Source of the DNA: an uncultured Clostridia bacterium
Lineage (GTDB): Bacteria > Bacillota > Clostridia > TANB77 > CAG-508
NCBI GenBank assembly: GCA_947595555.1
Contig: CANQES010000001.1
Span: 208-64,207 of the forward strand
DNA length: 64,000 nucleotides
Reading direction: 5' to 3'
Of this stretch, positions 1 to 64,000 are shown one piece after another (the first letter of the stretch is position 1; each line of letters begins with the position of its first letter). The notes beneath the pieces are model-generated. The model worked only from the letters and a program-made list of their open reading frames with translations, was not told the DNA's origin and ran no database searches. Made by a program: the position numbers and the translations under genes.

Positions 1-1595
1 TTTTATTTCCATTTGGCATCATTTGAATGTCCTCTTTTGAAAACACTTTTAACGCTATAACTGCTAATCCATAAATAATAACAGCGATTACAATTGATAT
101 TATGATAGCCAGTTTTTCTGATATTATTCCTAATAAAACTATATAACTAAAATAAGCACAAATTCCCATTATAGTTACCGCTAAAATTGGTTTCAATACA
201 AATTTTGCAAAGGTTAAATCTAATTTTATATTTTTTCTTAAATAAGTTATTGCAATACTAAATGCCACTAAATGACATGCTACAGATCCCCAAGCTGCTC
301 CATTTACACCTATGTCCGGTATTGGTACTAAAACTAAATTCATAATAAATTTAACAATTACTCCGACATCCTAACGATAAAGTTGGTATCATTAGTTTTC
401 CATAGCCTTGCAATGCTCCATTTATAGTCTGGTCTAATATTGTGAAAATAATTGTCAGAGAACTAATTTGTAAAATTGTTTCTCCGCTACTAGCATTTGG
501 AAATAACAAATTTAAAATTGGTCCTGCAAATAAACACATTCCTACAGTACAAGGAAGTCCAATTAACATAGATATCAATAAAGAAAACGATGTTTTTTGT
601 GTAATTGTTTTCTTATCCTTTTTTGCTTTAGCAGCAGATATAGCAGGTACCAAAGCTGTAGCAAATGCCACATTTATTGATAAAGGCAAGCTTGTTAGCA
701 TATCTACTTTTCCACCCAATATACCATATTGAGAAATTGCCATATCTTCTGGCATAAATTGTTTTAAACTTCTTACAACTGTAAAAGAATCTATATTTTT
801 ATTTAACGACGACATAATTGCAGTCAAAGCAATAGGAATTGAAACTAATAGAATCTTTTTTATAATTGTTTTAACTCTTTCATATTTGTAATTAACTGTT
901 GACTTTATTTCAAGAGCAATTTCTTTTCTTCTAGTCTTATAGTACAAATATAAATATCCGAATCCTGCAAAAGTTGCCAACGTTGTTGCTAATGTTGCCC
1001 CTCCTGCCATCCATTCAGTTGATGCACCTGATATAATTGCAATAACTTCTACTAATATAATAGTTAATGCTGTTTTAAATACCTGCTCTATGCTTTGCGA
1101 CTTTGCAGTTGCTCTAATATTTTGTCTAGCATTAAAATATCCTCTCATAACCGATGAAATAGCAACAAAGAAAATTGCTGGTGACAATGCCACTAAAGTC
1201 ATTTCTGCTTCTGGAATTTGCAACCATAAATTAGCAATCATATTAGCTCCAAAAAATAACAGCAAACTACCTACTAACCCTATCATAGCAAAAGTAGCAA
1301 ATGCAATCTTAAAAATCCTATAACCACCTTTATGATCTCCTACAGCTATCCTTTCAGAAACTAACTTAGAAATAGCATTAGGCACACCAATAGACGATAT
1401 TGTAAGAAGCATAGCATAAATTTGATATCCAGCTGCTACAATACCATTTCCTTTATCTCCAAATCCGTCACGATTAGTCAAATACAAAGTATATACTAAA
1501 CCTAACAATTTAATTAATACTTGTGAAAAAATTAAGGTGATAACACCTTGCATAAAAGTTTCTTTATGTTTTTTGGGCATTTTACCACTCCTCAA
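1..1595 (-). CDS. MOP-superfamily flippase, SpoVB-like (stage V sporulation protein B / polysaccharide biosynthesis protein family). An apparent 1-nt frameshift near 355-372 splits it into two frames, and the 3' end runs off the window start
   Basis: ORF 351..1595 is multi-TM with MurJ/SpoVB-like N-terminal segments. On the reverse strand a second frame from about 372 down to 1 encodes the expected continuation (...DVGVIVKFIMNLVLVPIPDIGVNGAAWGSVACHLVAF...). Confidence 0.6.
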
Positions 1596-1671
1596 ATATA
1601 TCTCTTCTATTCATTTTACTTCTTTATTATAAATTTAATTACTAAAATATTCAATAGTTTGGTAAAAAATT

Positions 1672-1701
1672 AAAGATTTGGGGACGGCCCCATAATCCTT
1701 A
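1672..1701. repeat. REP-like palindromic intergenic repeat, copy A (AAAGATTTGGGGACGGCCCCATAATCCTTA)
   Basis: The same 30-nt imperfect palindrome recurs at 5783, 53118 and 53164, in either orientation. Confidence 0.8.
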
Positions 1702-1708
1702 CTACACA

Positions 1709-1740
1709 AAAAAGATTTTAGGTTATTCCTAAAATCTTTT
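1709..1740 (-). terminator. Rho-independent terminator for pflA (overlaps the pflA stop codon)
   Basis: Perfect 11-bp inverted repeat AAAAGATTTTA / TAAAATCTTTT with loop GGTTATTCC. On the minus-strand transcript the hairpin is followed by a U-run. Confidence 0.55.
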
Positions 1741-2449
1741 TTGCTTTTTTTATATCTTCTTCTGTACAATGTCGTACATCTTCTAAAGCATATGACATAC
1801 CAAGCTTTTTCCATTTATACTTACCCATATCATGATAAGGTAATAGTTCTACTTTTTGAACAGTTTTTAAACTATTGATAAAATCCTTTAATTTAAGCAA
1901 ATCTTTTTCGTCATCAGTATAATTAGGAATTAAAACTTGACGAATCCACATAGATATATTATTTTCACTTAAATATTTAGCAAAATTTAATTCCAATACA
2001 TTAGATTTTCCTACTAAGCTTTTACATTTTTCATCATCAATGTGTTTAATATCAAGCAAAACTAAATCTGTTAAAGATAATAATTTTTTAATATCTTCGG
2101 TTAAAGTAACCATGCCAGAAGTGTCAATACAGGTATGAATTTTCTGTTCTTTTAATTTTGTAAATAATTCAATTAAAAATTTGACTTGTAGAAGTGGTTC
2201 TCCACCTGTAACAGTAACACCACCATTAGGATAAATATAGTTTTTATATCGCATGATTTTATCGAAAATATCATCTAAAGATTTATATTCACCACCGTTT
2301 ATATCCCAAGTATCTCGATTGTGGCAGTATTTACATTCTAAGTGGCATCCTTGTAAGAATAATACAAAACGAATTCCAGGACCATCAACAGTTCCAAAAG
2401 ATTCAATTGAGTGTATTTTTGCATAATATCTTAAATCCTTATTTTCCAT
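1718..2449 (-). CDS. pflA: Pyruvate formate-lyase activating enzyme (radical SAM)
   Basis: CHLECKYCHN radical-SAM CX3CX2C motif; sits downstream of pflB. Confidence 0.9.
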   Translation of the reverse strand: MENKDLRYYAKIHSIESFGTVDGPGIRFVLFLQGCHLECKYCHNRDTWDINGGEYKSLDDIFDKIMRYKNYIYPNGGVTVTGGEPLLQVKFLIELFTKLKEQKIHTCIDTSGMVTLTEDIKKLLSLTDLVLLDIKHIDDEKCKSLVGKSNVLELNFAKYLSENNISMWIRQVLIPNYTDDEKDLLKLKDFINSLKTVQKVELLPYHDMGKYKWKKLGMSYALEDVRHCTEEDIKKAKKILGIT

Positions 2450-2458
2450 TTAAAACCT

Positions 2459-4696
2459 CTAAATTCTTTCATGAATAGTTCGATTTATTACATCTAATTG
2501 TTGCTCTCTAGTTAATTTTGTAAAGTTTACAGCATACCCAGAAACACGAATTGTCAATTGAGGATATTTTTCAGGATGCTCCATAGCATCTTCTAGTAAA
2601 CTTCTATCAAATACATTTACATTAATATGATGTCCCGTTTGAGTAAAAAATCCGTCTAACATATTAACTAAATTCGTAATTCTTTCTTCTTCTGATTTTC
2701 CTAAAGTATTTGGCGTGATAGAGAATGTGTATGAAATTCCATCTTCAGCAGAATCAAATGGTAATTTTGCAATAGTGTTCATAACAGCTAATGCTCCATT
2801 AGCATCTCTACCGTGTAGAGGATTCGCACCAGGTCCAAAAGGTTCACCAGCATGCCTTCCATCAGGAGTACTTCCAGTTGCCTTACCGTAAACAACATTA
2901 GAAGTTATTGTTAAAATAGATAAAGTGTGTTTTGAATTCCTATAAGTTTGATGAGTTCTTAATTTGTTCATAAATGTTTTTACAATTGAAACTGCTATTT
3001 GATCTACTCTATCATCATCATTTCCGTATTTTGGAAAATCTCCTTCAATTTTATAATCTACTGCTAGTCCAGTTTCATTACGTATAACTTTTACTTTTGC
3101 ATATTTAATAGCAGATAAAGAGTCAGCAACAACTGATAGACCAGCAATTCCACAAGCCATAGTACGAATAACCTCACGGTCATGTAAAGCCATTTCAATT
3201 GCTTCATAAGAATATTTATCATGCATAAAATGAATAGCATTTAATGCTTTAATATAAATTTTTGCAACATAATCCATCATTTGATTAAATTTTTCCATAA
3301 CTTCTTCATAATCAAGATATTCAGAAGTAATTGGCTCATATTTTGGAGTAACTTGTTTACCAGATATTTCATCTTTACCACCATTAATAGCATATAATAA
3401 TGCTTTTGCTAAATTTGCTCTAGCTCCGAAAAATTGCATCTGTTTTCCAATTTTCATAGGAGAAACGCAACAAGCAATACCATAATCATCTCCTAGTGTA
3501 ATTCTCATTAAATCATCATTTTCATATTGGATAGAAGATGTTTTTATAGATAACTTAGTTGTAAATCTTTTAAATCCTTCTGGTAATCTAGTAGACCACA
3601 AAACTGTTAGGTTTGGCTCTGGTGCTGGACCTAAATTTTGCAATGTATGCAAAATACGGAAAGAATTTTTTGTAACTAAAGTTCTTCCGTCAATTCCCAT
3701 ACCACCAATGCTTTCTGTCACCCAAACAGGGTCTCCACTAAATAACTCATTATATTCGGGAGTTCTTAAGAAACGAACTAATCTTAATTTCATAACAAAA
3801 TGATCCATAATCTCTTGAGCTTCATTTTCAGTTATTATACCATTTTTTAAATCTCTCTCAAAATAAATATCTAAAAATGTAGTATTTCTTCCGAGACTCA
3901 TAGCAGCACCATTTTGTTCCTTAATAGCACCTAAGTACCCAAAATATAGCCATTGAACAGCTTCTTTACTATTAGCAGCAGGCATAGAAATATCAAATCC
4001 ATATTTTGAAGCCATTACCTTTAATTCATTTAGAGCATCTATTTGTTCGCTAATTTCCTCTCTTTCACGAATAACTGATTCAGTAAACTCATCTACATTT
4101 AAAACATCTAGCTCTTTTTTCTTTTCTTCGATTAAATAATCCACTCCATATAAAGCAACTCTTCTATAATCTCCAATAATTCTTCCTCGCCCATAACCAT
4201 CAGGAAGACCAGTTATCAGGTGTGAAGACCTAGCAGCACGGATGTCTGGCGTGTAAACACTAAATACCCCATCATTATGAGTTTTTCTATATTTATGGAA
4301 AATGTCATCAATATCTGGTTCCACATGTCTTCCATATGCTTCACATGATTTTTCCACAATTCTAATTCCTCCAAATGGCATGATAGCTCTTTTAAGAGGA
4401 GCATCAGTTTGTAATCCGACAATATCTTCCAATTCTTTATCAATATAACCAGCTTCATGGCTAGATATAGTTGAAACAGTTTTTGTATCAATGTCTAGTA
4501 CATTTCCCTGGCTTTCCTTTTCTTTTTGGTATAAATCTAATACTTTGTCCCATAATTTTTTTGTTTTTTCAGAAGCTCCAACTAAAAAACTATCGTCTCC
4601 TTCATATGGTGTGTAATTTTTTTGAATGAAATCCCTTACATTAATTTCTTCTTGCCAGTCACCAATGACAAATCCATTCCATTGTTCAAATTTCAT
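2459..4696 (-). CDS. pflB: Pyruvate formate-lyase (glycyl radical enzyme)
   Basis: 745 aa with C-terminal glycyl-radical motif RVSGYAVNF and an active-site-like CC pair (GIACCVSPM). Confidence 0.95.
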
Positions 4697-4785
4697 AATT
4701 TACCTCCTATTCATATTATTTACATTTTGACTGAAATTATAATAACATATAAAAAAAATAATATCAATTATTGACATATAGAAAT

Positions 4786-4814
4786 TTGACAAAATCAGCA
4801 AAAAAAATTATAAT
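4786..4814 (+). promoter_or_regulatory. Sigma-A-type promoter for ppaC (TTGACA-17-TATAAT)
   Basis: TTGACA at 4786-4791, a 17-nt spacer and TATAAT at 4809-4814, about 30 nt upstream of the RBS AAGGAG and ATG at 4846. Confidence 0.45.
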
Positions 4815-4845
4815 ATTGATTATTACAATAAAAATATAAGGAGAA

Positions 4846-5775
4846 ATGAAAATGGAAAATGAAATATTAATATTTGGACATAAAAATCCAGACACAGATT
4901 CAATATGCTCTAGCATGTCATATCAAGCTTTAAATGAAAAAAACGGACGTAAAACAAAAGTAGTAAGACTAGGAAATGTAAATAAAGAAACACAATATGT
5001 GTTAGACTACTTAAAAATAGAAGCACCAGAGCTTATTGAAAAAGTAGAAGAGAATCAAGAGGTAATTTTAGTAGACCATAACGAATTTGACCAAAGTGTA
5101 GAAGGAATTGAAAAGGCAAAAATATTAGAAGTAATAGATCATCATAAAATAGGACATTTCAAAACATCAGAACCTTTATATTATACAGCAAAACCATATG
5201 GATGTACAGCAACAATTCTTTTCGAAGAATTTAAGCAAAAAAATTACACAATAGATAGAAAAGAAGCAGTATTAATGGCAAGTGCCATTATATCAGATAC
5301 ATTATTATTAAAATCACCAACTACAACAGAACATGATATACAAGCCTTACACGAGTTAGCACAAATATCTAATATCAATTTAGAAGAATACGGAATAGAC
5401 ATGCTAAAAGCTGGTACAGACTTAGATGACTATTCAGCTGAAGAATTGATAAATTTAGATGCCAAGGAAGCAACTAGTAATGGTGTTAAATTTGTAATTG
5501 CACAAGTAAATACAGTTAGTATAGAAGACGTATTAAAAAGAGAAGAAGAATTAAAATTAGCCATTAATAATACAATAAAAGAAAAAGGACTAAGTTTATT
5601 TGTATTTGCAATTACAGATATATTAAATAGCAATTCAGAAATTATAGCATTAGGTGAAAAAGCAAATATTATCAAAACAGCTTTTGGAAAAGAATTAGAA
5701 AATGATAGAGTTTTTCTAGAAGGTGTCGTTTCAAGAAAAAAACAATTAATGCCTAATATCGATAAAAATATTTAA
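4846..5775 (+). CDS. ppaC: Manganese-dependent inorganic pyrophosphatase (family II, DHH)
   Basis: DHH family motifs (HKNPDTDSICSS, DHNEFDQS, DHHK), 309 aa. Confidence 0.9.
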   Translation: MKMENEILIFGHKNPDTDSICSSMSYQALNEKNGRKTKVVRLGNVNKETQYVLDYLKIEAPELIEKVEENQEVILVDHNEFDQSVEGIEKAKILEVIDHHKIGHFKTSEPLYYTAKPYGCTATILFEEFKQKNYTIDRKEAVLMASAIISDTLLLKSPTTTEHDIQALHELAQISNINLEEYGIDMLKAGTDLDDYSAEELINLDAKEATSNGVKFVIAQVNTVSIEDVLKREEELKLAINNTIKEKGLSLFVFAITDILNSNSEIIALGEKANIIKTAFGKELENDRVFLEGVVSRKKQLMPNIDKNI

Positions 5776-5782
5776 AGGAAAA

Positions 5783-5813
5783 AAAGGATTATGGGGCCGT
5801 CCCCAAATCCTTT
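5783..5813. repeat. REP-like palindromic repeat, copy B (AAAGGATTATGGGGCCGTCCCCAAATCCTTT), which also serves as a bidirectional hairpin terminator
   Basis: Reverse-complement orientation of copy A. A 13-14 bp stem with one bulge, an A-run before and a T-run after. Confidence 0.8.
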
Positions 5814-5824
5814 TTTTCAAGTTC

Positions 5825-6760
5825 TTACATACCTAATAACTTTAAAGCTACATTCTCCATTTTATATTTTCCATCAACTAAAACAAACTCCACTAATGTA
5901 TTCTCTAAGGTTTCTTCATTTTGTCTTAAATCTGTAGTAAAATATAATTTTATTTGTGGTATGTCTACTGCATTTTTCACAATTTCTTTAAAAGTTTCTG
6001 CCATGTTTTTTTCGTCTTCACAAATTAATATTAATTGTGGCATACTGCTAAATCCTGAATCACCTTGTACAAAATTTTCATAAAAATCTTTATACAATCT
6101 CATCTTATCTACTATTTTCTTTTGCCAATCTGCTTCTCTTCTAACTACTTCAAAAACAAATTGAATTGATTTTCCATTTTTAGTTAGTTTTACAGCTCCT
6201 CCAGTTGCCTTAAATAGTTTTCCAGTAACTTTTGCTGTTATTGCTGGCTTTACTATATAGCTGTCAAAAGCTTTTACTTTTCTTAGATACGCAATTAGCG
6301 TTTGATTTCCTGCTAGTCTTTTCTTAATCATCGCAACTGTTTTGGTATTATCTGATGGTTGCCATTTACACTCAATTTCTTTCGAATTTAATAAATATTT
6401 TCCCATTTTTTCTAGACAGTAAATTCTATAAATTCCTTTTCCTTCATCAGAAGTAAAGTAATATCTTGTTAAAATTTTTGATTTAACAAGTTGATCCAAT
6501 TTATTGTTTAATTTATCTTGAGATTTTGGGTCAATTCCTTTAATGTCTAACATCTGATATAATTGTCTTGAAGTTATAAATTCAAATTCATTTACCAATT
6601 CCAAAATAGCAAAATGAATGTCATTGATATGACCTATATTTATCTTATGTACAATTTGATTCATGGAAACATATCCATCTTTTCCATCAAATGTTTTTAT
6701 CTCACCTTCTCTAATAGCAAAAGGTGATACTTGTGCTTTAATTTGGTTATCTTCAACCAC
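5825..6760 (-). CDS. Hypothetical protein with a wHTH-like segment, possibly replication-relaxation-like
   Basis: 311-aa ORF. The segment ILELVNEFEFITSRQLYQML resembles a winged helix. No catalytic motif recognised. Confidence 0.3.
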   Translation of the reverse strand: MVEDNQIKAQVSPFAIREGEIKTFDGKDGYVSMNQIVHKINIGHINDIHFAILELVNEFEFITSRQLYQMLDIKGIDPKSQDKLNNKLDQLVKSKILTRYYFTSDEGKGIYRIYCLEKMGKYLLNSKEIECKWQPSDNTKTVAMIKKRLAGNQTLIAYLRKVKAFDSYIVKPAITAKVTGKLFKATGGAVKLTKNGKSIQFVFEVVRREADWQKKIVDKMRLYKDFYENFVQGDSGFSSMPQLILICEDEKNMAETFKEIVKNAVDIPQIKLYFTTDLRQNEETLENTLVEFVLVDGKYKMENVALKLLGM

Positions 6761-6772
6761 TTTAATTCCTCC

Positions 6773-7639
6773 TTATATGATTACTAATTTTATCTTTTTT
6801 CTTTGGTTATCTATCTTTTTTATATACACATCTACTGTTTGCCCATAATCATATCCTTGTTTATATTCTGCCATTCCTACTAAGTTTGGAGTTAATTCTA
6901 TAAAAATACCATTCTTATTTTTTTCAGTTTCACGAACAATCCCCTTTGCTCTCGTTCCTGGAGCAAACTTTTTAGCATTTTCTTCCCAAGTTCCTAACAT
7001 TTCTTTATATGATAAAACTAACTTTCCAGTATGTCTATCTATAGATTTTACCATAATTTCCACTTTTTGTCCAATTCCTAACCTTTCATATGGTGACTTA
7101 ATTCTTGCAATAGATAAATCTTCAATATGTGCTAAACCTACTACTCCTCCTCCAATTTCGATAAAAGCACCATATGGTTTTATATTTTTTACAATTCCTA
7201 CTAGCTTATCCCCTTCTTTTAAATCATTCTTTACCCATTCTAAAGCCTCTTGTTGAACCTTTTTTCTTGATAAAACAATGTGATTTTCATCTTGAGATTC
7301 TTTTATCGTAAATTGTACAAATTTATGTACTTTTCCAGTACATAAATTTGTTTTTGGTAATCCGTCGTCTTCTAAGTGAATTGCTTCTACCTCTTGCCTT
7401 GGCATAACTCCAGTTAATCCGTTTTCAAAGTTTATATATAAATTATAATTATCATCACATTTTTGGACTAATCCTTGTAAAACAGTCTCCTCTTTTTTAT
7501 AATTATTTATTTTATTGATATCTAATACACTAATTTCATTATTCCATCCCTCTGGCTTGAACTTTAATGAATTCATTTGTTTTTTCTCCTTTTTGTCATA
7601 TGTTTTTTCCATTATAACTTTTTTTAATTTTATTTTCAA
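6773..7639 (-). CDS. S1 RNA-binding domain protein
   Basis: S1-domain signature GAFIEIGGGVVGLAHIEDLS...GQKVEIMVKSIDRHTGKLVLSYK. Confidence 0.6.
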   Translation of the reverse strand: MKIKLKKVIMEKTYDKKEKKQMNSLKFKPEGWNNEISVLDINKINNYKKEETVLQGLVQKCDDNYNLYINFENGLTGVMPRQEVEAIHLEDDGLPKTNLCTGKVHKFVQFTIKESQDENHIVLSRKKVQQEALEWVKNDLKEGDKLVGIVKNIKPYGAFIEIGGGVVGLAHIEDLSIARIKSPYERLGIGQKVEIMVKSIDRHTGKLVLSYKEMLGTWEENAKKFAPGTRAKGIVRETEKNKNGIFIELTPNLVGMAEYKQGYDYGQTVDVYIKKIDNQRKKIKLVII

Positions 7640-8361
7640 TATCTGTTAGATAAAATTTTCATTACCTCTGAGCTCGTCAAGTATCGCCATTTTCCCAAAG
7701 GTAAATCCTTTACTCCAATTCCAGCTATTTCGCTTCTATGTAATGCTATAACCTTATGCCCAATTGCTTCACACATCTTACGAACTTGTCTATTTTTTCC
7801 TTCATGTATCGTTATGTTTATACGAGATTGATTTTTTTCTGTATCAGTCTTCAATATTTTTACCTTGGCAGGTTTTGTTATATAATCTTCTATAGCAACA
7901 CCTTTTCTTAATTTATCAACTTCTTCTGGCTGTATAATTCCTTTTATAGTAGCATTATACGTTTTTTCTACTTCATGTTTAGGATGAGTTACTTGATACA
8001 CAAAATTGCCATCATTAGTTAAGAGTAAGGCACCAGATGTGTACATATCCAATCTTCCTACTGGAACTATCCTTTGCTTTATTTTTACTAAATCTAGGAC
8101 TGAATCACGATTAAACTGATCTTTAGCTGTTGTTACATAACCAATTGGTTTATTCAACAAAATATATACATTTTCTTGCTGTACTTTTACAATCTTTCCT
8201 TCATATTCCACTTTATCTTTTTGTGCATCTATTTTAGTACCTAATTCAGTTACAATTTTATTATTTACTTTAACTTTTCCCTGCCCGAATTAATTCTTCG
8301 GCTTTTCTTCTAGATGCAATTCCTGCATCAGCTAAATATTTTTGCAATCTTATATCTCTCA
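7636..8361 (-). CDS. RsuA/RluB-family rRNA pseudouridine synthase with an apparent 1-nt frameshift that separates the N-terminal S4 domain (about 8361..8280) from the catalytic domain (8211..7636)
   Basis: Catalytic motif GRLDMYTSGALLLTNDG in ORF 7636..8211. Upstream in a different frame, after AGGAGG and a TTG start, runs LRDIRLQKYLADAGIASRRKAEELIRAGKS*. Removing one A from GGGAAAAGTT restores ...GKVKVNNKIV. Confidence 0.6.
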
Positions 8362-8373
8362 AATAGCTACCTC

Positions 8374-9297
8374 CTAGAATGATGATTCTTCCTTTATTTT
8401 CGACATAATCGCTTTAAAATACTCTGGTAATTCTGCTTCTAAAAACATTTCTTTTCCTGTTGTAGGATGCCTAAATACCAAACTTTTTGCATGTAAGCAT
8501 TGACCTTCTATTCCCCATTCATTTTTTCCATTTGAATACACCATGTCACCTATAATTGGATAACCTATTTCTGCTAAATGTACCCTGATTTGATGTGTTC
8601 TACCTGTTTCTATTTTAACTTCTAATAGTGTACAATTGTGTTTTGGATATCTTTCTATTACTTTAAAATGTGTAATTGCTTCTTTTCCATTTTTAGTTAC
8701 TGACATCTTTTTTCTGTCTTTAGTGCTTCTGCCAATTGGCATTTTAATAGTTGCTTCTTTTTCTTTTACAATTCCTCTTACCATGGCTATATATGTTTTC
8801 TTAACTTCATGATTTTTGATTTGCCCACTTAAATTAATATGTGCTTTATCATTTTTTGCTACAATTAAAATCCCTGATGTATCTTTATCAATTCTGTGAA
8901 CAATTCCTGGTCTTATTTCTCCACCAATGCCAGATAATGAATCTTTACAAATTGACATTAAACTATTTACTAGAGTCCCATCTGGATTTCCATTAGCTGG
9001 ATGAACTACCATTCCTTTTGGCTTATTTACTACAATAATATCTTTATCTTCATAAATTACCTCTATTGGTATATTTTGTGCTTTTATTTCAACTTCTTTT
9101 GGTTCTTCTTTTTCAACAGTTATTTTATCATCTTTTTGTATTTTGTATGAAGCTTTTGTTGGTTTATTATTAACTAGAATTTTCTTTTCTTCAATTAATC
9201 TTTGAATTGCTACACGAGAAAAATCTTCCTTTTGCTTAGTTAAATAACTGTCAATTCGATTGCCTTGCTCTTCCTCTTTTACAATAAATGTTTCCAA
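8374..9297 (-). CDS. rluD: RluA/RluD-family 23S rRNA pseudouridine synthase (S4 domain plus catalytic domain)
   Basis: HRIDKDTSGILIVAKND catalytic motif; N-terminal S4-like segment. Confidence 0.8.
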   Translation of the reverse strand: METFIVKEEEQGNRIDSYLTKQKEDFSRVAIQRLIEEKKILVNNKPTKASYKIQKDDKITVEKEEPKEVEIKAQNIPIEVIYEDKDIIVVNKPKGMVVHPANGNPDGTLVNSLMSICKDSLSGIGGEIRPGIVHRIDKDTSGILIVAKNDKAHINLSGQIKNHEVKKTYIAMVRGIVKEKEATIKMPIGRSTKDRKKMSVTKNGKEAITHFKVIERYPKHNCTLLEVKIETGRTHQIRVHLAEIGYPIIGDMVYSNGKNEWGIEGQCLHAKSLVFRHPTTGKEMFLEAELPEYFKAIMSKIKEESSF

Positions 9298-9300
9298 TTT

Positions 9301-10956
9301 TTATCCTTCCTTTTTTTGTATCTCATAAATTATAAAATAATCATCCTTATATAATTCTTTGTATTGAGGATCTTTTGTTTTTGTAATCAACATATTCACC
9401 TTTGAATTCTCAAAAGCTATAATATGTGTAATATTATACTTTTCAAAAATATCTCCATAAAATTTTCCAATACTAGAAGCATCTATAAAATCTGAAAATA
9501 TATCTTCTTCTTTTCCACTAAATTCTGGTGCATATAAATCTGCTCTTGAATCTATGAATACTGGTATTCCTCTGAATAGCATATAACTTCCATAATTATA
9601 TTCATTATAAAATCTTGCTGTTCCCAAATCAATATTTTCTAGGATGAAATCACAAGCTTGTACTGGATAACAAGTTTCATCAACATATGTGTCATCTAAC
9701 TTGTCCTTACCTAAATAATAACTTAATCCTAACATTCCAGCTGTAATTACTATTATACCTATAACATGTGTTAATTTTTCTATAACTTGTTGTTCTTTCT
9801 TTACTGTATAGTTTTCAATTAATTGAAGCGCTAATCTATTTAGAATAACTGAACAAATAATAGCAAACATTGTTATTTGTCTTCTTGATTCTAACATTAA
9901 ATAGCATAGTCCACCGACCATGAATAAGTCACTCAATCTTATTTTTGATTTTGTAAAAACTAAAACAGCTAAAAACATTATAAGCATACACATAGCATCT
10001 GTATCTGTTGATAAAGTCATTGGCGAATGTTCATTAATATTTTGCGTGGTATTTCCTCGCATTGTTTTTTGTAAATAGGTATATGGTGCATCTCCCAAAG
10101 GTGTTAAAAATCCTGTTAATAAACAAATTATCATAATTAATATTAACCATTTTACATTTGAGTTTTTAGTCATTTTAATTTTATACGGATTTTGTAATTC
10201 CTTTGTTCTCTTTATTTTTACTTTGTCTACTTCATCTTCTAACTCTTTTTTCTCTTTTTGTAATTTTTCTAGTTTTTCTTCTTTTCCTTTCTTTTCCTTA
10301 TAATAATCTATTTTTATTTTTAATATTAGCATCTTTATTTTTCGATATATAATAGTATCTGCTAATAAATTAATTAAATATTCTGCTATATAAGGTAAAT
10401 ATAATACAAAATAAAATGGAAATACTGCAACATGTATATTAGCAATTATAATTGGAATTGTTATTAATCCTACAACATATCTTTTCTTTTTGGTTTCTAT
10501 AAATCGTTCAATAAAATATATAGTTAGAATAAATAAAATAAATGTAACTAATTGAACTCTAGCTGTGATATATCCTCTAATGACATACATTACCCCTATT
10601 GTTATTAAAAAAGAAAAAATTTGATTTTTTGCTAATTTAGTATTTACTAAATAAATTGTTATTCCTAATATTACTGATAATATACAAGTCACTACATAAA
10701 TTCCTGTAAAGCCAAATACATTATAGATGAGGTAAGTGATTAAATCATACCCCCAATGAGGATATGTATATCCTAAATTTTCATGCCAAGAAAATGGATC
10801 TTGATAATCAATTCCATATTTTGCAATATGCTCCCCTACCTTTATTGTATAATAAGTATCGTTTTGAAATGTTACAGGCGTTAATGCTACACAAAAAATG
10901 GCAATTAGAATAACTGCTAATATTGTAAATTTGACAGATGCCTTAATTTTTTTCAT
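9301..10956 (-). CDS. Polytopic membrane protein, putative GT-C-fold glycosyltransferase (ArnT/PMT-like), with an internal K/E-rich coiled-coil segment
   Basis: More than 10 predicted TM helices; an N-terminal loop with D/E residues reminiscent of the GT-C family. No firm motif. Confidence 0.35.
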   Translation of the reverse strand: MKKIKASVKFTILAVILIAIFCVALTPVTFQNDTYYTIKVGEHIAKYGIDYQDPFSWHENLGYTYPHWGYDLITYLIYNVFGFTGIYVVTCILSVILGITIYLVNTKLAKNQIFSFLITIGVMYVIRGYITARVQLVTFILFILTIYFIERFIETKKKRYVVGLITIPIIIANIHVAVFPFYFVLYLPYIAEYLINLLADTIIYRKIKMLILKIKIDYYKEKKGKEEKLEKLQKEKKELEDEVDKVKIKRTKELQNPYKIKMTKNSNVKWLILIMIICLLTGFLTPLGDAPYTYLQKTMRGNTTQNINEHSPMTLSTDTDAMCMLIMFLAVLVFTKSKIRLSDLFMVGGLCYLMLESRRQITMFAIICSVILNRLALQLIENYTVKKEQQVIEKLTHVIGIIVITAGMLGLSYYLGKDKLDDTYVDETCYPVQACDFILENIDLGTARFYNEYNYGSYMLFRGIPVFIDSRADLYAPEFSGKEEDIFSDFIDASSIGKFYGDIFEKYNITHIIAFENSKVNMLITKTKDPQYKELYKDDYFIIYEIQKKEG

Positions 10957-11065
10957 TTTTATATTTCCTCTTTCCTTTTTTGTTTTTTCAATTATACCAA
11001 AAAAAGTTACAAAAAACTAGAGTTTTGCAACTTTTCTTTTTAAAAGTATTAATATATGATACATT

Positions 11066-11764
11066 TTAAACTGCCTCTTGATTTTCTTCCTCTTCCTCTT
11101 TTTCAGTTGTCTTTTCTTCTATAACTTCTAAACTTCCTATTGAAACTTCATATGCCACTCTTGTTTGTGAAGTTCCATCTTCGAATTTTTTCTCATAAGT
11201 TCTTGATTGAACTCTTCCTACTACTTTAACTTGTGAACCAACTTCTAAGTTTTGACAAAATCTTGCATTTCTTCCCCAAGCAATACATGGTATATAATCT
11301 GATTTGTTATAAGCTCTATTAACAGCAAGTAAGATGTCTGATATTTCTCTTCCAAATGGTGTTTGACGATAAATAGGCTTTTTACATAAGTAACCAATTA
11401 ATACTACTTCATTAGTAATAGTATCTTTTCTTACCATTTCATTTTCTTCTTCTTCTTTTTCTTCTACTTCCATAATATCTTTAGCAAACACTGTTAATAT
11501 AAGTCTATTTTTTTCGTTTTCATAACTATTATAAGATCTAAATTGACCTTTTACTAATAATTTTTTGCCTGTTTGCAAAGTATCTTCTTTTATTAGTCTT
11601 TCTGATATGGTTATTGGAATTATATCTTCATTTCCACTTAAACGTGGTATTGCTAAATTAAAAATATAAAATCTTTCTCCATATATTTCATGACTAAATT
11701 CTTTTTCTCCTGTAACTTTTCCAACTAATGTTAAATAGTTGTTTTCTAAGTAATTTGTATCCAA
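11066..11764 (-). CDS. SSB-like protein with two OB-fold segments and an acidic C-terminal tail
   Basis: ISDILLAVNRAY...DYIPCIAWGRNARFCQNLEVGSQVKVVGRVQSRTYE resembles the SSB OB-fold core. The C-terminus TEKEEEEENQEAV is acidic. Confidence 0.45.
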   Translation of the reverse strand: MDTNYLENNYLTLVGKVTGEKEFSHEIYGERFYIFNLAIPRLSGNEDIIPITISERLIKEDTLQTGKKLLVKGQFRSYNSYENEKNRLILTVFAKDIMEVEEKEEEENEMVRKDTITNEVVLIGYLCKKPIYRQTPFGREISDILLAVNRAYNKSDYIPCIAWGRNARFCQNLEVGSQVKVVGRVQSRTYEKKFEDGTSQTRVAYEVSIGSLEVIEEKTTEKEEEEENQEAV

Positions 11765-11901
11765 TTTCTCTTCCTCCCTATTTTTTTATATTTTTCATCG
11801 GTTTATAACTGCCTTCTGTAATTTACAGTTATTATTATACACCATTTTTTTGGATTTGTCTACATAAAAAGTTAAATTTATTCAAAAAAGTTAGATTTTT
11901 C

Positions 11902-12411
11902 CTATACTTTCTCTATTATGCTTTTATTATATATCTTAAAAAACGTATAAATAATCATTATTTCATAAATATTTAGTATTGTTTGCTCTCCTTTTTTTAT
12001 TCTTCTTTCTTCTATATCTGTTTCATGTCCTTCTTTGTCTTGTATGCTTTTTTGCCAATAAATTAAAATATCTGTATCACATATACTTGAAACTGTAACT
12101 ATTGCTTTATGATTTAATCCATATGAAATAATATTTTGGACTCCTTTTATAATATCTTCCTTGTTTTTGTCTGTATTAATTAACACATATTGTGCATTTT
12201 CAAAAATTTTATTAAGGCTTTCTTGATTTTGCTTAAATTTATCAATTTTACCTTCTATTATAATAGTTTCAAATTTTATATTTTTTACATTTTCTATACT
12301 TCTAAGATTAATGTGTATAAAACTAATTGTTTCATCTTGCAATTTTTCCATAATTTTTTTTCGAATTGTTTCAAAACTTTTTTTACTTGCAACAATACCA
12401 ACAAATGACAT
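11902..12411 (-). CDS. Hypothetical protein
   Basis: 169-aa ORF with no recognisable motif. Confidence 0.3.
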   Translation of the reverse strand: MSFVGIVASKKSFETIRKKIMEKLQDETISFIHINLRSIENVKNIKFETIIIEGKIDKFKQNQESLNKIFENAQYVLINTDKNKEDIIKGVQNIISYGLNHKAIVTVSSICDTDILIYWQKSIQDKEGHETDIEERRIKKGEQTILNIYEIMIIYTFFKIYNKSIIEKV

Positions 12412-12468
12412 TTCCTATCCCCTTATTTTTTTCTACTTGTATTATTTCCTTTTTTGGTAATTTTATAC

Positions 12469-13242
12469 TTATTTTCTGCATTGCATACCATTGTTATCAA
12501 TTGTATAGTTATCTAAGTAAATAAGCTCTGATACTGGAACAACTTCTAATCCTTTATTTTTTATATTTTTTAGAATACTATCTAAACTGTCTGCTGTATG
12601 TTCAGTTCCATTATGGCTTAATATAATATCTCCTGGTTTAATTTTTCCTTCCAATCGTGCCCACATTTGCTCATTTGTTAGTCCTGTGTAATCTAAAGTA
12701 TCTAAGCTCCATTGTATAGTGTAATATCCCTTGTCTTGTGCTGCTTGTATGACAGTATTATTATATTCTCCATAAGGTGCTCGATAAATTTTGGTTCTTT
12801 TTCCTGTTATGCTTTCAATTTTATCATTGCATTTTTCGATTTCTTCTATATTTTCTTCATAGCTTAGATTATTTACATGTGGATGTGTATTGCTATGACT
12901 TGCTATTTCATGACCTGCTTCGTGGATTTTTTTAGCTGCTTCTGGAAATTTTTCAATCCAATCTCCTACCATAAAGAAAGTTATTTTTACTTCATTTTTT
13001 TCTAATGTTTTTAAAATGTTATCAATATCATCTGCATTCCAAGCACAATTCATAGTAAAAGCTACTTTTTTCTCGCTGGTTTGTACACTATATATTGGCA
13101 ATAACTTTTGATTTGTACTTGATGTTGGTACTGTATTTCCTCCACTATTACTCAAATTACTTGCTATACAGATTAATAATACTACCGTTACTATTGATAC
13201 TAAATAAGTATATATTTTTTGTTTGTTTAATACGAAAAACAT
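12469..13242 (-). CDS. Polysaccharide deacetylase (NodB domain), secreted or membrane-anchored
   Basis: NodB motifs FTMNCAWN...FFMVGDW...HEIASHSNTHPH; N-terminal TM/signal segment. Confidence 0.8.
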   Translation of the reverse strand: MFFVLNKQKIYTYLVSIVTVVLLICIASNLSNSGGNTVPTSSTNQKLLPIYSVQTSEKKVAFTMNCAWNADDIDNILKTLEKNEVKITFFMVGDWIEKFPEAAKKIHEAGHEIASHSNTHPHVNNLSYEENIEEIEKCNDKIESITGKRTKIYRAPYGEYNNTVIQAAQDKGYYTIQWSLDTLDYTGLTNEQMWARLEGKIKPGDIILSHNGTEHTADSLDSILKNIKNKGLEVVPVSELIYLDNYTIDNNGMQCRK

Positions 13243-13406
13243 AAAAATCCCTCCAAGTTAAAGCTATTTTAATTGTATGCTTTTCCTTGGAGGAAAATTC
13301 TAAATGATATATTATTTTTCTTTTAATTTTTTTTATAATTTTAGTTATGCTTACATTTTCTTTATAATAAATCTAATATTAATTTTAATACTTACAAATT
13401 TCTTCA

Positions 13407-13432
13407 ACTTTCTACATTTTTTTCATATTATA
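13407..13432 (+). promoter_or_regulatory. Candidate mother-cell sigma (SigK/SigE-type) promoter upstream of the phage-split small gene: AC, about 15 nt, then CATATTATA
   Basis: CATATTATA at 13424-13432 fits CATAnnnTA. AC at 13407-13408. The spacer is 15 nt, slightly short. It lies 45 nt upstream of the ATG at 13478. Confidence 0.2.
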
Positions 13433-13477
13433 TATAAAGTAACATTTTAGTTACTAAAAAGAAAGGAATGATAAAAT

Positions 13478-13614
13478 ATGGAAATGGATGAAAAAAAATG
13501 TCCAGTTCTCGACGTTGATGGCGTTATTTCAGGAGGAAAACAATTTGATTTAGATATAACTTTGCCAGATGTTAATAAAAAAAAGTACCAAAAAGGTAAA
13601 TTAGAATTAACCTA
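13478..13614 (+). CDS. 5' fragment of a host gene split by prophage insertion. Beyond codon about 17 the reading frame is phage-derived
   Basis: RBS AAAGGAA then ATG. MEMDEKKCPVLDVDGVI joins in-frame, via the shared core, to YGVVKNCFKD... at 52774. Confidence 0.4.
13511..13540. other. attL of the prophage (core CGTTATTT at 13522-13529)
   Basis: An 8-nt stretch identical to 52767-52774. Joining the flanking host halves restores a continuous ORF. Confidence 0.5.
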
Positions 13615-13625
13615 ATCTACCTTTT
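13591..13625. terminator. Weak hairpin (AAAAGGTA ... TACCTTTT) at the prophage left end
   Basis: 8-bp inverted repeat with a long, roughly 19-nt loop and T-rich flanks. Confidence 0.25.
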
Positions 13626-13632
13626 TACTTTT

Positions 13633-14301
13633 TTATTTGTAATTTTGATTAATCATATAACCTTCTTTTCCATTTACTCTAATGCGTACTTTATCCCAAG
13701 TATAACCGTCTGCTTTTGCAACTCCTGCCTCTAATACATATAAAGTAGTATTAGGTATATACAAAACTGCTGTACTTCCTTTGGTAGTTGGTTTATTTCT
13801 TAAATTTGTATTTCTTGCTAATGTTTTTAATACTGGTGTACTAGTAGCTGGTTTACTAGGCTCTTTTACTTGATAATTGCTACTATTATATGTTCCTACT
13901 TTATTTGGTATCCCCATGTAATCTGCTGGATTACTATTATCTGCATATTTATTGCTTGTATTTCTTATTTCAAAATGTAAATGCTTTCCTGTACTATTTC
14001 CTGTACTTCCCATAATTCCTATTTTAGATACTCTGCTTACTTTTTGATTTACAGAAACGTTTATTTTTGACAAATGACAATACCAATGATATTTCCCATC
14101 AGCATCATTTTTTACTACTATAAAGTTACCATAGCTTTTATCATAGCCTGTCCTTGTTACTACTCCATCACAAGTTGCATATATTGTGTCATTGTCACAT
14201 ACAAGATCTATTCCTGTATGCCAACCACAAGCCCAACTCCCTTTTCTTTTGTATTCACATGTTACTTTAAATTCTCCTGTTAATGGTATATTTGTAGCCA
14301 T
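13633..14301 (-). CDS. Phage endolysin, M23 (LytM-type) peptidase with a C-terminal SH3-like targeting domain
   Basis: HxxxD ... GSTGNSTGKHLHFEI M23 motifs; adjacent to the holin. Confidence 0.75.
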   Translation of the reverse strand: MATNIPLTGEFKVTCEYKRKGSWACGWHTGIDLVCDNDTIYATCDGVVTRTGYDKSYGNFIVVKNDADGKYHWYCHLSKINVSVNQKVSRVSKIGIMGSTGNSTGKHLHFEIRNTSNKYADNSNPADYMGIPNKVGTYNSSNYQVKEPSKPATSTPVLKTLARNTNLRNKPTTKGSTAVLYIPNTTLYVLEAGVAKADGYTWDKVRIRVNGKEGYMINQNYK

Positions 14302-14304
14302 ATT

Positions 14305-14661
14305 CTATTCCTCCTTCTTATCATTATTTAATTTTTCTTTTAGTTTTTGTGGCATTTCTACACCCAATTTATCGCAATTTTCTGCTAAACTTGATATTTC
14401 CATCAAGCAAATATATCCTACTGCAAAATATAGTATTAGTTCTGTTCCTAGAGCAAATTTTGCCAATATTCCTATTAAAACATATACTAATTCTCCAAAT
14501 TTTTTAGATAATCCTTCCCTCATTTTTGCACTTTTAAAATCATTATTTTTCCATGCAATTATTACTCCTGTTGCTACATCTAAAACTATTAAAAATATTG
14601 GTGCTAGTATTGCCCACCATATATTTGTAAATTGTATGCTTTGCATTAATTCTTTCATCAT
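14305..14661 (-). CDS. Phage holin (3 TM)
   Basis: 118 aa with three hydrophobic helices and a charged C-terminus; immediately upstream of the endolysin. Confidence 0.65.
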   Translation of the reverse strand: MMKELMQSIQFTNIWWAILAPIFLIVLDVATGVIIAWKNNDFKSAKMREGLSKKFGELVYVLIGILAKFALGTELILYFAVGYICLMEISSLAENCDKLGVEMPQKLKEKLNNDKKEE

Positions 14662-14738
14662 TGTTCTTCACCTCTAATTTCTATATTTTATTTATTAATA
14701 TTCGTTTCTAAATCCTCACTTTAAATTTGTTGTTTCAC

Positions 14739-17700
14739 TCATTTACTCGCCTCCTCCATATAAAATTTATGTATTACTCCCTGCGTATCAACCTTAGGTG
14801 GTTCTTCTGGTTCAGGTATTGGATTATTAGGTAATTCTATATCTCCATAATCTAATATTTCTTCTTTTTCTTCTATTGCTATTTCTGGTAACTTATTGTT
14901 TTTATCACTATTAGGCATAGTTATATTATTAAATTCCAATAATTTATTTATTATCTCCTGTTGTTTTTTTATCTGTAATTTTAAATCTTGTATTTCTTCT
15001 TGTTGTTCTTGTATTGCCTTGCTTAAATATGGTATTATTTTCGTTTCATTTACCTGTAAAGTTTTTTCTCCATTAGTTTGCTCGATTTCATACGTAAAAT
15101 CTTCTTTTATGTTTTTAAGTTCTTGAGCTATATATCCTATTTCTTGATGCTTTCCTGTTTTTTTCCAATCAAATTGTCTGTGTTTAATTTGCTTTATTAT
15201 ATCCATTGCCTTAATATCAGTATTTTTTATATTACTTTTTAATCTTCCGTCTGATGCAAAAATTGTAGCCCCATAAGATGTTCCATCTCTATTGGTAAAT
15301 TGTATATACTGTTCATCAGGTACTAATGTTAATGATTTTACATTAGTTGATGTTGGTACATTACTAACATTTAAAATGCCATAATTTTTCATGTCTAAGT
15401 TAGTAAATAAATTTGTAGAACCAACTGTTGTAAATTCCATCAATATCTTATTTGTATCTTTTCTGAATATACTTGCAAATTCTGGATTGCTTCCACTTCC
15501 ACCTATGGCAATTCTTCCAGTTTTATTTAATATTATTCCCCAACCATTTGTTAAAAGATTGGTTCCTAAAAATAATCCTCCTGCTCCAAAGCCTTCTGTT
15601 CCTGACTTTGCATATGTTAGTTTTAGTATATATGAAGTATCGGATTCATCATCTTTACTTGCCCATCCTACATAATTACCGTCTGTATTTAAGTCAAATA
15701 CTAACCCTTTTTGATTATTGTTTTCTTTCATTTGACCGATGCCTATCGTTCCTATATGTTTCCCATTCTTATAAAAGCTTTCACCATATCTATCTAATAA
15801 CATTAATATATTTTTATCGCCATCTTTTATTTGAAGTTGTGCATTTATAAACTGTATATACTCTGATATTTGATTCCATGCTATTTGTACACTTTGCCAG
15901 TCTTGTTGTAATTTTGTCGCAAATTCATCATTTCCAACCTTTTTACTTACTTCTGCACTTATTTCATTTGCTTTCTGTGTTATAGCAGAGTTCATTTGTT
16001 TAGTTGTGCTATAATCTTTTAGTTTATTATTAATTGATGTATTTGCTGAATCTATTGCTTCTTCTTTTGCTGTGCTTATATTTTCATTTACTTCGGTCGT
16101 AATACTATTTGCTGTTTGCTCTATCTTACTATTCATATCAACGGTCTTAGTATAGTCCTTTAATTTGTTATCTGTAGAATTATTTGCACTATCTATTGCA
16201 TCTTGTTTGGCTTCTGTTATTGTTTGATTTACATTAGTCGTTATATTTTCTGCCGTTTGCTCTATTTTGCTGTTCATATCAACCGTTTTAGCATAGTTCT
16301 TTAACTTGTTGTCTGTAGAATTATTCGCACTATTTATTGCTTCTTGTTTTGCATTATTAGTTTCATCTTTAGTAGAATATTTTTTACTTACTTCACTTGT
16401 TATATTTTCTGCTGTTTGTTCTATTTTGCTATTCATCTGTTCTGTAGTTGAGTAATTTTTTAATTTATTATCTGTCGAAGCATTAGCACTATTAATAGCA
16501 TCTTGTTTTGCTGTAGCAATATTTTTAGATACTTCACTTGTTATACTATCTGCTTTTTCTGTTATTCTTGAATCTGTTTGTTCTATTGTATAATAATTAT
16601 CAGATAATTCTTTTTTTGTTTCAGATACTGATTGTGTAATATTACCTAAATTTATTGTAATTTCTGCAATACTACTATCATATTCGCTTATTTTATTAGC
16701 TAATCCCTCAATTCTGCTTACTGACATAGTTCCTGTTGTGATGAATTTTGCATTTATTTGTCCATCCATTGTCATAGCAATTTCAAATGGTCCTTCATAT
16801 CCGTTAGGACTAAATCCTATTCCACCTAAGCCAAATCTCCATACATTTTTTGCCTGTTCTTTTGGTATTTGATCTAAAATTAAAATTTCATTTTCATCTA
16901 TATAAACATAACCATTTTTATTTAAGGAATTTATTAAATCAGTTTGTTTTTGTATTACAGACATTTGATTAGATAATGTTTCATTTAATGTGGTTATACT
17001 TTTCTTTATATTATCAAATTTTGTTTTTACATCTCTTGTATAATTACCAAAAGTTATAGATTTGACTTTTTTAGATATCTCATCATATTCGTATTCCAAT
17101 ACTTCCGTTTTAATATTAACTAATGGATGTAAAACTTGGATTATATCCCCAATTTCTACATCATTATTTATATTAGAAGTAGTAGAATAACTAACTTTTG
17201 GATATTTATTATCTTCCATATATTGCTGTGCTTTATTTCTAAGTTCGTTTATTAAATTTTTTTCTGTTTGTTCTTCCTGTTCTAAATCTGTTTGAAAATC
17301 AACTGTTCTAGTATATGGAACTTCATATTTTATATCGCTTTCAATAAATTTTTCTGGAAGCATCAAGCCATTATATCCAATTGGATATAACTTTGTAACT
17401 ACATTAGTCCAATCTTCAAAAATTTTCATAGATTGCATATTTTTGGCATAAATTATTGATTCTCCATTGTCATGTCCTACCTTTTGTAAAAAACTAATAT
17501 TCCAATTATCTGCATCAAAAACTCCATTCCATCGTTCTTCTATAGTAGCCCATGCTTCTAATAAATTTTTTCTAATAAAATATGCTGTATCTACATTTTC
17601 AACATTTGAAAACATTTTAAAAGGACTGATTTCATCAGTCCTTTGATTTATATAATTTAGTGTATTTATACCATTCAAGTTTGTTGGTCTTACATCAACA

Positions 17701-18029
17701 AGAAAATAATTTTTAGCATCAAACATTACATGATTTGCTGTAAAAGTTATTTTTCTGTTAGTATATGTTAAATTATCTGTTATTCTAAAAGCTTGTGGAT
17801 TTAACTTTGATTTTGTTTTAATTACACAAAGTTTATCTTCTTCTATATAATTTTTATATTTTATTGGTACTTCTACTTCTATATACCATCCATTTAGTGA
17901 TTTTTTTTTAAATTCTCTGCACTTTATAGGTTCTACAATTATATTTCCAGCTGTTGAAAACTCTCTATCATTTGCATCAAATATTTTAATCATAGCCACC
18001 TGTCCTTTCTTTTTACCTTTACTATACAA
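14739..18029 (-). CDS. Phage tail fibre / tail-associated lysin-like protein, with an internal tandem-repeat region and a C-terminal S74-like intramolecular chaperone segment
   Basis: N-terminal MIKIFDANDREFSTAGNIIVEPIKCREF is typical of phage minor structural/tail proteins. Four to five roughly 41-aa repeats (DAINSAN.STDNKLK.Y..T..MNSKIEQTA.NIT.EV). C-terminal DGRLKSNIKNTDIK. Confidence 0.7.
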   Translation of the reverse strand: MYSKGKKKGQVAMIKIFDANDREFSTAGNIIVEPIKCREFKKKSLNGWYIEVEVPIKYKNYIEEDKLCVIKTKSKLNPQAFRITDNLTYTNRKITFTANHVMFDAKNYFLVDVRPTNLNGINTLNYINQRTDEISPFKMFSNVENVDTAYFIRKNLLEAWATIEERWNGVFDADNWNISFLQKVGHDNGESIIYAKNMQSMKIFEDWTNVVTKLYPIGYNGLMLPEKFIESDIKYEVPYTRTVDFQTDLEQEEQTEKNLINELRNKAQQYMEDNKYPKVSYSTTSNINNDVEIGDIIQVLHPLVNIKTEVLEYEYDEISKKVKSITFGNYTRDVKTKFDNIKKSITTLNETLSNQMSVIQKQTDLINSLNKNGYVYIDENEILILDQIPKEQAKNVWRFGLGGIGFSPNGYEGPFEIAMTMDGQINAKFITTGTMSVSRIEGLANKISEYDSSIAEITINLGNITQSVSETKKELSDNYYTIEQTDSRITEKADSITSEVSKNIATAKQDAINSANASTDNKLKNYSTTEQMNSKIEQTAENITSEVSKKYSTKDETNNAKQEAINSANNSTDNKLKNYAKTVDMNSKIEQTAENITTNVNQTITEAKQDAIDSANNSTDNKLKDYTKTVDMNSKIEQTANSITTEVNENISTAKEEAIDSANTSINNKLKDYSTTKQMNSAITQKANEISAEVSKKVGNDEFATKLQQDWQSVQIAWNQISEYIQFINAQLQIKDGDKNILMLLDRYGESFYKNGKHIGTIGIGQMKENNNQKGLVFDLNTDGNYVGWASKDDESDTSYILKLTYAKSGTEGFGAGGLFLGTNLLTNGWGIILNKTGRIAIGGSGSNPEFASIFRKDTNKILMEFTTVGSTNLFTNLDMKNYGILNVSNVPTSTNVKSLTLVPDEQYIQFTNRDGTSYGATIFASDGRLKSNIKNTDIKAMDIIKQIKHRQFDWKKTGKHQEIGYIAQELKNIKEDFTYEIEQTNGEKTLQVNETKIIPYLSKAIQEQQEEIQDLKLQIKKQQEIINKLLEFNNITMPNSDKNNKLPEIAIEEKEEILDYGDIELPNNPIPEPEEPPKVDTQGVIHKFYMEEASK
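15960..16570 (-). repeat. In-frame tandem repeat array of about 123-126 nt period (4-5 copies) inside the tail fibre gene
   Basis: Repeated DNA blocks (ttatttgctgaatctattgcttcttcttttgctg...) encode the repeated 41-aa units. Confidence 0.7.
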
Positions 18030-19843
18030 TCTCCTTCGTGCATAATTATATTGTTATTTTTTAGTTTTAAAATTGGGAAATCATATCCTATTTCTATTTG
18101 CCTATTACGATTTAGTTTTTTATATTCTACTGTTTTTTCTTTACAATCAATCTCTACATATTCATCTTCTTTAAAATCATACTTAAATCTAACATCGTTT
18201 ATTGTTATTTCAACCTGTTCAAATATTGTTTTTTCTAAACGAATAATTGGTCTGCTTTCGATATTTCCTTCATTAAATATTTTTTCATCCGTATCAGCAA
18301 TATATATTCCTTCAAATTCACAACTTATCTCATCTGTACAGAATATATGTGTTGTTCCTTTATATGTATGTGCTGTATTTTTTATATTGTCCCATACTTC
18401 TTGTTGCTCTGGAGAATATGGTTCGATTATTTCATTTTGTAAATTATATTCAACTTCTACATTGTTGTTTTTAAAATATTCTTGAACTCCTGCTTTATCT
18501 AATGAACTAAGTTCACTTTTTGGAATCAAAAACGATATTCTTCTATCTTCACTATATGAAAAAACTCCATAAAAACTATCAAACCTATTTCCCCATGTGG
18601 TTGGCTTAAATTTATTCGACAAAACATTGTTTGTTTCGTCATTCTCTCCTATTTTTTTATTTGCTACAATAATAAATGGTCTTGCCCATGTACTATTTGC
18701 TTGATAATATGTCCAATTGCTTTCAGTTCCATCGAAAGTTCTTTTTTCTTTTATTTGATGTACTCCATCATCTGCTAAATAATCTCCTTTATGAAATACT
18801 TGTCCTTGTTTGGCTGGAAATGTAAAACATTGCTCTTGATAAGTTTCGAGCATTGTTTTAATTTCATCAAATGTTGCTCTTCCTTCAAATAATGCAACTC
18901 TTATTTTTAGATTGTTAAGTTCTGTTTCTTTTAATAGATTAAAACCTAAATATCCTAAAAAATCACCCGAATTATTTGTAAGTGTAACAGCTCTATTATC
19001 AAGACACGATGTAAAGCTACTTCCATCTTCTTTTGTAATATATAGATTCCCTGTGGTACCACTCCCTGAAATAATTTCATTATATAACGTATATACATGT
19101 CCTGTTTTAAATGGAATTTTTGGAGACTTAGCAGCAAAATCGGTTCTCCCTCCTGAAGTATTTGCTGTACCATTTAGTGTCCATATATTTCCATCTACAT
19201 TAACTTCTACATTTCTTACATTTGCAGAAAACTTGCTGTTAATATAAATGTTTTTCAAATTGTTATTACTTATCTTAAAATTAATATTCCCACAATTCTT
19301 TATTGGACTAGGATTTTCTGGACTAGGTTTTGTATCATCTGTCTCTTGCCATGTATTACCCTTAATAGTCAATTTTTTAAATCTTGCCCCTGTTCCATCT
19401 TCTATTGTTATATTTTCTCCAGTTATTTCCTTATCTTTTCTATCTTTAACTAAAATAAACTCATCATCAGCCTTATTCCAAAATGGATCTCTAATAAATG
19501 TAGTATCTATTACTCTTATACAGGCACTTCTTTCCGGTTCCAATTGACTGTAAAACCTAGCTATAGTTTTTCTTCCTTTATATTCAAACTCCCCTTCTCC
19601 ATTTAGCCATGCAAGTATATCATCAATTTTATTAATATTTAAACATTGAACATATATAGGTCTCTCTATACATGAATAACCTAAAGTATTAAATTCTGCT
19701 CCATCTCGTCCTTCTATTTCTACTGCCTCATATCTTTGTGATGCTTTTGCTATAAAATGTTCTTCTTCTTCAACTACTACTTGCATATCTTTGCTAGATA
19801 TTCCTTTAAATTTAAACATATTACACCACCTTGTATAATTCAT
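17990..19843 (-). CDS. Phage distal tail protein (Dit-like), long form
   Basis: Lies between the tape measure and tail fibre genes. 617 aa, overlapping its neighbours by a few codons. Confidence 0.55.
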   Translation of the reverse strand: MNYTRWCNMFKFKGISSKDMQVVVEEEEHFIAKASQRYEAVEIEGRDGAEFNTLGYSCIERPIYVQCLNINKIDDILAWLNGEGEFEYKGRKTIARFYSQLEPERSACIRVIDTTFIRDPFWNKADDEFILVKDRKDKEITGENITIEDGTGARFKKLTIKGNTWQETDDTKPSPENPSPIKNCGNINFKISNNNLKNIYINSKFSANVRNVEVNVDGNIWTLNGTANTSGGRTDFAAKSPKIPFKTGHVYTLYNEIISGSGTTGNLYITKEDGSSFTSCLDNRAVTLTNNSGDFLGYLGFNLLKETELNNLKIRVALFEGRATFDEIKTMLETYQEQCFTFPAKQGQVFHKGDYLADDGVHQIKEKRTFDGTESNWTYYQANSTWARPFIIVANKKIGENDETNNVLSNKFKPTTWGNRFDSFYGVFSYSEDRRISFLIPKSELSSLDKAGVQEYFKNNNVEVEYNLQNEIIEPYSPEQQEVWDNIKNTAHTYKGTTHIFCTDEISCEFEGIYIADTDEKIFNEGNIESRPIIRLEKTIFEQVEITINDVRFKYDFKEDEYVEIDCKEKTVEYKKLNRNRQIEIGYDFPILKLKNNNIIMHEGDCIVKVKRKDRWL

Positions 19844-22800
19844 CTTTTACTATTTTAGCAAAGCCATCTTCATCTAATGTAAATTTGCAATTTGTCAAAG
19901 CTTTTTCTATTGCATTTGCCATTTTGTTATAGTCAAAATCTAAATTAGATATTTCTGTTTGAGCATTACTTGATTTATTATCTTTGTTATTTATTTGCTT
20001 AAAATCATCTATTTTTTGTAAATCGCTAGACATTTCTTCTGTCATATTTTTTACAGATTTTATAAGTCTTGGTGAAGATTTATCTAAAGATTTTCCTAGT
20101 CCTTCAACCATATCTGGCATCCATTTTTCATACTCGCGTAATGGTCCTGTATCTGGTTTTGAAAAATGTAAAAATGAAGCTATTTTCCCAGCTAATCCAC
20201 TTAAAATATTAGTAAACCAATTGCTGTTTCCTCTCGATTGGATTCCTCTTCCTAGTCCATCAACCATGTCTCTTCCCCATGCATTACTATTATTTCTGGC
20301 AATGGCTTGCTTTGCCCTATTAGCTAAATTTCCTGCTTCATTTTGTATTTTTGTATCCATTTTTAAAGTATCGGATGAAGCTTTTATCTTTTCTTGCATT
20401 TTTTCAGGTAATTTTAGATTATCTTTGAATAATGATGTTGCTTGACTTCCTTTTTGTCCTAATGTTGTTGATAGTCCAGTATCTACAGCTATTATTCCTG
20501 TAGCTTCTTGGATTTTTTTTCTCGTCTCTGGAGGTAATTTAGAAATGCCTTCACTATATTTAGAATAACTTTGTTGTCCTGCATATTTCCATGCTTCTAT
20601 TTGTTTAGGAGTTAATTCTTTTACTGTTAATGTCTGTTCTGTTAAAGAATTTATAAGATTATTTAATTGCTGTTGATTTGTCGTTAATTGATTGTTTAAT
20701 ATTTGTGCTTGATATTGGTCATTATCAGCCTTTGCTTGTGCTAAACTTTCTTTTATAAATTTTACATATTCGCTTTGATTTACTATCTGTTCTTCTAAGC
20801 TTTCCTTTGTTTTTTCTTTTGCTGTTTCATATGATATTCCTATTTCAGTTACAGCCTTTTCTATTGCTTCAGCAGATCCTTCAACACTTGCTTTTTGCAA
20901 ACTCTCATAATCCTGTATAGTTTTGCCATATGAAGAAACTAATTCTGTTTGTTCTCCAATTTTTTGTGCAATACTACTGTATAAAATTTCTGCTTCCATT
21001 CTTTCCTTTGCATTTCCAGTAGCCATTGTATTAGTAGCCTCAACTAACTGTTTTTTTAAACCTATTAATGTTTCTGTTGCCTTAGCTTGTTCTTTTATTG
21101 CTGTTCCATATTCTTCTTGATAAGCATTTAATATTGCTTCTGCTTTTTTTACAGCTATAATTTTATCTATATTATCTTTTAATTCCTGGTATTGAGATAT
21201 AATATTTCCATTTAATTTGTACTCTGTACCTAAAGCATTATTTAATTGATTTAAGATTACTTTTGCTCTTGTTTCATATCCTTCTTTAACTTTCCCATTC
21301 TCATCTGTAATTTGTTTTAAATCTTCTGCTAGCTTTTCACTAATTTCAATTTCTGTCATACTACTAGATAATGATTCTTGTCTCGTTTTTGCTAATTCTT
21401 CCCAACTTTGTTTTTGATTATCCACTTCTTGTCTTAATCCATTTAATGATGCCTTTTGCTGTGTAGTAGCTACATGATGAGCTGTATATGCTGCAATTAA
21501 TGCACCTAAAGCTATTGTTGTAAGTCCTATTGGACTCGTTATTGCTGAAAATACATTTGCTAAACCATTTACTGCTGTAGATGTTGAAGTTACCGTTCCT
21601 CTTACAACTCCTATTGCTTGTGTAAATGCTCCTATACCCTCTATTGCTCCACCTACCGTTGATGTTACTTTTCCTAATATCATTAATAAAGGTCCAATTG
21701 CTGTAACTGCCAATCCTATATTCATTATAAATTCAACTTGTTCATCACTTAAATTGCTGAACCAATTTGCAAGTCCTTCTACTCCATCTATTAGTTTTGA
21801 AATATATGGCATTAACTTATTTCCTATTGTAACTCCTATATCTTTTAATTTATTTATTGCTATTGAAATTTTACTTTGTAAAGTTTCATATCTTTTATTA
21901 GCCTCATTTGTTAATGCTGTATTATCTTCCCATGCTTCATTTCCAAGTTTTATTGCTTTTGACATTACATCGCTTGCGTTAGCAGAACGTAATAATGCAT
22001 CTCTAAGTCTTGTTTCTGTTATCCCCATGTCATCTAAAATTTTAATTGCACTTTTTCCTTGTTTCCCACTTTTAGATAAACCTTCAACAAATTTCATAAT
22101 TGCATTTGTAGCATCTTGTTTAAAAGCTTTTTTAAAAACTTTTGAACTCATTCCTGCTACAGAAGCAAAATCTTTTAAACTATCTCCACCTTTTTCAACT
22201 GCTAATTGCATATTTATCATTACTTTTGAAAATGCTGTTCCTCCTGCTTGGGCTTCTAAACCTACTGAACTAAGTGCTGTTGCTAATGCCATTATTTGAG
22301 ATTGGCTCATTCCAACTTGTGTTCCTGCAGAAGCTAAATTCATTCCCATATTAGTTATTTCTGCCTCTGTTGTTGCGAAATTATTTCCCAAAGCAACAAT
22401 AACAGAACCTAATCTGTTAAAGTCTGATTGGCTCATCTTCGTTACGTTTGCAAATCTTGCTAATGTAGTAGCCGCTTCATCCGCTGACAAATTAGTTGCA
22501 TTGCCCATATTAATCATTGTTTTTGTAAATTCTAAAATATTATCTGTTTGTATTCCTAATTGTCCTGCAGCTTCTGCTACCGCACTTATTTCTGTTGTAC
22601 TAGCTGGAATTTCTTTTGACATATCCCTTATGCCTTGTTTTAATGCATTCATTTGTTCTTCGGTACCATCTACTGTCTTTTCTACACCAGTAAATGCTGA
22701 TTCAAAATCTATTGCTCCTTTAGCAGCAGTTAATAATGCTGTTCCTGTTGCAATGGAAAAAGCAGACAATTTTTTGCCTGCTCCTTCTATTTTATTTCCG

Positions 22801-23216
22801 CTATCTTTTACTTTACTTCCAAACTCTTCGATTTTTTTACCTGTATTGCCCAGTTGCATTTCTATATCTTTAATTTTTTGATTATAACTTTCCAGTTTTA
22901 CTTCTGCAGCTGTTAATTCATTTCTTTTCTTTTTGATAGCAGTTGTATTTTTGTTCTCTGCATTTTCTAAATCACTTAACTGCATTCTTAGTGTATTTAC
23001 TTTATCTTGCTGAATTTCATAAGCATTTTTCAAATATTCTTGTTCAGCTCTAAGCTTTTGCGTACTAGTAGTAGACTTGTCCCATTGTGCTTGAGTTAAT
23101 TTGAATTGATTGTAATTTTTAGTCATTTCTAAATTAATTTCTTGTAATGTTTTCTTAAAATCTACTGCTCCTTCTTGAGTAAACACTAATCCAACTCTTT
23201 TCAGTTCATCAGCCAA
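19821..23216 (-). CDS. Phage tail tape measure protein
   Basis: 1131 aa, coiled-coil rich, Gly/Ala-rich TM-like middle, TP901-like segment MGITETRLRDALLRSANASDVM. Confidence 0.85.
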   Translation of the reverse strand: MADELKRVGLVFTQEGAVDFKKTLQEINLEMTKNYNQFKLTQAQWDKSTTSTQKLRAEQEYLKNAYEIQQDKVNTLRMQLSDLENAENKNTTAIKKKRNELTAAEVKLESYNQKIKDIEMQLGNTGKKIEEFGSKVKDSGNKIEGAGKKLSAFSIATGTALLTAAKGAIDFESAFTGVEKTVDGTEEQMNALKQGIRDMSKEIPASTTEISAVAEAAGQLGIQTDNILEFTKTMINMGNATNLSADEAATTLARFANVTKMSQSDFNRLGSVIVALGNNFATTEAEITNMGMNLASAGTQVGMSQSQIMALATALSSVGLEAQAGGTAFSKVMINMQLAVEKGGDSLKDFASVAGMSSKVFKKAFKQDATNAIMKFVEGLSKSGKQGKSAIKILDDMGITETRLRDALLRSANASDVMSKAIKLGNEAWEDNTALTNEANKRYETLQSKISIAINKLKDIGVTIGNKLMPYISKLIDGVEGLANWFSNLSDEQVEFIMNIGLAVTAIGPLLMILGKVTSTVGGAIEGIGAFTQAIGVVRGTVTSTSTAVNGLANVFSAITSPIGLTTIALGALIAAYTAHHVATTQQKASLNGLRQEVDNQKQSWEELAKTRQESLSSSMTEIEISEKLAEDLKQITDENGKVKEGYETRAKVILNQLNNALGTEYKLNGNIISQYQELKDNIDKIIAVKKAEAILNAYQEEYGTAIKEQAKATETLIGLKKQLVEATNTMATGNAKERMEAEILYSSIAQKIGEQTELVSSYGKTIQDYESLQKASVEGSAEAIEKAVTEIGISYETAKEKTKESLEEQIVNQSEYVKFIKESLAQAKADNDQYQAQILNNQLTTNQQQLNNLINSLTEQTLTVKELTPKQIEAWKYAGQQSYSKYSEGISKLPPETRKKIQEATGIIAVDTGLSTTLGQKGSQATSLFKDNLKLPEKMQEKIKASSDTLKMDTKIQNEAGNLANRAKQAIARNNSNAWGRDMVDGLGRGIQSRGNSNWFTNILSGLAGKIASFLHFSKPDTGPLREYEKWMPDMVEGLGKSLDKSSPRLIKSVKNMTEEMSSDLQKIDDFKQINNKDNKSSNAQTEISNLDFDYNKMANAIEKALTNCKFTLDEDGFAKIVKDELYKVV

Positions 23217-23269
23217 TGTTCTCTCACCTCTTTTTTAACATAACAGCTCTTATTTTATTTTTTTATAAT

Positions 23270-23626
23270 CTACAATCTATGTTTAAATTCTCTTTTTTGT
23301 TTATTTATTATTTCTTCTTTTCGCAAAGAAGGTGTATTTTTAATAACAAAATCAGCTATTTTATTAATATCCTCTAATTTTACAAGTCTCACCGCTTCTC
23401 TATATGTTATTAATTCTGGATAATTTGATGCTATAATTGAATATAATAAATGATTTGTCGCACGCATAGATTTTGTATAGCCATTTTTATCTTTTTGCCC
23501 TTGCGAATCTTTTCTTAATTGTTCTATTCCACCTTCATAATCTTCTAAATATTCTAATAAAAGTGATGATACTTCTAAAGTTAGTTTTTCTCCTGTTTTT
23601 AATTCTATTTCCATTTTTTCCTCCAT
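23270..23626 (-). CDS. Putative tail assembly chaperone
   Basis: Small ORF between the major tail and tape measure genes. Confidence 0.35.
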   Translation of the reverse strand: MEEKMEIELKTGEKLTLEVSSLLLEYLEDYEGGIEQLRKDSQGQKDKNGYTKSMRATNHLLYSIIASNYPELITYREAVRLVKLEDINKIADFVIKNTPSLRKEEIINKQKREFKHRL

Positions 23627-23649
23627 AAAAACTATTGAATAAAATTTAA

Positions 23650-23686
23650 AAAAGGCTCTAAATTGATTTTAGAGCCTCATTTTTTA
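23650..23686. terminator. Hairpin terminator/attenuator downstream of the major tail protein gene
   Basis: Perfect inverted repeat AGGCTCTAAA / TTTAGAGCCT with a T-run. Confidence 0.5.
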
Positions 23687-24319
23687 AGCACCAAGTGCAG
23701 CTGCACCTGCTAAATCTTCTTTTGTCAAAATTGGTTTTGCAAAAAATTTCTCTTCTGTTAATCCTTCTGGGAAATTACTAGTTTCACTATCTACATAAGC
23801 TTTCTTATGTCCTTTTTCTTCAAAAGCATATGCCCTTATTGTAACTGTATCATTCTGCTCTGAAAATGTATCTTCAGAAGTTGCTATATCATCTGTATTT
23901 TCTACCAATTGGCATTTAGGATACCAAGCATATTGAACTCCTCCACCAATTTTTCTCACAACTTTTCCAAATGCAAAAAATGGTCTTCTTGAAGGAGCAC
24001 CAGACAACATTAATCCTCCTGTATCTGAAGTGTCATCTCCTCTCATCTTTGCTAAATCTTCTGGATCAAAAGCTACTGTTTCTACTGCCATATCAATACT
24101 AGAAACTTGATTTACTGCTTCATAATCTTCTCCACTAGCTCTTACTGCTGTTGCTTCTGAATTTTCAGTTGTTCCTATATTTTTAACAGTATTACATTTA
24201 ATAACATCTTCTTCGTAGTTTTCAGCATCATATTCTGCTTTTTCTTCTTTTGTATTAAAACAATAATACATTCCTCCAACAGTTTCTTTTATCATAGGTC
24301 TTTTAGTTTTTATTGCCAT
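23684..24319 (-). CDS. Phage major tail protein
   Basis: Position and size (211 aa); followed by the terminator, chaperone and tape measure genes. Confidence 0.55.
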   Translation of the reverse strand: MAIKTKRPMIKETVGGMYYCFNTKEEKAEYDAENYEEDVIKCNTVKNIGTTENSEATAVRASGEDYEAVNQVSSIDMAVETVAFDPEDLAKMRGDDTSDTGGLMLSGAPSRRPFFAFGKVVRKIGGGVQYAWYPKCQLVENTDDIATSEDTFSEQNDTVTIRAYAFEEKGHKKAYVDSETSNFPEGLTEEKFFAKPILTKEDLAGAAALGA

Positions 24320-24360
24320 TTTTCATTCCTTCTTTCTTTTCTTATTTAAAAAGCTTACTA

Positions 24361-24732
24361 TTACCAAGTTTTTAAACCTAGTCTAGTAAGCATTGTTTTA
24401 TAATATTTTTCTTTATTTATATCCCATAAAGGATATACATGTGGATTTGCATCCATATTTTTAGTCCCATGTTCTACCATAGGTCCATAATATTTTCCCC
24501 ATCCTACTTCAATTTCATCTTTCTTTTTTCTATAAGAAAAACTTCTTACTAAATGAGTGTAGCCTGCTTTTCGAATTTTTGACATTGGTTTAGGGAGTTT
24601 TAATAAATCATTTACAAATTCTTTTGCTCCTAATTCTAAAACATCTATAAAATTTTCAGCATTATCAGCATATTTTTCTATAATATCTGCTAAATCTTTA
24701 AATCCTTCATATCCATATGTTTCACTAGACAT
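24361..24732 (-). CDS. Phage head-tail joining / tail completion protein (putative)
   Basis: Sits in the head-tail connector cluster. Confidence 0.35.
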   Translation of the reverse strand: MSSETYGYEGFKDLADIIEKYADNAENFIDVLELGAKEFVNDLLKLPKPMSKIRKAGYTHLVRSFSYRKKKDEIEVGWGKYYGPMVEHGTKNMDANPHVYPLWDINKEKYYKTMLTRLGLKTW

Positions 24733-25054
24733 TCTCTAACACCTCTATTGCAAAAAATGAGTGCCATCTTCTACTTTCAATGTCTTTTTCATGCTCAATG
24801 ATAGGATGTAAGTCTAATTTATCTAATCTATGCTTTAGTTCTATTATCTCTTTACAACGTGGAAATTCTGATATAACAGATACTTGATATGTAACTTCAG
24901 TATTATATTCTGAACCACTCGCAACTAATGGTTTCCATCTAAATTCCCAAAAACAGATTCTAGTAGGAGCTTCTATAACTTGATCTTCTGGAGTACATTC
25001 ATTTAATGGTACATTAGGAAAAGTTAATATTTTTTCTAATTCTGATTTTGTCAT
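24725..25054 (-). CDS. Phage head-tail joining protein (putative)
   Basis: Sits in the connector cluster with overlapping start and stop. Confidence 0.35.
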   Translation of the reverse strand: MTKSELEKILTFPNVPLNECTPEDQVIEAPTRICFWEFRWKPLVASGSEYNTEVTYQVSVISEFPRCKEIIELKHRLDKLDLHPIIEHEKDIESRRWHSFFAIEVLENV

Positions 25055-25416
25055 ATTTCCCCCTCCAATCTAACACGTGGATATTCCTCTAATGTCAAAT
25101 CCGTTTGCTTAAATCCATCCTCATTTGTAAAATGATAAGCATTAAATACTTTATGATATTCTTTACCAATTTTAACAACACACAATGAATTTATTTCTTT
25201 TGTTTGTGGTATTCTTAATTTATAGGTTATTTTTTTATCTCGTTTTTCTGCATCAAATCTTAGTCTATCTGAAATTGATAATTCTTCAAACCAAATGTCA
25301 TAACCAGTATCATGTAAATATTCAACTGGGCATGTACCTTTTTGTTTGATTTCAAAAAGCCTAAATTCCCCATCATTGTACGTCGGTAGGTTTGTAATAT
25401 TCTGCTTGTAATTCAC
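25051..25416 (-). CDS. Phage head-tail adaptor (putative)
   Basis: Sits in the connector cluster. Confidence 0.35.
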   Translation of the reverse strand: MNYKQNITNLPTYNDGEFRLFEIKQKGTCPVEYLHDTGYDIWFEELSISDRLRFDAEKRDKKITYKLRIPQTKEINSLCVVKIGKEYHKVFNAYHFTNEDGFKQTDLTLEEYPRVRLEGEI

Positions 25417-25684
25417 TATATGCTCCTATGTATAATTGTTTAAATTCTGCAAGTTTTTTTCCTCTAGCATACAATACATAATTTTTTAAAAGACTTCTTG
25501 CTTTTAAATCAATTTCATAATTTATATCTTCTCCACAAGTTTTATTGATATCATATTGGCCTTCTTTTATATAACCTATTAATGTTTCATCTTTTTCAAA
25601 TGGGGTTATGTGTTGTTCTCTTCTAATTTCTTCTACTAATTTTTGTGTTTCTAACATAAAAACACCTCTATTCTTCAAGTTCAT
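25373..25684 (-). CDS. Phage head-tail connector (gp6-like, putative)
   Basis: Sits in the connector cluster. Confidence 0.35.
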   Translation of the reverse strand: MNLKNRGVFMLETQKLVEEIRREQHITPFEKDETLIGYIKEGQYDINKTCGEDINYEIDLKARSLLKNYVLYARGKKLAEFKQLYIGAYSELQAEYYKPTDVQ

Positions 25685-25925
25685 TTTCTTGACGATTTTC
25701 TGATATTTCTTCTTTTAGTTCTGTTTTTTCTTTCAACTTTCTAATTAAAGGCTTTCCAATTTTATTCTTGTTCGTAAGTAATTCTTCAATTCTTTTTTTA
25801 TTTGTTTTTAGACCTTCACGAGGATAAATATTTTTTCCTTCTACATCTTTCAAATAAATGTGTTCTTCATCTTTTAAGTCTCTAAAACTCTCAATTACTT
25901 CGTACTTCTCTTCTTTTCCTTCCAT
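25668..25925 (-). CDS. Phage hypothetical protein (K/E-rich)
   Basis: 85-aa ORF downstream of the capsid gene. Confidence 0.3.
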   Translation of the reverse strand: MEGKEEKYEVIESFRDLKDEEHIYLKDVEGKNIYPREGLKTNKKRIEELLTNKNKIGKPLIRKLKEKTELKEEISENRQENELEE

Positions 25926-25968
25926 TTTATTTTTCTCCTTTCTTATAAACTAAATGAGCTGCTTATTG

Positions 25969-26376
25969 CTAAGCTCCTGGTAATTGTTTTAAGGTTAATC
26001 CTTCTAATATTAATGTTCTAGTTTCTTTTCCTTCACTCGTAATTTCAAGTGTATTATCTTTGTCGTGAACTTGGAAAACTATTAAACCATCTTTTTCATC
26101 TACTGCTACTGGTTTTTGAAGTTTTGCACCAGTCCCCTTTAATTCTACTTTTACTGTTCCTTCTTTAGCTCCTTTTGCTTCTTCAAAGTATAAAGGTATA
26201 AAGTTTCCTGTATTTTCTGAACTATCCTTTGAAAATTCAATCCAGTTTTCAATATAATTTAACGTGCCTTTGACATTATCTCCTTCAATACTTAAATTTT
26301 CACATAAATCTTGAACTGTTTTTTCGCCTAAATTTAATGAAGTTTCTCCACTTGGTATTGCCACTTTTATTTTCAA
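25969..26376 (-). CDS. Phage hypothetical protein, possible head decoration or Ig-like protein
   Basis: Located immediately after the major capsid gene. Confidence 0.3.
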   Translation of the reverse strand: MKIKVAIPSGETSLNLGEKTVQDLCENLSIEGDNVKGTLNYIENWIEFSKDSSENTGNFIPLYFEEAKGAKEGTVKVELKGTGAKLQKPVAVDEKDGLIVFQVHDKDNTLEITSEGKETRTLILEGLTLKQLPGA

Positions 26377-26386
26377 AGTGGCTGGA

Positions 26387-27526
26387 CTAGGGTGTAACTG
26401 TTTCTGTTTTTACAATTGGTTTTAATGCTTCTAATTTTGTTATATCTAATACAACTGCATCATCATTAGATTTTAATCTTCCATTTCCATATGTTAAAAC
26501 AGCATATGTCCTTAATTGCTCTAAAAATTTATAGTGGTCACTAAAATCAATACCCATTCTAGAAATACCACAAGTATATTTCTTTGGAATATAGGCAATA
26601 GCTTTATTTTCTGGAACAGATGGACTTGCAACATATACAAAGTTTTTATAGTTATCTGCTTTAATATATCCGTTAAAACTTAATACATGTGTAGCTTTAT
26701 AAATTTTTGTATCTAATTCATTTTGATTTGCAATAATAACTATTGTATCTACATTTCTTTTTCCTTGTCTATTCAATGTTGGTAGAACCTTAGCACCAAA
26801 ACTATCTGGCCCTAAATCTGTAATTTCTATAGCTTTCTTATCTGGATATACACCCTCTTGTACAGAACCTTTTAAATCTTTTAATAGTCCAATTGGAGCA
26901 TCTTTTCCATTTCCTGCTATAATTCCTTCTTCGATTCCTTCTTCATTTACTTCCAATAAAACTGTTCTAACAAATTTATCTATCCATTTATATCCCATAT
27001 TAATTATGGCTTTTGGAACAAACATAAATGCAGAAAGTGATTTTACATCTAAATCTAATGATTCTACTCCTGCTTCTATTTTATCAATAATTGCTCGTGT
27101 TAATTTTCCCCAAGTAGCTTTACCACTTCTTTCAGATAAAAACCATTTTTGTACTCCTGCTGGGGCCCAATCTATATATTGAAATAATGGATGTGCTACT
27201 TTTAAATCTTCAAAAATATAACTAATTGTTGTTTCAGGTAAATAATCAATTTCTTTGCCTGTTAAACTTGTTGTATCTTCTTGTTTAATTGCTCTATCAA
27301 TCCATTGTTTTTCAGCTTCTGTTAAAGAACGTAAGCCAAATTTTTTGTCACTTTCTTTTGATGCAGAATATTCCTCAAATTCTTTTTGATATTGAGAAAT
27401 TACATTTGCATATTCTTGATCTACAATACTTTGTATTGTCTCAATAATTTTTTCTGATTTTTGCTCTGCTGGAGCATCATTTAGTTCCTTTACTAAATCT
27501 TCAATTGTTTTCTTTTCAATTTTCAT
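26387..27526 (-). CDS. Phage major capsid protein (HK97-like)
   Basis: 379 aa, immediately downstream of the prohead protease. Confidence 0.6.
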   Translation of the reverse strand: MKIEKKTIEDLVKELNDAPAEQKSEKIIETIQSIVDQEYANVISQYQKEFEEYSASKESDKKFGLRSLTEAEKQWIDRAIKQEDTTSLTGKEIDYLPETTISYIFEDLKVAHPLFQYIDWAPAGVQKWFLSERSGKATWGKLTRAIIDKIEAGVESLDLDVKSLSAFMFVPKAIINMGYKWIDKFVRTVLLEVNEEGIEEGIIAGNGKDAPIGLLKDLKGSVQEGVYPDKKAIEITDLGPDSFGAKVLPTLNRQGKRNVDTIVIIANQNELDTKIYKATHVLSFNGYIKADNYKNFVYVASPSVPENKAIAYIPKKYTCGISRMGIDFSDHYKFLEQLRTYAVLTYGNGRLKSNDDAVVLDITKLEALKPIVKTETVTP

Positions 27527-27545
27527 GGTTAAATCCCTTCCTTTT

Positions 27546-28403
27546 TTATATTTTTTTTGTATTAAAAAAAGACGTCCATGCGTCTTTTTTACTCTTGTTA
27601 TTAGAATTATTTAATAATCCTATTGGTTTTTCTTTTGGTTTTCCTTCCATAGCTTCTTTTACCAGTTCATCTGCAGCTTGTTTTATTCCTTTTTTTACAC
27701 AACATACAATTTGTTTAATATCATATTGTTCTGTTTGTACTTCTTCTAATTGTTTTTGTAATTCTTTATTTTTCATTACTAAGTCATAAACAAAATCTGC
27801 TTCTAAAGCTTGCATATAATTTTCTTCTCTTTCTTTTGATGTAGAAAATCCCCATTCAAGAGCCTCTTGTGATGTTATCCATTCTTCTCTATCCATTTTT
27901 TCTTTGATTTCTTTTTCGGATAAATTTGTTTTTTTAGTATAAATATCTAGAGATGGCTGAGTTATTTTTTCTAAATCTTCTGCAACCTTTTTCATTTTAT
28001 TGGAATCTCCTTTGGCTTCTGTCCAAGCATTGTGAATCATAAGTAGTCCATTTTCTGGAACTATTCTTTCTTGTCCTGCCATAAAAATAACAGATGCAGC
28101 ACTACAAGCAAATCCATCTACAATTGTCTTTAATTTTCCTTTAAAGGTACTTAATAATCCGTAAATAGCTAGACCTTCCGCTACATCTCCTCCATAAGAA
28201 TTTATTCTTACTGTTAGATTTGGAGTGTCCACATAAGTTAAAGCATCTTTCAATGTAAAGGCATCTGTCCTTTCTGGATCCTCAACATTAAACCATCTTT
28301 CAATTATGTCTTTTTTTCTTATATCTCCATAGATGTATAGTTCTGTCTCTTGGTCATTTACTTTTTTAAAGTTAAGATAATTGTTTTCCATCTTTATTTG
28401 CAC
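27546..28403 (-). CDS. Phage prohead protease (ClpP/S14 family) with a C-terminal coiled-coil, scaffold-like extension
   Basis: INSYGGDVAEGLAIYGLL...GFACSAASVIFMAGQERI ClpP-like motifs. Confidence 0.8.
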   Translation of the reverse strand: MQIKMENNYLNFKKVNDQETELYIYGDIRKKDIIERWFNVEDPERTDAFTLKDALTYVDTPNLTVRINSYGGDVAEGLAIYGLLSTFKGKLKTIVDGFACSAASVIFMAGQERIVPENGLLMIHNAWTEAKGDSNKMKKVAEDLEKITQPSLDIYTKKTNLSEKEIKEKMDREEWITSQEALEWGFSTSKEREENYMQALEADFVYDLVMKNKELQKQLEEVQTEQYDIKQIVCCVKKGIKQAADELVKEAMEGKPKEKPIGLLNNSNNKSKKDAWTSFFNTKKI

Positions 28404-29572
28404 CTCCCTTCACATTAGCATAGTTTTTGGTTAAATTATGTTCGTCTGCCCAAGGTTCATCTATCCTTGGCAATCCTAATAACTTATTTATTTCATTTCT
28501 GCTAAATCCATCTGCTGTTAACTTATCTATTCCATTTGCAGATTCTATTATATCTTTATGACATATATTAAATTTATTAAATGCTACATACTCGCCTTTT
28601 AAATAATCTTCTTTTCCAACTATTCCAATATTAAATCCATCTTCTAACAAAGTAAAATAATGATCTACTGCCAATGTTATAAAATCATTTGTACCGGTAG
28701 ATTTTTCTGTTTTGCTACCATAAAAAATATCTAGAGGAATATTCCAGTTTTGTGCAACTGTATTGCCTATCCTTAATACTGTTTTTTCAAAATCATCTAA
28801 ATTTTTATTGTTAGCTTTTTCATTTAAGTTTATCAAATCAAATGCTTCTGACAATAATACTATTGCTTCTTCTTCACTCATTAATCCTTCTGTTATTTTT
28901 TCTTTATACTTATCATAAGTAATAGGTTGTTTAGTTTCTATATCCATAATAGTAGGTTGTCCACCAGGAAATTTTAATCTCCATTTTGGTATATTATTTT
29001 TAATAAAGCTTTTTGATGTCACATTTAAAATTTTTGACATATTATTTTTAAATTTTTCAGATGCTGTTTGAAGTCCTGTATTTTTTATTGAATAATATAT
29101 TGAATCATCTATAGTATATTTTTTTTGCATAGGAATAGTGTTTCCATCATCATCAGTTATAGTTACGTTTGAAAAAACTTTTCCATAAAGTATAGAATTA
29201 CTCATAATAAAATCGTCAGCTACATACATTAGATTATTACCGTTTTAAACCTTTATTAATTAATACTAATGCTGATTTTTCAATAAGTAATTTAGTTACT
29301 AATTTATATAAAAATCTTGTCCCATTTTCATTATAATTTGGTTGTAAGTTTAAGGTCCAATATATTTCATTTCTTTTCTCTTCAATTTTTTTTGTATCTT
29401 TATTTTGTCCAAAAATCTGTATCTCACATTTTGAAATTGTTTTTGCTATTAAGTCTATTGCATGAGCTTCTGCTAATGTATATATGTAATCAGCATTATT
29501 GTTTTCACCAAATAAAATATTAAATATATACTGTCCGTTTTTCATTTTTCTTATCAAAAAACACTTGTCCAC
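28372..29572 (-). CDS. Phage portal protein (HK97-family-like), split into two ORFs (29572..29237 and 29229..28372) by an apparent frameshift near 29230-29247
   Basis: The combined 111 + 285 aa matches the portal size. The C-terminal TADGFSRNEINKLLGLP is portal-like. Its position between terL and the protease fits. Confidence 0.5.
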
Positions 29573-29575
29573 CTC

Positions 29576-31306
29576 CTAACCATAAATAACTTCTTCATCT
29601 AATAATTCTTGTACACTCATTGCTGCCACAAAAGCCATAAAAGGATCGTTTTTTCTTAATTTTGGTTCTATTTTTTCATATTTTTTATTTCCATCTTTTC
29701 CATCTTTTACAGAAGTATTGTTAATTGCCCATCTCATTATTGCACTATTGCCTATATTTATATTTCCTTCAGCAAATGCTACTTCTATTCTTGGTGCAAC
29801 TATCGAAGCAATACTTGCTGGATATCTAATCATTCTTACTAAACCATATGGGTTTTGCTTTGTTTCAAGTGAAATTCCAAATTCCTCAAAAATTTCTTTC
29901 AAAAAATTATATCTATATGTATCTAAAACAATTTTTTTTACATTATATTTTTGCATTTCTGAAAGAATCCAAAGTATTATTTTTCTTCCATCTATACTTT
30001 CATTATCTGTAATTTCAAAGTCTTGATATCCTTCTTGTCCTATATTATCAAATGGAAATTTAATGTCATTATAAAATTTATTTTTTTTACATATCCATGT
30101 CTTACATCTCCAAATATATTCTCCATCTTTCTTAAATAAAAAACCTGCTGAAGCAAAATCTCTTAATGATGCAAAATCTATACCTACAATTGCATTTCTG
30201 CCTTTTATATCGCCTGTTGCTCTTTCTATTTTCTCATCAGCATTATCATAAGATGCTTTTATTATTAAATCCCATTCTGCAACAGCTTGTTCTTCATCTT
30301 GTTGAGGCAAATTCATTCTTTTTGCATAAAATTCTACTCTATAAGATTTCTGTTTTTTCATTTTTAGGTAATCTCTTATCAATTCATTTTTAAGAACTGG
30401 CATATATCGTAGACTAGGATTTGCTTGACACCAAACAGTTATATCTATATCATTCTTATCATTAGTTCTTAGAAATTTCTCCATTGGAATATCTACTGTT
30501 ATTAGGTCATTTATTTTATATATAATAGGTAAAAGACCTAAAGAATTATATTCTCCATTAAGTACTAGTTTTGCCATAGATAATTTTTCATCTAATGGTC
30601 CATCTCTAATTGTACCATTTGTAGTAATAGTTACCGTTCTTGCATGTTTTATTTTTCCTAAGCCAGAACTATATACATTTATTTGTTTATAATCTTCATA
30701 AGCATGCAATTCATTAAAAATAATCATTCCTGTTTGTTTTCCGTCTTTTGTTTTTGCATTAGCAGTATTATATCTTAAAATAGAATGCGTTATTTTATTT
30801 ATTACTTCTGTTTTATTCCAATAAAAATATTTTTTCATTATACTCTTATTGTTTTCCAACATGTTATAAACAATATTAAATGAATTTAAAGCTTGTTCTT
30901 CTGAAGTCGCAACTATATCTATATGATAATTTTTTACTCCATAATAATGCGTTTGTAAAAAATTTGCTAATGGCATTATCATTCCATCTTTTCCATTTCC
31001 TCTAGCCATAACAATTAAAATATCTGGAAATATTACTATATCTGGGTTTTCTTTTTCATACATAAAAAACAATGCATAAGCAAATTTTTGATATGGAAAT
31101 AGTTTATAATACCATTTTTCACAATATTTTACAGCTTTTTTGAATGTTTCTTCATCAAAAAAAACATCATCTCTCGATAATGTTGGTTTTACTATATTTT
31201 TAATTAGTAATTTTATTTCATCATCAGTTTCTTTGGGGTTCTCTTCTACAAATTTTATATATTCTTCTATTTCATTACAACAAATCATCCTCCCCTTCAC
31301 CACCAC
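29576..31306 (-). CDS. Phage terminase large subunit
   Basis: 576 aa with a Walker A-like VMARGNGKDGMI segment; sits downstream of terS. Confidence 0.8.
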   Translation of the reverse strand: MVVKGRMICCNEIEEYIKFVEENPKETDDEIKLLIKNIVKPTLSRDDVFFDEETFKKAVKYCEKWYYKLFPYQKFAYALFFMYEKENPDIVIFPDILIVMARGNGKDGMIMPLANFLQTHYYGVKNYHIDIVATSEEQALNSFNIVYNMLENNKSIMKKYFYWNKTEVINKITHSILRYNTANAKTKDGKQTGMIIFNELHAYEDYKQINVYSSGLGKIKHARTVTITTNGTIRDGPLDEKLSMAKLVLNGEYNSLGLLPIIYKINDLITVDIPMEKFLRTNDKNDIDITVWCQANPSLRYMPVLKNELIRDYLKMKKQKSYRVEFYAKRMNLPQQDEEQAVAEWDLIIKASYDNADEKIERATGDIKGRNAIVGIDFASLRDFASAGFLFKKDGEYIWRCKTWICKKNKFYNDIKFPFDNIGQEGYQDFEITDNESIDGRKIILWILSEMQKYNVKKIVLDTYRYNFLKEIFEEFGISLETKQNPYGLVRMIRYPASIASIVAPRIEVAFAEGNINIGNSAIMRWAINNTSVKDGKDGNKKYEKIEPKLRKNDPFMAFVAAMSVQELLDEEVIYG

Positions 31307-31715
31307 TTTCTTCCGGTGTTTTTAATTCTAAGTCTTGTAAGATTTTTAACATTTGTGCATTGGTTTTCAATAGTCTTTCATAACTTTCATTTGGCTTATA
31401 TGTAGTAAATCCATTTCCACCAGTTGTTTTATATCTAAGTCCATTAATATTAATATCATGTTGTAATCTTTCCTTTTGTTCAACAAAATATAAATAATCC
31501 TCAATCATATCATCAAATTGTTTTCCGAATTTATTCTGTGATAATAATTGATCTAGTAAATCTTTTCTGATTAATTCTTTTTTTTCTTGAACATCTTCCT
31601 CAAATTTCTTTACTTTTTCCATGTTTTTAATTTTTTCTTCTAAATTTTCTACTACTTTTTCTAATTCTTTTTCCCTTTTGCTTGTTGATTTTGATGTCTT
31701 TTTTTTAGTCGCCAT
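31275..31715 (-). CDS. Phage terminase small subunit (P27-family-like)
   Basis: 146 aa with a K/E-rich N-terminus and a conserved C-terminal segment YKPNESYERLLKTNAQMLKILQDLEL. Confidence 0.6.
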   Translation of the reverse strand: MATKKKTSKSTSKREKELEKVVENLEEKIKNMEKVKKFEEDVQEKKELIRKDLLDQLLSQNKFGKQFDDMIEDYLYFVEQKERLQHDININGLRYKTTGGNGFTTYKPNESYERLLKTNAQMLKILQDLELKTPEESGGEGEDDLL

Positions 31716-31830
31716 TTACATACCCCCTTTACACGCGTAAAAAAACAAAAAAGTTAAACAGTCGTTACCTCACACCCGCTCTCCATAAGCTTCTAATGGC
31801 TCCAGATTTTGACCGGGGGTGTCCTTCCTA
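31716..31830 (-). promoter_or_regulatory. GC-rich structured element immediately upstream of terS. Candidate cos / terminase recognition region or leader RNA structure
   Basis: A local GC spike (CACACCCGCTCTCCATAAGCTTCTAATGGCTCCAGATTTTGACCGGGGGTGTCC) with an imperfect inverted repeat ACACCCGC / GGGGGTGT, in a 28% GC genome. Confidence 0.3.
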
Positions 31831-32184
31831 ACATAATTGTATATTTTCTAATTTCTTTAGTTCGTTTGGTAATTCATTTTGCTTATACTTATATTCTAGC
31901 TTTGATATTATAGGCTTTCCATCTACATATTGTGTACTTGATATTATTTCTGTTATATCTTTATCCATTAGTTCATCATCCAATATAACTTCTTCACTTT
32001 GTATATTATTCTTACTTAATTCTTTTATTATTCTTCTTTGATTATCTATTTCTTCTCTATACTGTTCTATTTCTTCAGCCAAATCTTCTATTATTTGTTT
32101 ATCACTTATATATACATTATTATATTTAGCAAACATTCTTTGCTTAGTTTCTTGATATCTATCAAGTTCTTTATTTTCTTTCAT
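31828..32184 (-). CDS. Phage hypothetical protein (coiled-coil)
   Basis: 118-aa ORF upstream of terS. Confidence 0.3.
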   Translation of the reverse strand: MKENKELDRYQETKQRMFAKYNNVYISDKQIIEDLAEEIEQYREEIDNQRRIIKELSKNNIQSEEVILDDELMDKDITEIISSTQYVDGKPIISKLEYKYKQNELPNELKKLENIQLC

Positions 32185-32197
32185 CTATTTTTCCTCC

Positions 32198-32611
32198 TCA
32201 TTTATAGTTAAACATAATAGACCATCTATTACTTCTATTTCGTAGCTGTGGTCTAAATGTTTTATCTTTTTTCCGCTTCTTAAATGTGTTATCAAACAAA
32301 CCTAATTTTTCTAATATCATATTACATTCCTTTTGTGGAATATTTGATAACAACATTATTGTATTTTGCATTATATTTAATACATTTATTACATGACTTA
32401 ATTGAGCATTTAGTTTTGAACTTCCTCTAGCTAAACAATTAAAAAACATTTTCATTGATACAACTATCTCTTCTTCATCTAATAAGTATGATGCTGCAAT
32501 ACCATTTGTAAATGTTATTGTTCCAACTTTCTCATTTTCAGTATTCATTTCTTTCAATTCCGCTTCTATATTGTTTACTTTATATGCTTGCATTAAATGT
32601 TTTAATTTCAA
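32198..32611 (-). CDS. Phage hypothetical protein
   Basis: 137-aa ORF. Confidence 0.3.
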   Translation of the reverse strand: MKLKHLMQAYKVNNIEAELKEMNTENEKVGTITFTNGIAASYLLDEEEIVVSMKMFFNCLARGSSKLNAQLSHVINVLNIMQNTIMLLSNIPQKECNMILEKLGLFDNTFKKRKKDKTFRPQLRNRSNRWSIMFNYK

Positions 32612-32977
32612 TTACCATCTCTCCTTTGTTAATGGAACTTTTCTTTTTCTCCATCTCCATCTATGTCTATCTTCAATTATTTCATGTGCTTCAAAACTTA
32701 AACTTATACAATTGTTTATATCTAAAGCTAAATCTGGTCTTTCTTTAATTGGTATAATATGATGAACTGTATCTGCATTTATTATTTTTATTACTTTTGG
32801 AAAATGTTTTCCATCATTCCATTTACCTAAAAAAAATTGACACTTTCCTTTATCTCTTTTTAATACCTTTTCTCTTAATTCGTCCCAGTCTGTAGAATTA
32901 TAAAATTTATTGGTATTCCCTTTGGCAATTTCTATTTCCCAATTATAATATTTCCTTCTTGCTCTTCTTTGCTTCAC
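32612..32977 (-). CDS. HNH endonuclease (packaging-associated)
   Basis: HNH motif CQFFLGK...DTVHHIIPIKERPDL...N; located near the terminase genes. Confidence 0.75.
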   Translation of the reverse strand: MKQRRARRKYYNWEIEIAKGNTNKFYNSTDWDELREKVLKRDKGKCQFFLGKWNDGKHFPKVIKIINADTVHHIIPIKERPDLALDINNCISLSFEAHEIIEDRHRWRWRKRKVPLTKERW

Positions 32978-33195
32978 TTGATTATCCCTTTCATTATAGG
33001 TTTATTCTTCTTAGCTGTAACAATTACTTTTGTTTTCTTTTTATATTCTTCTTTTTCTTCTACTTTTTCATACTCATAACACTTAACAGTATTGTCTAAT
33101 CTTCTCCTTAATTCTTCTTGACAATACTTGTCCTTTTTACAATTACTACATATTTCTTTTAAAAATATATCAAATATGCTTTCATTTGTTTTCAT
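32974..33195 (-). CDS. Phage hypothetical protein (Cys-containing)
   Basis: 73-aa ORF. Confidence 0.3.
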   Translation of the reverse strand: MKTNESIFDIFLKEICSNCKKDKYCQEELRRRLDNTVKCYEYEKVEEKEEYKKKTKVIVTAKKNKPIMKGIIK

Positions 33196-33245
33196 AGACT
33201 ATTTTCTCCTTTACTTGTTTATAATCTTGCCTATAACATTACTCC

Positions 33246-33461
33246 TTAAATTTCAAACTTAGTCTCATATTCTTTTTTATCTTGGTCAAATGCACATTTC
33301 TCACATATTCTACGCCCACTTGAATATCTTATTACTCTTTGCCTACCACAATTTATACAATTGTTCCTATCATAGCCTATTTCTTTTCCTAATGACTTAT
33401 AAAACTCTTTTCTCTCTTTTTCTTCATCTTCCCACATTTCTTCCCAATTAGTCATTAACAT
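33246..33461 (-). CDS. Phage zinc-ribbon protein
   Basis: CINCGRQ...CEKCA. Confidence 0.35.
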   Translation of the reverse strand: MLMTNWEEMWEDEEKERKEFYKSLGKEIGYDRNNCINCGRQRVIRYSSGRRICEKCAFDQDKKEYETKFEI

Positions 33462-33465
33462 TCAC

Positions 33466-33777
33466 CTACATTCTTACTAAATTAGCCTTTTTATATAATT
33501 TAAAATTATCAAATAGCCAATTTTCTAATATATCAAAACCTTCATTATGTTCTTCTTCATTATTAGCTACAATTTCTTTATATTCACAAGTTAAAATCCA
33601 ATCTTTGTTTATAAATCCGTGTTGCCACACTTCACTTTCCCAAGAAGTCCCTCTAAATGTTCTTTCGTTCCAATTTCTTTTATGATTGCATATTTTATAA
33701 TCTGCTAATTCTTCATTTACTAAAAATGCTGTTGCATAAATTTTATGAGGATATTCATCAAAGTCGCTATACTCCAT
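33466..33777 (-). CDS. Phage hypothetical protein
   Basis: 103-aa ORF. Confidence 0.3.
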   Translation of the reverse strand: MEYSDFDEYPHKIYATAFLVNEELADYKICNHKRNWNERTFRGTSWESEVWQHGFINKDWILTCEYKEIVANNEEEHNEGFDILENWLFDNFKLYKKANLVRM

Positions 33778-33905
33778 ATATTTCCTCCTCTTTTATCCAT
33801 TCTCTTATTCCACTTAATTTATACATGAATCTTATTCCATTTACTTTATGATTTTCGCCTTGATATTTTATTGTTTGTCCAAATATATATTTACATTTAT
33901 ACATA

Positions 33906-34166
33906 CTAATCTTTCACTTTCTCTACTAAATTTGCTTTTATTAAATTATTTTGTATTTTATCTATCTCTTTAATTATTTTATTTTTAAATGTAAATTGAT
34001 ACCATCTTAAATTATAGCAAGGAAAAACCAATTCTTTTTTCTTTGGAATTATACATACATAGGCACATTTTCCTAATGGTAAATCATATTTATATGTATT
34101 GCCTTGTAAATAAAAACCAAACTTTCCTAACTCTTTCAAATCTACATTATCTTTTATTTTCCACAT
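33906..34166 (-). CDS. Phage hypothetical protein
   Basis: 86-aa ORF. Confidence 0.3.
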   Translation of the reverse strand: MWKIKDNVDLKELGKFGFYLQGNTYKYDLPLGKCAYVCIIPKKKELVFPCYNLRWYQFTFKNKIIKEIDKIQNNLIKANLVEKVKD

Positions 34167-34206
34167 TTGCTTTTATCTCCTTTAATTGTTTTATTTTTGC
34201 TTCACT

Positions 34207-34282
34207 TGGTCTAGGTCGAAGGAGTCGAACCTTCAATCTCAGGTATCCAAGACCCGCATCTTACCATCAAGACTTGACCTAG
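34207..34282 (-). tRNA. tRNA-Pro (anticodon UGG), phage-encoded, CCA-encoded
   Basis: A manual cloverleaf fits: acceptor CTAGGTC/GACCTAG with C1-G72, A73 and CCA; D-loop with GG; anticodon loop CTTGGAT; T-arm GAAGG-TTCGACT-CCTTC. Position 8 is A rather than U. Confidence 0.75.
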
Positions 34283-34357
34283 ATATTAGAACTCACTAGG
34301 AAAGTTCCTTTAACAAAAGATTAGAGAGATATTAATTAATTTATAGGAGTGTGTTGT

Positions 34358-34459
34358 ATGGATTTATATATTAACATACCTAGCATAGTTAATGGCATAA
34401 TAAAAGAGCCTATCTATTCGGTAAGCTCTTTTATTAAAACTGTATATGTGAAAGTTTAA
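34358..34459 (+). CDS. Possible small ORF (33 aa, MDLYINIPSIVNGIIKEPIYSVSSFIKTVYVKV)
   Basis: AGGAG 9 nt upstream of the ATG; falls below the ORF-track threshold. Confidence 0.2.
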   Translation: MDLYINIPSIVNGIIKEPIYSVSSFIKTVYVKV

Positions 34460-34482
34460 TGTCTTAATTTGTCCTTTTAGGT

Positions 34483-34510
34483 TGATTATTTTTCTAACTC
34501 ATAGTATAAT
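34483..34510 (+). promoter_or_regulatory. Sigma-A-type promoter TTGATT-16-TATAAT for the small toxin-like ORF
   Basis: TTGATT at 34483-34488 and TATAAT at 34505-34510. Confidence 0.5.
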
Positions 34511-34563
34511 AGCTTTGTCTTCTGTTCTATCTTCTTTTTTAAATCTTCGGAAAGGAGGTAGCA

Positions 34564-34632
34564 ATGAAAAACCTAATTCGTATCGTCGCATTAGTTGTTA
34601 TATACTTAATTCTTAAGTTGTTCAATGATTAA
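34564..34632 (+). CDS. 22-aa hydrophobic peptide (MKNLIRIVALVVIYLILKLFND), a type I toxin-like candidate
   Basis: Consensus RBS AAAGGAGG 5 nt upstream of the ATG; its own promoter and terminator; a single predicted TM helix with a charged end. Confidence 0.5.
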   Translation: MKNLIRIVALVVIYLILKLFND

Positions 34633-34633
34633 T

Positions 34634-34671
34634 GCAAAAGACTAGAGCTACCACTCTAGTCTTTTTTTGTC
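34634..34671. terminator. Bidirectional rho-independent terminator (AAAGACTAGAG / CTCTAGTCTTT)
   Basis: Perfect 11-bp inverted repeat followed by T7 on the plus strand and preceded by an A-run. Confidence 0.6.
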
Positions 34672-34784
34672 TTCTTCCAATTTCGTATCGTCCTTCTTGC
34701 GAAAAGAGGTTAAATGAATGAATAAATAATAAATAAAGAATTGAGAATTTATTATTATCATATTTAACCTTGACACTTATGTGT
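34634..34784 (-). ncRNA. Putative antisense (antitoxin-like) RNA, convergent to the small peptide gene
   Basis: A minus-strand promoter (TTGATT-17-TATAAT) predicts a roughly 150-nt transcript ending at the shared terminator. It contains GACGATACGAA, complementary to TTCGTATCGTC in the peptide mRNA. Confidence 0.3.
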
Positions 34785-34798
34785 CTATATTATTATAC
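34769..34798 (+). promoter_or_regulatory. Plus-strand promoter TTGACA-18-TATACT, face-to-face with and overlapping the minus-strand promoter
   Basis: TTGACA at 34769-34774 and TATACT at 34793-34798. It would transcribe the ORF-less 34.8-35.1 kb stretch antisense to the ArpU-like gene. Confidence 0.3.
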
Positions 34799-34819
34799 TA
34801 GAGTTGTTATTAAAAATCA
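34791..34819 (-). promoter_or_regulatory. Minus-strand sigma-A-type promoter (TTGATT-17-TATAAT) for the putative antisense RNA
   Basis: Reverse complement of 34814-34819 is TTGATT; reverse complement of 34791-34796 is TATAAT; the spacer is 17 nt. Confidence 0.4.
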
Positions 34820-35118
34820 ATACTTCTGGGTATATTTTATTAATTTTTTTATTGGGTTTTTTATAATTTTATGCTAATTCTATTACAATTATACCACTTT
34901 TATGTTGATTTTGCAAATTTTCATTAAAAAACTAGCTATAAAATAAATCTATAACTAGTCTTCATATTAAATAAAATTCGGAGCCTTTTATTTAATCCTA
35001 TTATTCTCACTTGGACTTTGGACTGGTTTCTCTCCAGTTGCGATAATTTTACTATTCTTATTATACTATATATAAATAGTAATTAATATAGAATTTTTAC
35101 CGAATTTATACCGAATTT

Positions 35119-35622
35119 TTATAGTTTGGCTATTTTTTCAATTGCCTCATCTATTATTGCTTTTATAGTCTCTCCTGTCCTTGTTTGATGATAAATTTCC
35201 CAATAAACCCTATTTCCTATATCCTCATATGTATTGCCTTCTATATAATAAGCCTCTAACATTTTTCTTTCTTTGAATTTTAATCCTTCCAGTCTATCGT
35301 CAATCGTTTCAACTTTATCTCTTAAATCTTTTATTATTTTCTCTAAAATTTCAATTTCTTTATTCAATTCATTTTTCTTTATATCATTTTTTTCTATTTT
35401 TTTGAGCACCTTATTGCTAATTTTATTTTTGCTATGTATATCTTGATTTATTCCATATGCTGATGTTAACATGGTGTCTAGCTCATCATCAGATTTTAAT
35501 TTTATCCTTGCTAACTTTAATTCTTTTAGTTTAATATTTAATTTTGCCTTGTTCTCTTTGTATTCTTTTAATAATTTAATTAGTTCTTCCTTCGTCATAA
35601 GTTTCCTCCTATGCCTTAACAT
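35119..35622 (-). CDS. Putative phage late transcriptional regulator (ArpU/RinA-like, sigma region 4-like C-terminus)
   Basis: C-terminal MLEAYYIEGNTYEDIGNRVYW...TRTGETIKAIIDEAIEKIAK looks like an HTH. Confidence 0.4.
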   Translation of the reverse strand: MLRHRRKLMTKEELIKLLKEYKENKAKLNIKLKELKLARIKLKSDDELDTMLTSAYGINQDIHSKNKISNKVLKKIEKNDIKKNELNKEIEILEKIIKDLRDKVETIDDRLEGLKFKERKMLEAYYIEGNTYEDIGNRVYWEIYHQTRTGETIKAIIDEAIEKIAKL

Positions 35623-35920
35623 ATTCTCTTACACTCTTCTCAATATCTTTAATAGTAATATCATTCCTGTAAAATCTACATGCTCTATTTTTGCAGTATA
35701 ATTCGTTTAATGCATAACATTGATTTCCTTTGTATGCAAAACAATCTTTGTTGCTTAAATCTCCTAATTTATCTACTACTATTAATTTAACTCCATCTAT
35801 TACATTAACACTTCCTAATTGCTCCGCTTCCTGTTTTGTTATTTGTATTTCTTTTATTACTTTGCCTTGCAGTAATTGCATTGACATTATTCGTTTCTGT
35901 ATTTTATCTTTTACATTCAA
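35609..35920 (-). CDS. Phage hypothetical protein
   Basis: 103-aa ORF. Confidence 0.3.
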   Translation of the reverse strand: MNVKDKIQKRIMSMQLLQGKVIKEIQITKQEAEQLGSVNVIDGVKLIVVDKLGDLSNKDCFAYKGNQCYALNELYCKNRACRFYRNDITIKDIEKSVREYVKA

Positions 35921-35927
35921 ATTATCC

Positions 35928-36131
35928 TCACTTTCCTTTCAAAAATTTATATATAACTTGTTCAACAACTCTTAGTGCCTCATAGTTTGTTATAAATCTG
36001 CCACTATGTCTGTTTCTTACTTCTGCTCGTATTATTCTTATATCCTGGTTATATTCTCTTCTATACATTTTTGCTATTTGCTCTTTACTTAATCCTTTTC
36101 TCCATTTTTCTAGAATTTCTTTTTCGTTCAT
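35928..36131 (-). CDS. Phage small HTH-like protein
   Basis: 67 aa containing LSKEQIAKMYRREYNQ. Confidence 0.3.
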   Translation of the reverse strand: MNEKEILEKWRKGLSKEQIAKMYRREYNQDIRIIRAEVRNRHSGRFITNYEALRVVEQVIYKFLKGK

Positions 36132-36163
36132 ACTACACCTCTATTGTAGTATGAGCTGTTTTA

Positions 36164-36472
36164 TTATTTTTCTTCCAATAATTCTTGAGCTAAATGTATT
36201 TTACCTTGTAAATATTTTGTTCTATTGCTTTCTTTTCCACTTTGATGTTCTAATAATAATTCATATTCTTCTTGAATTTTCTTCAATACATCTTCTATTT
36301 TCTTTTTAGGTATTGAATTTTTTAATGCTTTTAATACTGTTTCTATTGCTTCTGGTATCTTCATTATATCTTCAAATTCAGGATTATCTAAATCTCCATA
36401 AGTTTTATATTCTTTCGCTATCTTCTTTAAATACACAATTGCTTCCTCTAATTCCATTTTATCTTCGTTCAT
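36164..36472 (-). CDS. Phage hypothetical protein
   Basis: 102-aa ORF. Confidence 0.3.
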   Translation of the reverse strand: MNEDKMELEEAIVYLKKIAKEYKTYGDLDNPEFEDIMKIPEAIETVLKALKNSIPKKKIEDVLKKIQEEYELLLEHQSGKESNRTKYLQGKIHLAQELLEEK

Positions 36473-36654
36473 ATTTCCTCCAATCTAGCCTTGCAAGGCT
36501 TTTGATTTCCATTTTTATCATACTCAATTGTTGGATGAATATAACTTTGCATTTGTGACGGTTTCCATAGTTCATAATATCTTTTACATTTATTTTGACA
36601 AATTGTATTTAAACATAATGTCATATCTTTTGCTACTGGTCTTAAATCTATCAT
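36469..36654 (-). CDS. Phage hypothetical Cys-containing protein
   Basis: 61-aa ORF. Confidence 0.25.
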   Translation of the reverse strand: MIDLRPVAKDMTLCLNTICQNKCKRYYELWKPSQMQSYIHPTIEYDKNGNQKPCKARLEEI

Positions 36655-36693
36655 ATTTCCTCCTAATTACTTGCCTTAAAATTATATATAGGC

Positions 36694-37206
36694 TTATTTT
36701 TCATATTCTCTTATATTTACTGGTCTAAAATTATTTCTATCTACACCAACATTATGACATAGTTTTCCCAATTCTTGTTCTAATTCTATATTCATTGAAT
36801 GAATATGTCCATATAAATGAATATATCCGTGCATTTTTCCATTATGTTCTGCTATTGGATAATGAAACATTACATATACTTTGCCATTATATTTTAATTG
36901 TTTATAATCGCATATTTCTTCAAATAATGTTCTATCGAATTTCTTATCTTTCAAAAAATTAGAATCATGATTTCCAATTATCAAAACTTTCTTTCCATTT
37001 AGTTGTTTTAATATTTCATTGGTTTTTTCTCCCCTATACCAACTAAAATCTCCTAAAACATATACAATGTCATCTGCTCCTACAGTATCGTTCCAATTTT
37101 TTATAAGTTCTCTATCCATCTCTTCAATATCTTTATATGGTCTATTTTCATATTGAATGATATTTTTATGTCCAAAATGTAGGTCTGATGTTACAAAAAT
37201 TTCCAT
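36694..37206 (-). CDS. Calcineurin-like metallophosphoesterase
   Basis: Motifs DLHFGH, VLGDFSW, LIIGNHD and HGH. Confidence 0.75.
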   Translation of the reverse strand: MEIFVTSDLHFGHKNIIQYENRPYKDIEEMDRELIKNWNDTVGADDIVYVLGDFSWYRGEKTNEILKQLNGKKVLIIGNHDSNFLKDKKFDRTLFEEICDYKQLKYNGKVYVMFHYPIAEHNGKMHGYIHLYGHIHSMNIELEQELGKLCHNVGVDRNNFRPVNIREYEK

Positions 37207-38017
37207 ATTGTTTCACTCCTAAATCTTCTTTGAATTTTCTTTCTAACAAGTCAAACTTAACTTTATCTAGTATATCTATTCCTTTTTGATTTATTATATC
37301 TTTCTCTGTTATATTTCTTTGCATAAAAGCCTTTGTATCTAAATCTGTTTTTTCTGCTAGAATTGTAGCTTCTTCTTCTGTCAAAATACCTTTTTTTATT
37401 TGTATTAAATATCCTTTTCTTTGGGAATTTAAGCATTGTTTATATGGCAATCCTGTAAAATATTCTTTAATAAAATCATTCATTCTTAGAATATGATGTA
37501 ATTGTTTTGGGTCATATCCGTACTTTTCTATCTTATCAACTATTGTAGGATAAGGGTGTTTTAATGCTTTTAATTTTTCTTTACTCATTCCAGCCATACA
37601 TCTTAATGTTTGATTTATATTTATATGTGCAATTTCTTCTGCATTATCAAATAATACTTGTGTTATATCTTTGTATTTTTCATTTACTATTCTAAAATCA
37701 CTAAATAGAGTTTCAACAAAATTTACATTTTGTTTTTTATAAGTTTCAAACATTACTCTAACATCTTTTACATCAATATGTTCGTTATTATCTAATACTA
37801 ATGTTTTATTTATTGGTTGCTTGTTATATACAAAATCTTCAAATGAAGGTAATACTACTGCTTTTGTATCAATATCTGACATATAATCTTCATCATATAC
37901 ATCTAATCCATAATTTTGAGAGCCTTGTAATGCTAGGAATACTATTTCATATCCTTTTTGTAATAGATAATCATGATGTTCTTGCACTCTTTTCATTATT
38001 TTTTCTTCTCTATGCAT
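37166..38017 (-). CDS. Pol-beta-superfamily nucleotidyltransferase (RlaP / Nuc-transf-like)
   Basis: LQGSQNYGLDVYDEDYMSDIDTKAVV matches the GS..YG...SD.D nucleotidyltransferase signature. It overlaps the phosphoesterase gene by 41 nt. Confidence 0.55.
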   Translation of the reverse strand: MHREEKIMKRVQEHHDYLLQKGYEIVFLALQGSQNYGLDVYDEDYMSDIDTKAVVLPSFEDFVYNKQPINKTLVLDNNEHIDVKDVRVMFETYKKQNVNFVETLFSDFRIVNEKYKDITQVLFDNAEEIAHININQTLRCMAGMSKEKLKALKHPYPTIVDKIEKYGYDPKQLHHILRMNDFIKEYFTGLPYKQCLNSQRKGYLIQIKKGILTEEEATILAEKTDLDTKAFMQRNITEKDIINQKGIDILDKVKFDLLERKFKEDLGVKQYGNFCNIRPTFWT

Positions 38018-38026
38018 ACTTTCCTC

Positions 38027-38362
38027 CTACTTTTCACTTATTAAAAAATCATATAATTTCTCTGCTGTAGATAAATCTATAATTGTTCCGTCTTTTTCAG
38101 TTATACAACCATCTTCGTATTTTTTGCCATATTCTAAATCATATATCCACCAACTTATTGTATCTACATCATCAAACATTATTTCTAATAGCTTTATTAC
38201 TATATCTTCATGACATATCATTAAGCTACCTGAATTTGTGAAGTCTGATATTATACAATCTGTACTTTCTTTTATTATTTTATCTATCTTATTTTTTATC
38301 ATTTCTGTTTCTTCTAGTCTTTTCATTATTCTTATAAATTCTTCTTTACTAATCTTTGTCAT
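38027..38362 (-). CDS. Phage hypothetical protein
   Basis: 111-aa ORF. Confidence 0.3.
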   Translation of the reverse strand: MTKISKEEFIRIMKRLEETEMIKNKIDKIIKESTDCIISDFTNSGSLMICHEDIVIKLLEIMFDDVDTISWWIYDLEYGKKYEDGCITEKDGTIIDLSTAEKLYDFLISEK

Positions 38363-38766
38363 GATTCCACCTCCAATAATTTTGAATTATCATATATGTT
38401 TCCTATTACTTCTATATCACTATTCCAATATGTAAGTCCTACTGTACTACTATTTCCATTTTGCCTTCCTTGAAACCCATTATCTATCCATTCAACAATA
38501 TATAATATTTTTTTATCTCCTAATGAAACTATATCTCCCTCAAATATCTTCTTTCCGTTTTTATCTTTTAGTCCTGTGTATTGTCCTACTGTTGTTTCAT
38601 TAACAAATTGTGAGTTATATTCTTTATCTTGAATTTGATAATATCTTTCTGTTCTTACGTATTGTCCATTTGATTTTTCAATATCTTGATGTCCTGTTTG
38701 CCTTAGCCATCCATAAATCCATTTACCATTATCTATTCTTTTCCCTCTAAACCCTATCTCTCTCAT
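38359..38766 (-). CDS. YopX-family phage protein
   Basis: FRGK...GWL...EVIGNIYDNSKLLE is typical of YopX. Confidence 0.7.
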   Translation of the reverse strand: MREIGFRGKRIDNGKWIYGWLRQTGHQDIEKSNGQYVRTERYYQIQDKEYNSQFVNETTVGQYTGLKDKNGKKIFEGDIVSLGDKKILYIVEWIDNGFQGRQNGNSSTVGLTYWNSDIEVIGNIYDNSKLLEVES

Positions 38767-38799
38767 ATTTCCTCCTACTTAAAATCATTTACTTTTATT

Positions 38800-39081
38800 T
38801 TAACAATTAGCCTTCAAGTAATCTAACAATGCTAACCAACATTCTTCATCACATTTATCGCCATATCCGTAATTTTTTTGTTGTTCTATGTCTCTTAAAA
38901 TTACTTTTTTGTCCTTTTCAAGTAATAAATGTGTATTATTTCTTATAAATTCACAAGTCCAGTCTACCATATATGTTCTTCTTCCTAAAGCATATCTTAC
39001 AGAACCTACTAACATTGCACTTATATCTTCTATTTCCCCGTTTATTGTTATTGGAGTTTGTATTTTATGATATTCTTCCAT
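38800..39081 (-). CDS. Phage hypothetical protein
   Basis: 93-aa ORF. Confidence 0.3.
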   Translation of the reverse strand: MEEYHKIQTPITINGEIEDISAMLVGSVRYALGRRTYMVDWTCEFIRNNTHLLLEKDKKVILRDIEQQKNYGYGDKCDEECWLALLDYLKANC

Positions 39082-39303
39082 TTAATTTTCCTCCAATCCT
39101 AGTTCTTTTAAGGTATATTTTTTATTTTCTTCTAAATCTTTAAAGTAATCTGTAGTATAGTACGTACAAAACCCTGTACCTTGTCCATCATTAAGCGTTA
39201 TCGTAATTGATTTACTTTCATTAAATCCTTTTTTTATATATTTAATATTAAGGGGAGACATTTTTATATATTGTCTCAAAAACTCTCTTTCTTCTTCTGT
39301 CAA
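39082..39303 (-). CDS. Phage hypothetical protein. The frame stays open upstream to about 39470 without an ATG
   Basis: The ORF starts at a TTG; the upstream open frame has no ATG. Confidence 0.3.
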   Translation of the reverse strand: MTEEEREFLRQYIKMSPLNIKYIKKGFNESKSITITLNDGQGTGFCTYYTTDYFKDLEENKKYTLKELGLEEN

Positions 39304-39475
39304 TAACTCTTTCTTTTCTTCTACTACTTCATATTTTGGTCGTTCTATTTTTAAGATTTGATATTTTTCATTATTTTTTAATTGTTCTATTCGATTTAAA
39401 TTGTCTACTATTTCTACGTATAATTTTTCTTGAATTTTATACGTAATTCTATCGCCGAACTTGTATATCCATTTA

Positions 39476-39652
39476 CTTTTCCTCTAACTTTCTCCCACAC
39501 ATTGGGCAATAATTTATATTTATTTTCATTTTGTGTCCATACCAATCTATATTAAGTATTTTTTCATGAGGTTTGTCAAAAATACATATATGAGCATTTT
39601 TATCTAATGGCTTGTACCAACCATCAAAATCTTCTTGACAATATTTACACAT
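39476..39652 (-). CDS. Small zinc-ribbon protein (58 aa, MCKYCQEDF...YCPMCGRKLEEK)
   Basis: Manual translation; two CxxC pairs; below the ORF-track threshold. Confidence 0.35.
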
Positions 39653-39859
39653 TTACTTTTTCTCCTCTATAATTATTTCTCCCACAGTTTGCATTCCTGC
39701 AAATACTGTAAGTGTTCCTTTTTTATTTTCCAATATATCAATATTGTGACTTAATAAATATGGTTTTACTTCACTTATTAACCAATCATAGTTTAAATAT
39801 TTTCTAATTCTTGTAAAATTGGCTTTATTTCTTCCTATATTCTTAAATATTATTTTCAT
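39653..39859 (-). CDS. Phage hypothetical protein
   Basis: 68-aa ORF. Confidence 0.25.
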   Translation of the reverse strand: MKIIFKNIGRNKANFTRIRKYLNYDWLISEVKPYLLSHNIDILENKKGTLTVFAGMQTVGEIIIEEKK

Positions 39860-40253
39860 TTTCTTCCTCTACTTTCTTTTCAAAATATTGTTTTACTTCT
39901 ACTTTATCTCCTAGAATTAATGGCTCATCTTTTTCAATATTCCATATTGTTAATCCTGCTAATTGTTCTGCAATTTTATCTATTATTTCATTTTGCTTTC
40001 TTATTTCTTTATATAACTTAACTGCTTCGCCTTTTATCTCATCTATCATATTTACAGCATAGTTGTGTTCCATTTCTCTTGCTTCTACTTTAAATTCTAA
40101 TTGTTCCATGTATTGTATAGCACCTTTTAAAATTTCTATATCTTCTTTAAAGTCGTTATTAGATAACCCGCACTCATTTGCTTCCATTGTATTAAATAAC
40201 ATTTTTCTTAATCCTTCTTTTATCTTTTCTATTTCTTCTTTACTCATATTCAT
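39843..40253 (-). CDS. Phage hypothetical coiled-coil protein
   Basis: 136-aa ORF. Confidence 0.3.
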   Translation of the reverse strand: MNMSKEEIEKIKEGLRKMLFNTMEANECGLSNNDFKEDIEILKGAIQYMEQLEFKVEAREMEHNYAVNMIDEIKGEAVKLYKEIRKQNEIIDKIAEQLAGLTIWNIEKDEPLILGDKVEVKQYFEKKVEEENENNI

Positions 40254-40532
40254 TCACCTTCTTTCCAAATATTGTTTTCTATATTTACACATTTTACATA
40301 TTTCTGCTGCTTCATTTTGTTTTTGAATATAGCCTTTCCAGTATATTGATTCTTTTTCTTGTTCTAGTTCTTTTGTGTATTGTAAAAGTGTTCTTATTGC
40401 AGATATATCCTCAATTTCTACATAACAGTCAGCACATATTTTATTTTCTTGACATTCCTTATTATTTTTACAAAATTCTACTATTGAATTACATTTTTCT
40501 TTTGCTTTTTCTATTTCTTCTTTACTTGACAT
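40254..40532 (-). CDS. Phage hypothetical Cys-containing protein
   Basis: 92-aa ORF. Confidence 0.3.
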   Translation of the reverse strand: MSSKEEIEKAKEKCNSIVEFCKNNKECQENKICADCYVEIEDISAIRTLLQYTKELEQEKESIYWKGYIQKQNEAAEICKMCKYRKQYLERR

Positions 40533-40543
40533 CTAATACACTC

Positions 40544-40771
40544 CTATTCTTTCCATAATCGTATGGCCACTTTAACTCCTGAACATTCTTTTTTTCGTGG
40601 TTTTCGTCCTGGTCTCTTTCCTGTATCAGCTATTTTTTTATTGGCTGGACAAGCCCAAAAATAAACTGTTCTTCTTTTTACATTAAAATGTTCCATACAT
40701 TCTTCAATTGTTCCAACAAATATTTCTTTATTTCCTTTATAAATGGAATACTCTTTTCTTACTTTACTCAT
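40544..40771 (-). CDS. Phage hypothetical basic protein
   Basis: 75-aa ORF. Confidence 0.3.
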   Translation of the reverse strand: MSKVRKEYSIYKGNKEIFVGTIEECMEHFNVKRRTVYFWACPANKKIADTGKRPGRKPRKKECSGVKVAIRLWKE

Positions 40772-40968
40772 TCCACCCTAGCTCCTTTACTTTCCTATTA
40801 TTTTGAATCCATTAAATTTTGCTACTTGTAATTCTTGTTTTGTTATCCATTTTTGCCATTTACCACATTCGCCACAATATAATCCTCTTCTGGTTCCTTG
40901 TATTTCTACAAATAATTTGTTACTGTTACACTTATTACATTTTGTTTGCATATTGTTCCTCCTCAATT

Positions 40969-41493
40969 TTATATTCTACACTTGCAAAACTTTCTTTTGT
41001 TACGCCATTCTTTTTGATATTTTAAAATTCTTTTCTTATTTTTTTGATAATATATTCTTGCATATTTATTTCTTCCTTCTCTTGTAGAATGATTTATTTT
41101 TTCTTGTTTGTATTTTCTAAAAGGCTCTTGTTTTAATACTTTAAATCTATGTATTACATTTTCTTTAGGGGTAACCCACTCAAGATTATCAACACAGTTA
41201 TTGGTTTTATCTCCATCTTTATGATTGATTTCTAAAATTGGTTTCATTATAAAATTTTCTGCAACTAACTTATGAATACTTATTCTTTTCATTTTATTAT
41301 TTTTATATAAATTTACATATTCATATCCTATATTGCTTTTACATGGTTTCAATCTCTTTTTATATCTAAATAAACTTCTTACTTTTCCTAAATTGCTAAC
41401 TTGATATAAACCTTCATATCCTTTAACATCTTTCCAAACTTCCTCATATTCTCCAACTTCAATTTTATCTTCCATAATTGCCTCCAAATACAC
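40969..41493 (-). CDS. HNH homing endonuclease (NUMOD4 plus HNH_3)
   Basis: WKDVKGYEGLYQVSNLGKVRS (NUMOD4) and NHKDGDKTNNCVDNLEWVT (HNH). Confidence 0.7.
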   Translation of the reverse strand: MYLEAIMEDKIEVGEYEEVWKDVKGYEGLYQVSNLGKVRSLFRYKKRLKPCKSNIGYEYVNLYKNNKMKRISIHKLVAENFIMKPILEINHKDGDKTNNCVDNLEWVTPKENVIHRFKVLKQEPFRKYKQEKINHSTREGRNKYARIYYQKNKKRILKYQKEWRNKRKFCKCRI

Positions 41494-41653
41494 TCAAAAA
41501 TTGATTTACTATATTATCTGTTGTATTGTCATGTATAAATAAAGGACAATTCCTACAAGTATAATCATCTACAGCTTTATTTTTTAAACTACATACCCAA
41601 TATTTAGTAGTGTTGCCTTCTATTTTTGCGTGTTTACAAGCCATTGTTACCTC

Positions 41654-41911
41654 CTATTCCTCTGGCATTTCGTATTTTGGACTACAAATTCCTTCTGGTT
41701 GACCCATTTTTAAATTTTCCCAATTTGCATACCTATCAATTATTTCTTGCGTTACTTCTTTTGCTCTTTCTTCTGTTTTATATCCTCCAAAACTTCCGCC
41801 ACCTACAGACCTTATTTCATATTGCAATCCTTCATCAGTACTAAAATTTTGCTGTATATAAAATTCTAATCTTTGTGTGATTTTTGATTTATCTTGACTA
41901 ACTATTATCAT
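41654..41911 (-). CDS. Phage hypothetical protein
   Basis: 85-aa ORF. Confidence 0.3.
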   Translation of the reverse strand: MIIVSQDKSKITQRLEFYIQQNFSTDEGLQYEIRSVGGGSFGGYKTEERAKEVTQEIIDRYANWENLKMGQPEGICSPKYEMPEE

Positions 41912-42135
41912 TTCTTTTCCTCCTTCAATGCTTTATAATATCTTTCTTTGTCTAACTGGTCCTTTAAATCTACTATCTCAATAGCTTGTCTATTAATTTT
42001 TTCTTCATATTCTGTATTTTTACACCAATATCCTAATAAAAATCCAAATATAAAAACAATTAAAATTAATAAAAATGTCTTTGCCTTTTGTTCCATTTCA
42101 TATATTTCTAAATCAAAATTCTTTGTCTTTTTCAT
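41908..42135 (-). CDS. Phage small membrane protein
   Basis: One TM helix, then a coiled coil. Confidence 0.3.
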   Translation of the reverse strand: MKKTKNFDLEIYEMEQKAKTFLLILIVFIFGFLLGYWCKNTEYEEKINRQAIEIVDLKDQLDKERYYKALKEEKK

Positions 42136-42281
42136 TCTTTTATCATCTCCTGTATTCCTAAAATTTGTTTTATTTTTTGTATTGGATCATCTGCATATTT
42201 ACATTCATTTGTTCCTTTAAAATTAGGATCTTCAAAGGCGATTGCATCCGTAAACATGATTTGCATTTTCCTTGTAATTCT

Positions 42282-43046
42282 TTATAAAACATCAGCTTCC
42301 TCCTTTTTTATAAATCTTCCTTTACAATCTCTTTTTAAATTTGTTTTTCTGAAATGTCCTAAATTGCCTTTATAAATTAATTTATCATCTCTATACCCTT
42401 TATCATATCTATCTATAAGAACATGTGCTTTTATTCCGTACTGTTTTTCAAATTCATAAGCAGACTTTTTTTCTTCATATATTACAATTTTTCTAGTTAC
42501 TCTTTTATTATTTGCTTGTTCTTTCCACGTTGCCCATCTACAATTATTGGGTTCATAATTTCCATCTACATCAATTCTATCTATTGTTAATTTAGATGTA
42601 TATCCATTATTTATTGCCCAATTATAGAAATTCATGAAATTTGTTAACCAATCTTCACATACTTTTATTCCTCTTTTTCCATAGTTTTTATAAAATTGAT
42701 TATTTTTATTATTGCATCTGTCTTTCATATCAGCCCATATTTGATAAATTCTTGTTTTTGACAATCCATGTGTTTTTGGCTTTCCCCAGAATTTACTTAA
42801 ATTTCTTAATTCACATTCTTTTCTATAACAACCACAACTTGTCGTATCTCCTCGTGTCAAATATGTTGTAGGAACTATTTTTTTATTTCCACAATCACAT
42901 AAACATAGCCATAATTTTTTCCTATTTTTATCAGTTTCTACATATTTTATTACCGTCAATCTTCCAAATCGTTTATTAGTTAAATCTACTCCTTTTATTT
43001 TTATCACTCCTTTGCACATTTTCCGTGTTAATTGTGGATAATTCAT
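42282..43046 (-). CDS. Phage zinc-finger DNA-binding / endonuclease-associated protein
   Basis: W.C.CDCG...SCGC plus Y.IW..M..RC...YKNYGKRGIKVCEDW motifs, common in phage HNH/AP2-like proteins. Confidence 0.4.
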   Translation of the reverse strand: MNYPQLTRKMCKGVIKIKGVDLTNKRFGRLTVIKYVETDKNRKKLWLCLCDCGNKKIVPTTYLTRGDTTSCGCYRKECELRNLSKFWGKPKTHGLSKTRIYQIWADMKDRCNNKNNQFYKNYGKRGIKVCEDWLTNFMNFYNWAINNGYTSKLTIDRIDVDGNYEPNNCRWATWKEQANNKRVTRKIVIYEEKKSAYEFEKQYGIKAHVLIDRYDKGYRDDKLIYKGNLGHFRKTNLKRDCKGRFIKKEEADVL

Positions 43047-43056
43047 AAGCTACTCC

Positions 43057-43377
43057 TTAAATTGTTGGTATATGGTTCATATTTAATTGTTCAAAGCCTT
43101 CTTGAGTTATCTTATAAACTGCAACCATTTTTCCTGTATAATTACATTTTTTCTTGTCTACAACTTCTACCATTCCCATTTGTTCTAATTCTGTAAGTCT
43201 AGGTGCTGTATAATTTCGCTCCGTACTTGGAATAAGTTGTAAATCAAATAATTCTACTGCTATTTCTTTTGCTGTTTTTTCTCCTGATATAAGTCTATCT
43301 ATTATCTGTTCATACCTTATTTTTCTTTTTGGTTTTATATCTTCAAAACTCATTTGTCTTGTAAATTCAGTAATCAT
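43057..43377 (-). CDS. Phage hypothetical protein (wHTH-like)
   Basis: 106-aa ORF. Confidence 0.3.
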   Translation of the reverse strand: MITEFTRQMSFEDIKPKRKIRYEQIIDRLISGEKTAKEIAVELFDLQLIPSTERNYTAPRLTELEQMGMVEVVDKKKCNYTGKMVAVYKITQEGFEQLNMNHIPTI

Positions 43378-43391
43378 TTGTTACCACTTCC

Positions 43392-43913
43392 TTACTTTAG
43401 CATCATTAACTCATTAAATAATCCATTCTGTCCTTCTATACTTAATTTGTTATATTCTTCTTCTTGCTTACATTCATTAATAATTTTGATTTTTTCTCCA
43501 AACGACTTCCCTTCGATTTTGCTTTTATATTTATTAAATAAAAAAATATAAATGTCTTTATCTAGTCTATTTATGTTGGACACATTAGCTGTCGTTTGTA
43601 CTGTCATTTGTACTGTCGTTTCTACTGTAAAATTTACAGTATTTATTTTGTATTGATTTGGACTTCCTTTTTTGCCTTTTTTATATTCAAACAACCCTGC
43701 ATTTAATAAGTTGTCCCTACACCTAATAAATGTTTTTTCACTTTCAATTTGCATAATGCTCATTAATCGATGGTTATCTACTGTAACCCATTCGCTCCAC
43801 CCACATCTGTTAAATAATGATATTAACTTATACCATAATAACTGCGATGAGATTGGCAAATAGTTAGTTTCGAGCCATCTCTCAAAGGCATTAATCAAAT
43901 CTATGTATGTCAT
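43392..43913 (-). CDS. Phage replication protein (DnaD / replisome-organiser-like N-terminus) with internal origin-like repeats
   Basis: The N-terminus LWYKLISLFNRCGWSEWVTV resembles a replisome organiser. The C-terminal TVETTVQMTVQTT is encoded by DNA iterons. Confidence 0.45.
   Translation of the reverse strand: MTYIDLINAFERWLETNYLPISSQLLWYKLISLFNRCGWSEWVTVDNHRLMSIMQIESEKTFIRCRDNLLNAGLFEYKKGKKGSPNQYKINTVNFTVETTVQMTVQTTANVSNINRLDKDIYIFLFNKYKSKIEGKSFGEKIKIINECKQEEEYNKLSIEGQNGLFNELMMLK
43595..43640. repeat. Iteron-like direct repeats (TTTGTACTGTC x2, TTTCTACTGTA) plus the palindrome ACTGTAAAATTTACAGT. Candidate phage replication origin
   Basis: Three 11-nt direct repeats at a 12-nt period, followed by a perfect 17-nt palindrome, inside the replication gene. 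Confidence 0.45.
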
Positions 43914-43968
43914 AATGTTCTTCTCCTTTTGTAAAATATAAGGCTAGTTTTATGCCTAGCCCTGTTGT

Positions 43969-44283
43969 TTATTCATTAATTAAAATTGTATTAAATGAAG
44001 ATACTAAATAAACTTTATCATCTTCTGTAATTATTTGAATTTGTTCTCCCTCATAATCTGTCCATGTTTTTACATTAAGTTCTAATTTTTCATTATTCAT
44101 ATACACTATAGCTTTTTTATATGTATAACTTAAATCTACTGCCGTTTTATTTCCTACTGTTCTTGCAAATATAAATTTATATATTCCAAATCCAAACATT
44201 ACTACCGTTATTAAAATAATAATTATATTAAATATTAATTCTCCATCAATATATCCTTTTTCGCTTTTAATTTTTTTTAACAT
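43969..44283 (-). CDS. Phage membrane protein
   Basis: One N-terminal TM helix; 104 aa. Confidence 0.3.
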   Translation of the reverse strand: MLKKIKSEKGYIDGELIFNIIIILITVVMFGFGIYKFIFARTVGNKTAVDLSYTYKKAIVYMNNEKLELNVKTWTDYEGEQIQIITEDDKVYLVSSFNTILINE

Positions 44284-44285
44284 TT

Positions 44286-44672
44286 TTATTCCTCCTTTAA
44301 AGAACTTTTTCCTATAATTTTTATAAATTCTTCTCTTGTATGAGTTTTCTCAAATTCTTTTTGAGTTTCTAGCTTTAATTGTTTAAGTATTTCTTCGTTT
44401 GAATGACATTCTCTGCATAACATTTTTACAAATCCATTTAATATACTTCTTTCTCTGTTACTACCTCCAAATACCTCATGAGGATCTAAATGCTTAAACT
44501 TTCTATGACAATACTCACATTCTCCATATTTAACAATTTTTTTGTCTCTTTGTCTTTCTAGTTTTGCTAACTTACTACTTTTCTTTTTAATCTCTTTGAC
44601 TTTTCTTTGTTTCTCTTTGACTTTTGGTTTTGGGCAAGGATAAAAGCTATTACTTAAATCTTTTATTATCAT
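44286..44672 (-). CDS. Putative HNH-type nuclease
   Basis: CEYCHRKF...HEVFGGSNRERS...N...CRECH. Confidence 0.45.
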   Translation of the reverse strand: MIIKDLSNSFYPCPKPKVKEKQRKVKEIKKKSSKLAKLERQRDKKIVKYGECEYCHRKFKHLDPHEVFGGSNRERSILNGFVKMLCRECHSNEEILKQLKLETQKEFEKTHTREEFIKIIGKSSLKEE

Positions 44673-45211
44673 CTTTTATCCCAACTTTCTAACAAACTAT
44701 TTATCTCTTCTGGTGTTTTTGTTTCTATCCCATACATTTGGCAGTCTTGTACTACTCCATCTATAAGCCTACTCATTTGTTTTGTATTAAATGAACTTGA
44801 CCCATAATAAGCATTTATTATTTTAAATTCTGTATTTCCTATTATTTCTGTATCAAATATTTCACAAAACCAAGCTATTCCTTGAGATGTCCACATTTTT
44901 TCAAATGTATTAACATTGTCTTTTTCTATTCTAAATCTTCTAAAAATACCTAATTCCTTTACTCTACGTTTATATTCTTCCTTAGTATCTATTTCTGCTA
45001 ATTCGCATAATTCTTGTAGTAACTTCCAAAAATAATTATTTGCATCTAAACTTCTTTTTTTTCTATACTTCTTTAAGTCAATATTTAGCTTATTTTCGTT
45101 TTTTAACTGTTCTACTATCTCTATTTCCTTTGTATCTAAAAGTAAGCTTATTTTTGGTTTTCGTGTCTCATAATCTATATTTATATCTTTTATAATTCCT
45201 GTTGTTTGCAT
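44669..45211 (-). CDS. Phage hypothetical protein
   Basis: 180-aa ORF. Confidence 0.3.
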   Translation of the reverse strand: MQTTGIIKDINIDYETRKPKISLLLDTKEIEIVEQLKNENKLNIDLKKYRKKRSLDANNYFWKLLQELCELAEIDTKEEYKRRVKELGIFRRFRIEKDNVNTFEKMWTSQGIAWFCEIFDTEIIGNTEFKIINAYYGSSSFNTKQMSRLIDGVVQDCQMYGIETKTPEEINSLLESWDKR

Positions 45212-45213
45212 AT

Positions 45214-46131
45214 TTACAACCTCTTTACATTTATTCTTGTTTCATCTCTTGCCGGAACTAAATATTCTTTTTTGTGTATAATCTTTTTTTCAAAAATATA
45301 TTTATTGCTTAATACTTTTTGTCTATTGCCAATAGCCTTTTTAATTTGATTGTTTACTTCTGTATATTCTTGATAATATTTTGATAATTCTTGCTTTTTG
45401 TCTACTAATTCATCAAGTTCCCCTGAAACATCTACATCTGTTTCTACTCTTTTTATATTAGCAGTACATACATGAGCTAAATCGCAATATTCACATACAC
45501 TTATATCTTCACAACTTTCTGGTAACCTTTCTTCTTCTAAACATTTATATATTCTTTCTGCTTTTTGTAGTAGTTGTTCTGCAAAGTCATAATCAAATTT
45601 TACCTCTATTAATTTTATTTCACCCGTTAATTTATTACACAAAGCAAAATATCCTTTCTCTTTACCAAATTGGAACATATAAATATATAATTGAGCAGGA
45701 TATGCTCTGACATAATATTTTTTACTATTTAAAAAGTCTTCTACTGAATTTAATTTTTCCCATTCTTGTGGACTCAATCCTTTTACTTCTACAGGATAAA
45801 ATTGTCCATCTTCTAGTTTTATTCTTAAATCTTCCCTTCCAGTCACAAGAGGTTTTTCAACCTTCCATGCTCTTACTGTTGGAGTTATAACTTCAAATCC
45901 TGAATCTTTTAAAGTTTGTATTACATATTCTTCTATCTTATTTCCTAAATCAAAAATACATTGAGTTGTCTCATTATAAAGTTTTTTATCCTCCCAATTT
46001 TTTATAGATAAATATAAATATCTTTCACAAGGATGTCCTATATTTGAAGCTCTTAAATTATTGCAAGGATATAATTTAATTTTACTTTGTTTGTTCTCCT
46101 TTATTTTGTTGTTCATTTCCTGTATTTCCAT
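45214..46131 (-). CDS. PD-(D/E)XK-family recombination exonuclease (Cas4/YqaJ-like) with a C-terminal Cys cluster
   Basis: The D...E.K core (DLRIKLEDGQFYPVEVK) and C-terminal CEDISVCEYCDLAHVC. Confidence 0.55.
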   Translation of the reverse strand: MEIQEMNNKIKENKQSKIKLYPCNNLRASNIGHPCERYLYLSIKNWEDKKLYNETTQCIFDLGNKIEEYVIQTLKDSGFEVITPTVRAWKVEKPLVTGREDLRIKLEDGQFYPVEVKGLSPQEWEKLNSVEDFLNSKKYYVRAYPAQLYIYMFQFGKEKGYFALCNKLTGEIKLIEVKFDYDFAEQLLQKAERIYKCLEEERLPESCEDISVCEYCDLAHVCTANIKRVETDVDVSGELDELVDKKQELSKYYQEYTEVNNQIKKAIGNRQKVLSNKYIFEKKIIHKKEYLVPARDETRINVKRL

Positions 46132-46339
46132 CTAACTCTCCTTTCTTAGCAAGAGCTTGACATTTTCTACATAATTCCTTTTTGTAATTTGCTCTACTAT
46201 AACTTGCTTCTTGTGATGTTATATTTTCACCACAATGTTCACATTTAAAATTACCTGTTACTGTAGTTGATGCATTTTTACTATTTCCTTTAAATCCATA
46301 CCCTCTCATTTTGTTGCAATCTAATCCAGCATTTGCCAT
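46082..46339 (-). CDS. Zinc-ribbon protein; could be the frameshifted C-terminus of the upstream ORF
   Basis: CEHCGEN...CRKC. The frame is open 16 codons upstream of its ATG and overlaps the end of ORF 46290..46910. Confidence 0.3.
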   Translation of the reverse strand: MANAGLDCNKMRGYGFKGNSKNASTTVTGNFKCEHCGENITSQEASYSRANYKKELCRKCQALAKKGELDGNTGNEQQNKGEQTK

Positions 46340-46910
46340 ATCTTCTACTGTTAAATTTCTTAACCCGTGGCAATATTCTTTTTATTCCATTGTTAATGCA
46401 ATTTGTATAAGCTGATATCTTTACATCTCTTTTATCGATATCTTGTGGTTTCTTAGCTATTTTCCCTTTTTCTTTATCTTCTTTTCCTGTAAAAAACTCA
46501 TCTTTACTACTTCTGCTTCCTGTTGCCTCTATGCTTACTCCTCCCATAGTAAATTTGCCTTTATATGTATATGTAAAATGTCCGTCTGTTTCTGTTTCTA
46601 AAATAGGCTCACTTATACTCCAACCTATTCCAAATAATCTTGCTACCTTGGTTGCTCCACTTTCTTGCAAATATGGAACTCCTCCAATTAAAACCCAGTC
46701 ATTCTCATTTGTTATTTTTAATGATGCACTCATTATTCTTTTAATTGCCTCTATTCTTCTTTCTGCCTGTTCTGCCATTGCTAATAAATTATCATTACTA
46801 AGCATACTTATTTCTGTATCCAATTCATTTGTATTTACTTCTACTAATTCTTGATTACTCAATTCCATTTTCCTCCCTCCATTTATCATCGTAATAACAT
46901 TCTTCTGCAA
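46290..46910 (-). CDS. Putative single-strand annealing / ssDNA-binding recombination protein
   Basis: Sits next to the exonuclease. The W-rich C-terminal 30 aa look like out-of-frame read-through. Confidence 0.3.
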   Translation of the reverse strand: MQKNVITMINGGRKMELSNQELVEVNTNELDTEISMLSNDNLLAMAEQAERRIEAIKRIMSASLKITNENDWVLIGGVPYLQESGATKVARLFGIGWSISEPILETETDGHFTYTYKGKFTMGGVSIEATGSRSSKDEFFTGKEDKEKGKIAKKPQDIDKRDVKISAYTNCINNGIKRILPRVKKFNSRRYGKCWIRLQQNERVWI

Positions 46911-47047
46911 TTAATTCGAAGATGTTTCCTTCTTCGTCATTTTCTATGTAATCTTCCATAAAAAAACGTTCTCCTTCTTGACTTCTACTTCAACTTTGTG
47001 TATAATTAAAATAGAAATCATGTATTTATATATGTTTTTTGTTTGAA

Positions 47048-47335
47048 CTAGTATGTTTGTCCGACGTCTAGTTCTTTTTTATATAAAATAGTTTTTATTT
47101 TATTTTTTAGATTCTTTGTACTGTTATAATCTTGTTCTTTCATTAAATTATCTATTGCTAATATTTTTCTATGATTACGATAATTTTCAATATGTTCGTC
47201 TTCTATCTCATTTCTTAAATCTTGAATACTTTCTTCTTGTCTTCTAATTTTCATTTTCAAGTCTTCTATTTCTCTCTCTTTTGCTTTTAAAATTTTGTTA
47301 TGCATTGTTCTTGTAATAAAAAACATATTCCTCAT
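47048..47335 (-). CDS. Phage hypothetical coiled-coil protein
   Basis: 95-aa ORF. Confidence 0.3.
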   Translation of the reverse strand: MRNMFFITRTMHNKILKAKEREIEDLKMKIRRQEESIQDLRNEIEDEHIENYRNHRKILAIDNLMKEQDYNSTKNLKNKIKTILYKKELDVGQTY

Positions 47336-47343
47336 TTCCTTTC

Positions 47344-47529
47344 CTATTTACAATCTTTACAATAATAATGTCCTTGTATGTTATATAATGTTGTGTTTTT
47401 ACCACATTTTTCACAAAGTATTTTTCTACTCATCATTGCAGCTCTTTTTGCTTCTTTTAATTGATGGGATTTACTATTCTTTTTTGGCTGTCTATTCAAT
47501 ACCTTGGCTACTGCACTCATATGTCCCAT
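47344..47529 (-). CDS. Phage zinc-ribbon protein
   Basis: CEKCGKN...CKDCK. Confidence 0.35.
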   Translation of the reverse strand: MGHMSAVAKVLNRQPKKNSKSHQLKEAKRAAMMSRKILCEKCGKNTTLYNIQGHYYCKDCK

Positions 47530-48024
47530 TTTTATTTCCTCCTTTCAAACTTCTTAATCTATAATTCATTTTAAATAATGTTAATAACATCTGTTCATGT
47601 ACTTTTTTCCATTCTGCAATATCAATGCATTCATTTAATAACTCTTGATAATGTTTAATCATTTGTTTTTCCTCCTATATTTTATTTGTAAACTGTTATG
47701 TGCATAAATCCATATACTAACATGCTTGTCCACATTGCATAAACACTCATGTATAACATTGTTTTTAAAAATATTTTTTTAAGCTTTCTCATTTGTTTCC
47801 CTCCTTCTTATTTTTCTTTTACCTTTGCTATTATTTCTATATTATTTTTTTCTGCTACTATATCTGCTAATGTTTGAAAAAATATTTGTGCGTGTTCCAG
47901 CGTAAATTTTGTCTTATCTTTATTTTCCAAGTTCACCACCTCTCTTAAAAATATTCATATAACTTGTACTTCTTTCTAATTTATTTTGTGTGGTATGTCG
48001 TATTTTTGTTTATTACTTGCAATT

Positions 48025-48249
48025 CTATGCACCTCCTTGTATTTGAAGAGTAATACATTCCTTTGTTTGTATTACTTTTGAGCTAGTAGGCTTGCTGTTT
48101 ACTGGCTCTATTCTTTTTATTGTAGTAACTTTATCTTTTTCATAGATAATTGTATCTATTATTTTTCCACCGTTATCAATGATTTTGCTTATTTCCTCTT
48201 TGTCTTTTTTCATTATTTTATATGCCTCTTTTTGAGTTATCAGTTCCAT
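48025..48249 (-). CDS. Phage hypothetical protein
   Basis: 74-aa ORF. Confidence 0.3.
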   Translation of the reverse strand: MELITQKEAYKIMKKDKEEISKIIDNGGKIIDTIIYEKDKVTTIKRIEPVNSKPTSSKVIQTKECITLQIQGGA

Positions 48250-48287
48250 ATTCCCTCCTTATTCATTAGATTTTTATCACTTTTAAT

Positions 48288-48515
48288 TTATTTTTTATCA
48301 TTTGTAGAACTTATTGTACGTTGTGTTGCTAAAAAAATTTGTACAATAGGTACTCCAAGAATTTCAGCAAATACTGATTTAGCTTTATCACTAGGACTTC
48401 TCTCTCCTCTTTCTATCATTGAGATATAATCCTTTGAATATCCGGATTTCCTTGCCAGCTGTTCTTGTGTTAATTTACTTTTTATCCTTAATTCCTTAAA
48501 AGATAATTTTTTCAT
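48288..48515 (-). CDS. Cro-like XRE-family HTH regulator
   Basis: LTQEQLARKSGYSKDYISMIERGERSPS; divergent from the CI-like gene. Confidence 0.75.
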   Translation of the reverse strand: MKKLSFKELRIKSKLTQEQLARKSGYSKDYISMIERGERSPSDKAKSVFAEILGVPIVQIFLATQRTISSTNDKK

Positions 48516-48556
48516 TTTTCTATCTCCTTTCGTACTTTTTGTTCGTTTGTAATTGA

Positions 48557-48585
48557 ATTATATAGTACAATATGTTCTTTGTCAA
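48557..48585 (-). promoter_or_regulatory. Early (cro-side) promoter TTGACA-17-TATAAT on the minus strand, with an operator-like repeat in its spacer
   Basis: Reverse complement of 48580-48585 is TTGACA; reverse complement of 48557-48562 is TATAAT. GTACAATATGTTC sits at 48565-48577. Confidence 0.45.
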
Positions 48586-48645
48586 TACTTTTTTGAAATT
48601 TTTTCTTAAAAATTTTTAAAACTATTGAAACTCTAAGAAAGAAAT

Positions 48646-48658
48646 TTGTACAAATTGT
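48646..48658. promoter_or_regulatory. Second copy of the operator-like repeat GTACAA(A/T)(T/A)TGTTC
   Basis: GTACAAATTGTTC, compared with GTACAATATGTTC at 48565; just upstream of the CI-side -35. Confidence 0.35.
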
Positions 48659-48666
48659 TCTGTTTT

Positions 48667-48695
48667 TCTTTACAAAACGTACTATTTGTTATATA
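48667..48695 (+). promoter_or_regulatory. Repressor-side promoter TTTACA-17-TATAAT
   Basis: TTTACA at 48667-48672 and TATAAT at 48690-48695; the RBS AAAGGAA precedes the ATG at 48720. Confidence 0.45.
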
Positions 48696-48719
48696 ATGTT
48701 TTTATCAAATTAAAAAGGA

Positions 48720-49076
48720 ATGATTTATTTGAATAGATTAAGAGAATTAAGATTAGAAAAAGGATTATTACAATCTGACATATCAAAAATTATAAATAAA
48801 GGAGAAAGAACGGTAGGATTTTACGAAACTGGAGAAAGAGATATGGGAACAGAAACCTTATCAATTTTATCTAATTTTTTTAATGTTTCTATAGATTACT
48901 TGTTAGGAAAATCAGATATAAGAAACCCTGAAAAAATTGATCATGATAAAATAAATATTGGTTTAAGTAAAAAAGATTATAACCCACCTACCCCAGAGCA
49001 GCAAGAAAAAATCGAAGAATTTGCAAAATTTGTACTAAAAGATAATTTAAAAGATAAGGAAGATAAAAATAAATGA
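48720..49076 (+). CDS. CI-like XRE-family HTH repressor (ImmR-type, no S24 peptidase domain)
   Basis: LLQSDISKIINKGERTVGFYETGER HTH; followed by an ImmA-like gene. Confidence 0.7.
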   Translation: MIYLNRLRELRLEKGLLQSDISKIINKGERTVGFYETGERDMGTETLSILSNFFNVSIDYLLGKSDIRNPEKIDHDKINIGLSKKDYNPPTPEQQEKIEEFAKFVLKDNLKDKEDKNK

Positions 49077-49496
49077 ATTTAGAAAATTTATATGATTTAG
49101 CTGAAAAAGAAAATGTTAAAATATATGATTTTTATTTTGATGAAGATATAAATGGAATGTTTTTAAACTATGATAAGTTAAATGCAATTGCTTTAAACTA
49201 TAAAAATATTAGAAATAGCCAAGAAGAAAAATGTGTATTATCTGAAGAACTAGGTCACTATTATATGGATGCAACCTATAATTATACTAATATTGATAAA
49301 ATTATCTTTGACAAACAAGAATATCGTGCTAGAAAATGGAGTTATTATGCGCTTATTCCTTTTGAAAAATTAAAATTAGCCATCTTAAATCGGAATTGAT
49401 ACTCTTTATAAATTAGCAGAATATTTTGAAGTTACAGAAGAATATATGAAAAATGCATTAAAATTTTATGAAGGAAAATATGGTCTTATTTTTTAA
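49073..49496 (+). CDS. ImmA/IrrE-family metallopeptidase-like anti-repressor, apparently frameshifted near 49385-49400
   Basis: SEELGHYYMD (HEXXH-like). After the stop at 49399 a second frame encodes the typical C-terminus ...IDTLYKLAEYFEVTEEYMKNALKFYEGKYGLIF. Confidence 0.5.
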
Positions 49497-49536
49497 TTAA
49501 AAAATTTTAATATATATAATAAAGGGGATTTTTAAA

Positions 49537-50136
49537 ATGAAAAATGAAAACGAATTAGAAACTAAAACAATTAAAAATAATTTTTTTAAAGACAAGAAAA
49601 ACATTGCTATAATAGTACTTTTATTCTTATTGTTTTGTGTTTCTTGTGCTTATATCATGCCCACAGATGTTTCTAGATATGAAAATGAACTTACTGAACT
49701 CAATAATCAAATAACATATTTACAAAGTCAAATTAACAATTTAAAAACAGAAAATGCTACTTTAAAAGAAGAAAAAACAAAATTAGAAAAAGATAAAAAT
49801 AATTTGGAAGAACAAAAAAATACTCTTGAAAGCGAAAAACAAGAATTAAATAAAAAAATAGATGAATTAGCTAAAGCTAAAGAAAAAGAAGAAAATTCCG
49901 CAACTTTAGCTAAAAGTTCTTCTTCTCAATTGTCAACAAGTGCTACAGTAACCAATTCTCCTTCTACAAATACGAGTTCATCAGCCAACAACAATAATTC
50001 ACAAATGGTATGGGTTGGGAATACTGGTACAAAGTATCATAAACAAAATTGTAGAACTTTAAAAGGTAACGGACACCAAATAACACTACAACAAGCACTT
50101 GCTGAAGGTAGAGAAGCTTGTAAAGTATGTTATTAA
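49537..50136 (+). CDS. Moron: membrane-anchored coiled-coil protein with a C-terminal Cys/His motif
   Basis: One N-terminal TM helix, a long coiled coil, an S/T-rich linker, and a C-terminal YHKQNCRTL...EACKVCY. Confidence 0.4.
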   Translation: MKNENELETKTIKNNFFKDKKNIAIIVLLFLLFCVSCAYIMPTDVSRYENELTELNNQITYLQSQINNLKTENATLKEEKTKLEKDKNNLEEQKNTLESEKQELNKKIDELAKAKEKEENSATLAKSSSSQLSTSATVTNSPSTNTSSSANNNNSQMVWVGNTGTKYHKQNCRTLKGNGHQITLQQALAEGREACKVCY

Positions 50137-50241
50137 TTTTTTAAATAATAATATATTCCCCATCAACTTAATAGAAAATTTATAAATAAAATATATCAAT
50201 TATTAATATTTAAAAATATAAAAAATAAAAGGAGAATAATT

Positions 50242-50703
50242 ATGCAATGTAAAAAATGTAAAAAAGAATGTATGGAAAATGAACTGACAAATGGTATATG
50301 TGCAGATTGTTTAATTGAAAACAATAAAGGAACTGTAAATACAAATTCAAATGCAAATGCTATAGGTTGCTTGGTAGCTTTTATATTCATAGGTGCAATT
50401 TGTTTTTTTATTTGGAATGGAATTGGCAGTATTTTTAATGACACTAAAACAGACGATAATTCAGGAACTCCAAGTAATATAGAATTGATGTCTTATGCCC
50501 AAACTGTATTAGATGATAATTTAAGTAATCCAAAATATTCAAGTAATAAAAATGACTATAATTTTGTAAAAACAGGTTTAAGATATAAAATAGAAGGAAA
50601 AGTTAATAATGAAAAATTTTGGCTAATAATACAATTTACAGATGACACATATAAAGAATATGATTTAATATCTTTGCAAATTGGAAACAAAACAATTAAA
50701 TAA
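50242..50703 (+). CDS. Moron: zinc-ribbon membrane protein
   Basis: N-terminal CKKCKK...CADC, one TM helix and an extracytoplasmic domain. Confidence 0.35.
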   Translation: MQCKKCKKECMENELTNGICADCLIENNKGTVNTNSNANAIGCLVAFIFIGAICFFIWNGIGSIFNDTKTDDNSGTPSNIELMSYAQTVLDDNLSNPKYSSNKNDYNFVKTGLRYKIEGKVNNEKFWLIIQFTDDTYKEYDLISLQIGNKTIK

Positions 50704-50969
50704 AAAGAAAAGTTTGTAATTTTAACAAGCCATAAAAACAAAGCTATTAATAAAAAAATATGAAACACTATAAAACTAATAAAAATGTATTACTTATAAT
50801 AAATTTGTTAAAGAATTAAAACAATTAAAAAATAGATAACATACTCCCCACCAAAGCTAAATAATTCAATATAAATCCTAGTATAAAAAATAAAATTTGA
50901 CATATTTTATAATATGTGTTATTATAATTATAGCTAGCAAATAACCAGTCTAGTAAATGAAAAACACAT

Positions 50970-51010
50970 AAAAAGACTAGGAAGCCTGAACAATTTCCTA
51001 GTCTTTTTTC
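50970..51010. terminator. Bidirectional terminator (AGACTAGG / CCTAGTCT, 15-nt loop, T6)
   Basis: Inverted repeat with A-rich and T-rich flanks, between the morons and the integrase. Confidence 0.45.
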
Positions 51011-51309
51011 TATGCTATTTACTTAATCTCTTTATTATGTAATAAAGTATTATAAGTTTTAGCACGTCTAACCAGTTTTTCAATGAAAAACACCTCCTTT
51101 CTACCTTTTGGAGAAAGGCACGTTTACTATAACATTATTAGTTCTATTTTGTCAAATTTGATAATCAAAAATAGATAATGTATTCTGCGACCAAACTTCA
51201 TACATTACCTATTCTCTATCTACTTGTATAAGTAGTTTATAGTTGTATTATACAATATTAAACCTCTTTATACAAGTACCAAAAATTTGTTTAAGGAGGT
51301 TATTTTTGC

Positions 51310-52725
51310 GTGAAAGATAATATAAATAATAATATGAATAATTTTAATAAAAAAGCTGAAGAAGTTGCACTCTACATCCGTGTCTCAACAGAGGAACAAG
51401 CCTTAAATGGAGATAGTCTAAGAACACAAAGAGAAGAATTAACTAAATATGCTCTTGCCAATGGTTTTCATATTTATAATATTTACGAAGACGATGGCTT
51501 TTCTGCTACTAATCTTAAAAGACCTGCATTGCAAAGAATGTTAAAAGACGTAGAACAAAATAAGATAAATAGAATACTTATAACAAAACTTGATCGTCTA
51601 TCTCGTGGAGTTAGGAACTATTATAAAGTTTTAGATGTTTTAGATGAACATGATGTATTTTGGCAAACTATATTTGAAAAATACGACAGTTCAACAGCCA
51701 ATGGTAGACTACATATTAATATTATGCTTTCTGTTGCAGAAAATGAATCCGCTCAAACCTCTGAAAGAATTAGGAGTGTCTTTAAAACAAAAATACAAAG
51801 TAAAGAATTGATAAGTGGCAAAATTCCTATTGGCCTTAAAAAAGATGATAAAAGAATGATAATAGATGAAGACAAAAAACAAGTTATTTTAGATGCTTTT
51901 CAGTTTTATAAAGAAACAATTAGTGCATATCAAACTTTTCAAAAATTAGACCTAAAATACCCAGAATTACAATTAAATTACATGAGAACTTATCGAATTT
52001 TAACAAACAAACTATATGTAGGAATTAAAGAAACTCGATATGGAGATATAGAAAACTTTTGTCCTGCAATAATAGACATTAATACATTTGAAAATACTCA
52101 AAAAATGTTGAAGAAAAATGCCAGAAAACAAAGTCATAATAATTCTGGTGGATATATTTTTCAAGGCATGTTAAAATGTGCTGAATGCGGATATACTTTG
52201 GGTGGCAAATTTTATGCTAAGAATTTAGAAAGTTCTAAATATTACTATATCTGCAAACGTCATCATTTATCTTTGAAATGCAGTTGTAATACGAATTTTA
52301 ATGAACAAAAAATTGAGCAGAAACTTTTAAAACAATTTATTCCTCAACTTGAAAAGTATATTTCTAATTATGAATACAAACAAAATAACGTTAAAAAACT
52401 TAATTTTTCAAAGGAAATTAATTCTGTTGAATCTAAATTAATTAAATTAAAAGATTTATATATAAGAGATTTAATTAGAATAGATGATTATGAAAATGAT
52501 TATAAAAAATATGTTTCTCAGTTGGAAAATCTATACAAAGAACAAGAAAGCATTGAGACAGACAAGCCAAAAAACAACATAGACATATTAAAATCATTCT
52601 TAAACCAAGATATTTTAACTATATATAATAATTCTTCTAGGTTAGAAAAAAGACGATTATGGTTATCTGTAATTGATTATATTGTAATAGATAAGGATTA
52701 TAACATGCAAATATTTTTTATTTAA
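51310..52725 (+). CDS. Large serine recombinase (phage integrase)
   Basis: Resolvase N-domain VALYIRVSTEEQ...; recombinase domain; zinc ribbon CAECGYTLGGKFYAKNLESSKYYYICKRHH; GTG start after AAGGAGG. Confidence 0.9.
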   Translation: MKDNINNNMNNFNKKAEEVALYIRVSTEEQALNGDSLRTQREELTKYALANGFHIYNIYEDDGFSATNLKRPALQRMLKDVEQNKINRILITKLDRLSRGVRNYYKVLDVLDEHDVFWQTIFEKYDSSTANGRLHINIMLSVAENESAQTSERIRSVFKTKIQSKELISGKIPIGLKKDDKRMIIDEDKKQVILDAFQFYKETISAYQTFQKLDLKYPELQLNYMRTYRILTNKLYVGIKETRYGDIENFCPAIIDINTFENTQKMLKKNARKQSHNNSGGYIFQGMLKCAECGYTLGGKFYAKNLESSKYYYICKRHHLSLKCSCNTNFNEQKIEQKLLKQFIPQLEKYISNYEYKQNNVKKLNFSKEINSVESKLIKLKDLYIRDLIRIDDYENDYKKYVSQLENLYKEQESIETDKPKNNIDILKSFLNQDILTIYNNSSRLEKRRLWLSVIDYIVIDKDYNMQIFFI

Positions 52726-52726
52726 C

Positions 52727-53100
52727 TATTTTGGTACTTTTTTCTACTAACAGAAGACAATCGTGACGTTATTTATGGAGTTGTAAAAAATTGTTTTAAA
52801 GATCCAGTATGTGATGCTGTTGTAAAATTAGTGGAAGTTGTTTATGAACATGGAAAAGAAGAAAGAAGACCAATTGGGCACACTTTTACAGATAAAGAGG
52901 GTGAATTTGTATTTGGACCTCTTTGCCCAGGAAAAGAATACGCTATCCAAATTTGGGTAAACGACACAAAAAAAATTAAAATTTGTGCAAAATGTCATCA
53001 TGAAGGCAAATGCTTAAAAGGTGAAAAATGCGATAAATGTGACTGTTTTATCGATGACTGCGAAAAAGAAGATTTTTGTGAAAAACCTGAATGTGAATAA
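52727..53100 (+). CDS. 3' fragment of the phage-split host gene: transthyretin / carboxypeptidase-regulatory-like fold followed by a Cys-rich tail
   Basis: The frame is open from 52727 with no ATG until 52831. ...VIYGVVKNCFKDPVCDAVVKLVEVVYEHG...KICAKCHHEGKCLKGEKCDKCDCFIDDCEKEDFCEKPECE. Confidence 0.5.
52755..52790. other. attR of the prophage (core CGTTATTT at 52767-52774)
   Basis: Identical 8-nt core to 13522-13529, in-frame with the downstream host ORF. Confidence 0.5.
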
Positions 53101-53117
53101 CAAATTAGAATATCAAG

Positions 53118-53148
53118 AAAGGATTTGGGGACGGCCCCATAATCCTTA
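53118..53148. repeat. REP-like palindromic repeat, copy C
   Basis: AAAGGATTTGGGGACGGCCCCATAATCCTTA. Confidence 0.8.
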
Positions 53149-53163
53149 TTTTTTTCAAAAAGA

Positions 53164-53194
53164 AAGGATTATGGGGCCGTCCCCAAATCCTTAA
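53164..53194. repeat. REP-like palindromic repeat, copy D, inverted relative to C. It encodes the last 8 codons and the stop of pdp
   Basis: AAAGGATTATGGGGCCGTCCCCAAATCCTTA. The reverse strand reads EIKDLGTAP*. Confidence 0.8.
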
Positions 53195-54488
53195 TTTCCA
53201 ATATTATATTTGGTTTCTCAATTTTTTCTTCTTTTATCTTTACAATTTGTACAAAATATTTTTTTGCTTCTTCTAATTTTTGCATGTCATTGCTATGGAT
53301 ATATGCTAAAACATCCCCTCTTTCTATTTTATCTGCTATCTTTTTTGTTAATACCACTCCCACTGCTGGGTCAATCTCATCTTCTTTTTTTTCTCTTCCT
53401 GCTCCTAGCATGCCTGCCAATCTACCTATTTCCTTTGCATTAATGTCATGTATATATCCACTTGTTTGGCTATAAATAGGTTCGATGTATTTAGCTTTTG
53501 GCAATTTATCCAATTTTTCTATATATGAAATATCTCCACCATGTCTTTGTACAAGCTCTATAAACTTATTATAAGCTTTACCATTTTCTATATTCTCTAA
53601 CAATTTATTTTTATTTTCATCTAGATTTTCACCTTTACCTGCTAATAAAAGCATTTGACTCCCCAAAGCTAATATTACTTCTTTCAAGTCTTCTGGCATA
53701 TCTCCTTTAAGACATTTAACAGCTTCAATTACCTCTAGTGAATTTCCTACGGCAAACCCTAAAGGTTCATCCATATTTGTCAATACGCAAACTGTTTCTC
53801 TATTAGCTAATTTTCCAATTTTAATCATTGTATTAGCAAGTTTTCTTGCATCACCTATATTGCTCATAAAAGCACCTTTTCCTACAGTTACGTCTAATAC
53901 TATTTTTTGTGCTCCACTTGCAATTTTCTTACTCATAATACTAGAAGCAATTAATGGAATATTTTCCACACATGATATTGCATCTCTTAAAGCATATAAT
54001 TTTTTGTCCGCAGGAGCTAAATTTTGAGTTTGAGAAATAATGCTAATACCAATTTCTTTTACATTTTTTATAAATTGCTCCATAGATATTGCTGTTCTAT
54101 AACCTGGAATTGACTCTAATTTGTCTATAGTTCCTCCTGTAAAGCCAAGTCCTCTTCCTGACATTTTCGCTACTGGCACTCCAAGAGAACTAATTAATGG
54201 CAAAAGAATAAGTGAAACCTTATCTCCTACTCCTCCTGTTGAGTGCTTATCCACAATTACTTCTCCCAATGTAGACATGTCTAATGTCTCTCCTGAACAT
54301 GACATAGCTAACGTTAAATCCGTTGTTTCTCGATCAGTCATTCCATTTAAAAATATTGCCATTATCAATGCGGCTGCCTGATAATCCGTTATATCATTTT
54401 TTGTATAACCATCTATAAAATATTTTATCTCTTCTTCTGTTAATTCTTGCTTATCTCTTTTTTTTGCTATAATATCTAAAATATTCAT
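53169..54488 (-). CDS. pdp: Pyrimidine-nucleoside (thymidine) phosphorylase
   Basis: HSTGGVGDK and the glycosyl-transferase family 3 architecture; 439 aa. Confidence 0.85.
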   Translation of the reverse strand: MNILDIIAKKRDKQELTEEEIKYFIDGYTKNDITDYQAAALIMAIFLNGMTDRETTDLTLAMSCSGETLDMSTLGEVIVDKHSTGGVGDKVSLILLPLISSLGVPVAKMSGRGLGFTGGTIDKLESIPGYRTAISMEQFIKNVKEIGISIISQTQNLAPADKKLYALRDAISCVENIPLIASSIMSKKIASGAQKIVLDVTVGKGAFMSNIGDARKLANTMIKIGKLANRETVCVLTNMDEPLGFAVGNSLEVIEAVKCLKGDMPEDLKEVILALGSQMLLLAGKGENLDENKNKLLENIENGKAYNKFIELVQRHGGDISYIEKLDKLPKAKYIEPIYSQTSGYIHDINAKEIGRLAGMLGAGREKKEDEIDPAVGVVLTKKIADKIERGDVLAYIHSNDMQKLEEAKKYFVQIVKIKEEKIEKPNIILEIKDLGTAP

Positions 54489-54509
54489 TGTTTCATATCT
54501 CCCATTATT

Positions 54510-55136
54510 CTAAATAAAATGACTTGTAAAACTTCTTCTATGAATTGGCGTTAATCCATATTCTTTTATGGCCGAAATATGCTTTGCAGTTCCATACCCT
54601 TTATGCTGCTTAAAACCATATTGCGGATAAATTTCATCCCATTGCCTCATGATTCTATCTCTAGTTACTTTTGCTAAAATCGATGCGGCAGCTATATTAT
54701 AGCATTTTGCATCTCCTTTTATAATAGATTCATACGGAATACCTTTTGTATCAATGTGTGTTAAGGCATCCACTATAATTAAATCTGGTTTTATATTAAA
54801 TCCTTCAACTACTTCTGTCACACCTTGTTTAGTTGCATTTAAAATATTTTTTTCATCAATAATATCCTGCCCTATAATTGCAATTGAATAACTAATTGCT
54901 TCTTGTATAATTAAGTCATACAGCTTTTCTCTCTTCATTTCTGAAACTTTTTTAGAATCATTAACTCCTTCAATCATTGAATCCATTGGCATTATAACTC
55001 CCGCTACCACTACTGGCCCAGCTAGAGGTCCTCTTCCCGCCTCATCAATACCACATATTTTTTGACATCCTTTTTCATATAAACTTTTCTCTATTTCTTT
55101 TAGCTTTGTTAATCTCTCTATCTCTTTTTCCTTCAT
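54510..55136 (-). CDS. rnhB: Ribonuclease HII
   Basis: CGIDEAGRGPLAGPVV motif. Confidence 0.9.
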   Translation of the reverse strand: MKEKEIERLTKLKEIEKSLYEKGCQKICGIDEAGRGPLAGPVVVAGVIMPMDSMIEGVNDSKKVSEMKREKLYDLIIQEAISYSIAIIGQDIIDEKNILNATKQGVTEVVEGFNIKPDLIIVDALTHIDTKGIPYESIIKGDAKCYNIAAASILAKVTRDRIMRQWDEIYPQYGFKQHKGYGTAKHISAIKEYGLTPIHRRSFTSHFI

Positions 55137-55148
55137 TTCTATATTCCT

Positions 55149-55652
55149 TTATATATCTAAATTTTTAATGTCTTCTAAAGAATGATATTCTTGATTGTCT
55201 TTTTTATATCCTTTAGAATTATATACTTCAATTGTAGCTTTATCTATATCATATTCTATAACATATTCTCCATCTTTTGAATTTGATTCTATTTTAGGCA
55301 TTCCCATTTCTTTCAAATGTTCTTCTCCCAATTTATAGTAAAATACAAATTCATTAGCATTTGTAGATATAATATAATTTGGTTTTGTATTTAATTCTTC
55401 TCCTTTTAATTCCGCTTTTGCAATATCTATTCTTTGCTTTTTTTCATCATCTGTTCCTATTCCTAATTTAAAATTTGCATTTTCAACATATTCCCTGGCT
55501 TTAGCTTCAATTAAAAGCATATTAGTTCTCATTTCCTCTAATTTCAATCTTGCTAAAGTTTTTCCTCCACTACCAATTCCTATTCCTGCCAAAATTAATA
55601 ATAAAATTACTGTTATAATCAAAGCAACTATTGTTATACCTTTATTATTCAT
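55149..55652 (-). CDS. Membrane-anchored hypothetical protein with a prepilin-like N-terminal segment
   Basis: NKGITIVALIITVILLLILA hydrophobic N-terminus; it lacks the canonical Glu5. Confidence 0.3.
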   Translation of the reverse strand: MNNKGITIVALIITVILLLILAGIGIGSGGKTLARLKLEEMRTNMLLIEAKAREYVENANFKLGIGTDDEKKQRIDIAKAELKGEELNTKPNYIISTNANEFVFYYKLGEEHLKEMGMPKIESNSKDGEYVIEYDIDKATIEVYNSKGYKKDNQEYHSLEDIKNLDI

Positions 55653-55806
55653 ATCTATTCACCTCATTTTTTATATTATATATTCTAATTATAACATTTT
55701 CAATACAAAGAACAATTTTTTTTCACACAAATTTCACAATTCTATTGTATTATATTAGCATAATAGGTTATTATATTAATAAATATTTTTAGGAGGTTTC
55801 ATTAAA

Positions 55807-57051
55807 ATGGACGAAAATAATAAAAATTTTAAAACAGTACAAAATCCAAATACATATAAAACAATTTATCAAAATGAATCAACTGATAAATTGAAAATTG
55901 GATTTGGAAAAGGAGTATTATTACCTTTTCTTAGTGGAGTTGTAGGATGTGCTGTAGTACTAGGTACTTGTTTTGGCATACCTTCCATCCGCTCTCAGAT
56001 ATTAACTAGCAATACAGTTAATAAGACAAATAGTAGCAATACTCAAAATTCAGGGTATATAAGTCAAACATCTCTTTCTAATTATTCTGATACTTCTATA
56101 TACGCTGCCAACAAAATTCTTCCATCTATTGTAGGTATAAAAGTAGAATATAATGTAAGCTCTTTATTCTCTATGTTTGGTAAAACTCAATCTTCTACTG
56201 CAACAGCTAGTGGCTCTGGTATTATTATTAGTGATGATGGATATATTTTAACCAATAACCATATTGTTTCTACTTCTTCTGAAGAATCTTATTATGAAGT
56301 TTCAGAAGCTACAAAAGTTACTGTTACATTATTTGGTGATGAAACAGAATATGAAGCAAAAATTATAGGAAAAGACGAACAAACAGATTTAGCAGTTATT
56401 AAAATTGAAAAAACAGGTCTTTCTAAAGCCGAATTTGCTGACTCTGATAATATAAAAGTAGGCGAATTTGCTATGGCTGTTGGTAATCCTTTAGGCTTAC
56501 AAAGTAGTATTACTTGTGGTGTTGTTAGCGCTGTTAACAGAGAAGTTACTGATTCAGACGGAAAGAAATTTACTTTAATTCAAACTGATGCAGCTATTAA
56601 TTCTGGTAATAGTGGTGGTGCCTTAGTTAATAGTGATGGTAAAGTTATTGGTATAAATACCTTAAAACTTTCTGGAACAGGTATTGAAGGTATGGGATTT
56701 GCTATTCCAATTAATTCTACTACTGACATCACTTCACAACTAATTCAATATAGCAAAGTAAAAAGACCTTATATAGGAATTTCAGGCATGGATTTAGATG
56801 AAAAAATGGCTAAAGCCAATAAATTAGTTGTTGGTGTTTATGTAAAAACTGTTGATGATTTCTCTGCTGGTGAAAAAGCTGGTATTAAAATTGGAGATGT
56901 TATTATCGAAGCAGATGGCAAAAAAATTACCAATATGGATGAACTAAACGAAGTTAAGAACTCTCATCAAATTGGAGATGAAATGAAAATTAAAGTAAAT
57001 CGAGATGGAAATGAAAAAGAATTAACAATTGTTTTAGGTGAACAGCCTTAG
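55807..57051 (+). CDS. htrA: HtrA/DegP-family serine protease (trypsin-like plus PDZ)
   Basis: GNSGGALVNSDGKVIGINT, the His/Asp/Ser catalytic triad context, a C-terminal PDZ domain and an N-terminal TM. Confidence 0.85.
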   Translation: MDENNKNFKTVQNPNTYKTIYQNESTDKLKIGFGKGVLLPFLSGVVGCAVVLGTCFGIPSIRSQILTSNTVNKTNSSNTQNSGYISQTSLSNYSDTSIYAANKILPSIVGIKVEYNVSSLFSMFGKTQSSTATASGSGIIISDDGYILTNNHIVSTSSEESYYEVSEATKVTVTLFGDETEYEAKIIGKDEQTDLAVIKIEKTGLSKAEFADSDNIKVGEFAMAVGNPLGLQSSITCGVVSAVNREVTDSDGKKFTLIQTDAAINSGNSGGALVNSDGKVIGINTLKLSGTGIEGMGFAIPINSTTDITSQLIQYSKVKRPYIGISGMDLDEKMAKANKLVVGVYVKTVDDFSAGEKAGIKIGDVIIEADGKKITNMDELNEVKNSHQIGDEMKIKVNRDGNEKELTIVLGEQP

Positions 57052-57114
57052 TTAATAAAAAATATATAAAGAACCTTCCATAATAATATAATGGAAGGTT
57101 TTATATATATATCT

Positions 57115-60100
57115 TTACTCAAACAGTTTTATTATGTCTTCTTTTGAAAGTTGATTTATAAACTTTTCTTCTGTTGAAAGTATCTGTTTAGAAAGCTCTG
57201 CCTTTTTTTCTTGTAATTTATTGATTTTCTCTTCAATCGTATTAGTAGTAATCAATTTATAAACCTGAACACTATTTTTTTGTCCTATTCTATAAGCTCT
57301 ATCAGTAGCTTGATTTTCACTAGACACATTCCACCAAGGGTCATAATGTATAACAACATCCGCACCAGTTAAATTTAAACCTGTTCCACCTGCTTTTAAA
57401 GAGATAAGAAATACCTTTATAGACTCATCTTTATTAAACTTTTCAACCATTTCTACTCTTTTACTAACTTGTGTACTTCCAGTTAATTTATAATATTTGA
57501 TGTCTTCTTTTTTTAATTTTTCTTCTATTATTGAAAACATTGAAGTATAAGTTGAAAACAATAAAATTCTATGTTCTGATTGTATTGCCTCTTTAACAAT
57601 ATCCATACATTGATTTAACTTTCCACTTTCTCCATTGTAATTATCAATAAATAAGCTTGGGTGACAACATATCTGTCTTAGCCTTGTGAGTAACATCAAT
57701 ATTTTAAATTTACTTTTTTCAAATCCATTTTCACTTAATTGTTCTGCTACTTCTTTTTTAGTTTGAGCAAAATAAGAAACATATAATTTTCGTTGTTCTT
57801 CAACCATTTCGCTATTCATAACTGTTATATTTTTTTCTGGTAACTCTGTTAAAACATCTGTCTTTACTCTCCTTAAAATAAATGGATTTATCATTAATTT
57901 TAATTTTTGCAAAGCTTGTTCATCATTATCTTTTAGAATTGGTATCTCAAACTTCTTTTTAAATTTATTATAATTATACAAATATCCCGGCATTATAAAG
58001 TCAAATATTGACCATAGTTCTGATATTGAGTTTTCTATTGGAGTTCCTGTCAAAGCAAATTTTGTCTCTCCTATTAAGTTCTTCAATGCTGTAGCATTTT
58101 GCGTTGTAAAATTTTTAATGTATTGTGCCTCATCTGCTATGATATATTTAAATTCTTTATCTTCATATTCCAAAACATCTCTTTTCAATGAATCATAAGA
58201 AGTTATAATTAAGTCATAATTTTTATAAGATTCTATTAAATTTTTTCTAGTAGCTAAGTCTCCTTTGATTGCTAGAACTTTCATATCTTTTGCCCATTTT
58301 TCTGCTTCCGCTTTCCAGTTTAACACTAGAGAACTTGGACAAACTACAATTGATGGTTTTATATTTTTAGTTTTTAATTCAGAAGATATTAACGCTATTA
58401 CTTGAAGAGTTTTCCCTAATCCCATATCATCTGCAAGAATTCCACCCAATTTGTAATTTTCCAATACTTTTAGCCATTTATATCCTGTTTTTTGATAATC
58501 TCTTAATATCCCTTCAAATTTTTTACTTATTTTTATATTTTCAGAAAAATTTTTATTTTCTATATTGTTAATCAATCTTGTAAAATCATCATTTCTTGTT
58601 GTATTTATTGTTCTATTTTGATGTAACATTTTTTCTAAATACATACTTCTATTTGCTGGAATTTTTATAATTCCATTTTCTAATTTATCATAATTCACAT
58701 CCAAAATATTTTGCACATCATTTAAAAATTCAATATCTTCATTTTTTTCTAAATTTAGATAATCCCCATTTTTTAATTTATAATATTTTTTCTTGATATT
58801 ATAACTCTTCAAGATATCTTTTACTTCATCTATGTCAACATTAATTTTAGACATATCTAATTCCAATAGTCCATTATCTAACTTAACAGATACATTGGAG
58901 ATTTTCGGATTTTTTATTTTTTTATTTTTAAATTTATCTGTTACTAGAACTTCAAAATCATTCATATATTTTAAAACTTTTTCAGATAAAAATTCATATA
59001 TGTCATCTTGATTTTTTAAAACAAAATATGTCTTATCTCCTACTAGCTCAAAACCATCCAGACATATTCTCTTTAAAACATTCCTCTCTTCTATCATATT
59101 CCTTACTATATTATTTTCTAAAACATATTGTTTATAATTATTATCTAATATGTTAAATTCATAATCTGCATAGCAAAACTTCAATTCCATTGTTATATTG
59201 TCTTTTTCATCCAAATCCAAATAAATTTTTGATGCTAATTTATTGACTAAAATTGCCTCTTTAGCTACTTCTGCTGGAAGACTCTCTGTTTCAACAAAAT
59301 CCATGATGTCAGACATAACATACTTCTTAAATTCTTCTATTTTGTCTTCTGGTACTAGTATGTGTTTATTAAATCTAAACATTTCTAATATCATTTCTAA
59401 ATGTCTATCTCTATCAAATTTATATATGCCATTTCTATAGAAAATATAAATATTTTTAGGTGATTCTACATAATTATAATTTTCTAAGTTAATATTTATT
59501 ACATATTCATTTTCTTTTTTAGTCAAGTTTAATCGAATCTTGAGTTCTTTGTCTGTACATTTGTATTCTTCTGAACTTAATCCATAACCCGAAGCTGATA
59601 TTGGAATTTTTTTGACGATATCAAAAAATGTATCAATCTTATCATCCATGACATATAAATTTTTACCTGATATATGCATTGAAGCATAGTAATAATAATG
59701 GGTTGTACGGATTTTCTCATTATATTTTAATATTTGACCATAATCTAAAATAAATTTTAGTAATTCTTGTGATTCTTCGGTAAAACTTTCTTTCTTTGCT
59801 ATAAACCTTAGGTTTCTTCCATATTGTATTGTTTCTTCTTTTAAAAATGATTCATAAAATTCTTTAACATCTTTTAGTACATACATTTTTGTTTGTCCAA
59901 TTTTAAAGCTTACATTTAAGTCTTGCTCTCGCCCTATGTCTATCTTAGGTTCCAATTTTAATTGTGTTACAAGTTCTGGCAAATACTCTTTTTGCATTTT
60001 ACTTTCGAGCTTTACTTGCTCATATAAACTTTTTATACTTATATTTTGATTTGTCTCTACATTATCAAAATTTAATTCTTTTTCTTGCTTAAATCTTGAT

Positions 60101-60498
60101 ATTGTTGATAATGCATTCGAATATTTAATCTGATATTCACGCTTTTTACGTTCTGCCTCGATTTTCAAAGCTTCAGTATTTGGACTATGCGGATCTAGAG
60201 TTTCCATACTAGTTGCTATAATGTGCTTACAAATAAAACCATTTCTATAATCTTCGCAGGTACACTTACAGTGTGTTATTGTTTCATTTTCTATATCTAA
60301 TTCTACATGGTATTTTTCCCAACTACTTCCCTTTACTTTTGCATAAATTTTTATATATTTTTCACTTATTTTTTCAACTTTTGTTATGTCTACACCGTCT
60401 TCACAGTAAATTGATTTAGCACGTTTCATTCTCATTATGTCATATTCTTTTGTAAAATTTAATTCTCCTAAATTCAATTCTGTTACATCTATTATCAT
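57115..60498 (-). CDS. SNF2-family helicase with an N-terminal SWIM zinc finger
   Basis: CKCTCEDYRNGFICKHIIA (SWIM); LADDMGLGKT (motif I); DEAQYIKN (motif II); helicase C-terminal motifs. Confidence 0.85.
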   Translation of the reverse strand: MIIDVTELNLGELNFTKEYDIMRMKRAKSIYCEDGVDITKVEKISEKYIKIYAKVKGSSWEKYHVELDIENETITHCKCTCEDYRNGFICKHIIATSMETLDPHSPNTEALKIEAERKKREYQIKYSNALSTISRFKQEKELNFDNVETNQNISIKSLYEQVKLESKMQKEYLPELVTQLKLEPKIDIGREQDLNVSFKIGQTKMYVLKDVKEFYESFLKEETIQYGRNLRFIAKKESFTEESQELLKFILDYGQILKYNEKIRTTHYYYYASMHISGKNLYVMDDKIDTFFDIVKKIPISASGYGLSSEEYKCTDKELKIRLNLTKKENEYVININLENYNYVESPKNIYIFYRNGIYKFDRDRHLEMILEMFRFNKHILVPEDKIEEFKKYVMSDIMDFVETESLPAEVAKEAILVNKLASKIYLDLDEKDNITMELKFCYADYEFNILDNNYKQYVLENNIVRNMIEERNVLKRICLDGFELVGDKTYFVLKNQDDIYEFLSEKVLKYMNDFEVLVTDKFKNKKIKNPKISNVSVKLDNGLLELDMSKINVDIDEVKDILKSYNIKKKYYKLKNGDYLNLEKNEDIEFLNDVQNILDVNYDKLENGIIKIPANRSMYLEKMLHQNRTINTTRNDDFTRLINNIENKNFSENIKISKKFEGILRDYQKTGYKWLKVLENYKLGGILADDMGLGKTLQVIALISSELKTKNIKPSIVVCPSSLVLNWKAEAEKWAKDMKVLAIKGDLATRKNLIESYKNYDLIITSYDSLKRDVLEYEDKEFKYIIADEAQYIKNFTTQNATALKNLIGETKFALTGTPIENSISELWSIFDFIMPGYLYNYNKFKKKFEIPILKDNDEQALQKLKLMINPFILRRVKTDVLTELPEKNITVMNSEMVEEQRKLYVSYFAQTKKEVAEQLSENGFEKSKFKILMLLTRLRQICCHPSLFIDNYNGESGKLNQCMDIVKEAIQSEHRILLFSTYTSMFSIIEEKLKKEDIKYYKLTGSTQVSKRVEMVEKFNKDESIKVFLISLKAGGTGLNLTGADVVIHYDPWWNVSSENQATDRAYRIGQKNSVQVYKLITTNTIEEKINKLQEKKAELSKQILSTEEKFINQLSKEDIIKLFE

Positions 60499-60566
60499 AT
60501 TTTTTGCTCCTCTTTTTATTATTTATATTATTATAACACCTTTTATCTTTTTTACAAGTTTTTGTG

Positions 60567-61315
60567 CACCTTTATTCTATCCTATTTTACTCGAAATTTC
60601 TTTTTTCATTTTTCCAATAATTTTCTTTTCTAACCTAGATATGTAGCTTTGCGAAATACCGCAATTCATCTGCGACTTCTTTTTGCGTTTTTTCTTTCCC
60701 TGTTTGAAATCCAAAACGCATCTCCATTATGTTCTTCTCTCTAGCATTCAATTTACTAATAGAGGCTCTTAAAAGCGATTTATCCACTTCATCCTCTAGA
60801 TTTCTTGAAGTTATATCTGCTTCTGTTCCTAAAATATCAGAAAGTAACAATTCATTGCCATCTCCATCTTTATTTAATGGCTCATCAATTGAAACTTCTC
60901 CTTTTGTCTTATTATTTTTTCGTAAATACATCAATATTTCATTTTCAATACAACGAGAAGCATATGTTGCTAATTTAATCTTTTTGTCTGAATTAAATGT
61001 ATTTACACCTTTCATCAATCCAATTGTCCCAATTGAAATTAAATCTTCAATTCCAATACCTGTATTTTCAAATTTTTTAGCAATATAAACAACTAGCCTT
61101 AAATTTCTCTCTACTAATTTTTGTCTTACTTCCAAATTGTCTTCCTGACATAACTTTTCAATCAACTCCGCCTCTTCTTCTGGCGACAATGGTGGCGGAA
61201 GAGTTTGACTTCCCGCAATATAAAAAATTGGCAAAAATTCTATATCTTCCTTATCACCTATATATTTTGCATAAATTGTATTGATTCCATTCTTTACGAA
61301 CTCTAAAATATTCAT
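60567..61315 (-). CDS. sigE: Sporulation sigma factor sigma-E (pro-sigma-E), with an apparent 1-nt frameshift near 60656-60666 that truncates region 4
   Basis: Pro-sequence ...[17 protein letters not shown]; core [33 protein letters not shown]. After VADEL the next frame encodes [21 protein letters not shown]. Confidence 0.75.
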
Positions 61316-61336
61316 ATCAATTCTCCCCCCAATTCA

Positions 61337-62218
61337 TCATTCTATTCCTATTAAAGCCCTATATTCTCCCCTTTTGGTCAATGATTTATTATATATTCCT
61401 AAAATTATATTTTCTCTTTTTTCTTCCTTTTCCTTATCTTTTATGATAACAAAATCTGCCTTAATGCCAATTAGCATTCCGTTTTGCTTTCCTAAAGAAG
61501 AAAAAGGTATTAACTTTAATTTCGAACTATATTCTTCTCTTATTTTTTCTGGTATGTGACTAAATTCACCTCCTAACAACTCTTCCAAATTATTTAAAAT
61601 GTCTTTTGGCATGCAATCATACAAAAGTGTATGTTCTACTACAATTACAGGTGTATTGCTAATTGGTTCTTTTAATAGATTTCCTGTGTCTATCATTGCT
61701 GATGTTTGTATTTTCTTTCCATTTAACTGTATTTCAACATCACAAAGCATATCTTTTTTTGTAATTCTAGATTTTACCACTTTAAATGCTAAAATAAGAA
61801 CAACAAAAGCCAAAATACTACCTAATATAATTGTTTTTAAGGGATATGTTCCTAAGAAAAGACCATTTTTCATTAATATGTCTTGTGGCTTCACTATATA
61901 GATTAACGCAAATGCCGCTCCTCCAAATACAAAAGATGTTAGATAAAATATTAAAATGTCTTTCCACATTTTTTTCATGGTTTGTGGATTAAATGCTATG
62001 TATATAATTAAAACTGATAATATTATTTTTAATATCATACTAGAATAAATTTCTAAAATTGACATATATGATACAATTGAATAAACTGCTCCTAATAAGC
62101 TAGCAATTATAATTCTTATGACTTTTATTTTTTCTTTCAATATAATTCCTGTTGCTAGTAAAATGATAAAATTCATGATTAGGTTTTCGATTAATACTAC
62201 ATCAATATAAATAGTCAT
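61337..62218 (-). CDS. spoIIGA: Sigma-E processing peptidase SpoIIGA
   Basis: Polytopic N-terminus plus the MIDTGNLLKEP aspartic protease motif; upstream of sigE. Confidence 0.85.
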   Translation of the reverse strand: MTIYIDVVLIENLIMNFIILLATGIILKEKIKVIRIIIASLLGAVYSIVSYMSILEIYSSMILKIILSVLIIYIAFNPQTMKKMWKDILIFYLTSFVFGGAAFALIYIVKPQDILMKNGLFLGTYPLKTIILGSILAFVVLILAFKVVKSRITKKDMLCDVEIQLNGKKIQTSAMIDTGNLLKEPISNTPVIVVEHTLLYDCMPKDILNNLEELLGGEFSHIPEKIREEYSSKLKLIPFSSLGKQNGMLIGIKADFVIIKDKEKEEKRENIILGIYNKSLTKRGEYRALIGIE

Positions 62219-62336
62219 GCTATCACCTGCATAACTATTATAATATCTTTATTTTGAAAAGGCTGTCTTTTCTTATTGTTGAAAAAAAGAAATAATCGAG
62301 CAATTTCGATTATTTCTTATATGTTAATACATATTC

Positions 62337-63458
62337 TTACATACCTTTATTTTTATTTTTTCTTAGAAATGATGGTATATCTAAATCATTTTGTGAACCA
62401 CTTGATTCTGAACTTGCTGGAATAGAATTAATTTTCTTTTCCCATGTTTTTGATACTATGTTATCTACTCCAATACTAGTAATTGGTTCATTTTTTTCAA
62501 AACCCGTTGCTATTACTGTTATTTTAATGTCATCAGTCATATTTGGATCAGTTACTGTACCAAATATAATGTTTGCTTCTGGGTCTACACTTCTTTGAAC
62601 TAATTCTGCTGCTGTATTTACTTCATGTAATCCTAAATCTTCTCCACCAGTAATGTTGATTATAACACCCTTGGCTCCTTCTATTGAGGTTTCCAATAAT
62701 GGACTTTGAATTGCTTCTTTTGCTGCATCTTCTGCTCTATTTTCTCCAGATGCACTTCCTACTCCCATGTGAGCCATACCTTGGTTTAACATGATAGTTT
62801 TTACATCGGCAAAGTCTAAGTTAACAAGTCCAGGAATAGCAATTAAGTCTGAAATTCCTTGTACACCTTGTCTTAATATATCATCTGCCATTTTAAATGC
62901 TTCTATAATTGATGTTTTTCTATCAATTATTTGTAATAATTTATCGTTTGGAATTACAACTAAAGTATCTACTTTTCCCTTTAATCCTTCAATTCCTCTT
63001 TCTGCTTGAGAAAGTCTCTTTTTTCCTTCAAAAGTAAATGGTTTTGTAACAACTCCTATTGTTAAAATTCCCATTTCTTTTGCTGTAGATGCAACTACTG
63101 GTGCAGCTCCTGTACCTGTTCCACCACCCATTCCGGCAGTTACAAATACCATATCTGCTCCTCTTAGTACTTCTGCTATTTCAGATTTACTTTCTTCAGC
63201 TGATTGAGCACCAATGTCAGGATTTGCTCCTGCTCCTAATCCTCTTGTAATCTTTTCTCCTATTTGTATTTTAGTATTTGCTTTTGATTTTTGTAGTGCT
63301 TGTCTATCTGTATTAACAGCAATGAAATCAACACCTTTTATTCCAGCGTCAATCATTCTATCAACTGCATTATTTCCAGCACCTCCTACACCAATGACTT
63401 TAATAGTTGCAGTTCCATCCATCATTGTAATATTGCTATCATCATTGTAATCCATCAT
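62337..63458 (-). CDS. ftsZ: Cell division GTPase FtsZ
   Basis: [10 protein letters not shown] and [13 protein letters not shown] tubulin signature. Confidence 0.95.
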
Positions 63459-63541
63459 TTAGTTTTCCTCCTCTATTTTTTATATAATGTATATGTATAT
63501 ATAAGTCGCCTTTTGTAGCTAACTTAAAATTAATAACTTTT

Positions 63542-64000
63542 TCATGAATAAAAGAATTCCTTTATTCTTTCTATTAATGTTTTGAAAAATTTTTCGTCTT
63601 TTTGTGTATCAATACTACTTGATACTGTTTTAGCAAAAGGTCTAGCAGCAATGTATCTTACTAGGGCATAACTTGTTCTATAAGATGGTTTTACTGTACT
63701 TATAGCTCTACCAGTTGATATTTTAACAGGAATATTTAAATTTATTTTTCCTGCTACATCACTTTTATTTATATTGACAATTCCTTGCCCTGTCAAAATT
63801 ACATTATTTATTTTTGATTTTATTCCTTGATTTGTAATATCCTTATTGATAATTGAAAAAATCTCTTCAATTCTAGCTTCTATGATTTCAATTAATTCTG
63901 AACTTTTTATAATTCTGTTTTTATTATCGTCTTTAGATGTGTTTAAAATGATGTCATTATCATTATCAATAAATGATTTTAGAGCTAGTCCATATTGCCT
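63542..64000 (-). CDS. ftsA: FtsA-like cell division protein, C-terminal part (the gene continues beyond the window end)
   Basis: The frame is open to the window end: ...VILTGQGIVNINKSDVAGKINLNIPVKISTG... Sits upstream of ftsZ. Confidence 0.5.
   Translation of the reverse strand, partial: RQYGLALKSFIDNDNDIILNTSKDDNKNRIIKSSELIEIIEARIEEIFSIINKDITNQGIKSKINNVILTGQGIVNINKSDVAGKINLNIPVKISTGRAISTVKPSYRTSYALVRYIAARPFAKTVSSSIDTQKDEKFFKTLIERIKEFFYS

Follow-up and report, generated by a model that had tools for sequence, protein, structure and literature searches.

Does the prophage in this DNA of an uncultured clostridial bacterium merely inactivate the host gene that it splits, or does it leave the chromosome during sporulation and so give the gene back to the mother cell? 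The window, by which we mean the whole stretch of DNA that was analysed (64,000 nucleotides), holds the complete element, both gene fragments and several host sporulation genes (Table 1). Our leading but tentative reading, to which we give a probability of roughly 0.42, is that excision of the prophage would be timed to sporulation and would restore a mother-cell spore-surface gene, as happens with SPbeta in spsM and skinCd in sigK. The prophage is a plausible, partly supported member of the known sporulation gene-intervening elements.

Table 1. Features of the split gene, the prophage and their surroundings in the window
Feature	Position	Strand	Remarks
pdaB-like polysaccharide deacetylase	12469-13300	-	divergent neighbour of the split gene
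Putative mother-cell-type promoter of the split gene	13404-13432	+	TCAAC (AC 13407-08), 15-nt spacer, -10 CATATTATA (13424-32)
5'-UTR stem-loop	13438-13455	+	AGTAAC-ATTTTA-GTTACT; begins near predicted transcript 5' end
Split gene, 5' fragment	13478-13569	+	ATG 13478; codons 1-30 and first two bases of codon 31
attL	13545-13595		host half-site, GA (13568-69), phage P' arm TGTTAATAAAAAAAAGTACCAAAA
Temperate siphovirus prophage	13570-52754		39,185 bp; structural and lysis genes on -, lysogeny module and integrase on +
Hairpin and T-run, phage lysis operon terminator	13589-13627	-	just inside attL; 17-pair stem
M23 endolysin	13633-14301		PHROG match
Holin	14305-14661		PHROG match
Tape measure	19821-23216		PHROG match
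Major head	26387-27526		PHROG match
TerL	29576-31306		PHROG match
Tail fibre, major tail, protease, portal, exonuclease, NinB and HNH genes	within prophage		PHROG matches
Candidate RDF	47808-47939	-	43-aa ORF MENKDKTKFTLEHAQIFFQTLADIVAEKNNIEIIAKVKEK; assigned by co-occurrence only
Conserved block	47936-47978	-	AAGTACAAgtTATATGAATA...AGAGAGGTGG; directly upstream of candidate RDF
Cro-like HTH	48288-48515	-	part of lysis-lysogeny switch (48288-49399)
CI/ImmR-like repressor	48720-49076	+	part of lysis-lysogeny switch
ImmA-like metalloprotease	49073-49399	+	part of lysis-lysogeny switch
Integrase promoter, sigA-like	51224-51251	+	TTGTAT, 16-nt spacer, TATTAT
Large serine integrase	51310-52725	+	471 aa; Resolvase, Recombinase, Zn_ribbon_recom domains
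attR	52729-52780		phage P arm TTTTGGTACTTTTTTCTACTAACA, GA (52753-54), host half-site
Split gene, 3' fragment	52755-53100	+	from within codon 31 to the stop codon; codes for the beta-sandwich core and the tail rich in Cys
sigE-type sigma gene	60635-61315		
spoIIGA	61337-62218		

The insertion itself can be described to the base. A host gene of 145 codons is split by the prophage between codons 30 and 31, in agreement with the earlier note, which had the prophage interrupt this gene; the 3' fragment comes directly after the integrase gene. In the lysogen the ORF of the 5' fragment continues past the junction to a phage-borne stop at 13615 and encodes just 45 aa. All that the lysogen chromosome has of the gene is therefore this stump and a 3' fragment that lacks a promoter, and precise Int-mediated excision is the sole route by which the gene can be restored in a lysogen. 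The crossover is a GA dinucleotide (13568/69 on the left, 52753/54 on the right): with the halves joined at GA the invariant ITLP|EDNRDVIYG reappears, and only this join makes the fused sequence colinear with its homologues. A GTAC palindrome (13585 and 52734) was also considered as the junction and was rejected because its use inserts 12 residues found in none of 22 aligned homologues. The empty site exists in nature, as the exact reconstructed 20-mer ACTTTGCCAGAAGACAATCG is present in L001, a close prophage-free relative that is ~95% identical over 636 aligned nt. The attB site is the DNA coding for the invariant LPEDNRD motif, and attP is a palindrome of ~50 bp, GGTAC-T5-N8-ACAGA|TGT-N8-A5-GTACC, with a dyad symmetry, centred on the GA, that holds at 50 of 62 positions. 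The two sites have only CAGA in common, with no long core duplication; attP palindromes on free phage contigs confirm the GA crossover, and the attR core lies 27 nt past the int stop codon.

That a large serine recombinase is encoded by the interrupting element, as had been proposed, is upheld by the domains of the integrase, which score above their cut-offs (PF00239 at 117 bits, PF07508 and PF13408). The active-site motif R24-V25-S26-T27 is invariant in 20 integrase relatives, and the best solved relative is the catalytic domain of the TP901-1 integrase. In all, 1572 relatives were found, the top ones being ~80% identical; viral contigs were scanned with a profile, a scan with the single integrase sequence having given no match there. 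At ~19 loci, integrases that are 58-92% identical are fused to the same codon of the split-gene family, 7 loci with integrase relatives show attP forms, and the junction ORFs P0089, P0174 and P0186 represent further lysogens. No other target site of close integrase relatives was seen among these ~19 fused and 7 attP loci: relatives of 60-85% identity invariably came either with a palindromic attP or fused to this codon, and the integrase lineage is specialised on the split-gene site.

This specialisation bears on a competing explanation, plain insertional inactivation ("negative lysogenic conversion"), in which the LPEDNRD-coding stretch serves the phage as a reliable because invariant attB, the spores of lysogens lack a dispensable surface protein, and excision occurs only upon ordinary prophage induction, leading to lysis. 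We place this explanation somewhat below even odds. Large serine integrases often target ORFs that have no developmental link, as do those of phiC31, Bxb1 and TP901-1. On the other hand, long specialisation on one putative mother-cell gene, even where the host orthologue has diverged to 58-63% identity, points to a site at which insertion costs little, which speaks against plain inactivation.

The host had been taken to be a sporulating organism from sigE and spoIIGA, and both genes are indeed present in the window; spoVB-like genes also belong to the host sporulation set. The divergent pdaB-like gene has a promoter of canonical sigE type, GAATTTT(13300-13294)-N14-CATACAAT(13279-13272), which serves as an internal control. 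Of 80 loci, 46 have a pdaB-like gene, in most cases directly before the split-gene orthologue; where other loci have genes separating the two, these encode small membrane proteins and are uninformative. Upstream of the split gene, the AC-15 nt-CATATTATA element that the earlier note had placed at 13407-13432 was found at exactly that position, and its SigK-type -10 proved to be part of a sigK/sigE-class element conserved in most orthologue loci. The sigma factors sigE and sigK share a -10 of CATA..TA and differ in the -35, ATA versus AC (PMC3789822, PMC517825). The promoter of the split gene has the sigK -10 CATAnnnTA and the -35 AC, with a spacing of 15 nt (15-16 in orthologues) against a sigK expectation of ~16-17 nt; the mapped C. 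difficile sigK promoters have a 17-nt spacer (PMC3789822 supplement). Further sigK-type promoters, sought in 80 host loci as controls of spacing, gave no other consistent family.

In AT-rich DNA a single AC-N15-17-CATAnnnTA match is meaningless, and significance comes from conservation only. Of 78 orthologue loci, 76 have [C/A]ATAnnnTA at the equivalent position and 61 have CAAC-N15/16-CATAnnnTA (with a 15-nt spacer in 23 loci and a 16-nt spacer in 38). Furthermore, 67 of the 77 matches to the combination of motif, RBS and ORF in ~0.85 Mb of host DNA precede split-gene orthologues. Since AC-N15/16-CATAnnnTA is conserved and the neighbour has a sigE promoter of its own, expression of the split gene in the mother cell is well supported, though not proven.

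It is improbable, in our estimation, that the link of the split gene to sporulation is a coincidence. On that view the gene would have no role in sporulation, its conserved upstream motif would act as an operator or as a weak sigA promoter, and its product would be a vegetative Cys-rich metal- or carbohydrate-binding beta-sandwich protein. A weak sigA site can be read in the promoter as TTCAAC-17-TATTAT (8/12 matches), the spacer is below the sigK norm, and a homologue from Herbinix has no clear CATAnnnTA upstream. Set against this are the C of CATA, which 66 of 70 distinct promoters retain, a -35 that is AAC and not TTG, and a sigma-70-type scan of the + strand that called no site at the split-gene promoter. 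A distant homologue has a sigK-type site (CAC-N16-CATAATATA), and the split gene lies back-to-back with a pdaB-like gene that has a sigE promoter.

The protein speaks on both sides of this alternative. The fused product has 145 aa and 13 Cys, of which 9 (rather than 11, as counted previously) are in the last 40 residues; the tails of its relatives are variable, of low complexity and rich in K/D/E/C. A transthyretin/CarboxypepD_reg N-domain had been suggested, and the part of this that stands is the fold, as the AF2 model is an 8-strand beta-sandwich; the family assignment does not, the scores being below threshold (PF13620 (CarboxypepD_reg) at 13.2 bits versus a cut-off of 32.3, and NOMO1-like at 19.2 versus 27). 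Foldseek gave only generic CBM-like beta-sandwich matches (TM 0.4-0.5), and a profile search of the PDB was empty. Likewise, the proposed likeness to spore coat or exosporium proteins found no backing in Pfam-A and NCBIfam, where the fused protein has no match above cut-off and none to any of the coat/exosporium families considered (CotY/Z, CotJ, Coat_F, CdeC, CdeM, BclA and CsxA). This want of homology to known spore proteins, together with the CBM-like matches, suits a non-sporulation protein. However, the product is without the signal peptide that an extracellular CBM-like protein needs, and its family is restricted to Clostridia MAGs, with sporulation genes in the window.

This family is unnamed. 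Its ~1,900 homologues are confined to uncultured gut Clostridia, and a search among them for a name or function returned only "hypothetical protein", including the one in a Herbinix MAG. With no match to a known family and named relatives that are all "hypothetical", the label "spore coat protein" rests only on the promoter, the composition and the lack of a signal peptide. We strongly infer that the split gene is transcribed in the mother cell by sigK- or possibly sigE-RNA polymerase and codes for a spore-surface structural protein that is rich in Cys and synthesised in the cytoplasm. The homologues are 70-94% identical and under strong purifying selection; loss of the gene should therefore be costly, which counts against plain insertional inactivation of a dispensable gene.

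The phage itself lends that explanation support. By PHROG search its gene set is complete, and it has a CI/Cro/ImmA switch. The phage lineage is evidently active, unlike skin, and attP forms occur free in viromes and metagenomes. Ordinary induction alone can account for the excised forms, given a phage that has all its genes and occurs free. Domesticated remnants are also missing: a search of the split-gene site for decayed short elements (attL <4 kb from int) found none, nor any remnant of the skin type in which int and the att sites survive. Just inside attL, the terminator hairpin of the lysis operon is of a kind of which 1 was observed versus 0.1 expected; T-runs flank it on both sides and could also block read-through from the host promoter.

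The sigA-like promoter of the integrase is kept in relatives as TTGTAT or TTGAAA ... TATTATACA. SigE/SigK elements upstream of the integrase in relatives had been put forward as a check of the sporulation model, and here the outcome was unfavourable: the candidate CATACATTA (51199) was discarded as a sigE/sigK promoter of int, since its C is T or G in relatives, so that CATA is not kept, and it forms an arm of an inverted repeat.

Excision would be triggered by a recombination directionality factor (RDF). Our candidate is the sole non-integrase ORF common to mosaic relatives. It is present in every int locus with at least ~1 kb of upstream sequence, at 1.0-3.3 kb upstream of int and on the opposite strand, and the co-occurrence extends to a group with 60%-identical integrases; in prophage-free host loci it is found in 0 of 80. 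Its homologues have 33-50 aa, and a PHROG search with it and the neighbouring small ORFs gave no match. The candidate RDF has its own conserved, putative control block, which is independent of the varied early operons and which counts against plain inactivation; the core of this block, rACAAAC, resembles what we take to be a SpoIIID box. A CATAnnnTA of sigE/sigK type is absent from the block, and no conserved mother-cell motif precedes either int or the candidate RDF, as plain inactivation would have it. Nor is the prophage enriched in sigE/sigK-like motifs: AC-N15-17-CATAnnnTA occurs 6 times versus ~10 expected, and the sigE-like motif 2 times versus 0.8 expected. This is chance level, and one of these sigE-like matches, at 39090 (-), was set aside as it straddles an ORF start. 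Control of int or the candidate RDF by sigE, sigK or SpoIIID was thus not found, a result that is only a weak negative because the RDF assignment is itself inferred.

For sporulation-timed excision we tentatively prefer a mechanism like that of SPbeta/spsM and skinCd/sigK. The integrase may be made constitutively from its sigA-like promoter, and synthesis of the candidate RDF would set off excision; the split gene would be rebuilt in the mother cell alone, and the forespore genome would retain the prophage. The recombinases of SPbeta and skinCd are likewise constitutive, with the RDF alone under sporulation control, so that a sigA-like int promoter is compatible with this model. All tested serine-recombinase elements in mother-cell genes (skin, SPbeta, vfbin, vrin, gin and yin) are excised in sporulation or in a growth-phase-dependent manner (PMC4191935, PMC5595907, PMC10747680). 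That the experimentally tested analogues all show sporulation-linked excision weighs against plain inactivation.

A close parallel is SPbeta in spsM of B. subtilis (SprA integrase, SprB RDF), which, like the element described here, is an active full-size temperate phage with a large serine integrase. SPbeta is 134 kb long, versus 39 kb for our prophage, and its RDF has 58 aa. SPbeta splits a late mother-cell spore-surface gene, as our prophage putatively does, and its constitutive integrase leaves the decision on excision to a small RDF of the early region (PMC4191935, PMC5499854). The two differ in the target (a polysaccharide-synthesis enzyme versus an uncharacterised Cys-rich protein), in the host (B. 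subtilis versus an uncultured gut Clostridia clade) and in that, unlike in SPbeta, no sigE/sigK promoter was found before the candidate RDF. The skin elements in sigK (B. subtilis SpoIVCA; C. difficile CD1231/CD1234) are comparable as serine-recombinase elements in a mother-cell gene whose excision restores the ORF (PMC5025042). However, skin is a defective prophage in a regulator required for late sporulation, whereas our element is a full phage in what looks like a structural gene; sigE/SpoIIID drive spoIVCA in B. subtilis, in contrast to the sigA-like promoter of our int. In Clostridium botulinum V73, yin is a clostridial prophage-like element in yabG, a sigK-dependent coat-related gene, and its small RDF is, as here, putative and known in silico only (PMC10747680). 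While yin is confined to one strain, our pairing of integrase and attB recurs in dozens of metagenomic loci and in diverged hosts.

Systems with no part in sporulation are instructive as well. The Lactococcus phage TP901-1 (Orf7 RDF) has the closest solved catalytic domain and shares with our prophage a large serine integrase, a palindromic attP and a short crossover, but it has no sporulation link and its target is not developmental. The TP901-1 RDF is small too and comes from an early gene of the lytic operon; our candidate (33-50 aa) is smaller and, by PHROG search, unrelated. In Listeria, the A118-like phage phi10403S in comK ("active lysogeny") shows that a serine-integrase prophage which splits a host gene can be reversibly excised without lysis under a specific host condition (PMC10747680), although its trigger is intracellular growth rather than sporulation and no terminally differentiated cell is involved.

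If excision here is timed to sporulation, phage "regulatory switches", so far listed for a few cultured strains of Bacillus and Clostridium, would also exist in an abundant uncultured group of gut Clostridia, with an unnamed Cys-rich putative coat protein as a new target and a candidate RDF among the smallest proposed for large serine integrases. A bolder view, which we regard as unlikely, is that a widespread lineage of temperate gut phages shares a portable recombination unit (int, a palindromic attP and a 33-50-aa RDF with its control block) and has specialised on one spore-surface gene of an uncultured Clostridia clade, that the SpoIIID-like box couples the RDF to the mother-cell programme, and that phages competent for lysis may double as spore-coat switches across many gut species. 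Even without sporulation timing, the integrase, attP, attB and candidate RDF make a well-defined and naturally widespread unit that may be of use as a genome-engineering tool. Finally, whatever the timing of excision, the conserved sigK-type and sigE-type promoters suggest that this clade follows the same mother-cell promoter code as B. subtilis.

A smaller feature of the split gene lies between its promoter and its start codon, directly after the predicted transcript start at about 13437. The stem of the 5'-UTR stem-loop is kept by compensatory changes across 51 loci, with two-sided changes in 40 cells versus 13 +/- 5 in shuffled controls, and 81% of cells are paired, compared with 25-30% after a shift of the partner by 1-2 columns.

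The small Cys-rich gene is cut in two by the prophage. Its ORF is host-like for 30 codons and then runs into foreign DNA (stop at 13615), and its 3' remainder lies 39 kb from the 5' part, directly behind the large serine recombinase of the earlier note, whose 471 aa include Resolvase, Recombinase and Zn_ribbon_recom domains. When the halves are joined at a GA dinucleotide (13568-69 + 52753-54), the product, of 145 aa, is colinear with every homologue and brings back the invariant motif ITLP/EDNRDVIYG. Joining at the GTAC of a striking motif at the prophage ends (AAAAAAGTACCAAAA / TTTTGGTACTTTTTT) was rejected: it gives a 157-aa product with a 12-residue insertion seen in 0/22 aligned homologues. 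Two independent checks confirm the GA junction, namely the exact predicted empty-site 20-mer ACTTTGCCAGAAGACAATCG in the prophage-free relative locus L001 (~95% identity over 636 aligned nt) and the free attP form on contigs of related phages, e.g. ATGGTACTTTTTAATATAGACAGATGTTAATATTAAAAAGTACCAT. The element is therefore 39,185 bp long. At its two ends lie 24-nt imperfect inverted repeats, and 50 of 62 positions of the reconstructed attP are symmetrical around GA; with attB this attP has only CAGA in common. The window has the integrase ORF in frame with the 3' fragment of the split gene (52723-52757), only the integrase TAA lying between them, a match that is not kept in relatives (e.g. L081 is in another frame) and is probably coincidental. 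The gene end is followed by a GC-rich inverted repeat with T-runs, GGATTTGGGGACGGCCCC / GGGGCCGTCCCCAAATCC, resembling a bidirectional terminator. Beyond it, the synteny of the window (pynP, rnhB) was found in 0 of 80 orthologue loci.

Features of the split gene, the prophage and their surroundings (window coordinates)
Feature	Position	Strand	Remark
pdaB-like deacetylase gene	12469-13242	-	divergent neighbour; promoter 13272-13300
Split-gene region	13400-13620	+	promoter-like motif, ribosome-binding site, ORF from ATG 13478
AC / CATATTATA	13407-08 / 13424-32		15-nt spacer
Stem-loop	13438-13455	+	predicted mRNA 5' end of split gene
Element	13570-52754
Hairpin	13589-13627		just inside attL, overlapping P' arm
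HNH-endonuclease-like genes	40969-41493, 42282-43046, 44286-44672	-	early/replication region
Candidate directionality factor ORF	47808-47939	-	43 aa; sole non-integrase ORF common to mosaic relatives
Block upstream of candidate factor	47936-47978	-	~30 nt conserved
Lysogeny module	48288-50703		ImmR/ImmA
Inverted repeats upstream of integrase promoter	51170-51212, 51220-51236		conserved
Integrase gene	51310-52725	+	471 aa
3' remainder of split gene	52755-53100
Inverted repeat with T-runs	53112-53195		between split-gene end and convergent pyrimidine-nucleoside phosphorylase gene

The fused protein has 13 Cys, 9 of them in the last 40 residues, where 11 had been counted before. Database searches gave it 1,927 relatives, none of them named; the highest-ranking are full length and 71-94% identical. 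From the 261 relatives in one-genome-per-species contigs, 80 loci were kept as the orthologue set, all from MAGs of uncultured gut Clostridia (rabbit, mouse, human; e.g. 'Clostridium sp. CAG:343'). When 1.8 billion representatives were searched with a profile, the family widened to 351 clusters. Its more distant members, one of which is a 'hypothetical protein' from a Herbinix MAG, retain the N-terminal domain and have long D/H/C/K-rich tails. The transthyretin/carboxypeptidase-regulatory-like domain of the earlier note is matched in Pfam by sub-threshold beta-sandwich hits only; an AF2 model does have an 8-strand beta-sandwich core (pLDDT ~80-90, residues 40-100) with a disordered Cys-rich tail. 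Since Foldseek against the PDB gave only generic CBM-like sandwiches and NCBIfam no match, comparison with known families neither confirms nor refutes a coat protein. Inspection of the sequence found no signal peptide or membrane segment, and the composition, cytoplasmic synthesis and variable low-complexity tail are in line with the coat-protein class.

The sporulation genes that the earlier note places in the window, spoIIGA and a sigE-type sigma gene, are present next to ftsZ, along with spoVB-like and pdaB-like genes. The pdaB-like promoter, GAATTTT-N14-CATACAAT, is kept in about 40 related loci/genomes and matches the textbook sigE consensus (kmATATT-14-CATACAhT). It is an internal control for mother-cell promoter types, and its conservation extends the B. 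subtilis mother-cell promoter code to this uncultured clade. The AC/CATATTATA motif reported ahead of the split gene is in place. A single AC-N15-17-CATAnnnTA match is not significant in this DNA; the prophage holds 6 where ~10 are expected by chance. Intact orthologues are preceded by the block TTCAACTTTCTACATTTTTCTTCATATGATATA, which hardly varies while the intergenic DNA around it diverges. [C/A]ATAnnnTA occurs at the equivalent position in 76/78 orthologue loci, with C as first base in 66 of 70 distinct sequences. In 61/78 the element reads CATAnnnTA behind CAAC with a spacer of N15 (23 loci) or N16 (38 loci), and the majority of the others have AC or CA in the corresponding position. In host DNA of 80 genomes (~0.85 Mb), the motif followed by a ribosome-binding site and an ORF occurs 77 times, 67 times at a split-gene orthologue. 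The distant homologue P0289 (locus L148) has CAC-N16-CATAATATA, and a sigma-70 scan of the promoter strand called no site. Promoters of sigE and sigK have a common -10 CATA..TA and differ at -35, ATA versus AC (PMC3789822, PMC517825). On this pattern, transcription of the split gene most probably takes place in the mother cell, with sigK a better fit than sigE; the SigK-type assignment of the earlier note holds for the conserved AC and CATAnnnTA, less so for the spacer, which is 15-16 nt in the orthologue loci versus 17 nt AC-to-CATA in mapped C. difficile sigK promoters (PMC3789822 supplement). The 5-6-bp stem-loop is kept via compensatory substitutions over 51 orthologue loci (e.g. GTAAC/GTTAC, CAAC/GTTG, GTAGC/GCTAT) and probably serves to stabilise the mRNA at its 5' end, not to bind a protein as an operator.

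The integrase, whose closest solved relative is that of TP901-1, belongs to a family very common in gut metagenomes (1,572 matches). All relatives with enough downstream sequence are either fused to the split-gene codon or in the attP form, and no other integration target was seen among them. At ~19 loci the join is to an orthologue at the identical codon, including ~60%-identical integrases from hosts with an orthologue identity of only 58-63%; 7 loci show the palindromic attP state, and the junction ORFs P0089, P0174 and P0186, with a phage-encoded WYF[FV]LL prefix, are three further cases. Since the phage backbones are mosaic, integrase and attP act as a portable cassette dedicated to the split-gene attB. 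Among ~80%-identical integrases (L149, L152, L083 and related loci), the lysogeny modules are unrelated to that of the window (S24/LexA-like repressor with or without DUF3800 vs ImmR/ImmA) and the recombination genes differ (RecT/DUF1351 vs Cas4-exonuclease/NinB), which argues that integrase, attP and the small ORF described below move as one cassette.

Upstream of the integrase gene, relatives conserve a sigA-like TTGTAT-N16-TATTAT; CATACATTA at 51199 was rejected as a mother-cell -10 because it is not kept as CATA. SPbeta and skinCd express their recombinase constitutively and place only the directionality factor under sporulation control (PMC5595907), so the sigA-like promoter is not evidence against a sporulation model. 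Other relatives have an S24/LexA-like repressor gene ahead of the integrase. Two inverted repeats, TAGATAATGTAT...ATACATTACCTA and CTACTT-GTAT-AAGTAG, common to L082, L087 and L090, may be operators or terminators. A search by co-occurrence with the integrase over mosaic relatives yielded a candidate recombination directionality factor. This ORF lies 1.0-3.3 kb upstream of the integrase, on the opposite strand, in every integrase locus with enough sequence (as a 33-aa version in the ~60%-identity group), and is absent from all prophage-free loci. It always has one upstream block, AAGTACAAAC-TAT-NN-GAATAAAG-...-GGAGAGGTGG, in which neither CATAnnnTA nor, at -35 distance, AC or ATA occurs, so that no sigE/sigK promoter is recognisable there. 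The invariant core of the block, rACAAAC, looks like a possible SpoIIID box; the reverse complement of the block contains TTTGTACTT, resembling the outer attP arm motif TTGGTACTT.

We put the probability of an SPbeta-like excision of the prophage in the mother cell at about 0.42. This reading is favoured by the mother-cell-type promoter on the target, by the strong conservation of a gene that a long-lived phage lineage nonetheless uses as its only target, by the portable control element belonging to the candidate factor itself, and by the behaviour of every experimentally tested analogue, all excised in sporulation or in a growth-phase-dependent way (PMC4191935, PMC5595907, PMC10747680). It is disfavoured by an element that lacks a sporulation promoter signature and by a phage that is fully lytic-competent and seen in free form. 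PHROG matches cover endolysin, holin, tail fibre, tape measure, major tail, major head, protease, portal and large terminase, besides recombination genes and a CI-like/ImmA-like/Cro-like switch; by gene content the prophage is a complete temperate siphovirus, not a relic like skin. A search of the split-gene site for short domesticated remnants gave none. Plain insertional inactivation of the gene, which we place second and hold as tentatively, has this phage anatomy on its side and the tested analogues against it. The unproven function of the target also speaks against mother-cell excision; that the split gene is no sporulation gene at all we consider unlikely. Phage or mobile elements interrupting mother-cell genes are a kind already known (skin, SPbeta, vfbin, vrin, gin, yin); the new points are the target family, a host clade of uncultured gut Clostridia, and a broad phage lineage with a very small candidate factor.

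The prophage also carries three HNH-endonuclease-like genes. The 17-pair hairpin near attL, with T-runs on both sides, is the terminator of the phage lysis operon and could insulate the prophage against read-through from the host promoter.

Follow-up and report, generated by a model that had tools for sequence, protein, structure and literature searches.

A serine-integrase prophage in a small cysteine-rich gene of an uncultured gut Clostridium, with corrected attachment sites

The Listeria phages A118 and phi10403S integrate into comK in a manner similar to that described here: a large serine integrase uses a low-symmetry attB in a coding region and an imperfectly palindromic attP, the two sites share only a short identity, and an asymmetric 2-bp crossover alone sets the orientation (PMC3556126). 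The likeness drawn here concerns integration, as distinct from reversible "active lysogeny". The target gene, the host and the dinucleotide (GG in A118, GA here) are different, and the integrases are distantly related. In mycobacteriophage Bxb1 and in phiC31, polarity is likewise determined by the central dinucleotide only, and at the present target two sister groups with GA and TC centres occupy one attB in opposite orientations. The dinucleotide rule was established by mutagenesis in Bxb1, phiC31 and A118, whereas the present case draws on natural variants found in metagenome contigs.

Genes of endospore formers are also split by serine-recombinase elements, as in the present case, by SPbeta (SprA/SprB) in B. 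subtilis spsM and by skin in sigK (SpoIVCA; CD1231/CD1234 in C. difficile), and when these elements excise precisely, the reading frame is restored (PMC4191935, PMC5499854, PMC5025042). In SPbeta and skin, target expression is sporulation-specific and excision is triggered by sporulation, whereas in the present case, with an uncharacterised 145-aa protein as the target, both are no more than possible. The integrase of phiCD27 (phiCD27 / CD1801, Clostridioides) is the closest relative from a cultured phage (46% identity), and the TP901-1 integrase catalytic domain is the closest solved relative (E = 1.5e-25); both are too distant from the present integrase for att sites in common.

The prophage and its integrase

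The window, i.e., the whole stretch of DNA analysed, is 64,000 nt long. It very probably contains a 39,185-bp temperate tailed phage that was inserted by its own large serine integrase into a conserved host gene (145 aa), at codon 30/31. The following phage features were assigned:

13589–13627, - strand: terminator-like hairpin, 3' of the phage lysis genes
13633–14661, - strand: lysis cassette (M23-peptidase endolysin 13633–14301, holin 14305–14661)
14739–24319, - strand: tail module with tail and receptor-binding proteins, tape measure (19821–23216) and major tail protein (23684–24319) (PHROGs)
26387–31715, - strand: head and packaging module with major head protein, head protease, portal, and large and small terminase subunits (PHROGs)
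34207–34282, - strand: phage-borne tRNA-Pro (UGG)
35119–47335, - strand: early region for replication and recombination, with HNH endonucleases and NinB-like, Cas4-type exonuclease and replication-initiator-like proteins (PHROGs)
48288–49399, both strands: lysogeny switch (PHROGs)
48288–48515, - strand: Cro-like HTH protein of the switch (PHROGs)
48720–49076, + strand: repressor-like HTH protein of the switch (PHROGs)
49073–49399, + strand: ImmA-like metalloprotease of the switch (PHROGs)
51310–52725, + strand: large serine integrase, 471 aa (Pfam)

The set of structural, lysis, replication and lysogeny genes is full (Pfam, PHROGs), and the lysis genes were assigned by matches to Peptidase_M23 (1.3e-26) and Phage_holin_4_1 (4.6e-22) in Pfam. 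The first-pass annotation had called 51310–52725 a large serine recombinase, in agreement with the domains found: Resolvase (8.6e-34, residues 19–161), Recombinase (1.1e-06) and Zn_ribbon_recom (1.2e-09). The same ORF shows the catalytic motif YIRVSTEEQ. Only 27 nt separate the end of the integrase gene from the attR crossover, and the prophage's own recombinase thus adjoins one junction. Related integrases are approximately 80% identical to one another, with more than 100 clusters among the matches listed.

The phage family is widespread in gut metagenomes. Close relatives were absent from the cultured-phage collection and IMG/VR in DNA, att-arm and integrase searches: the 800-bp reconstructed attP region gave no blastn matches to deposited phages, both attP arms used as exact patterns gave none in IMG/VR, and none were found there by integrase-based locus search. 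The promoter-plus-terminator unit 5' of the integrase gene had no matches in Rfam.

The interrupted gene and its attachment sites

The junctions were located by comparison with the empty site of L001, a prophage-free relative that is 94.6% identical to the window over 4,070 bp of the left flank, and are described by these features:

13478–13569, + strand: 5' part of the host gene, codons 1–30 plus GA, the opening 2 nt of codon 31
13566–13569, + strand: attL, CAGA common with attR; inferred crossover GA at 13568–13569
13570–13593, + strand: P' arm of attP (TGTTAATAAAAAAAAGTACCAAAA); 22/24 positions agree with the reverse-complemented P arm
52729–52752, + strand: P arm of attP (TTTTGGTACTTTTTTCTACTAACA), starting 3 nt past the integrase stop codon
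52751–52754, + strand: attR, shared CAGA; probable crossover GA at 52753–52754
52753–53100, + strand: 3' part of the host gene, codon 31 to stop

The intact gene of L001 reads ...ACTTTGCCAGAAGACAATCG... across the site. On the left the window matches L001 as far as 13569, and on the right the match starts at 52751, which leaves an overlap of 4 nt. The 5' part is 97.8% identical over 92 nt, ending exactly at 13569, the 3' side is identical to the L001 attB from 52751 on, and protein alignment agrees at both ends. CAGA is all that attB and attP have in common; the sequences of attL and attR are exactly those of hybrids between the attP and the L001 attB, and no target duplication beyond CAGA was seen between the window and L001. 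When the halves are joined at this point, the resulting 145-aa protein aligns end to end, at 80–95% identity, with the products of intact genes in 80 species-level genomes. All 80 loci from related genomes were free of phage DNA. In the integrated contigs surveyed, which carry five integrase variants, the insertion was at the same codon in 11 of 11.

The attP reconstructed from the two ends is a 24+2+24 palindrome about GA, with 22/24 arm positions matching, and lies 3–50 nt 3' of the integrase stop codon. The same sequence is carried by two free-phage metagenome contigs, L088 and L095, in which the integrase gene is followed by ...ACAGATGTTAATAGAAAAAAGTAC..., including the P' arm 3' of the core, and then by the lysis genes, as predicted. 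One and the same integrase protein, P0185, is accompanied by attP in L095 and by attR in the orthologous host gene in L093, L094, L096 and L097; the attP and attR sequences of these contigs part directly after ACAGA.

A sister phage group with the attP centre ACA-TC-TGT is inserted at this site in reverse (L091). With a GA centre, the integrase gene lies beside the host 3' half (the window, L081-84, L092-98), and with a TC centre beside the 5' half (L091). Such a flip is expected if the crossover dinucleotide sets polarity (principle: PMC3556126), and the orientation appears to follow the asymmetric GA/TC centre, as judged from naturally occurring metagenome variants, an observational and not a mutational comparison. 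From the dyad symmetry and the flipped sister attP, we infer that the crossover is GA inside CAGA and not CA or AG. Recombination was between the approximately 50-bp quasi-palindromic attP and the weakly symmetric attB inside the host gene, and strand exchange would be at the central GA. Excision by the integrase together with a phage recombination directionality factor would restore the host gene exactly. No candidate for this factor was recognised among the prophage genes; such factors do not share a recognisable sequence signature (PMC12286644).

The insertion leaves a 5' stub of 45 codons, 30 from the host and 15 encoded by the phage, and a 3' part that lacks a start codon. The first-pass annotation had likewise described the left ORF (13478–13615) as stopping after 45 codons and the right half as having no start of its own; the first in-frame candidate is only a GTG at 52831. 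The host protein is predicted to consist of a small beta-sandwich and, after it, a Cys-rich tail; its final 40 residues include 9 Cys. In the structure model, predicted strands 21–28 and 37–43 lie on either side of the integration point, and the insertion cuts beta-1 off from the remaining domain. Because of the stub, the start-less 3' part and the separated strand, the host gene presumably has no activity as long as the prophage stays integrated. Only sub-threshold transthyretin-like or NOMO beta-sandwich matches were obtained from Pfam and NCBIfam, and PDB searches by sequence and fold gave generic beta-sandwich or CBM matches (TM about 0.33–0.45). The protein clusters of the gene carry either no name or "hypothetical protein", and where a source names it, the name is always hypothetical.

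Ordinary lysogeny, sporulation and decay

The element has the look of a normal, complete temperate phage. Its family also occurs as free phage DNA, and ordinary lysogeny accounts for everything seen. A prophage in a small Cys-rich gene of a spore-forming gut Clostridium is an ordinary case of a well-known kind. The region upstream of the host gene bears on a further reading and contains two conserved features:

13405–13432, + strand: host-gene promoter-like motif, composed of CAAC, 15 nt and TCATATTATA; sigma-K type (-35 AC, -10 CATAnnnTA)
13438–13455, + strand: 5'-UTR hairpin AGTAAC-ATTTTA-GTTACT, conserved, directly 3' of the -10 box

The promoter-like motif (sigma-K consensus from PMC3789822) has 1 match in the window, compared with 0.04 expected, and stands at a fixed position in most orthologous loci inspected. 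No sigma-70-type site was found at the host gene on the same strand. In the hairpin, 6/6 pairs were changed on both sides among 25 orthologous loci, and the observed score was reached in 0/500 shuffles. The host genome encodes spoIIGA and sigE. The host gene may be expressed in sporulation, as these sequence features suggest, and the conserved, uncharacterised gene is a recurrent phage target in gut Clostridia.

In that case, the prophage might be a developmental intervening element like SPbeta in spsM or skin in sigK, a class to which vfbin, vrin and gin also belong: excision in the mother cell would rebuild a late spore-envelope gene, and the germ line would keep the prophage. Elements of this class are excised by means of a recombinase or directionality factor that sigma-E or sigma-K controls. 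This reading was considered unlikely. It would fit the strongly conserved AC-N15/16-CATAT(G/T)ATA of sigma-K type with no sigma-70-type alternative, the covarying hairpin just past the -10 box, at the expected transcript 5' end, and a host with spoIIGA and sigE. The Cys-rich tail of the host protein may point the same way; such tails recall spore coat and exosporium proteins. The neighbours of a distant homologue include genes for SipL-domain proteins and others that have sigma-K-like promoters. A serine recombinase in a sporulation gene is itself a known pattern (PMC4191935, PMC5025042, PMC5595907). The anonymity of the host gene in all named sources and its generic fold matches argue against this reading, as does the unexceptional, complete appearance of the phage. 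Sigma-K-like motifs were also not enriched in the prophage (5 versus 5.7 expected), and none was tellingly placed or marked an obvious directionality-factor gene. Unlikely too, and slightly more so, is the extension of this idea to the whole family, in which the phages would serve uncultured, spore-forming Clostridia of the gut as an active-lysogeny or gene-intervening system, parked in a sigma-K-dependent Cys-rich spore-envelope gene that is rebuilt by mother-cell excision, with the GA and TC polarities as variants of one targeting system.

A decayed, immobile remnant, by which the host gene would be permanently inactivated in this strain, was regarded as improbable. The portal gene is split across two frames by a 1-nt frameshift near 29230, so the element may be defective; a lone shift beside a short A run may also be an assembly error, and the integrase, the two att arms and every other module are intact.

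The earlier att core

In the first-pass annotation, the crossover was placed within an 8-nt repeat, and excision was expected to give back a 126-codon gene. The repeat was found at the positions given:

13522–13529, + strand: earlier "attL core" CGTTATTT, host codons G-V-I-S (protein alignment, L001 comparison)
52767–52774, + strand: earlier "attR core" CGTTATTT, host codons D-V-I-Y (protein alignment, L001 comparison)

A serine-integrase prophage inside a host coding gene, with flanks that rejoin to one Cys-rich ORF contiguous in prophage-free relatives (80/80 loci), had been recognised correctly; the contiguity holds for the corrected 145-aa fusion and fails for the exact 126-codon one. Both copies of CGTTATTT are host coding sequence and not the crossover site, the true attL lying 44 nt further right and the true attR 16 nt further left.

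The 8-mer crossover has practically no probability left, even with the repeat at both ends and an in-frame fusion (125 aa and a stop), and is already refuted by the homologue alignment, the empty site and the free-phage attP. The match to the L001 empty site continues 40 nt beyond the left 8-mer and begins 16 nt before the right one. The fusion drops 20 conserved codons (SGGKQFDLDITLPEDNRDVI), whose residues are present in all aligned full-length homologues, the intact ones reading ...DGVISGGKQFDLDITLPEDNRDVIYGVV.... The attP junction that it predicts, ...CGTGACGTTATTTCAGGAGG..., is asymmetric (dyad 13/24) and differs from the attP of the free-phage contigs, whereas the corrected junction for reads, ...CTACTAACAGATGTTAATAAAAA..., scores 22/24. 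In this 28% GC DNA, the two boundary zones had an 8-mer in common in 72% of pairs after shuffling, and random pairs taken from the window did so in 76%; the shared 8-mer is no more than expected by chance. The same two zones also have a 10-mer in common, TTTTTTATTT.

P0110 was considered as a second integration site near the left 8-mer and rejected: the gene in L085 is intact, with a minor frame problem near its 5' end and no phage junction.

For PCR or read mapping, the corrected junctions are ...TTGCCAGAAGACAA... for attB and ...CTAACAGATGTTAA... for attP, and the right host protein has 145 aa. In AT-rich DNA, the longest repeat near the prophage ends is an unreliable att core for serine integrases, and the core is settled by an empty-site comparison together with a check of attP dyad symmetry. 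The attP/attB pairs are now defined for this integrase family, including a natural GA/TC polarity switch, and both may interest those who mine serine integrases for genome engineering.

Integration site in the host gene

The prophage lies inside a host protein-coding gene, as proposed in the first-pass annotation; the boundaries, core and reconstructed open reading frame (ORF) given there needed correction. The proposed core, the 8-mer CGTTATTT, does occur at both 13522-13529 and 52767-52774, and joining the flanks at it yields an in-frame ORF (125 aa). The left ORF (13478-13615) terminates after 45 codons as described, the first in-frame start of the right half is the GTG at 52831, with none earlier, and the ORF at 51310-52725 is a large serine recombinase (Resolvase [8.6e-34], Recombinase, and Zn_ribbon_recom domains). 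As an att core, the 8-mer was not significant: when the two boundary zones were compared, one or more common 8-mers turned up in 72% of the pairs after shuffling and in 76% of pairs drawn at random from the window (window GC content 27.8%), and the real zones also have a 10-mer in common, TTTTTTATTT. The 8-mers are codons G-V-I-S and D-V-I-Y of one host gene. Because the homologue alignment continues through both flanks, the stretch after the left 8-mer, earlier read as phage, was assigned to the host gene, and so were the 16 nt that precede the 8-mer on the right. Fusion at the 8-mer drops 20 conserved codons, and the arms of the resulting attP junction match at 13/24 positions, which is background. 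The junction under that model (...CGTGACGTTATTTCAGGAGG...) differs from the corrected attB and attP junctions.

The protein fused at the 8-mer matched 1,844 homologues in a protein search, and the full-length homologues in the alignment read ...LDVDGVISGGKQFDLDITLPEDNRDVIYGVVKNCFK.... In the window, the product of the left ORF departs from these homologues after ...DGVISGGKQFDLDITLP (dvnkkkyq...), and the right flank encodes ...ffllt followed by EDNRDVIYGVV. The corrected fusion (13478-13569 with 52755-53100) keeps the frame and encodes 145 aa. A scan with this protein, restricted to one genome per species, returned 80 loci, every one belonging to uncultured Clostridia from the gut of rabbit, mouse, or human. 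The gene was uninterrupted in 80/80 loci (approximately residues 1-130 to 1-145 covered, 79-96% identity), and no phage sequence was found in them. Against L001, an empty-site relative, the left flank aligned with 94.6% identity over 4,070 bp, stopping exactly at 13569, and the alignment of the right flank began at 52751. The attB of L001 is ...ATAACTTTGCCAGAAGACAATCGTGAC...; the corrected attB junction is GATATAACTTTGCCAGAAGACAATCGTGAC. Up to ...GCCAGA, attL agrees with attB at every base, and attR does so from CAGAAGAC... onward, the overlap being CAGA (13566-13569 and 52751-52754). The hybrid junctions are precise, and the host gene is split into halves that are presumably non-functional.

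At 52723-52755, the integrase ORF shares its reading frame with the 3′ half of the host gene; the integrase stop codon (TAA) and nine sense codons lie between them. Gene prediction on other lysogens gave chimeric ORFs that start within the 3′ end of the integrase gene (P0025, P0051, and P0054). On one metagenome contig (L085, 130-260), the host gene has a small break in frame near codons 12-16 and the gene caller picked another N-terminus (P0110); this was rejected as a phage junction.

attP, the phage family, and the crossover dinucleotide

Joining the phage ends gives attP as TTTTGGTACTTTTTTCTACTAACA-GA-TGTTAATAAAAAAAAGTACCAAAA (corrected junction TTCTACTAACAGATGTTAATAAAAAAAAG), which begins 3 nt past the integrase stop codon and whose 24-nt arms match as inverted repeats about GA at 22/24 positions. 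Integrase relatives at approximately 80% identity are very numerous in metagenomes, and on several contigs phage lysis genes come directly after the integrase gene, the gene order of the excised state. The predicted attP was carried by two metagenome contigs, L088 (...GGTACTTTTTCACTTGAACAGATGTTAATAGAAAAAAGTAC...) and L095 (...CACTTGGACAGATGTTAATAGAAAAAAGTAC...). The integrase protein of L095 (P0185) is also found, identical, on L093, L094, L096, and L097, where the sequence beyond it (...CACTTGGACAGAAGACAATAGAGATGTA...) is the 3′ half of the host gene orthologue. One phage is therefore seen in both the attP and attR states, which part right after ACAGA. Other integrase variants in other host species (L081-L084, L092, and L098) have the same attR at the same codon. 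This serine-integrase phage family integrates at a fixed codon of the host gene by attP × attB recombination.

A sister phage group (L086, L087, L089, and L090) has the attP GTACTTTTTCACTTTAACA-TC-TGTCTAAGTGAAAAAGTAC; the quasi-palindrome is retained, its centre is inverted to read TC in place of GA, and its arms match at 19/24 positions. On L091, the host gene 5′ half lies beyond a sister-group integrase in reverse complement, at the same site and codon in the opposite orientation (truncated product MEMDYKKPMCPVLDIDGVISGGKQFDLDITLPdvkvkkyq*). In serine integrases, polarity is set by the asymmetric central dinucleotide alone, as shown for A118 in a study citing the same result for Bxb1 (PMC3556126). 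From the dyad axis and the natural GA/TC flip, we infer crossover at GA (13568-13569 and 52753-52754); the phage genome would then be 39,185 bp. Strand exchange would occur at GA, and excision would require a phage directionality factor, for which no candidate was identified in the prophage. The natural GA/TC polarity pair is of some value.

Prophage gene content

The genes of the element are those expected of a complete temperate tailed phage:

Adjoining attL: lysis genes (M23 endolysin and holin)
Structural and packaging genes: tail proteins, tape measure, major tail, major head, head protease, portal, large and small terminase
28372-29572, minus strand: portal gene in two ORFs (111 aa and 285 aa), both matching portal family phrog_12
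34207-34282, minus strand: tRNA-Pro (UGG), within the prophage
Inside the prophage: replication and recombination region
Lysogeny genes: Cro-like protein, repressor, ImmA-like protease
Adjoining attR: integrase

The portal split is a 1-nt frameshift near ...GGTTTAAAACGGTAATAATCTAATG... (about 29230-29240), which is either a genuine defect or an artefact of assembly. DNA-level likeness to the element was not found among deposited phages; among cultured phages, the closest integrase belongs to C. difficile phage phiCD27 (46% identity). Both the prophage and the gene it occupies are real, and the case is of a well-known type.

The integrase gene is preceded by a 600-nt gap that contains, at about 50900-51010 (plus strand), a promoter close to consensus (TTGACA...TATAAT) and, ~80 nt beyond it, a terminator-like hairpin (GACTAGGAAGCC...GGCTTCCTAGTC-type stem and T run). 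The unit had no Rfam match and could be a phage small RNA.

Host gene, its putative promoter, and a possible link to sporulation

The 145-aa host protein has 13 Cys, nine of them within the final 40 residues, and had no match above threshold in Pfam or NCBIfam. In the sources it is unnamed or "hypothetical protein", and a profile search returned 371 cluster representatives (E-value up to 0.001). In the structure model, residues 21-110 form a beta-sandwich (block-mean pLDDT 65-91) and the ends are disordered; the phage insertion point lies between the first two strands, and the fold matches were generic CBM-like sandwiches.

Upstream, the motif CAAC-N15/16-TCATAT(G/T)ATA is kept across orthologous loci. 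As a putative promoter, it agrees with the sigma-K consensus (−35 AC, −10 CATAnnnTA) known from C. difficile and B. subtilis (PMC3789822), and it had one match in the window vs 0.04 expected. No sigma-70-type site was found in a scan of the host-gene strand. The window also carries the following cluster:

60635-63458, minus strand: ftsZ - spoIIGA - sigE cluster

SpoIIGA was above the curated cut-off, and SigE was the best match for the sigma-factor ORF, just below the cut-off. This cluster places the host in an endospore-forming lineage. The neighbours of a distant homologue of the host gene include SipL-domain genes and others with sigma-K-like promoters. Taken together, these features make the host gene a plausible, somewhat favoured candidate for a late mother-cell gene. 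It is of some value that a conserved attB recurs in what is probably a sporulation gene of gut Clostridia.

Sporulation-coupled excision is known for SPbeta or skin (PMC4191935, PMC5025042, PMC5595907). Inside the prophage, the motif scan found five sigma-K-like promoters vs 5.7 expected, and the one support here for regulated excision is the nature of the target gene.

A hairpin with covariation support lies 3′ of the promoter motif (compensatory changes at 6/6 pairs; 0/500 shuffles reached the score). This 6-bp 5′ UTR hairpin directly follows the −10 box at 13438-13455 (plus strand), as well as in the orthologous loci L002-L080, and could be a 5′-terminal mRNA-stabilising stem. Divergent from the host gene is a polysaccharide deacetylase (12469-13242), PdaB-like and below the curated cut-off.

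A 25-nt GC-rich element, GGATTTGGGGACGGCCCCATAATCC, occurs in four copies at gene ends vs 0 expected:

1674-1698: copy of the element
5786-5810: copy of the element
53121-53145: copy of the element
53166-53190: copy of the element

It looks like a putative REP-like or bidirectional-terminator repeat. The pair at 53119-53192 makes up an inverted repeat of 36 nt, with the interrupted gene on one side and a convergent pyrimidine-nucleoside phosphorylase gene on the other.

Follow-up and report, generated by a model that had tools for sequence, protein, structure and literature searches.

A candidate par-like type I toxin-antitoxin cassette at the early/late junction of a siphovirus-type prophage from an uncultured Clostridia bacterium

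An intergenic island of a siphovirus-type prophage very probably carries a self-contained type I toxin-antitoxin cassette of ~450-560 bp, organized like the par locus of plasmid pAD1 and inserted as an accessory element at the early/late junction. This reading rests on sequence comparison, which supports the original prediction of a type I module at this place. The cassette was studied within the window, i.e. the whole stretch of 64,000 nucleotides that was analysed, and the host of the prophage is an uncultured gut Clostridia bacterium. The island is bordered on the left by a tRNA-Pro(tgg) gene on the minus strand (34207-34282) and on the right by the stop codon of a Sigma70_r4-like regulator gene at 35119. 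Homology of the cassette in blastn comparisons starts near 34365-34397. Elsewhere, the endolysin gene occupies positions 13633-14301, 20 kb from the cassette, and the host assignment comes from a flanking host gene that shares 88% amino-acid identity with an uncultured Clostridia MAG (L067).

The cassette belongs to a family. Scanning viral, genome and metagenome collections with sequence patterns provided 55 homologous modules that were parsed, 51 of them unique, and 16 further metagenome matches that were left unparsed. Carriers are Bajarodcaudo virus 4 with two copies, which were found by tblastn and blastn, phage contigs of IMG/VR and MAGs of uncultured gut Clostridia; all of them are uncultured organisms or metagenomic phages. 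The search for homologs gave more than 50 relatives but no match to a known family. The common layout comprises a promoter, a sequestered Shine-Dalgarno (SD) sequence, a gene for a peptide of 20-26 residues, a terminator and a convergent promoter for a non-coding RNA of ~100-170 nt. Identities between modules range from ~68% to 80%, and the block around the antitoxin promoter is 84% identical between the window and Bajarodcaudo virus 4. Related phages that carry the peptide gene retain both the direct repeat and the promoter pair. A hit in Bullifex porci (L054) was discarded as a false positive lying inside a gene.

Some searches returned nothing. The exact back-translated pattern of the 12 N-terminal residues, which was too strict, had no match in viral contigs. 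The peptides of two other subfamilies had no tblastn match in phages, in a search whose 25-residue query also missed the related module L002 (~72% identical, PQ006095), perhaps owing to the low-complexity filter, and the window peptide had none in plasmids; neither of these negative outcomes is informative. Ten representative peptides were all absent (0/10) from a collection of 15 billion proteins. In the GenBank phage with two copies neither toxin gene is annotated, an ORF on the antisense side being annotated instead, and the peptide motif was not found in the searchable literature.

The toxin promoter P+ was located on the plus strand by a consensus scan (10 of 12 matches), with TTGATT at 34482-34487 and TATAAT at 34505-34510. 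Both hexamers had been recognized in the original prediction, but direct reading gives a spacer of 17 nt and not 16. In the subfamily alignment, referred to as A1, the TTG of the -35 element and most of the -10 element are invariant, and most of the 51 modules have a TTGnnn-17-TATAAT arrangement 24-50 nt ahead of the start codon. The predicted toxin mRNA, counted from a predicted transcription start, spans ~156 nt (34517..34672, plus strand). Direct reading confirms its consensus ribosome binding site, AAAGGAGG, at 34551-34558, where GAAAGGAGG is nearly invariant in A1, and the ORF list contains the expected 22-codon gene at 34564-34632 with its ATG at 34564, encoding MKNLIRIVALVVIYLILKLFND.

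Folding of this mRNA gives a free energy of -41.9 kcal/mol (z = -5.2), a stability reached by none of 200 shuffled sequences. A 5' stem-loop (34520..34568) sequesters the SD in both the MFE and the centroid structures through pairing of the upstream segment CUAUCUUCUUUUU with GAAAGGAGGUAG. The unpaired probability of the SD is 0.00 in the window and averages 0.15 over 46 modules, versus 0.29 with a shuffled UTR (p = 3e-8). A second hairpin, internal to the ORF, adjoins the terminator (34588..34634). On A1, 88.5% of the alignment cells are paired in this structure versus 38-55% when the partners are slid, and 12 pairs changed on both sides. The SD-hiding helix (helix 3) is 86% paired and shows U-G to C-G changes that are compatible solely with a plus-strand RNA, while the intra-ORF hairpin (helix 4) is 93.5% paired with six pairs changed on both sides.

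The shared terminator lies at 34636-34665 and was found by consensus scan as the hairpin AAAAGACTAGAG-CTACCA-CTCTAGTCTTTT, with a 12-bp stem, a 6-nt loop and a T-run after it. It is shared by the two predicted RNAs, with a tail of seven U on the plus strand and four U on the minus strand (UUUUGCAUUA). The hairpin described as a perfect bidirectional terminator is therefore present, but the word perfect was generous for a minus-strand tail of four U only. Its core ACTAGAG..CTCTAGT is unique in the window and is found in all 11 true family members recovered by a pattern in which this core was not a requirement. The loops vary over the family (5-7 nt); the YUNR motif is absent from the window loop CUACCA and present in 16 of 51 family loops. 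Because of the short minus-strand tail, the efficiency of termination on that strand is uncertain, and the antisense RNA may read through to a second hairpin (34433-34396). This flanking terminator-like hairpin, AAGAGCUUACC..GGCUCUU followed by UUAUUAUG on the minus strand (34396..34433), has a predicted free energy of -9.8 kcal/mol in the window. A hairpin of the form AAGAGnnUAUC...GAUAnnCUCUU with a U-tail is found in at least 15 of 49 modules and aligns in A1. It probably stops minus-strand read-through exiting the cassette.

The antitoxin promoter P- faces the toxin gene from the far side of the terminator. It scored 10 of 12 matches in the consensus scan, with TTGATT at 34820-34815 and TATAAT at 34797-34792 on the minus strand, 17 nt apart; the sequence and spacer are as initially described, and the position 34820-34792 is shifted by 1 nt from the 34791-34819 first given. 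The -10 element is invariant in A1. Nearly all modules whose flanking sequence is long enough have a TTGnnn-17-TATAAT promoter past the terminator, always at ~100-170 nt from it. The resulting antitoxin RNA is predicted to be ~155 nt long and non-coding (34630..34786, minus strand), both ends being inferred. It folds into three hairpins with a free energy of -43.3 kcal/mol (z = -5.8), leaving the segment complementary to the intra-ORF repeat in an open region. The 5'-terminal hairpin, GACAC-AUAA-GUGUC on the minus strand (34772..34785), keeps its pairing in relatives in spite of sequence changes (GCACA/UGUGC, GCGUAU/AUACGC, UGCACAU/AUGUGCA and GAUACA/UGUAUC). When six antisense RNAs were aligned with MAFFT, RNAalifold retrieved no more than a single internal hairpin plus the terminator; since the variable AU-rich middle misaligns, the covariation of the 5' hairpin was read by eye.

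Other readings of the same segment were discarded. A minus-strand coding gene had been considered for the 42-aa ORF at 34648-34776 and for the annotated XHH63592.1 in PQ006095, but the longest minus-strand ORFs of the modules bear no relation to one another, with lengths from 4 to 63 aa, and no minus-strand ORF is conserved across 49 modules. A plus-strand promoter TTGACA-18-TATACT (34770-34799) is a strong match in the window, but its -35 element is not kept in relatives and it was rejected as a family feature; in the antisense RNA this element makes up one arm of the covarying 5' hairpin. In searches with Rfam 15, only the tRNA reached its gathering score in the window. The matches up to E = 10 between 34000 and 35300 (Yfr10, ncr1015, csRNA, MicC) are terminator-like chance matches, and the modules of 15 related loci gave none.

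The specific recognition of the toxin mRNA would depend on direct repeats. The first one, DR1 (TTTGTCTTCT), lies at the 5' end of the toxin mRNA (34514..34523) and is repeated identically just past the terminator as DR1' (TTTGTCTTCT, 34666-34675), so that its antisense complement pairs with the mRNA 5' end in the duplex prediction. Similar 5'-end repeats are seen elsewhere, e.g. TTTTTGTTCCATTTT in L021 and TTTTTGTCCTTC in L007. The second one, DR2, is the 11-mer of the original prediction and was verified by direct reading at both sites: TTCGTATCGTC occurs in codons 5-8 of the toxin gene (34577-34587) and again as DR2' (34682-34692), where the antisense RNA bears GACGAUACGAA. DR2 is unpaired in the MFE structure and is a predicted single-stranded target; its unpaired probability is 0.91 in the window and averages 0.69 over 46 modules, versus 0.33 elsewhere in the ORF (p = 9e-14). 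The third element is an imperfect copy of the toxin initiation region (GAAAAGAGGTTAAATGAA, 34701..34718) whose complement provides an antisense anti-SD and anti-start sequence. Most of the 12 MKN-subfamily sequences keep GAAAGGAGGT..ATGAA there, with no conserved ORF behind it. This copy pairs with 34549-34568 in the colinear duplex prediction and also contributes an arm to a conserved antisense hairpin. The complementarity initially limited to codons 5-8 is thereby retained and extended to at least three segments, i.e. the 5' end, the SD/start region and codons 5-8. The order of DR2' and the SD-like copy is reversed relative to their targets, and the two cannot both belong to one colinear duplex.

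DR2 varies among modules while matching the ORF of its own module (e.g. CTACGCATT, TCTACAACGAATTATC and TTAACACTTATTGTC). Cognate partners share a longest repeat with a median length of 12 nt, always located ~12-38 nt past the terminator, versus 8 nt for non-cognate ones (95th percentile 11). Intermolecular covariation over 49 modules reaches 0.521, versus 0.178 in shuffles (0/500) and at most 0.18 with partners slid, although these pairing figures are inflated since the register was picked for each module by best match and the family members are phylogenetically related. For instance, 36 sequences have AU and 12 have CG at pair 16/45, and at pair 17/44 there are 35 with AU, 11 with GC and 3 with UA. 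The RNAduplex energies agree with cognate recognition, with a mean of -37.0 kcal/mol for cognate versus -25.7 kcal/mol for non-cognate pairs, but they include an AU-rich and SD-like background and count for less than the tests of repeat length and covariation. When partners are ranked, the cognate antitoxin comes first in only 12 of 48 cases, with a median rank of 2, partly because close relatives are included in the set.

The peptides are 20-26 residues long (n=55), with L10, Y14, I16, L17, K18 and F20 invariant, and end zero to two residues past F20 (with nothing, D, N, K, ND, DN, DD or DK). The codon-position entropy of 0.84, 0.25 and 1.34 for positions 1, 2 and 3 indicates that the peptide is protein-coding and under purifying selection. 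The peptides are hydrophobic with a predicted membrane helix, the family having a mean hydrophobicity of 0.53 and a hydrophobic moment of 0.28. The window peptide has almost no charged tail, and its hydrophobic stretch is short (14-16 residues); the analogy with the 19-residue IbsC makes an activity at the membrane plausible.

Several known systems share part of this organization. TxpA/RatA and BsrG/SR4 of Bacillus subtilis are likewise prophage-borne and consist of a small mRNA for a membrane toxin with a convergent antisense RNA. Their antitoxins pair through long perfect 3' overlaps and their toxins have 38-59 residues. Here the overlap is confined to the ~30-nt terminator, and repression would have to act via the repeated 5' segments. 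The architecture had been likened to these two systems as well as to Fst/RNA II; the par comparison fits, whereas the likeness to the Bacillus systems does not extend to the pairing layout. In Escherichia coli, ibs is opposed by Sib as a complete antisense RNA and OhsC is encoded in divergent orientation, and neither Ibs/Sib nor ShoB/OhsC is known to have direct repeats together with a shared terminator. They are Gram-negative chromosomal loci, and no sequence similarity to them was noticed. Their toxins are nevertheless comparable in being hydrophobic, sRNA-repressed, devoid of a positively charged tail and very short (19 aa for IbsC and 26 aa for ShoB; PMC8309996). The statement that the peptide is shorter than the described families is consequently true for Gram-positive toxins, which have 28-60 residues in B. 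subtilis and 34-59 in C. difficile (PMC6563280), but false overall.

Among Clostridia, type I modules are also carried by prophages of C. difficile, namely CD0977.1-RCd11, CD0904.1-RCd13, CD0956.2-RCd10 and their relatives, which likewise consist of convergent genes and were proposed to stabilise prophages (PMC6563280, PMC7699646). Their descriptions set them apart from the present family, and no resemblance between the two groups of toxins was noticed. The C. difficile toxins have 34-59 residues (30-56 in phages) and a lysine-rich C-terminal tail, whereas the peptides described here have 20-26 residues and end just past the helix with no such tail (PMC6563280). The C. difficile toxin and antitoxin genes overlap, whereas the overlap here is the terminator only and recognition would proceed via direct repeats.

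The best model is par of pAD1 from Enterococcus faecalis, which encodes the toxin Fst on RNA I and the antitoxin RNA II. Both loci combine convergent promoters, a shared terminator and complementary terminator hairpins with oppositely transcribed direct repeats that provide 5' complementarity over the SD and start codon (PMC7472228). They also share an SD hidden by an intramolecular 5' stem-loop, a small hydrophobic peptide with a single helix, and carriage by a mobile element (PMC7472228). The YUNR loop motif is missing from some par homologues (PMC7472228). The present family differs from par by its peptide of 20-26 residues, versus 33 in Fst, by its antitoxin of ~100-170 nt with three hairpins, versus ~40 nt for RNA II, by a third repeat copying the SD and start in the MKN subfamily, and by the conserved flanking terminator-like hairpin.

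By comparison with par, the following mechanism can be proposed. P+ would direct the synthesis of a ~156-nt mRNA for the 22-residue membrane peptide. With its SD hidden by the 5' stem-loop and most of its ORF folded in the hairpin beside the terminator, this mRNA would be compact and poorly translated. P- would produce the convergent non-coding RNA of ~155 nt ending at the common terminator; since the 5' segments of the toxin gene are repeated directly after the terminator, this RNA would hold complements of three parts of the mRNA. DR2, with 11 perfect base pairs predicted to be open in both RNAs, is the likely seed, and the two terminator hairpins would be complementary to each other. Pairing would block ribosome loading and probably mark the duplex for cleavage. 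Upon loss of the prophage or of the antisense supply, the peptide would be made and would damage the membrane, and cells keeping the prophage would be favoured. In this scheme we infer transcription from both promoters, the exact RNA ends, the toxicity of the peptide, how stable the two RNAs are relative to each other and that the cassette helps to maintain the prophage.

The genomic contexts bear on this role. The cassette adjoins the CI repressor gene in Bajarodcaudo virus 4, is found in tandem in L064 and again occupies the junction between the regulator and HNH/terminase genes in L033, L049, L058, L006, L039 and L070. These differing contexts suggest that it is autonomous. It is conceivable, if unlikely, that the cassette is not a simple addiction module but is built into phage gene regulation, as an insulator or sensor blocking early-to-late read-through in the lysogen. 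Such a role is suggested by the repeated location between the late-activator gene and the tRNA/HNH/terminase block, by terminator-like hairpins facing the direction of phage transcription and by a toxin promoter head-on against it. A membrane-active peptide might then be released when transcription is disturbed, e.g. during abortive infection or loss of lysogeny, and the covarying repeats would constitute a private recognition code for each co-resident copy.

It is quite improbable that the peptide is an accessory phage membrane protein regulated by antisense RNA and silenced in the lysogen, e.g. a lysis or holin modulator or a factor of superinfection exclusion or abortive infection, and not an addiction toxin. 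[quoted passage not shown] Nevertheless, the layout agrees in every point with a locus proven to perform post-segregational killing (PMC7472228), copies are also found elsewhere than at the late-gene junction, among them the two of a single 39.7-kb phage, and the peptide has no sequence tie to lysis genes, the endolysin gene being remote. In addition, when copies decay, it is the peptide gene that goes first. In L055, L060 and L065 either the 5' end of the toxin gene or its frame is lost, whereas the antitoxin promoter is still recognisable in two of the three (L055 and L065) and less clear in L060. These decayed copies fit a harmful toxin.

[quoted passage not shown] Every RNA-level feature of par-like loci is present, some Clostridiales are reported to carry Fst-like sequences (PMC6563280; PMC7472228), and so short a peptide loses detectable homology fast. 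Such a relationship is nonetheless very unlikely in view of the peptide itself. Proline is found in none of the 55 peptides, which excludes the PXXXG(C) motif essential for the toxicity of Fst and Lpt (PMC7472228), and the conserved Trp and the charged C-terminal tail of Fst are equally absent from all of them. No sequence relationship was detected either: Pfam and NCBIfam gave no relevant match, including none to an Fst family model, a family profile searched against the PDB found nothing at E up to 10, and hhalign against Fst of pAD1 returned a probability of 0.55%. Rfam likewise had no family match at E up to 10, any Fst antitoxin model that it may contain included. Over the protein collections as a whole, PADLOC and PHROGs as well as Pfam, NCBIfam and the PDB, matches were at chance level only, e.g. 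ilv leader peptides.

Finally, a fortuitous arrangement in AT-rich intergenic DNA, or a P- that is just a phage late or tRNA promoter next to an ordinary operon terminator, can be dismissed as extremely improbable: promoter-like sites in the window are at chance frequency (17 observed versus 17.0 expected from shuffles), a direct repeat of at least 11 nt arises somewhere in the 361 nt of 34470-34830 in 5.9% of dinucleotide shuffles and the island sits where a late promoter is expected, but the full arrangement recurs in 51 unique modules at non-syntenic places, with repeats covarying with the ORF, purifying selection on the peptide, a constant range of distances between P- and the terminator, and identities too low for assembly duplicates. 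Between the 5' end of the ORF and the stretch after the terminator specifically, a repeat of at least 11 nt is found in 0.2% of dinucleotide shuffles. As statistics confined to the window are weak, the significance of the cassette rests on the conservation of this whole arrangement among its relatives.

Overall, the peptides appear to form a new type I toxin family, unannotated so far, within a system whose logic is already known from par. It would add to uncultured gut Clostridia a type I toxin family below the cited lengths of Gram-positive toxins. The family is large and has diverged enough for antisense recognition to become visible as covariation, a rare situation among type I systems. 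In C. difficile, the stabilisation of prophages by type I systems that they carry is documented (PMC7699646), comparable modules of this species have been used as counter-selection markers (bioRxiv 10.1101/2020.03.04.976019), and type I systems have been reverse-engineered into portable RNA control devices (PMC12721322). Cassettes such as the one described here would mark accessory-gene sites in prophages and can bias prophage retention.

The toxin promoter of the cassette consists of TTGATT (34482-34487) and TATAAT (34505-34510) on the plus strand (direct reading and consensus scan). The original prediction had named the same hexamers, which stand, with a spacer of 16 nt, which has to be corrected to 17 nt. 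The SD AAAGGAGG (34551-34558, plus strand; direct reading of 34200-35200) precedes a plus-strand toxin ORF of 22 codons, MKNLIRIVALVVIYLILKLFND, with its ATG at 34564 and its end at 34632 (direct reading and ORF list). The terminator hairpin follows at 34636-34665, with a 12-bp stem, a 6-nt loop and a T-run (direct reading and consensus scan). The convergent antitoxin promoter P-, TTGATT-17-TATAAT, lies on the minus strand at 34820-34792 (consensus scan), as predicted except that it sits one base further right. The 11-nt direct repeat DR2, TTCGTATCGTC, was read directly at 34577-34587, in toxin codons 5-8, and at 34682-34692; like the SD, the ORF and the terminator hairpin, it is present as the original prediction had it. 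Two other repeats accompany it: a copy of the extreme mRNA 5' end, TTTGTCTTCT, at 34514-34523 and 34666-34675, and an imperfect SD/start-region repeat at 34701-34718 (subfamily consensus GAAAGGAGGT..ATGAA), behind which no conserved ORF was found in the MKN subfamily, the window's own group of modules. Promoter-like sites occur at chance density in the scan (17 observed, 17.0 expected). Direct repeats of 11 nt or more arise anywhere in 34470-34830 in 5.9% of dinucleotide shuffles, and between the ORF 5' end and the post-terminator stretch in 0.2%. On the window alone, the cassette exceeds chance only weakly and the case rests on related sequences.

Two different places in Bajarodcaudo virus 4 (PQ006095.1, rodent faeces) were matched by peptide tblastn and island blastn. 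Both are complete modules (loci L001 and L002), encoding MKNILRIIALVIIYLILKLFDN and MREYIKLLLKVIVLVLIYKILKMFD, each with a plus-strand TTGnnn-17-TATAAT, an SD, the terminator core GACTAGAG..CTCTAG and a convergent TTGATT-17-TATAAT. Pattern scans of IMG/VR identified 11 true members, and scans of species-representative genomes 45 loci; almost all of these genomes are MAGs of uncultured gut Clostridia or Clostridium sp., recovered from rabbit, mouse, human and sheep. Metagenome contigs gave 16 further matches. Automatic parsing yielded 55 modules (51 unique); their peptides are 20-26 aa long and share the invariant residues L10, Y14, I16, L17, K18 and F20. In blastn comparisons, cassette homology extends over ~34365 to ~34930 of the window, and the closest relative (L033) is 77% identical over 34475-34873. 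Decayed loci also occur, in L055 (~6133-6587), L060 (1-348) and L065 (6950-7405), having lost the toxin 5' end and start or the reading frame; all keep the terminator, and L055 and L065 clearly retain the repeat and antisense promoter as well, L060 less clearly. These searches support a cassette that is widespread in phages of uncultured gut Clostridia.

The stem core ACTAGAG..CTCTAGT of the terminator is conserved as a nucleotide sequence in all parsed modules, while ORF third positions vary freely. This conservation is not an artefact of the search pattern, since a scan without the terminator requirement returned only members that still carry the core. Many members have CTCTAGT ahead of the -10 of P- as well (CTCTAGTATAAT; window 34797-34806). 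The fixed core may conceivably have been kept through a protein-binding role; it is also possible that a stem common to two RNAs is unable to drift via G-U intermediates.

Over 15 aligned codons, codon-position entropy is 0.84, 0.25 and 1.34 for positions 1, 2 and 3, and third-position variation persists in invariant residues. The longest minus-strand ORFs range from 4 to 63 aa across modules and are unrelated, so that no conserved ORF is found there. Judged from these comparisons, the toxin peptide ORF is coding and the antisense strand is non-coding. As minus-strand ORFs are unrelated across modules, the 42-aa minus-strand ORF at 34648-34776 was rejected as spurious, and the CDS annotated antisense to the L001 module (1566-1691, PQ006095.1 17429-17554) looks spurious too. 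In the GenBank record of Bajarodcaudo virus 4, both cassettes have hypothetical proteins annotated over their antisense and promoter regions (over L002, at 1198-1311 and 1541-1654), and the toxin ORFs are left unannotated.

A convergent sigma-70-type promoter is found in nearly every module with enough flank, and the predicted RNA of ~100-170 nt ends at the shared terminator. The repeat is module-specific in sequence and always copies codons 2-9 of the same module (TTCGTATCGTC in the window, CTACGCATT in L001, TCTACAACGAATTATC in L004, TTAACACTTATTGTC in L007, CACAATTATAAGATT in L024). The longest word shared by the toxin 5' and post-terminator regions has a median of 12 nt in cognate pairs, against 8 nt (95th percentile 11) in non-cognate ones, and duplex energies average -37.0 and -25.7 kcal/mol, respectively. 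If the two repeat segments are taken to form a helix between the RNAs, 72.1% of cells are paired (51.3% in shuffles); in the core, pairing reaches 85-100% per position and involves several pair types. Covariation scores 0.521, compared with 0.178 in shuffles (0/500) and at most 0.18 with partners slid. Two points qualify these figures: the pairing register was picked per module by best match, and the sequences are related to one another. By this covariation the antisense relationship is conserved, and the proposal that the 11-mer is the segment pairing toxin and antisense RNAs is supported by cognate repeat length as well. The repeat and promoter pair, whose absence from related phages would have spoken against the module, are both present across related modules. 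A colinear duplex is also predicted in which the antisense RNA binds the 5' end of the mRNA together with the SD/start region, at -40.0 kcal/mol (shuffled antisense -26.0 ± 4.3 kcal/mol; 0.3% of shuffles as good). DR2 is out of order relative to this duplex, so the contacts cannot all share one helix.

For the predicted toxin mRNA (34517-34672), the fold has an energy of -41.9 kcal/mol (z = -5.2), with the SD inside a ~13-bp stem, codons 3-8 unpaired and the remaining ORF in a hairpin abutting the terminator. The SD has a mean unpaired probability of 0.15 over 46 modules, against 0.29 with shuffled UTR (p = 3e-8); for the target site the mean is 0.69, against 0.33 elsewhere in the ORF (p = 9e-14). 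In the subfamily alignment of 12 sequences, paired cells make up 88.5% of all structure cells, compared with 38-55% when slid, and 12 pairs changed on both sides; the SD helix includes U-G to C-G exchanges, compatible with the plus-strand RNA alone. The predicted antisense RNA (34786-34630; -43.3 kcal/mol, z = -5.8) comprises a 5'-terminal hairpin, a long AU-rich hairpin, an open anti-DR2 segment complementary to DR2 and the terminator. The 5' hairpin retains pairing with different sequences in relatives, as read from alignments, and the RNAalifold consensus contained a single internal hairpin besides the terminator.

Loci of the par type are defined in the literature (PMC7472228) by promoters that converge, a bidirectional terminator common to both transcripts, direct repeats sequestering the initiation region and a 5' stem-loop that covers the SD. 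All of these published features are found in the window cassette, at the sequence level and on predicted RNAs. In contrast, the Fst/Ldr protein features are missing: the peptide lacks the PXXXG(C) motif (it contains no proline), a conserved Trp and a charged tail, and Fst/Ldr family profiles did not match the toxin peptides. The YUNR loop motif occurs in 16 of 51 terminator loops and is absent in the window. Prophage toxins of C. difficile have 34-59 aa and lysine-rich tails (PMC6563280); toxins as small as the present peptides exist in E. coli, IbsC with 19 aa and ShoB with 26 aa (PMC8309996). No Rfam family covers the cassette RNAs, none of ten toxin peptides was present in a 15-billion-protein collection, and a literature search found no paper with the peptide motif. 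The comparison supports a new miniature family of toxin peptides in an organisation already known from par.

The prophage extends from ~13.6 to 52.7 kb and encodes an endolysin-like peptidase (13633-14301), an HNH endonuclease (32612-32977), a serine integrase (51310-52725), small and large terminase subunits, a major head protein and a tape-measure protein. A Cas4-domain/RecE-like exonuclease was also noted (45214-46131, minus strand; PHROG 1990, E = 1e-29). Window GC content is 25-31%, and a host gene in it shares 88% protein identity with one from an uncultured Clostridia MAG (L067). The island is flanked by a phage-borne tRNA-Pro(tgg) (34207-34282) and a 167-aa regulator with a weak Sigma70_r4 match (35119-35622), both on the minus strand. 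All phage genes near the island lie on that strand, and the mini-gene therefore opposes them. Placement between a late-regulator homologue and an HNH/terminase block recurs in L033, L049, L058, L006, L039 and L070, unlike one Bajarodcaudo virus 4 module, which adjoins a CI repressor gene. Tandem cassettes ~650 nt apart occur in L064 (3105-3191 and 3773-3839); the second has lost its stop codon (TAA to TCG), and its 46-aa peptide runs through the terminator. Genes for tRNAs often adjoin cassettes, as in the window (34207-34282, minus strand), L049 (6106-6177), L064 (2860-2931) and on either side of the L058 module (787-860 and 1530-1601), which may reflect phage tRNA islands or integration sites; the L028 neighbour is a small SRP RNA gene (3291-3388).

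Upstream of the toxin promoter, a minus-strand terminator-like hairpin (34433-34396) recurs in at least 15 of 49 modules. Beyond it, a block at 34340-34395 is common to L044, L037 and L049 (plus-strand consensus ~CTATATCAAnnACCTAGCATnTTGAT); read on the minus strand, it precedes the tRNA and late genes, and it may serve as the late promoter or be bound by the sigma-like regulator encoded nearby. On the other side, a minus-strand promoter match with an extended -10 (34888-34917; TTTGCA/TTGCAA, then TG-n-TATAAT) lies upstream of P-, is in part 94% identical to L044 over 31 nt, and could give a longer antisense transcript. A promoter-like block at 34925-35067 (minus strand; TTGCGA-18-TATACT on the plus strand, TAGTATAAT on the minus strand) is kept at the DNA level with L006, L039 and L070. 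Rfam gave nothing over this region beyond a weak csRNA-like match (E = 1). Together with an AT-rich minus-strand hairpin and T-run at ~34962-34925, the block could represent another small RNA or the regulator-gene terminator, between regulator and cassette.

Overall, the original reading as a type I toxin-antitoxin module is supported by the family, the covarying repeats, the sequestered SD, the coding peptide and the non-coding antisense strand. In mechanism, the cassette would very probably be a par-style module; we infer that it is expressed and that its peptide is toxic. By analogy with C. difficile (PMC7699646), its biological role would most likely be prophage retention.
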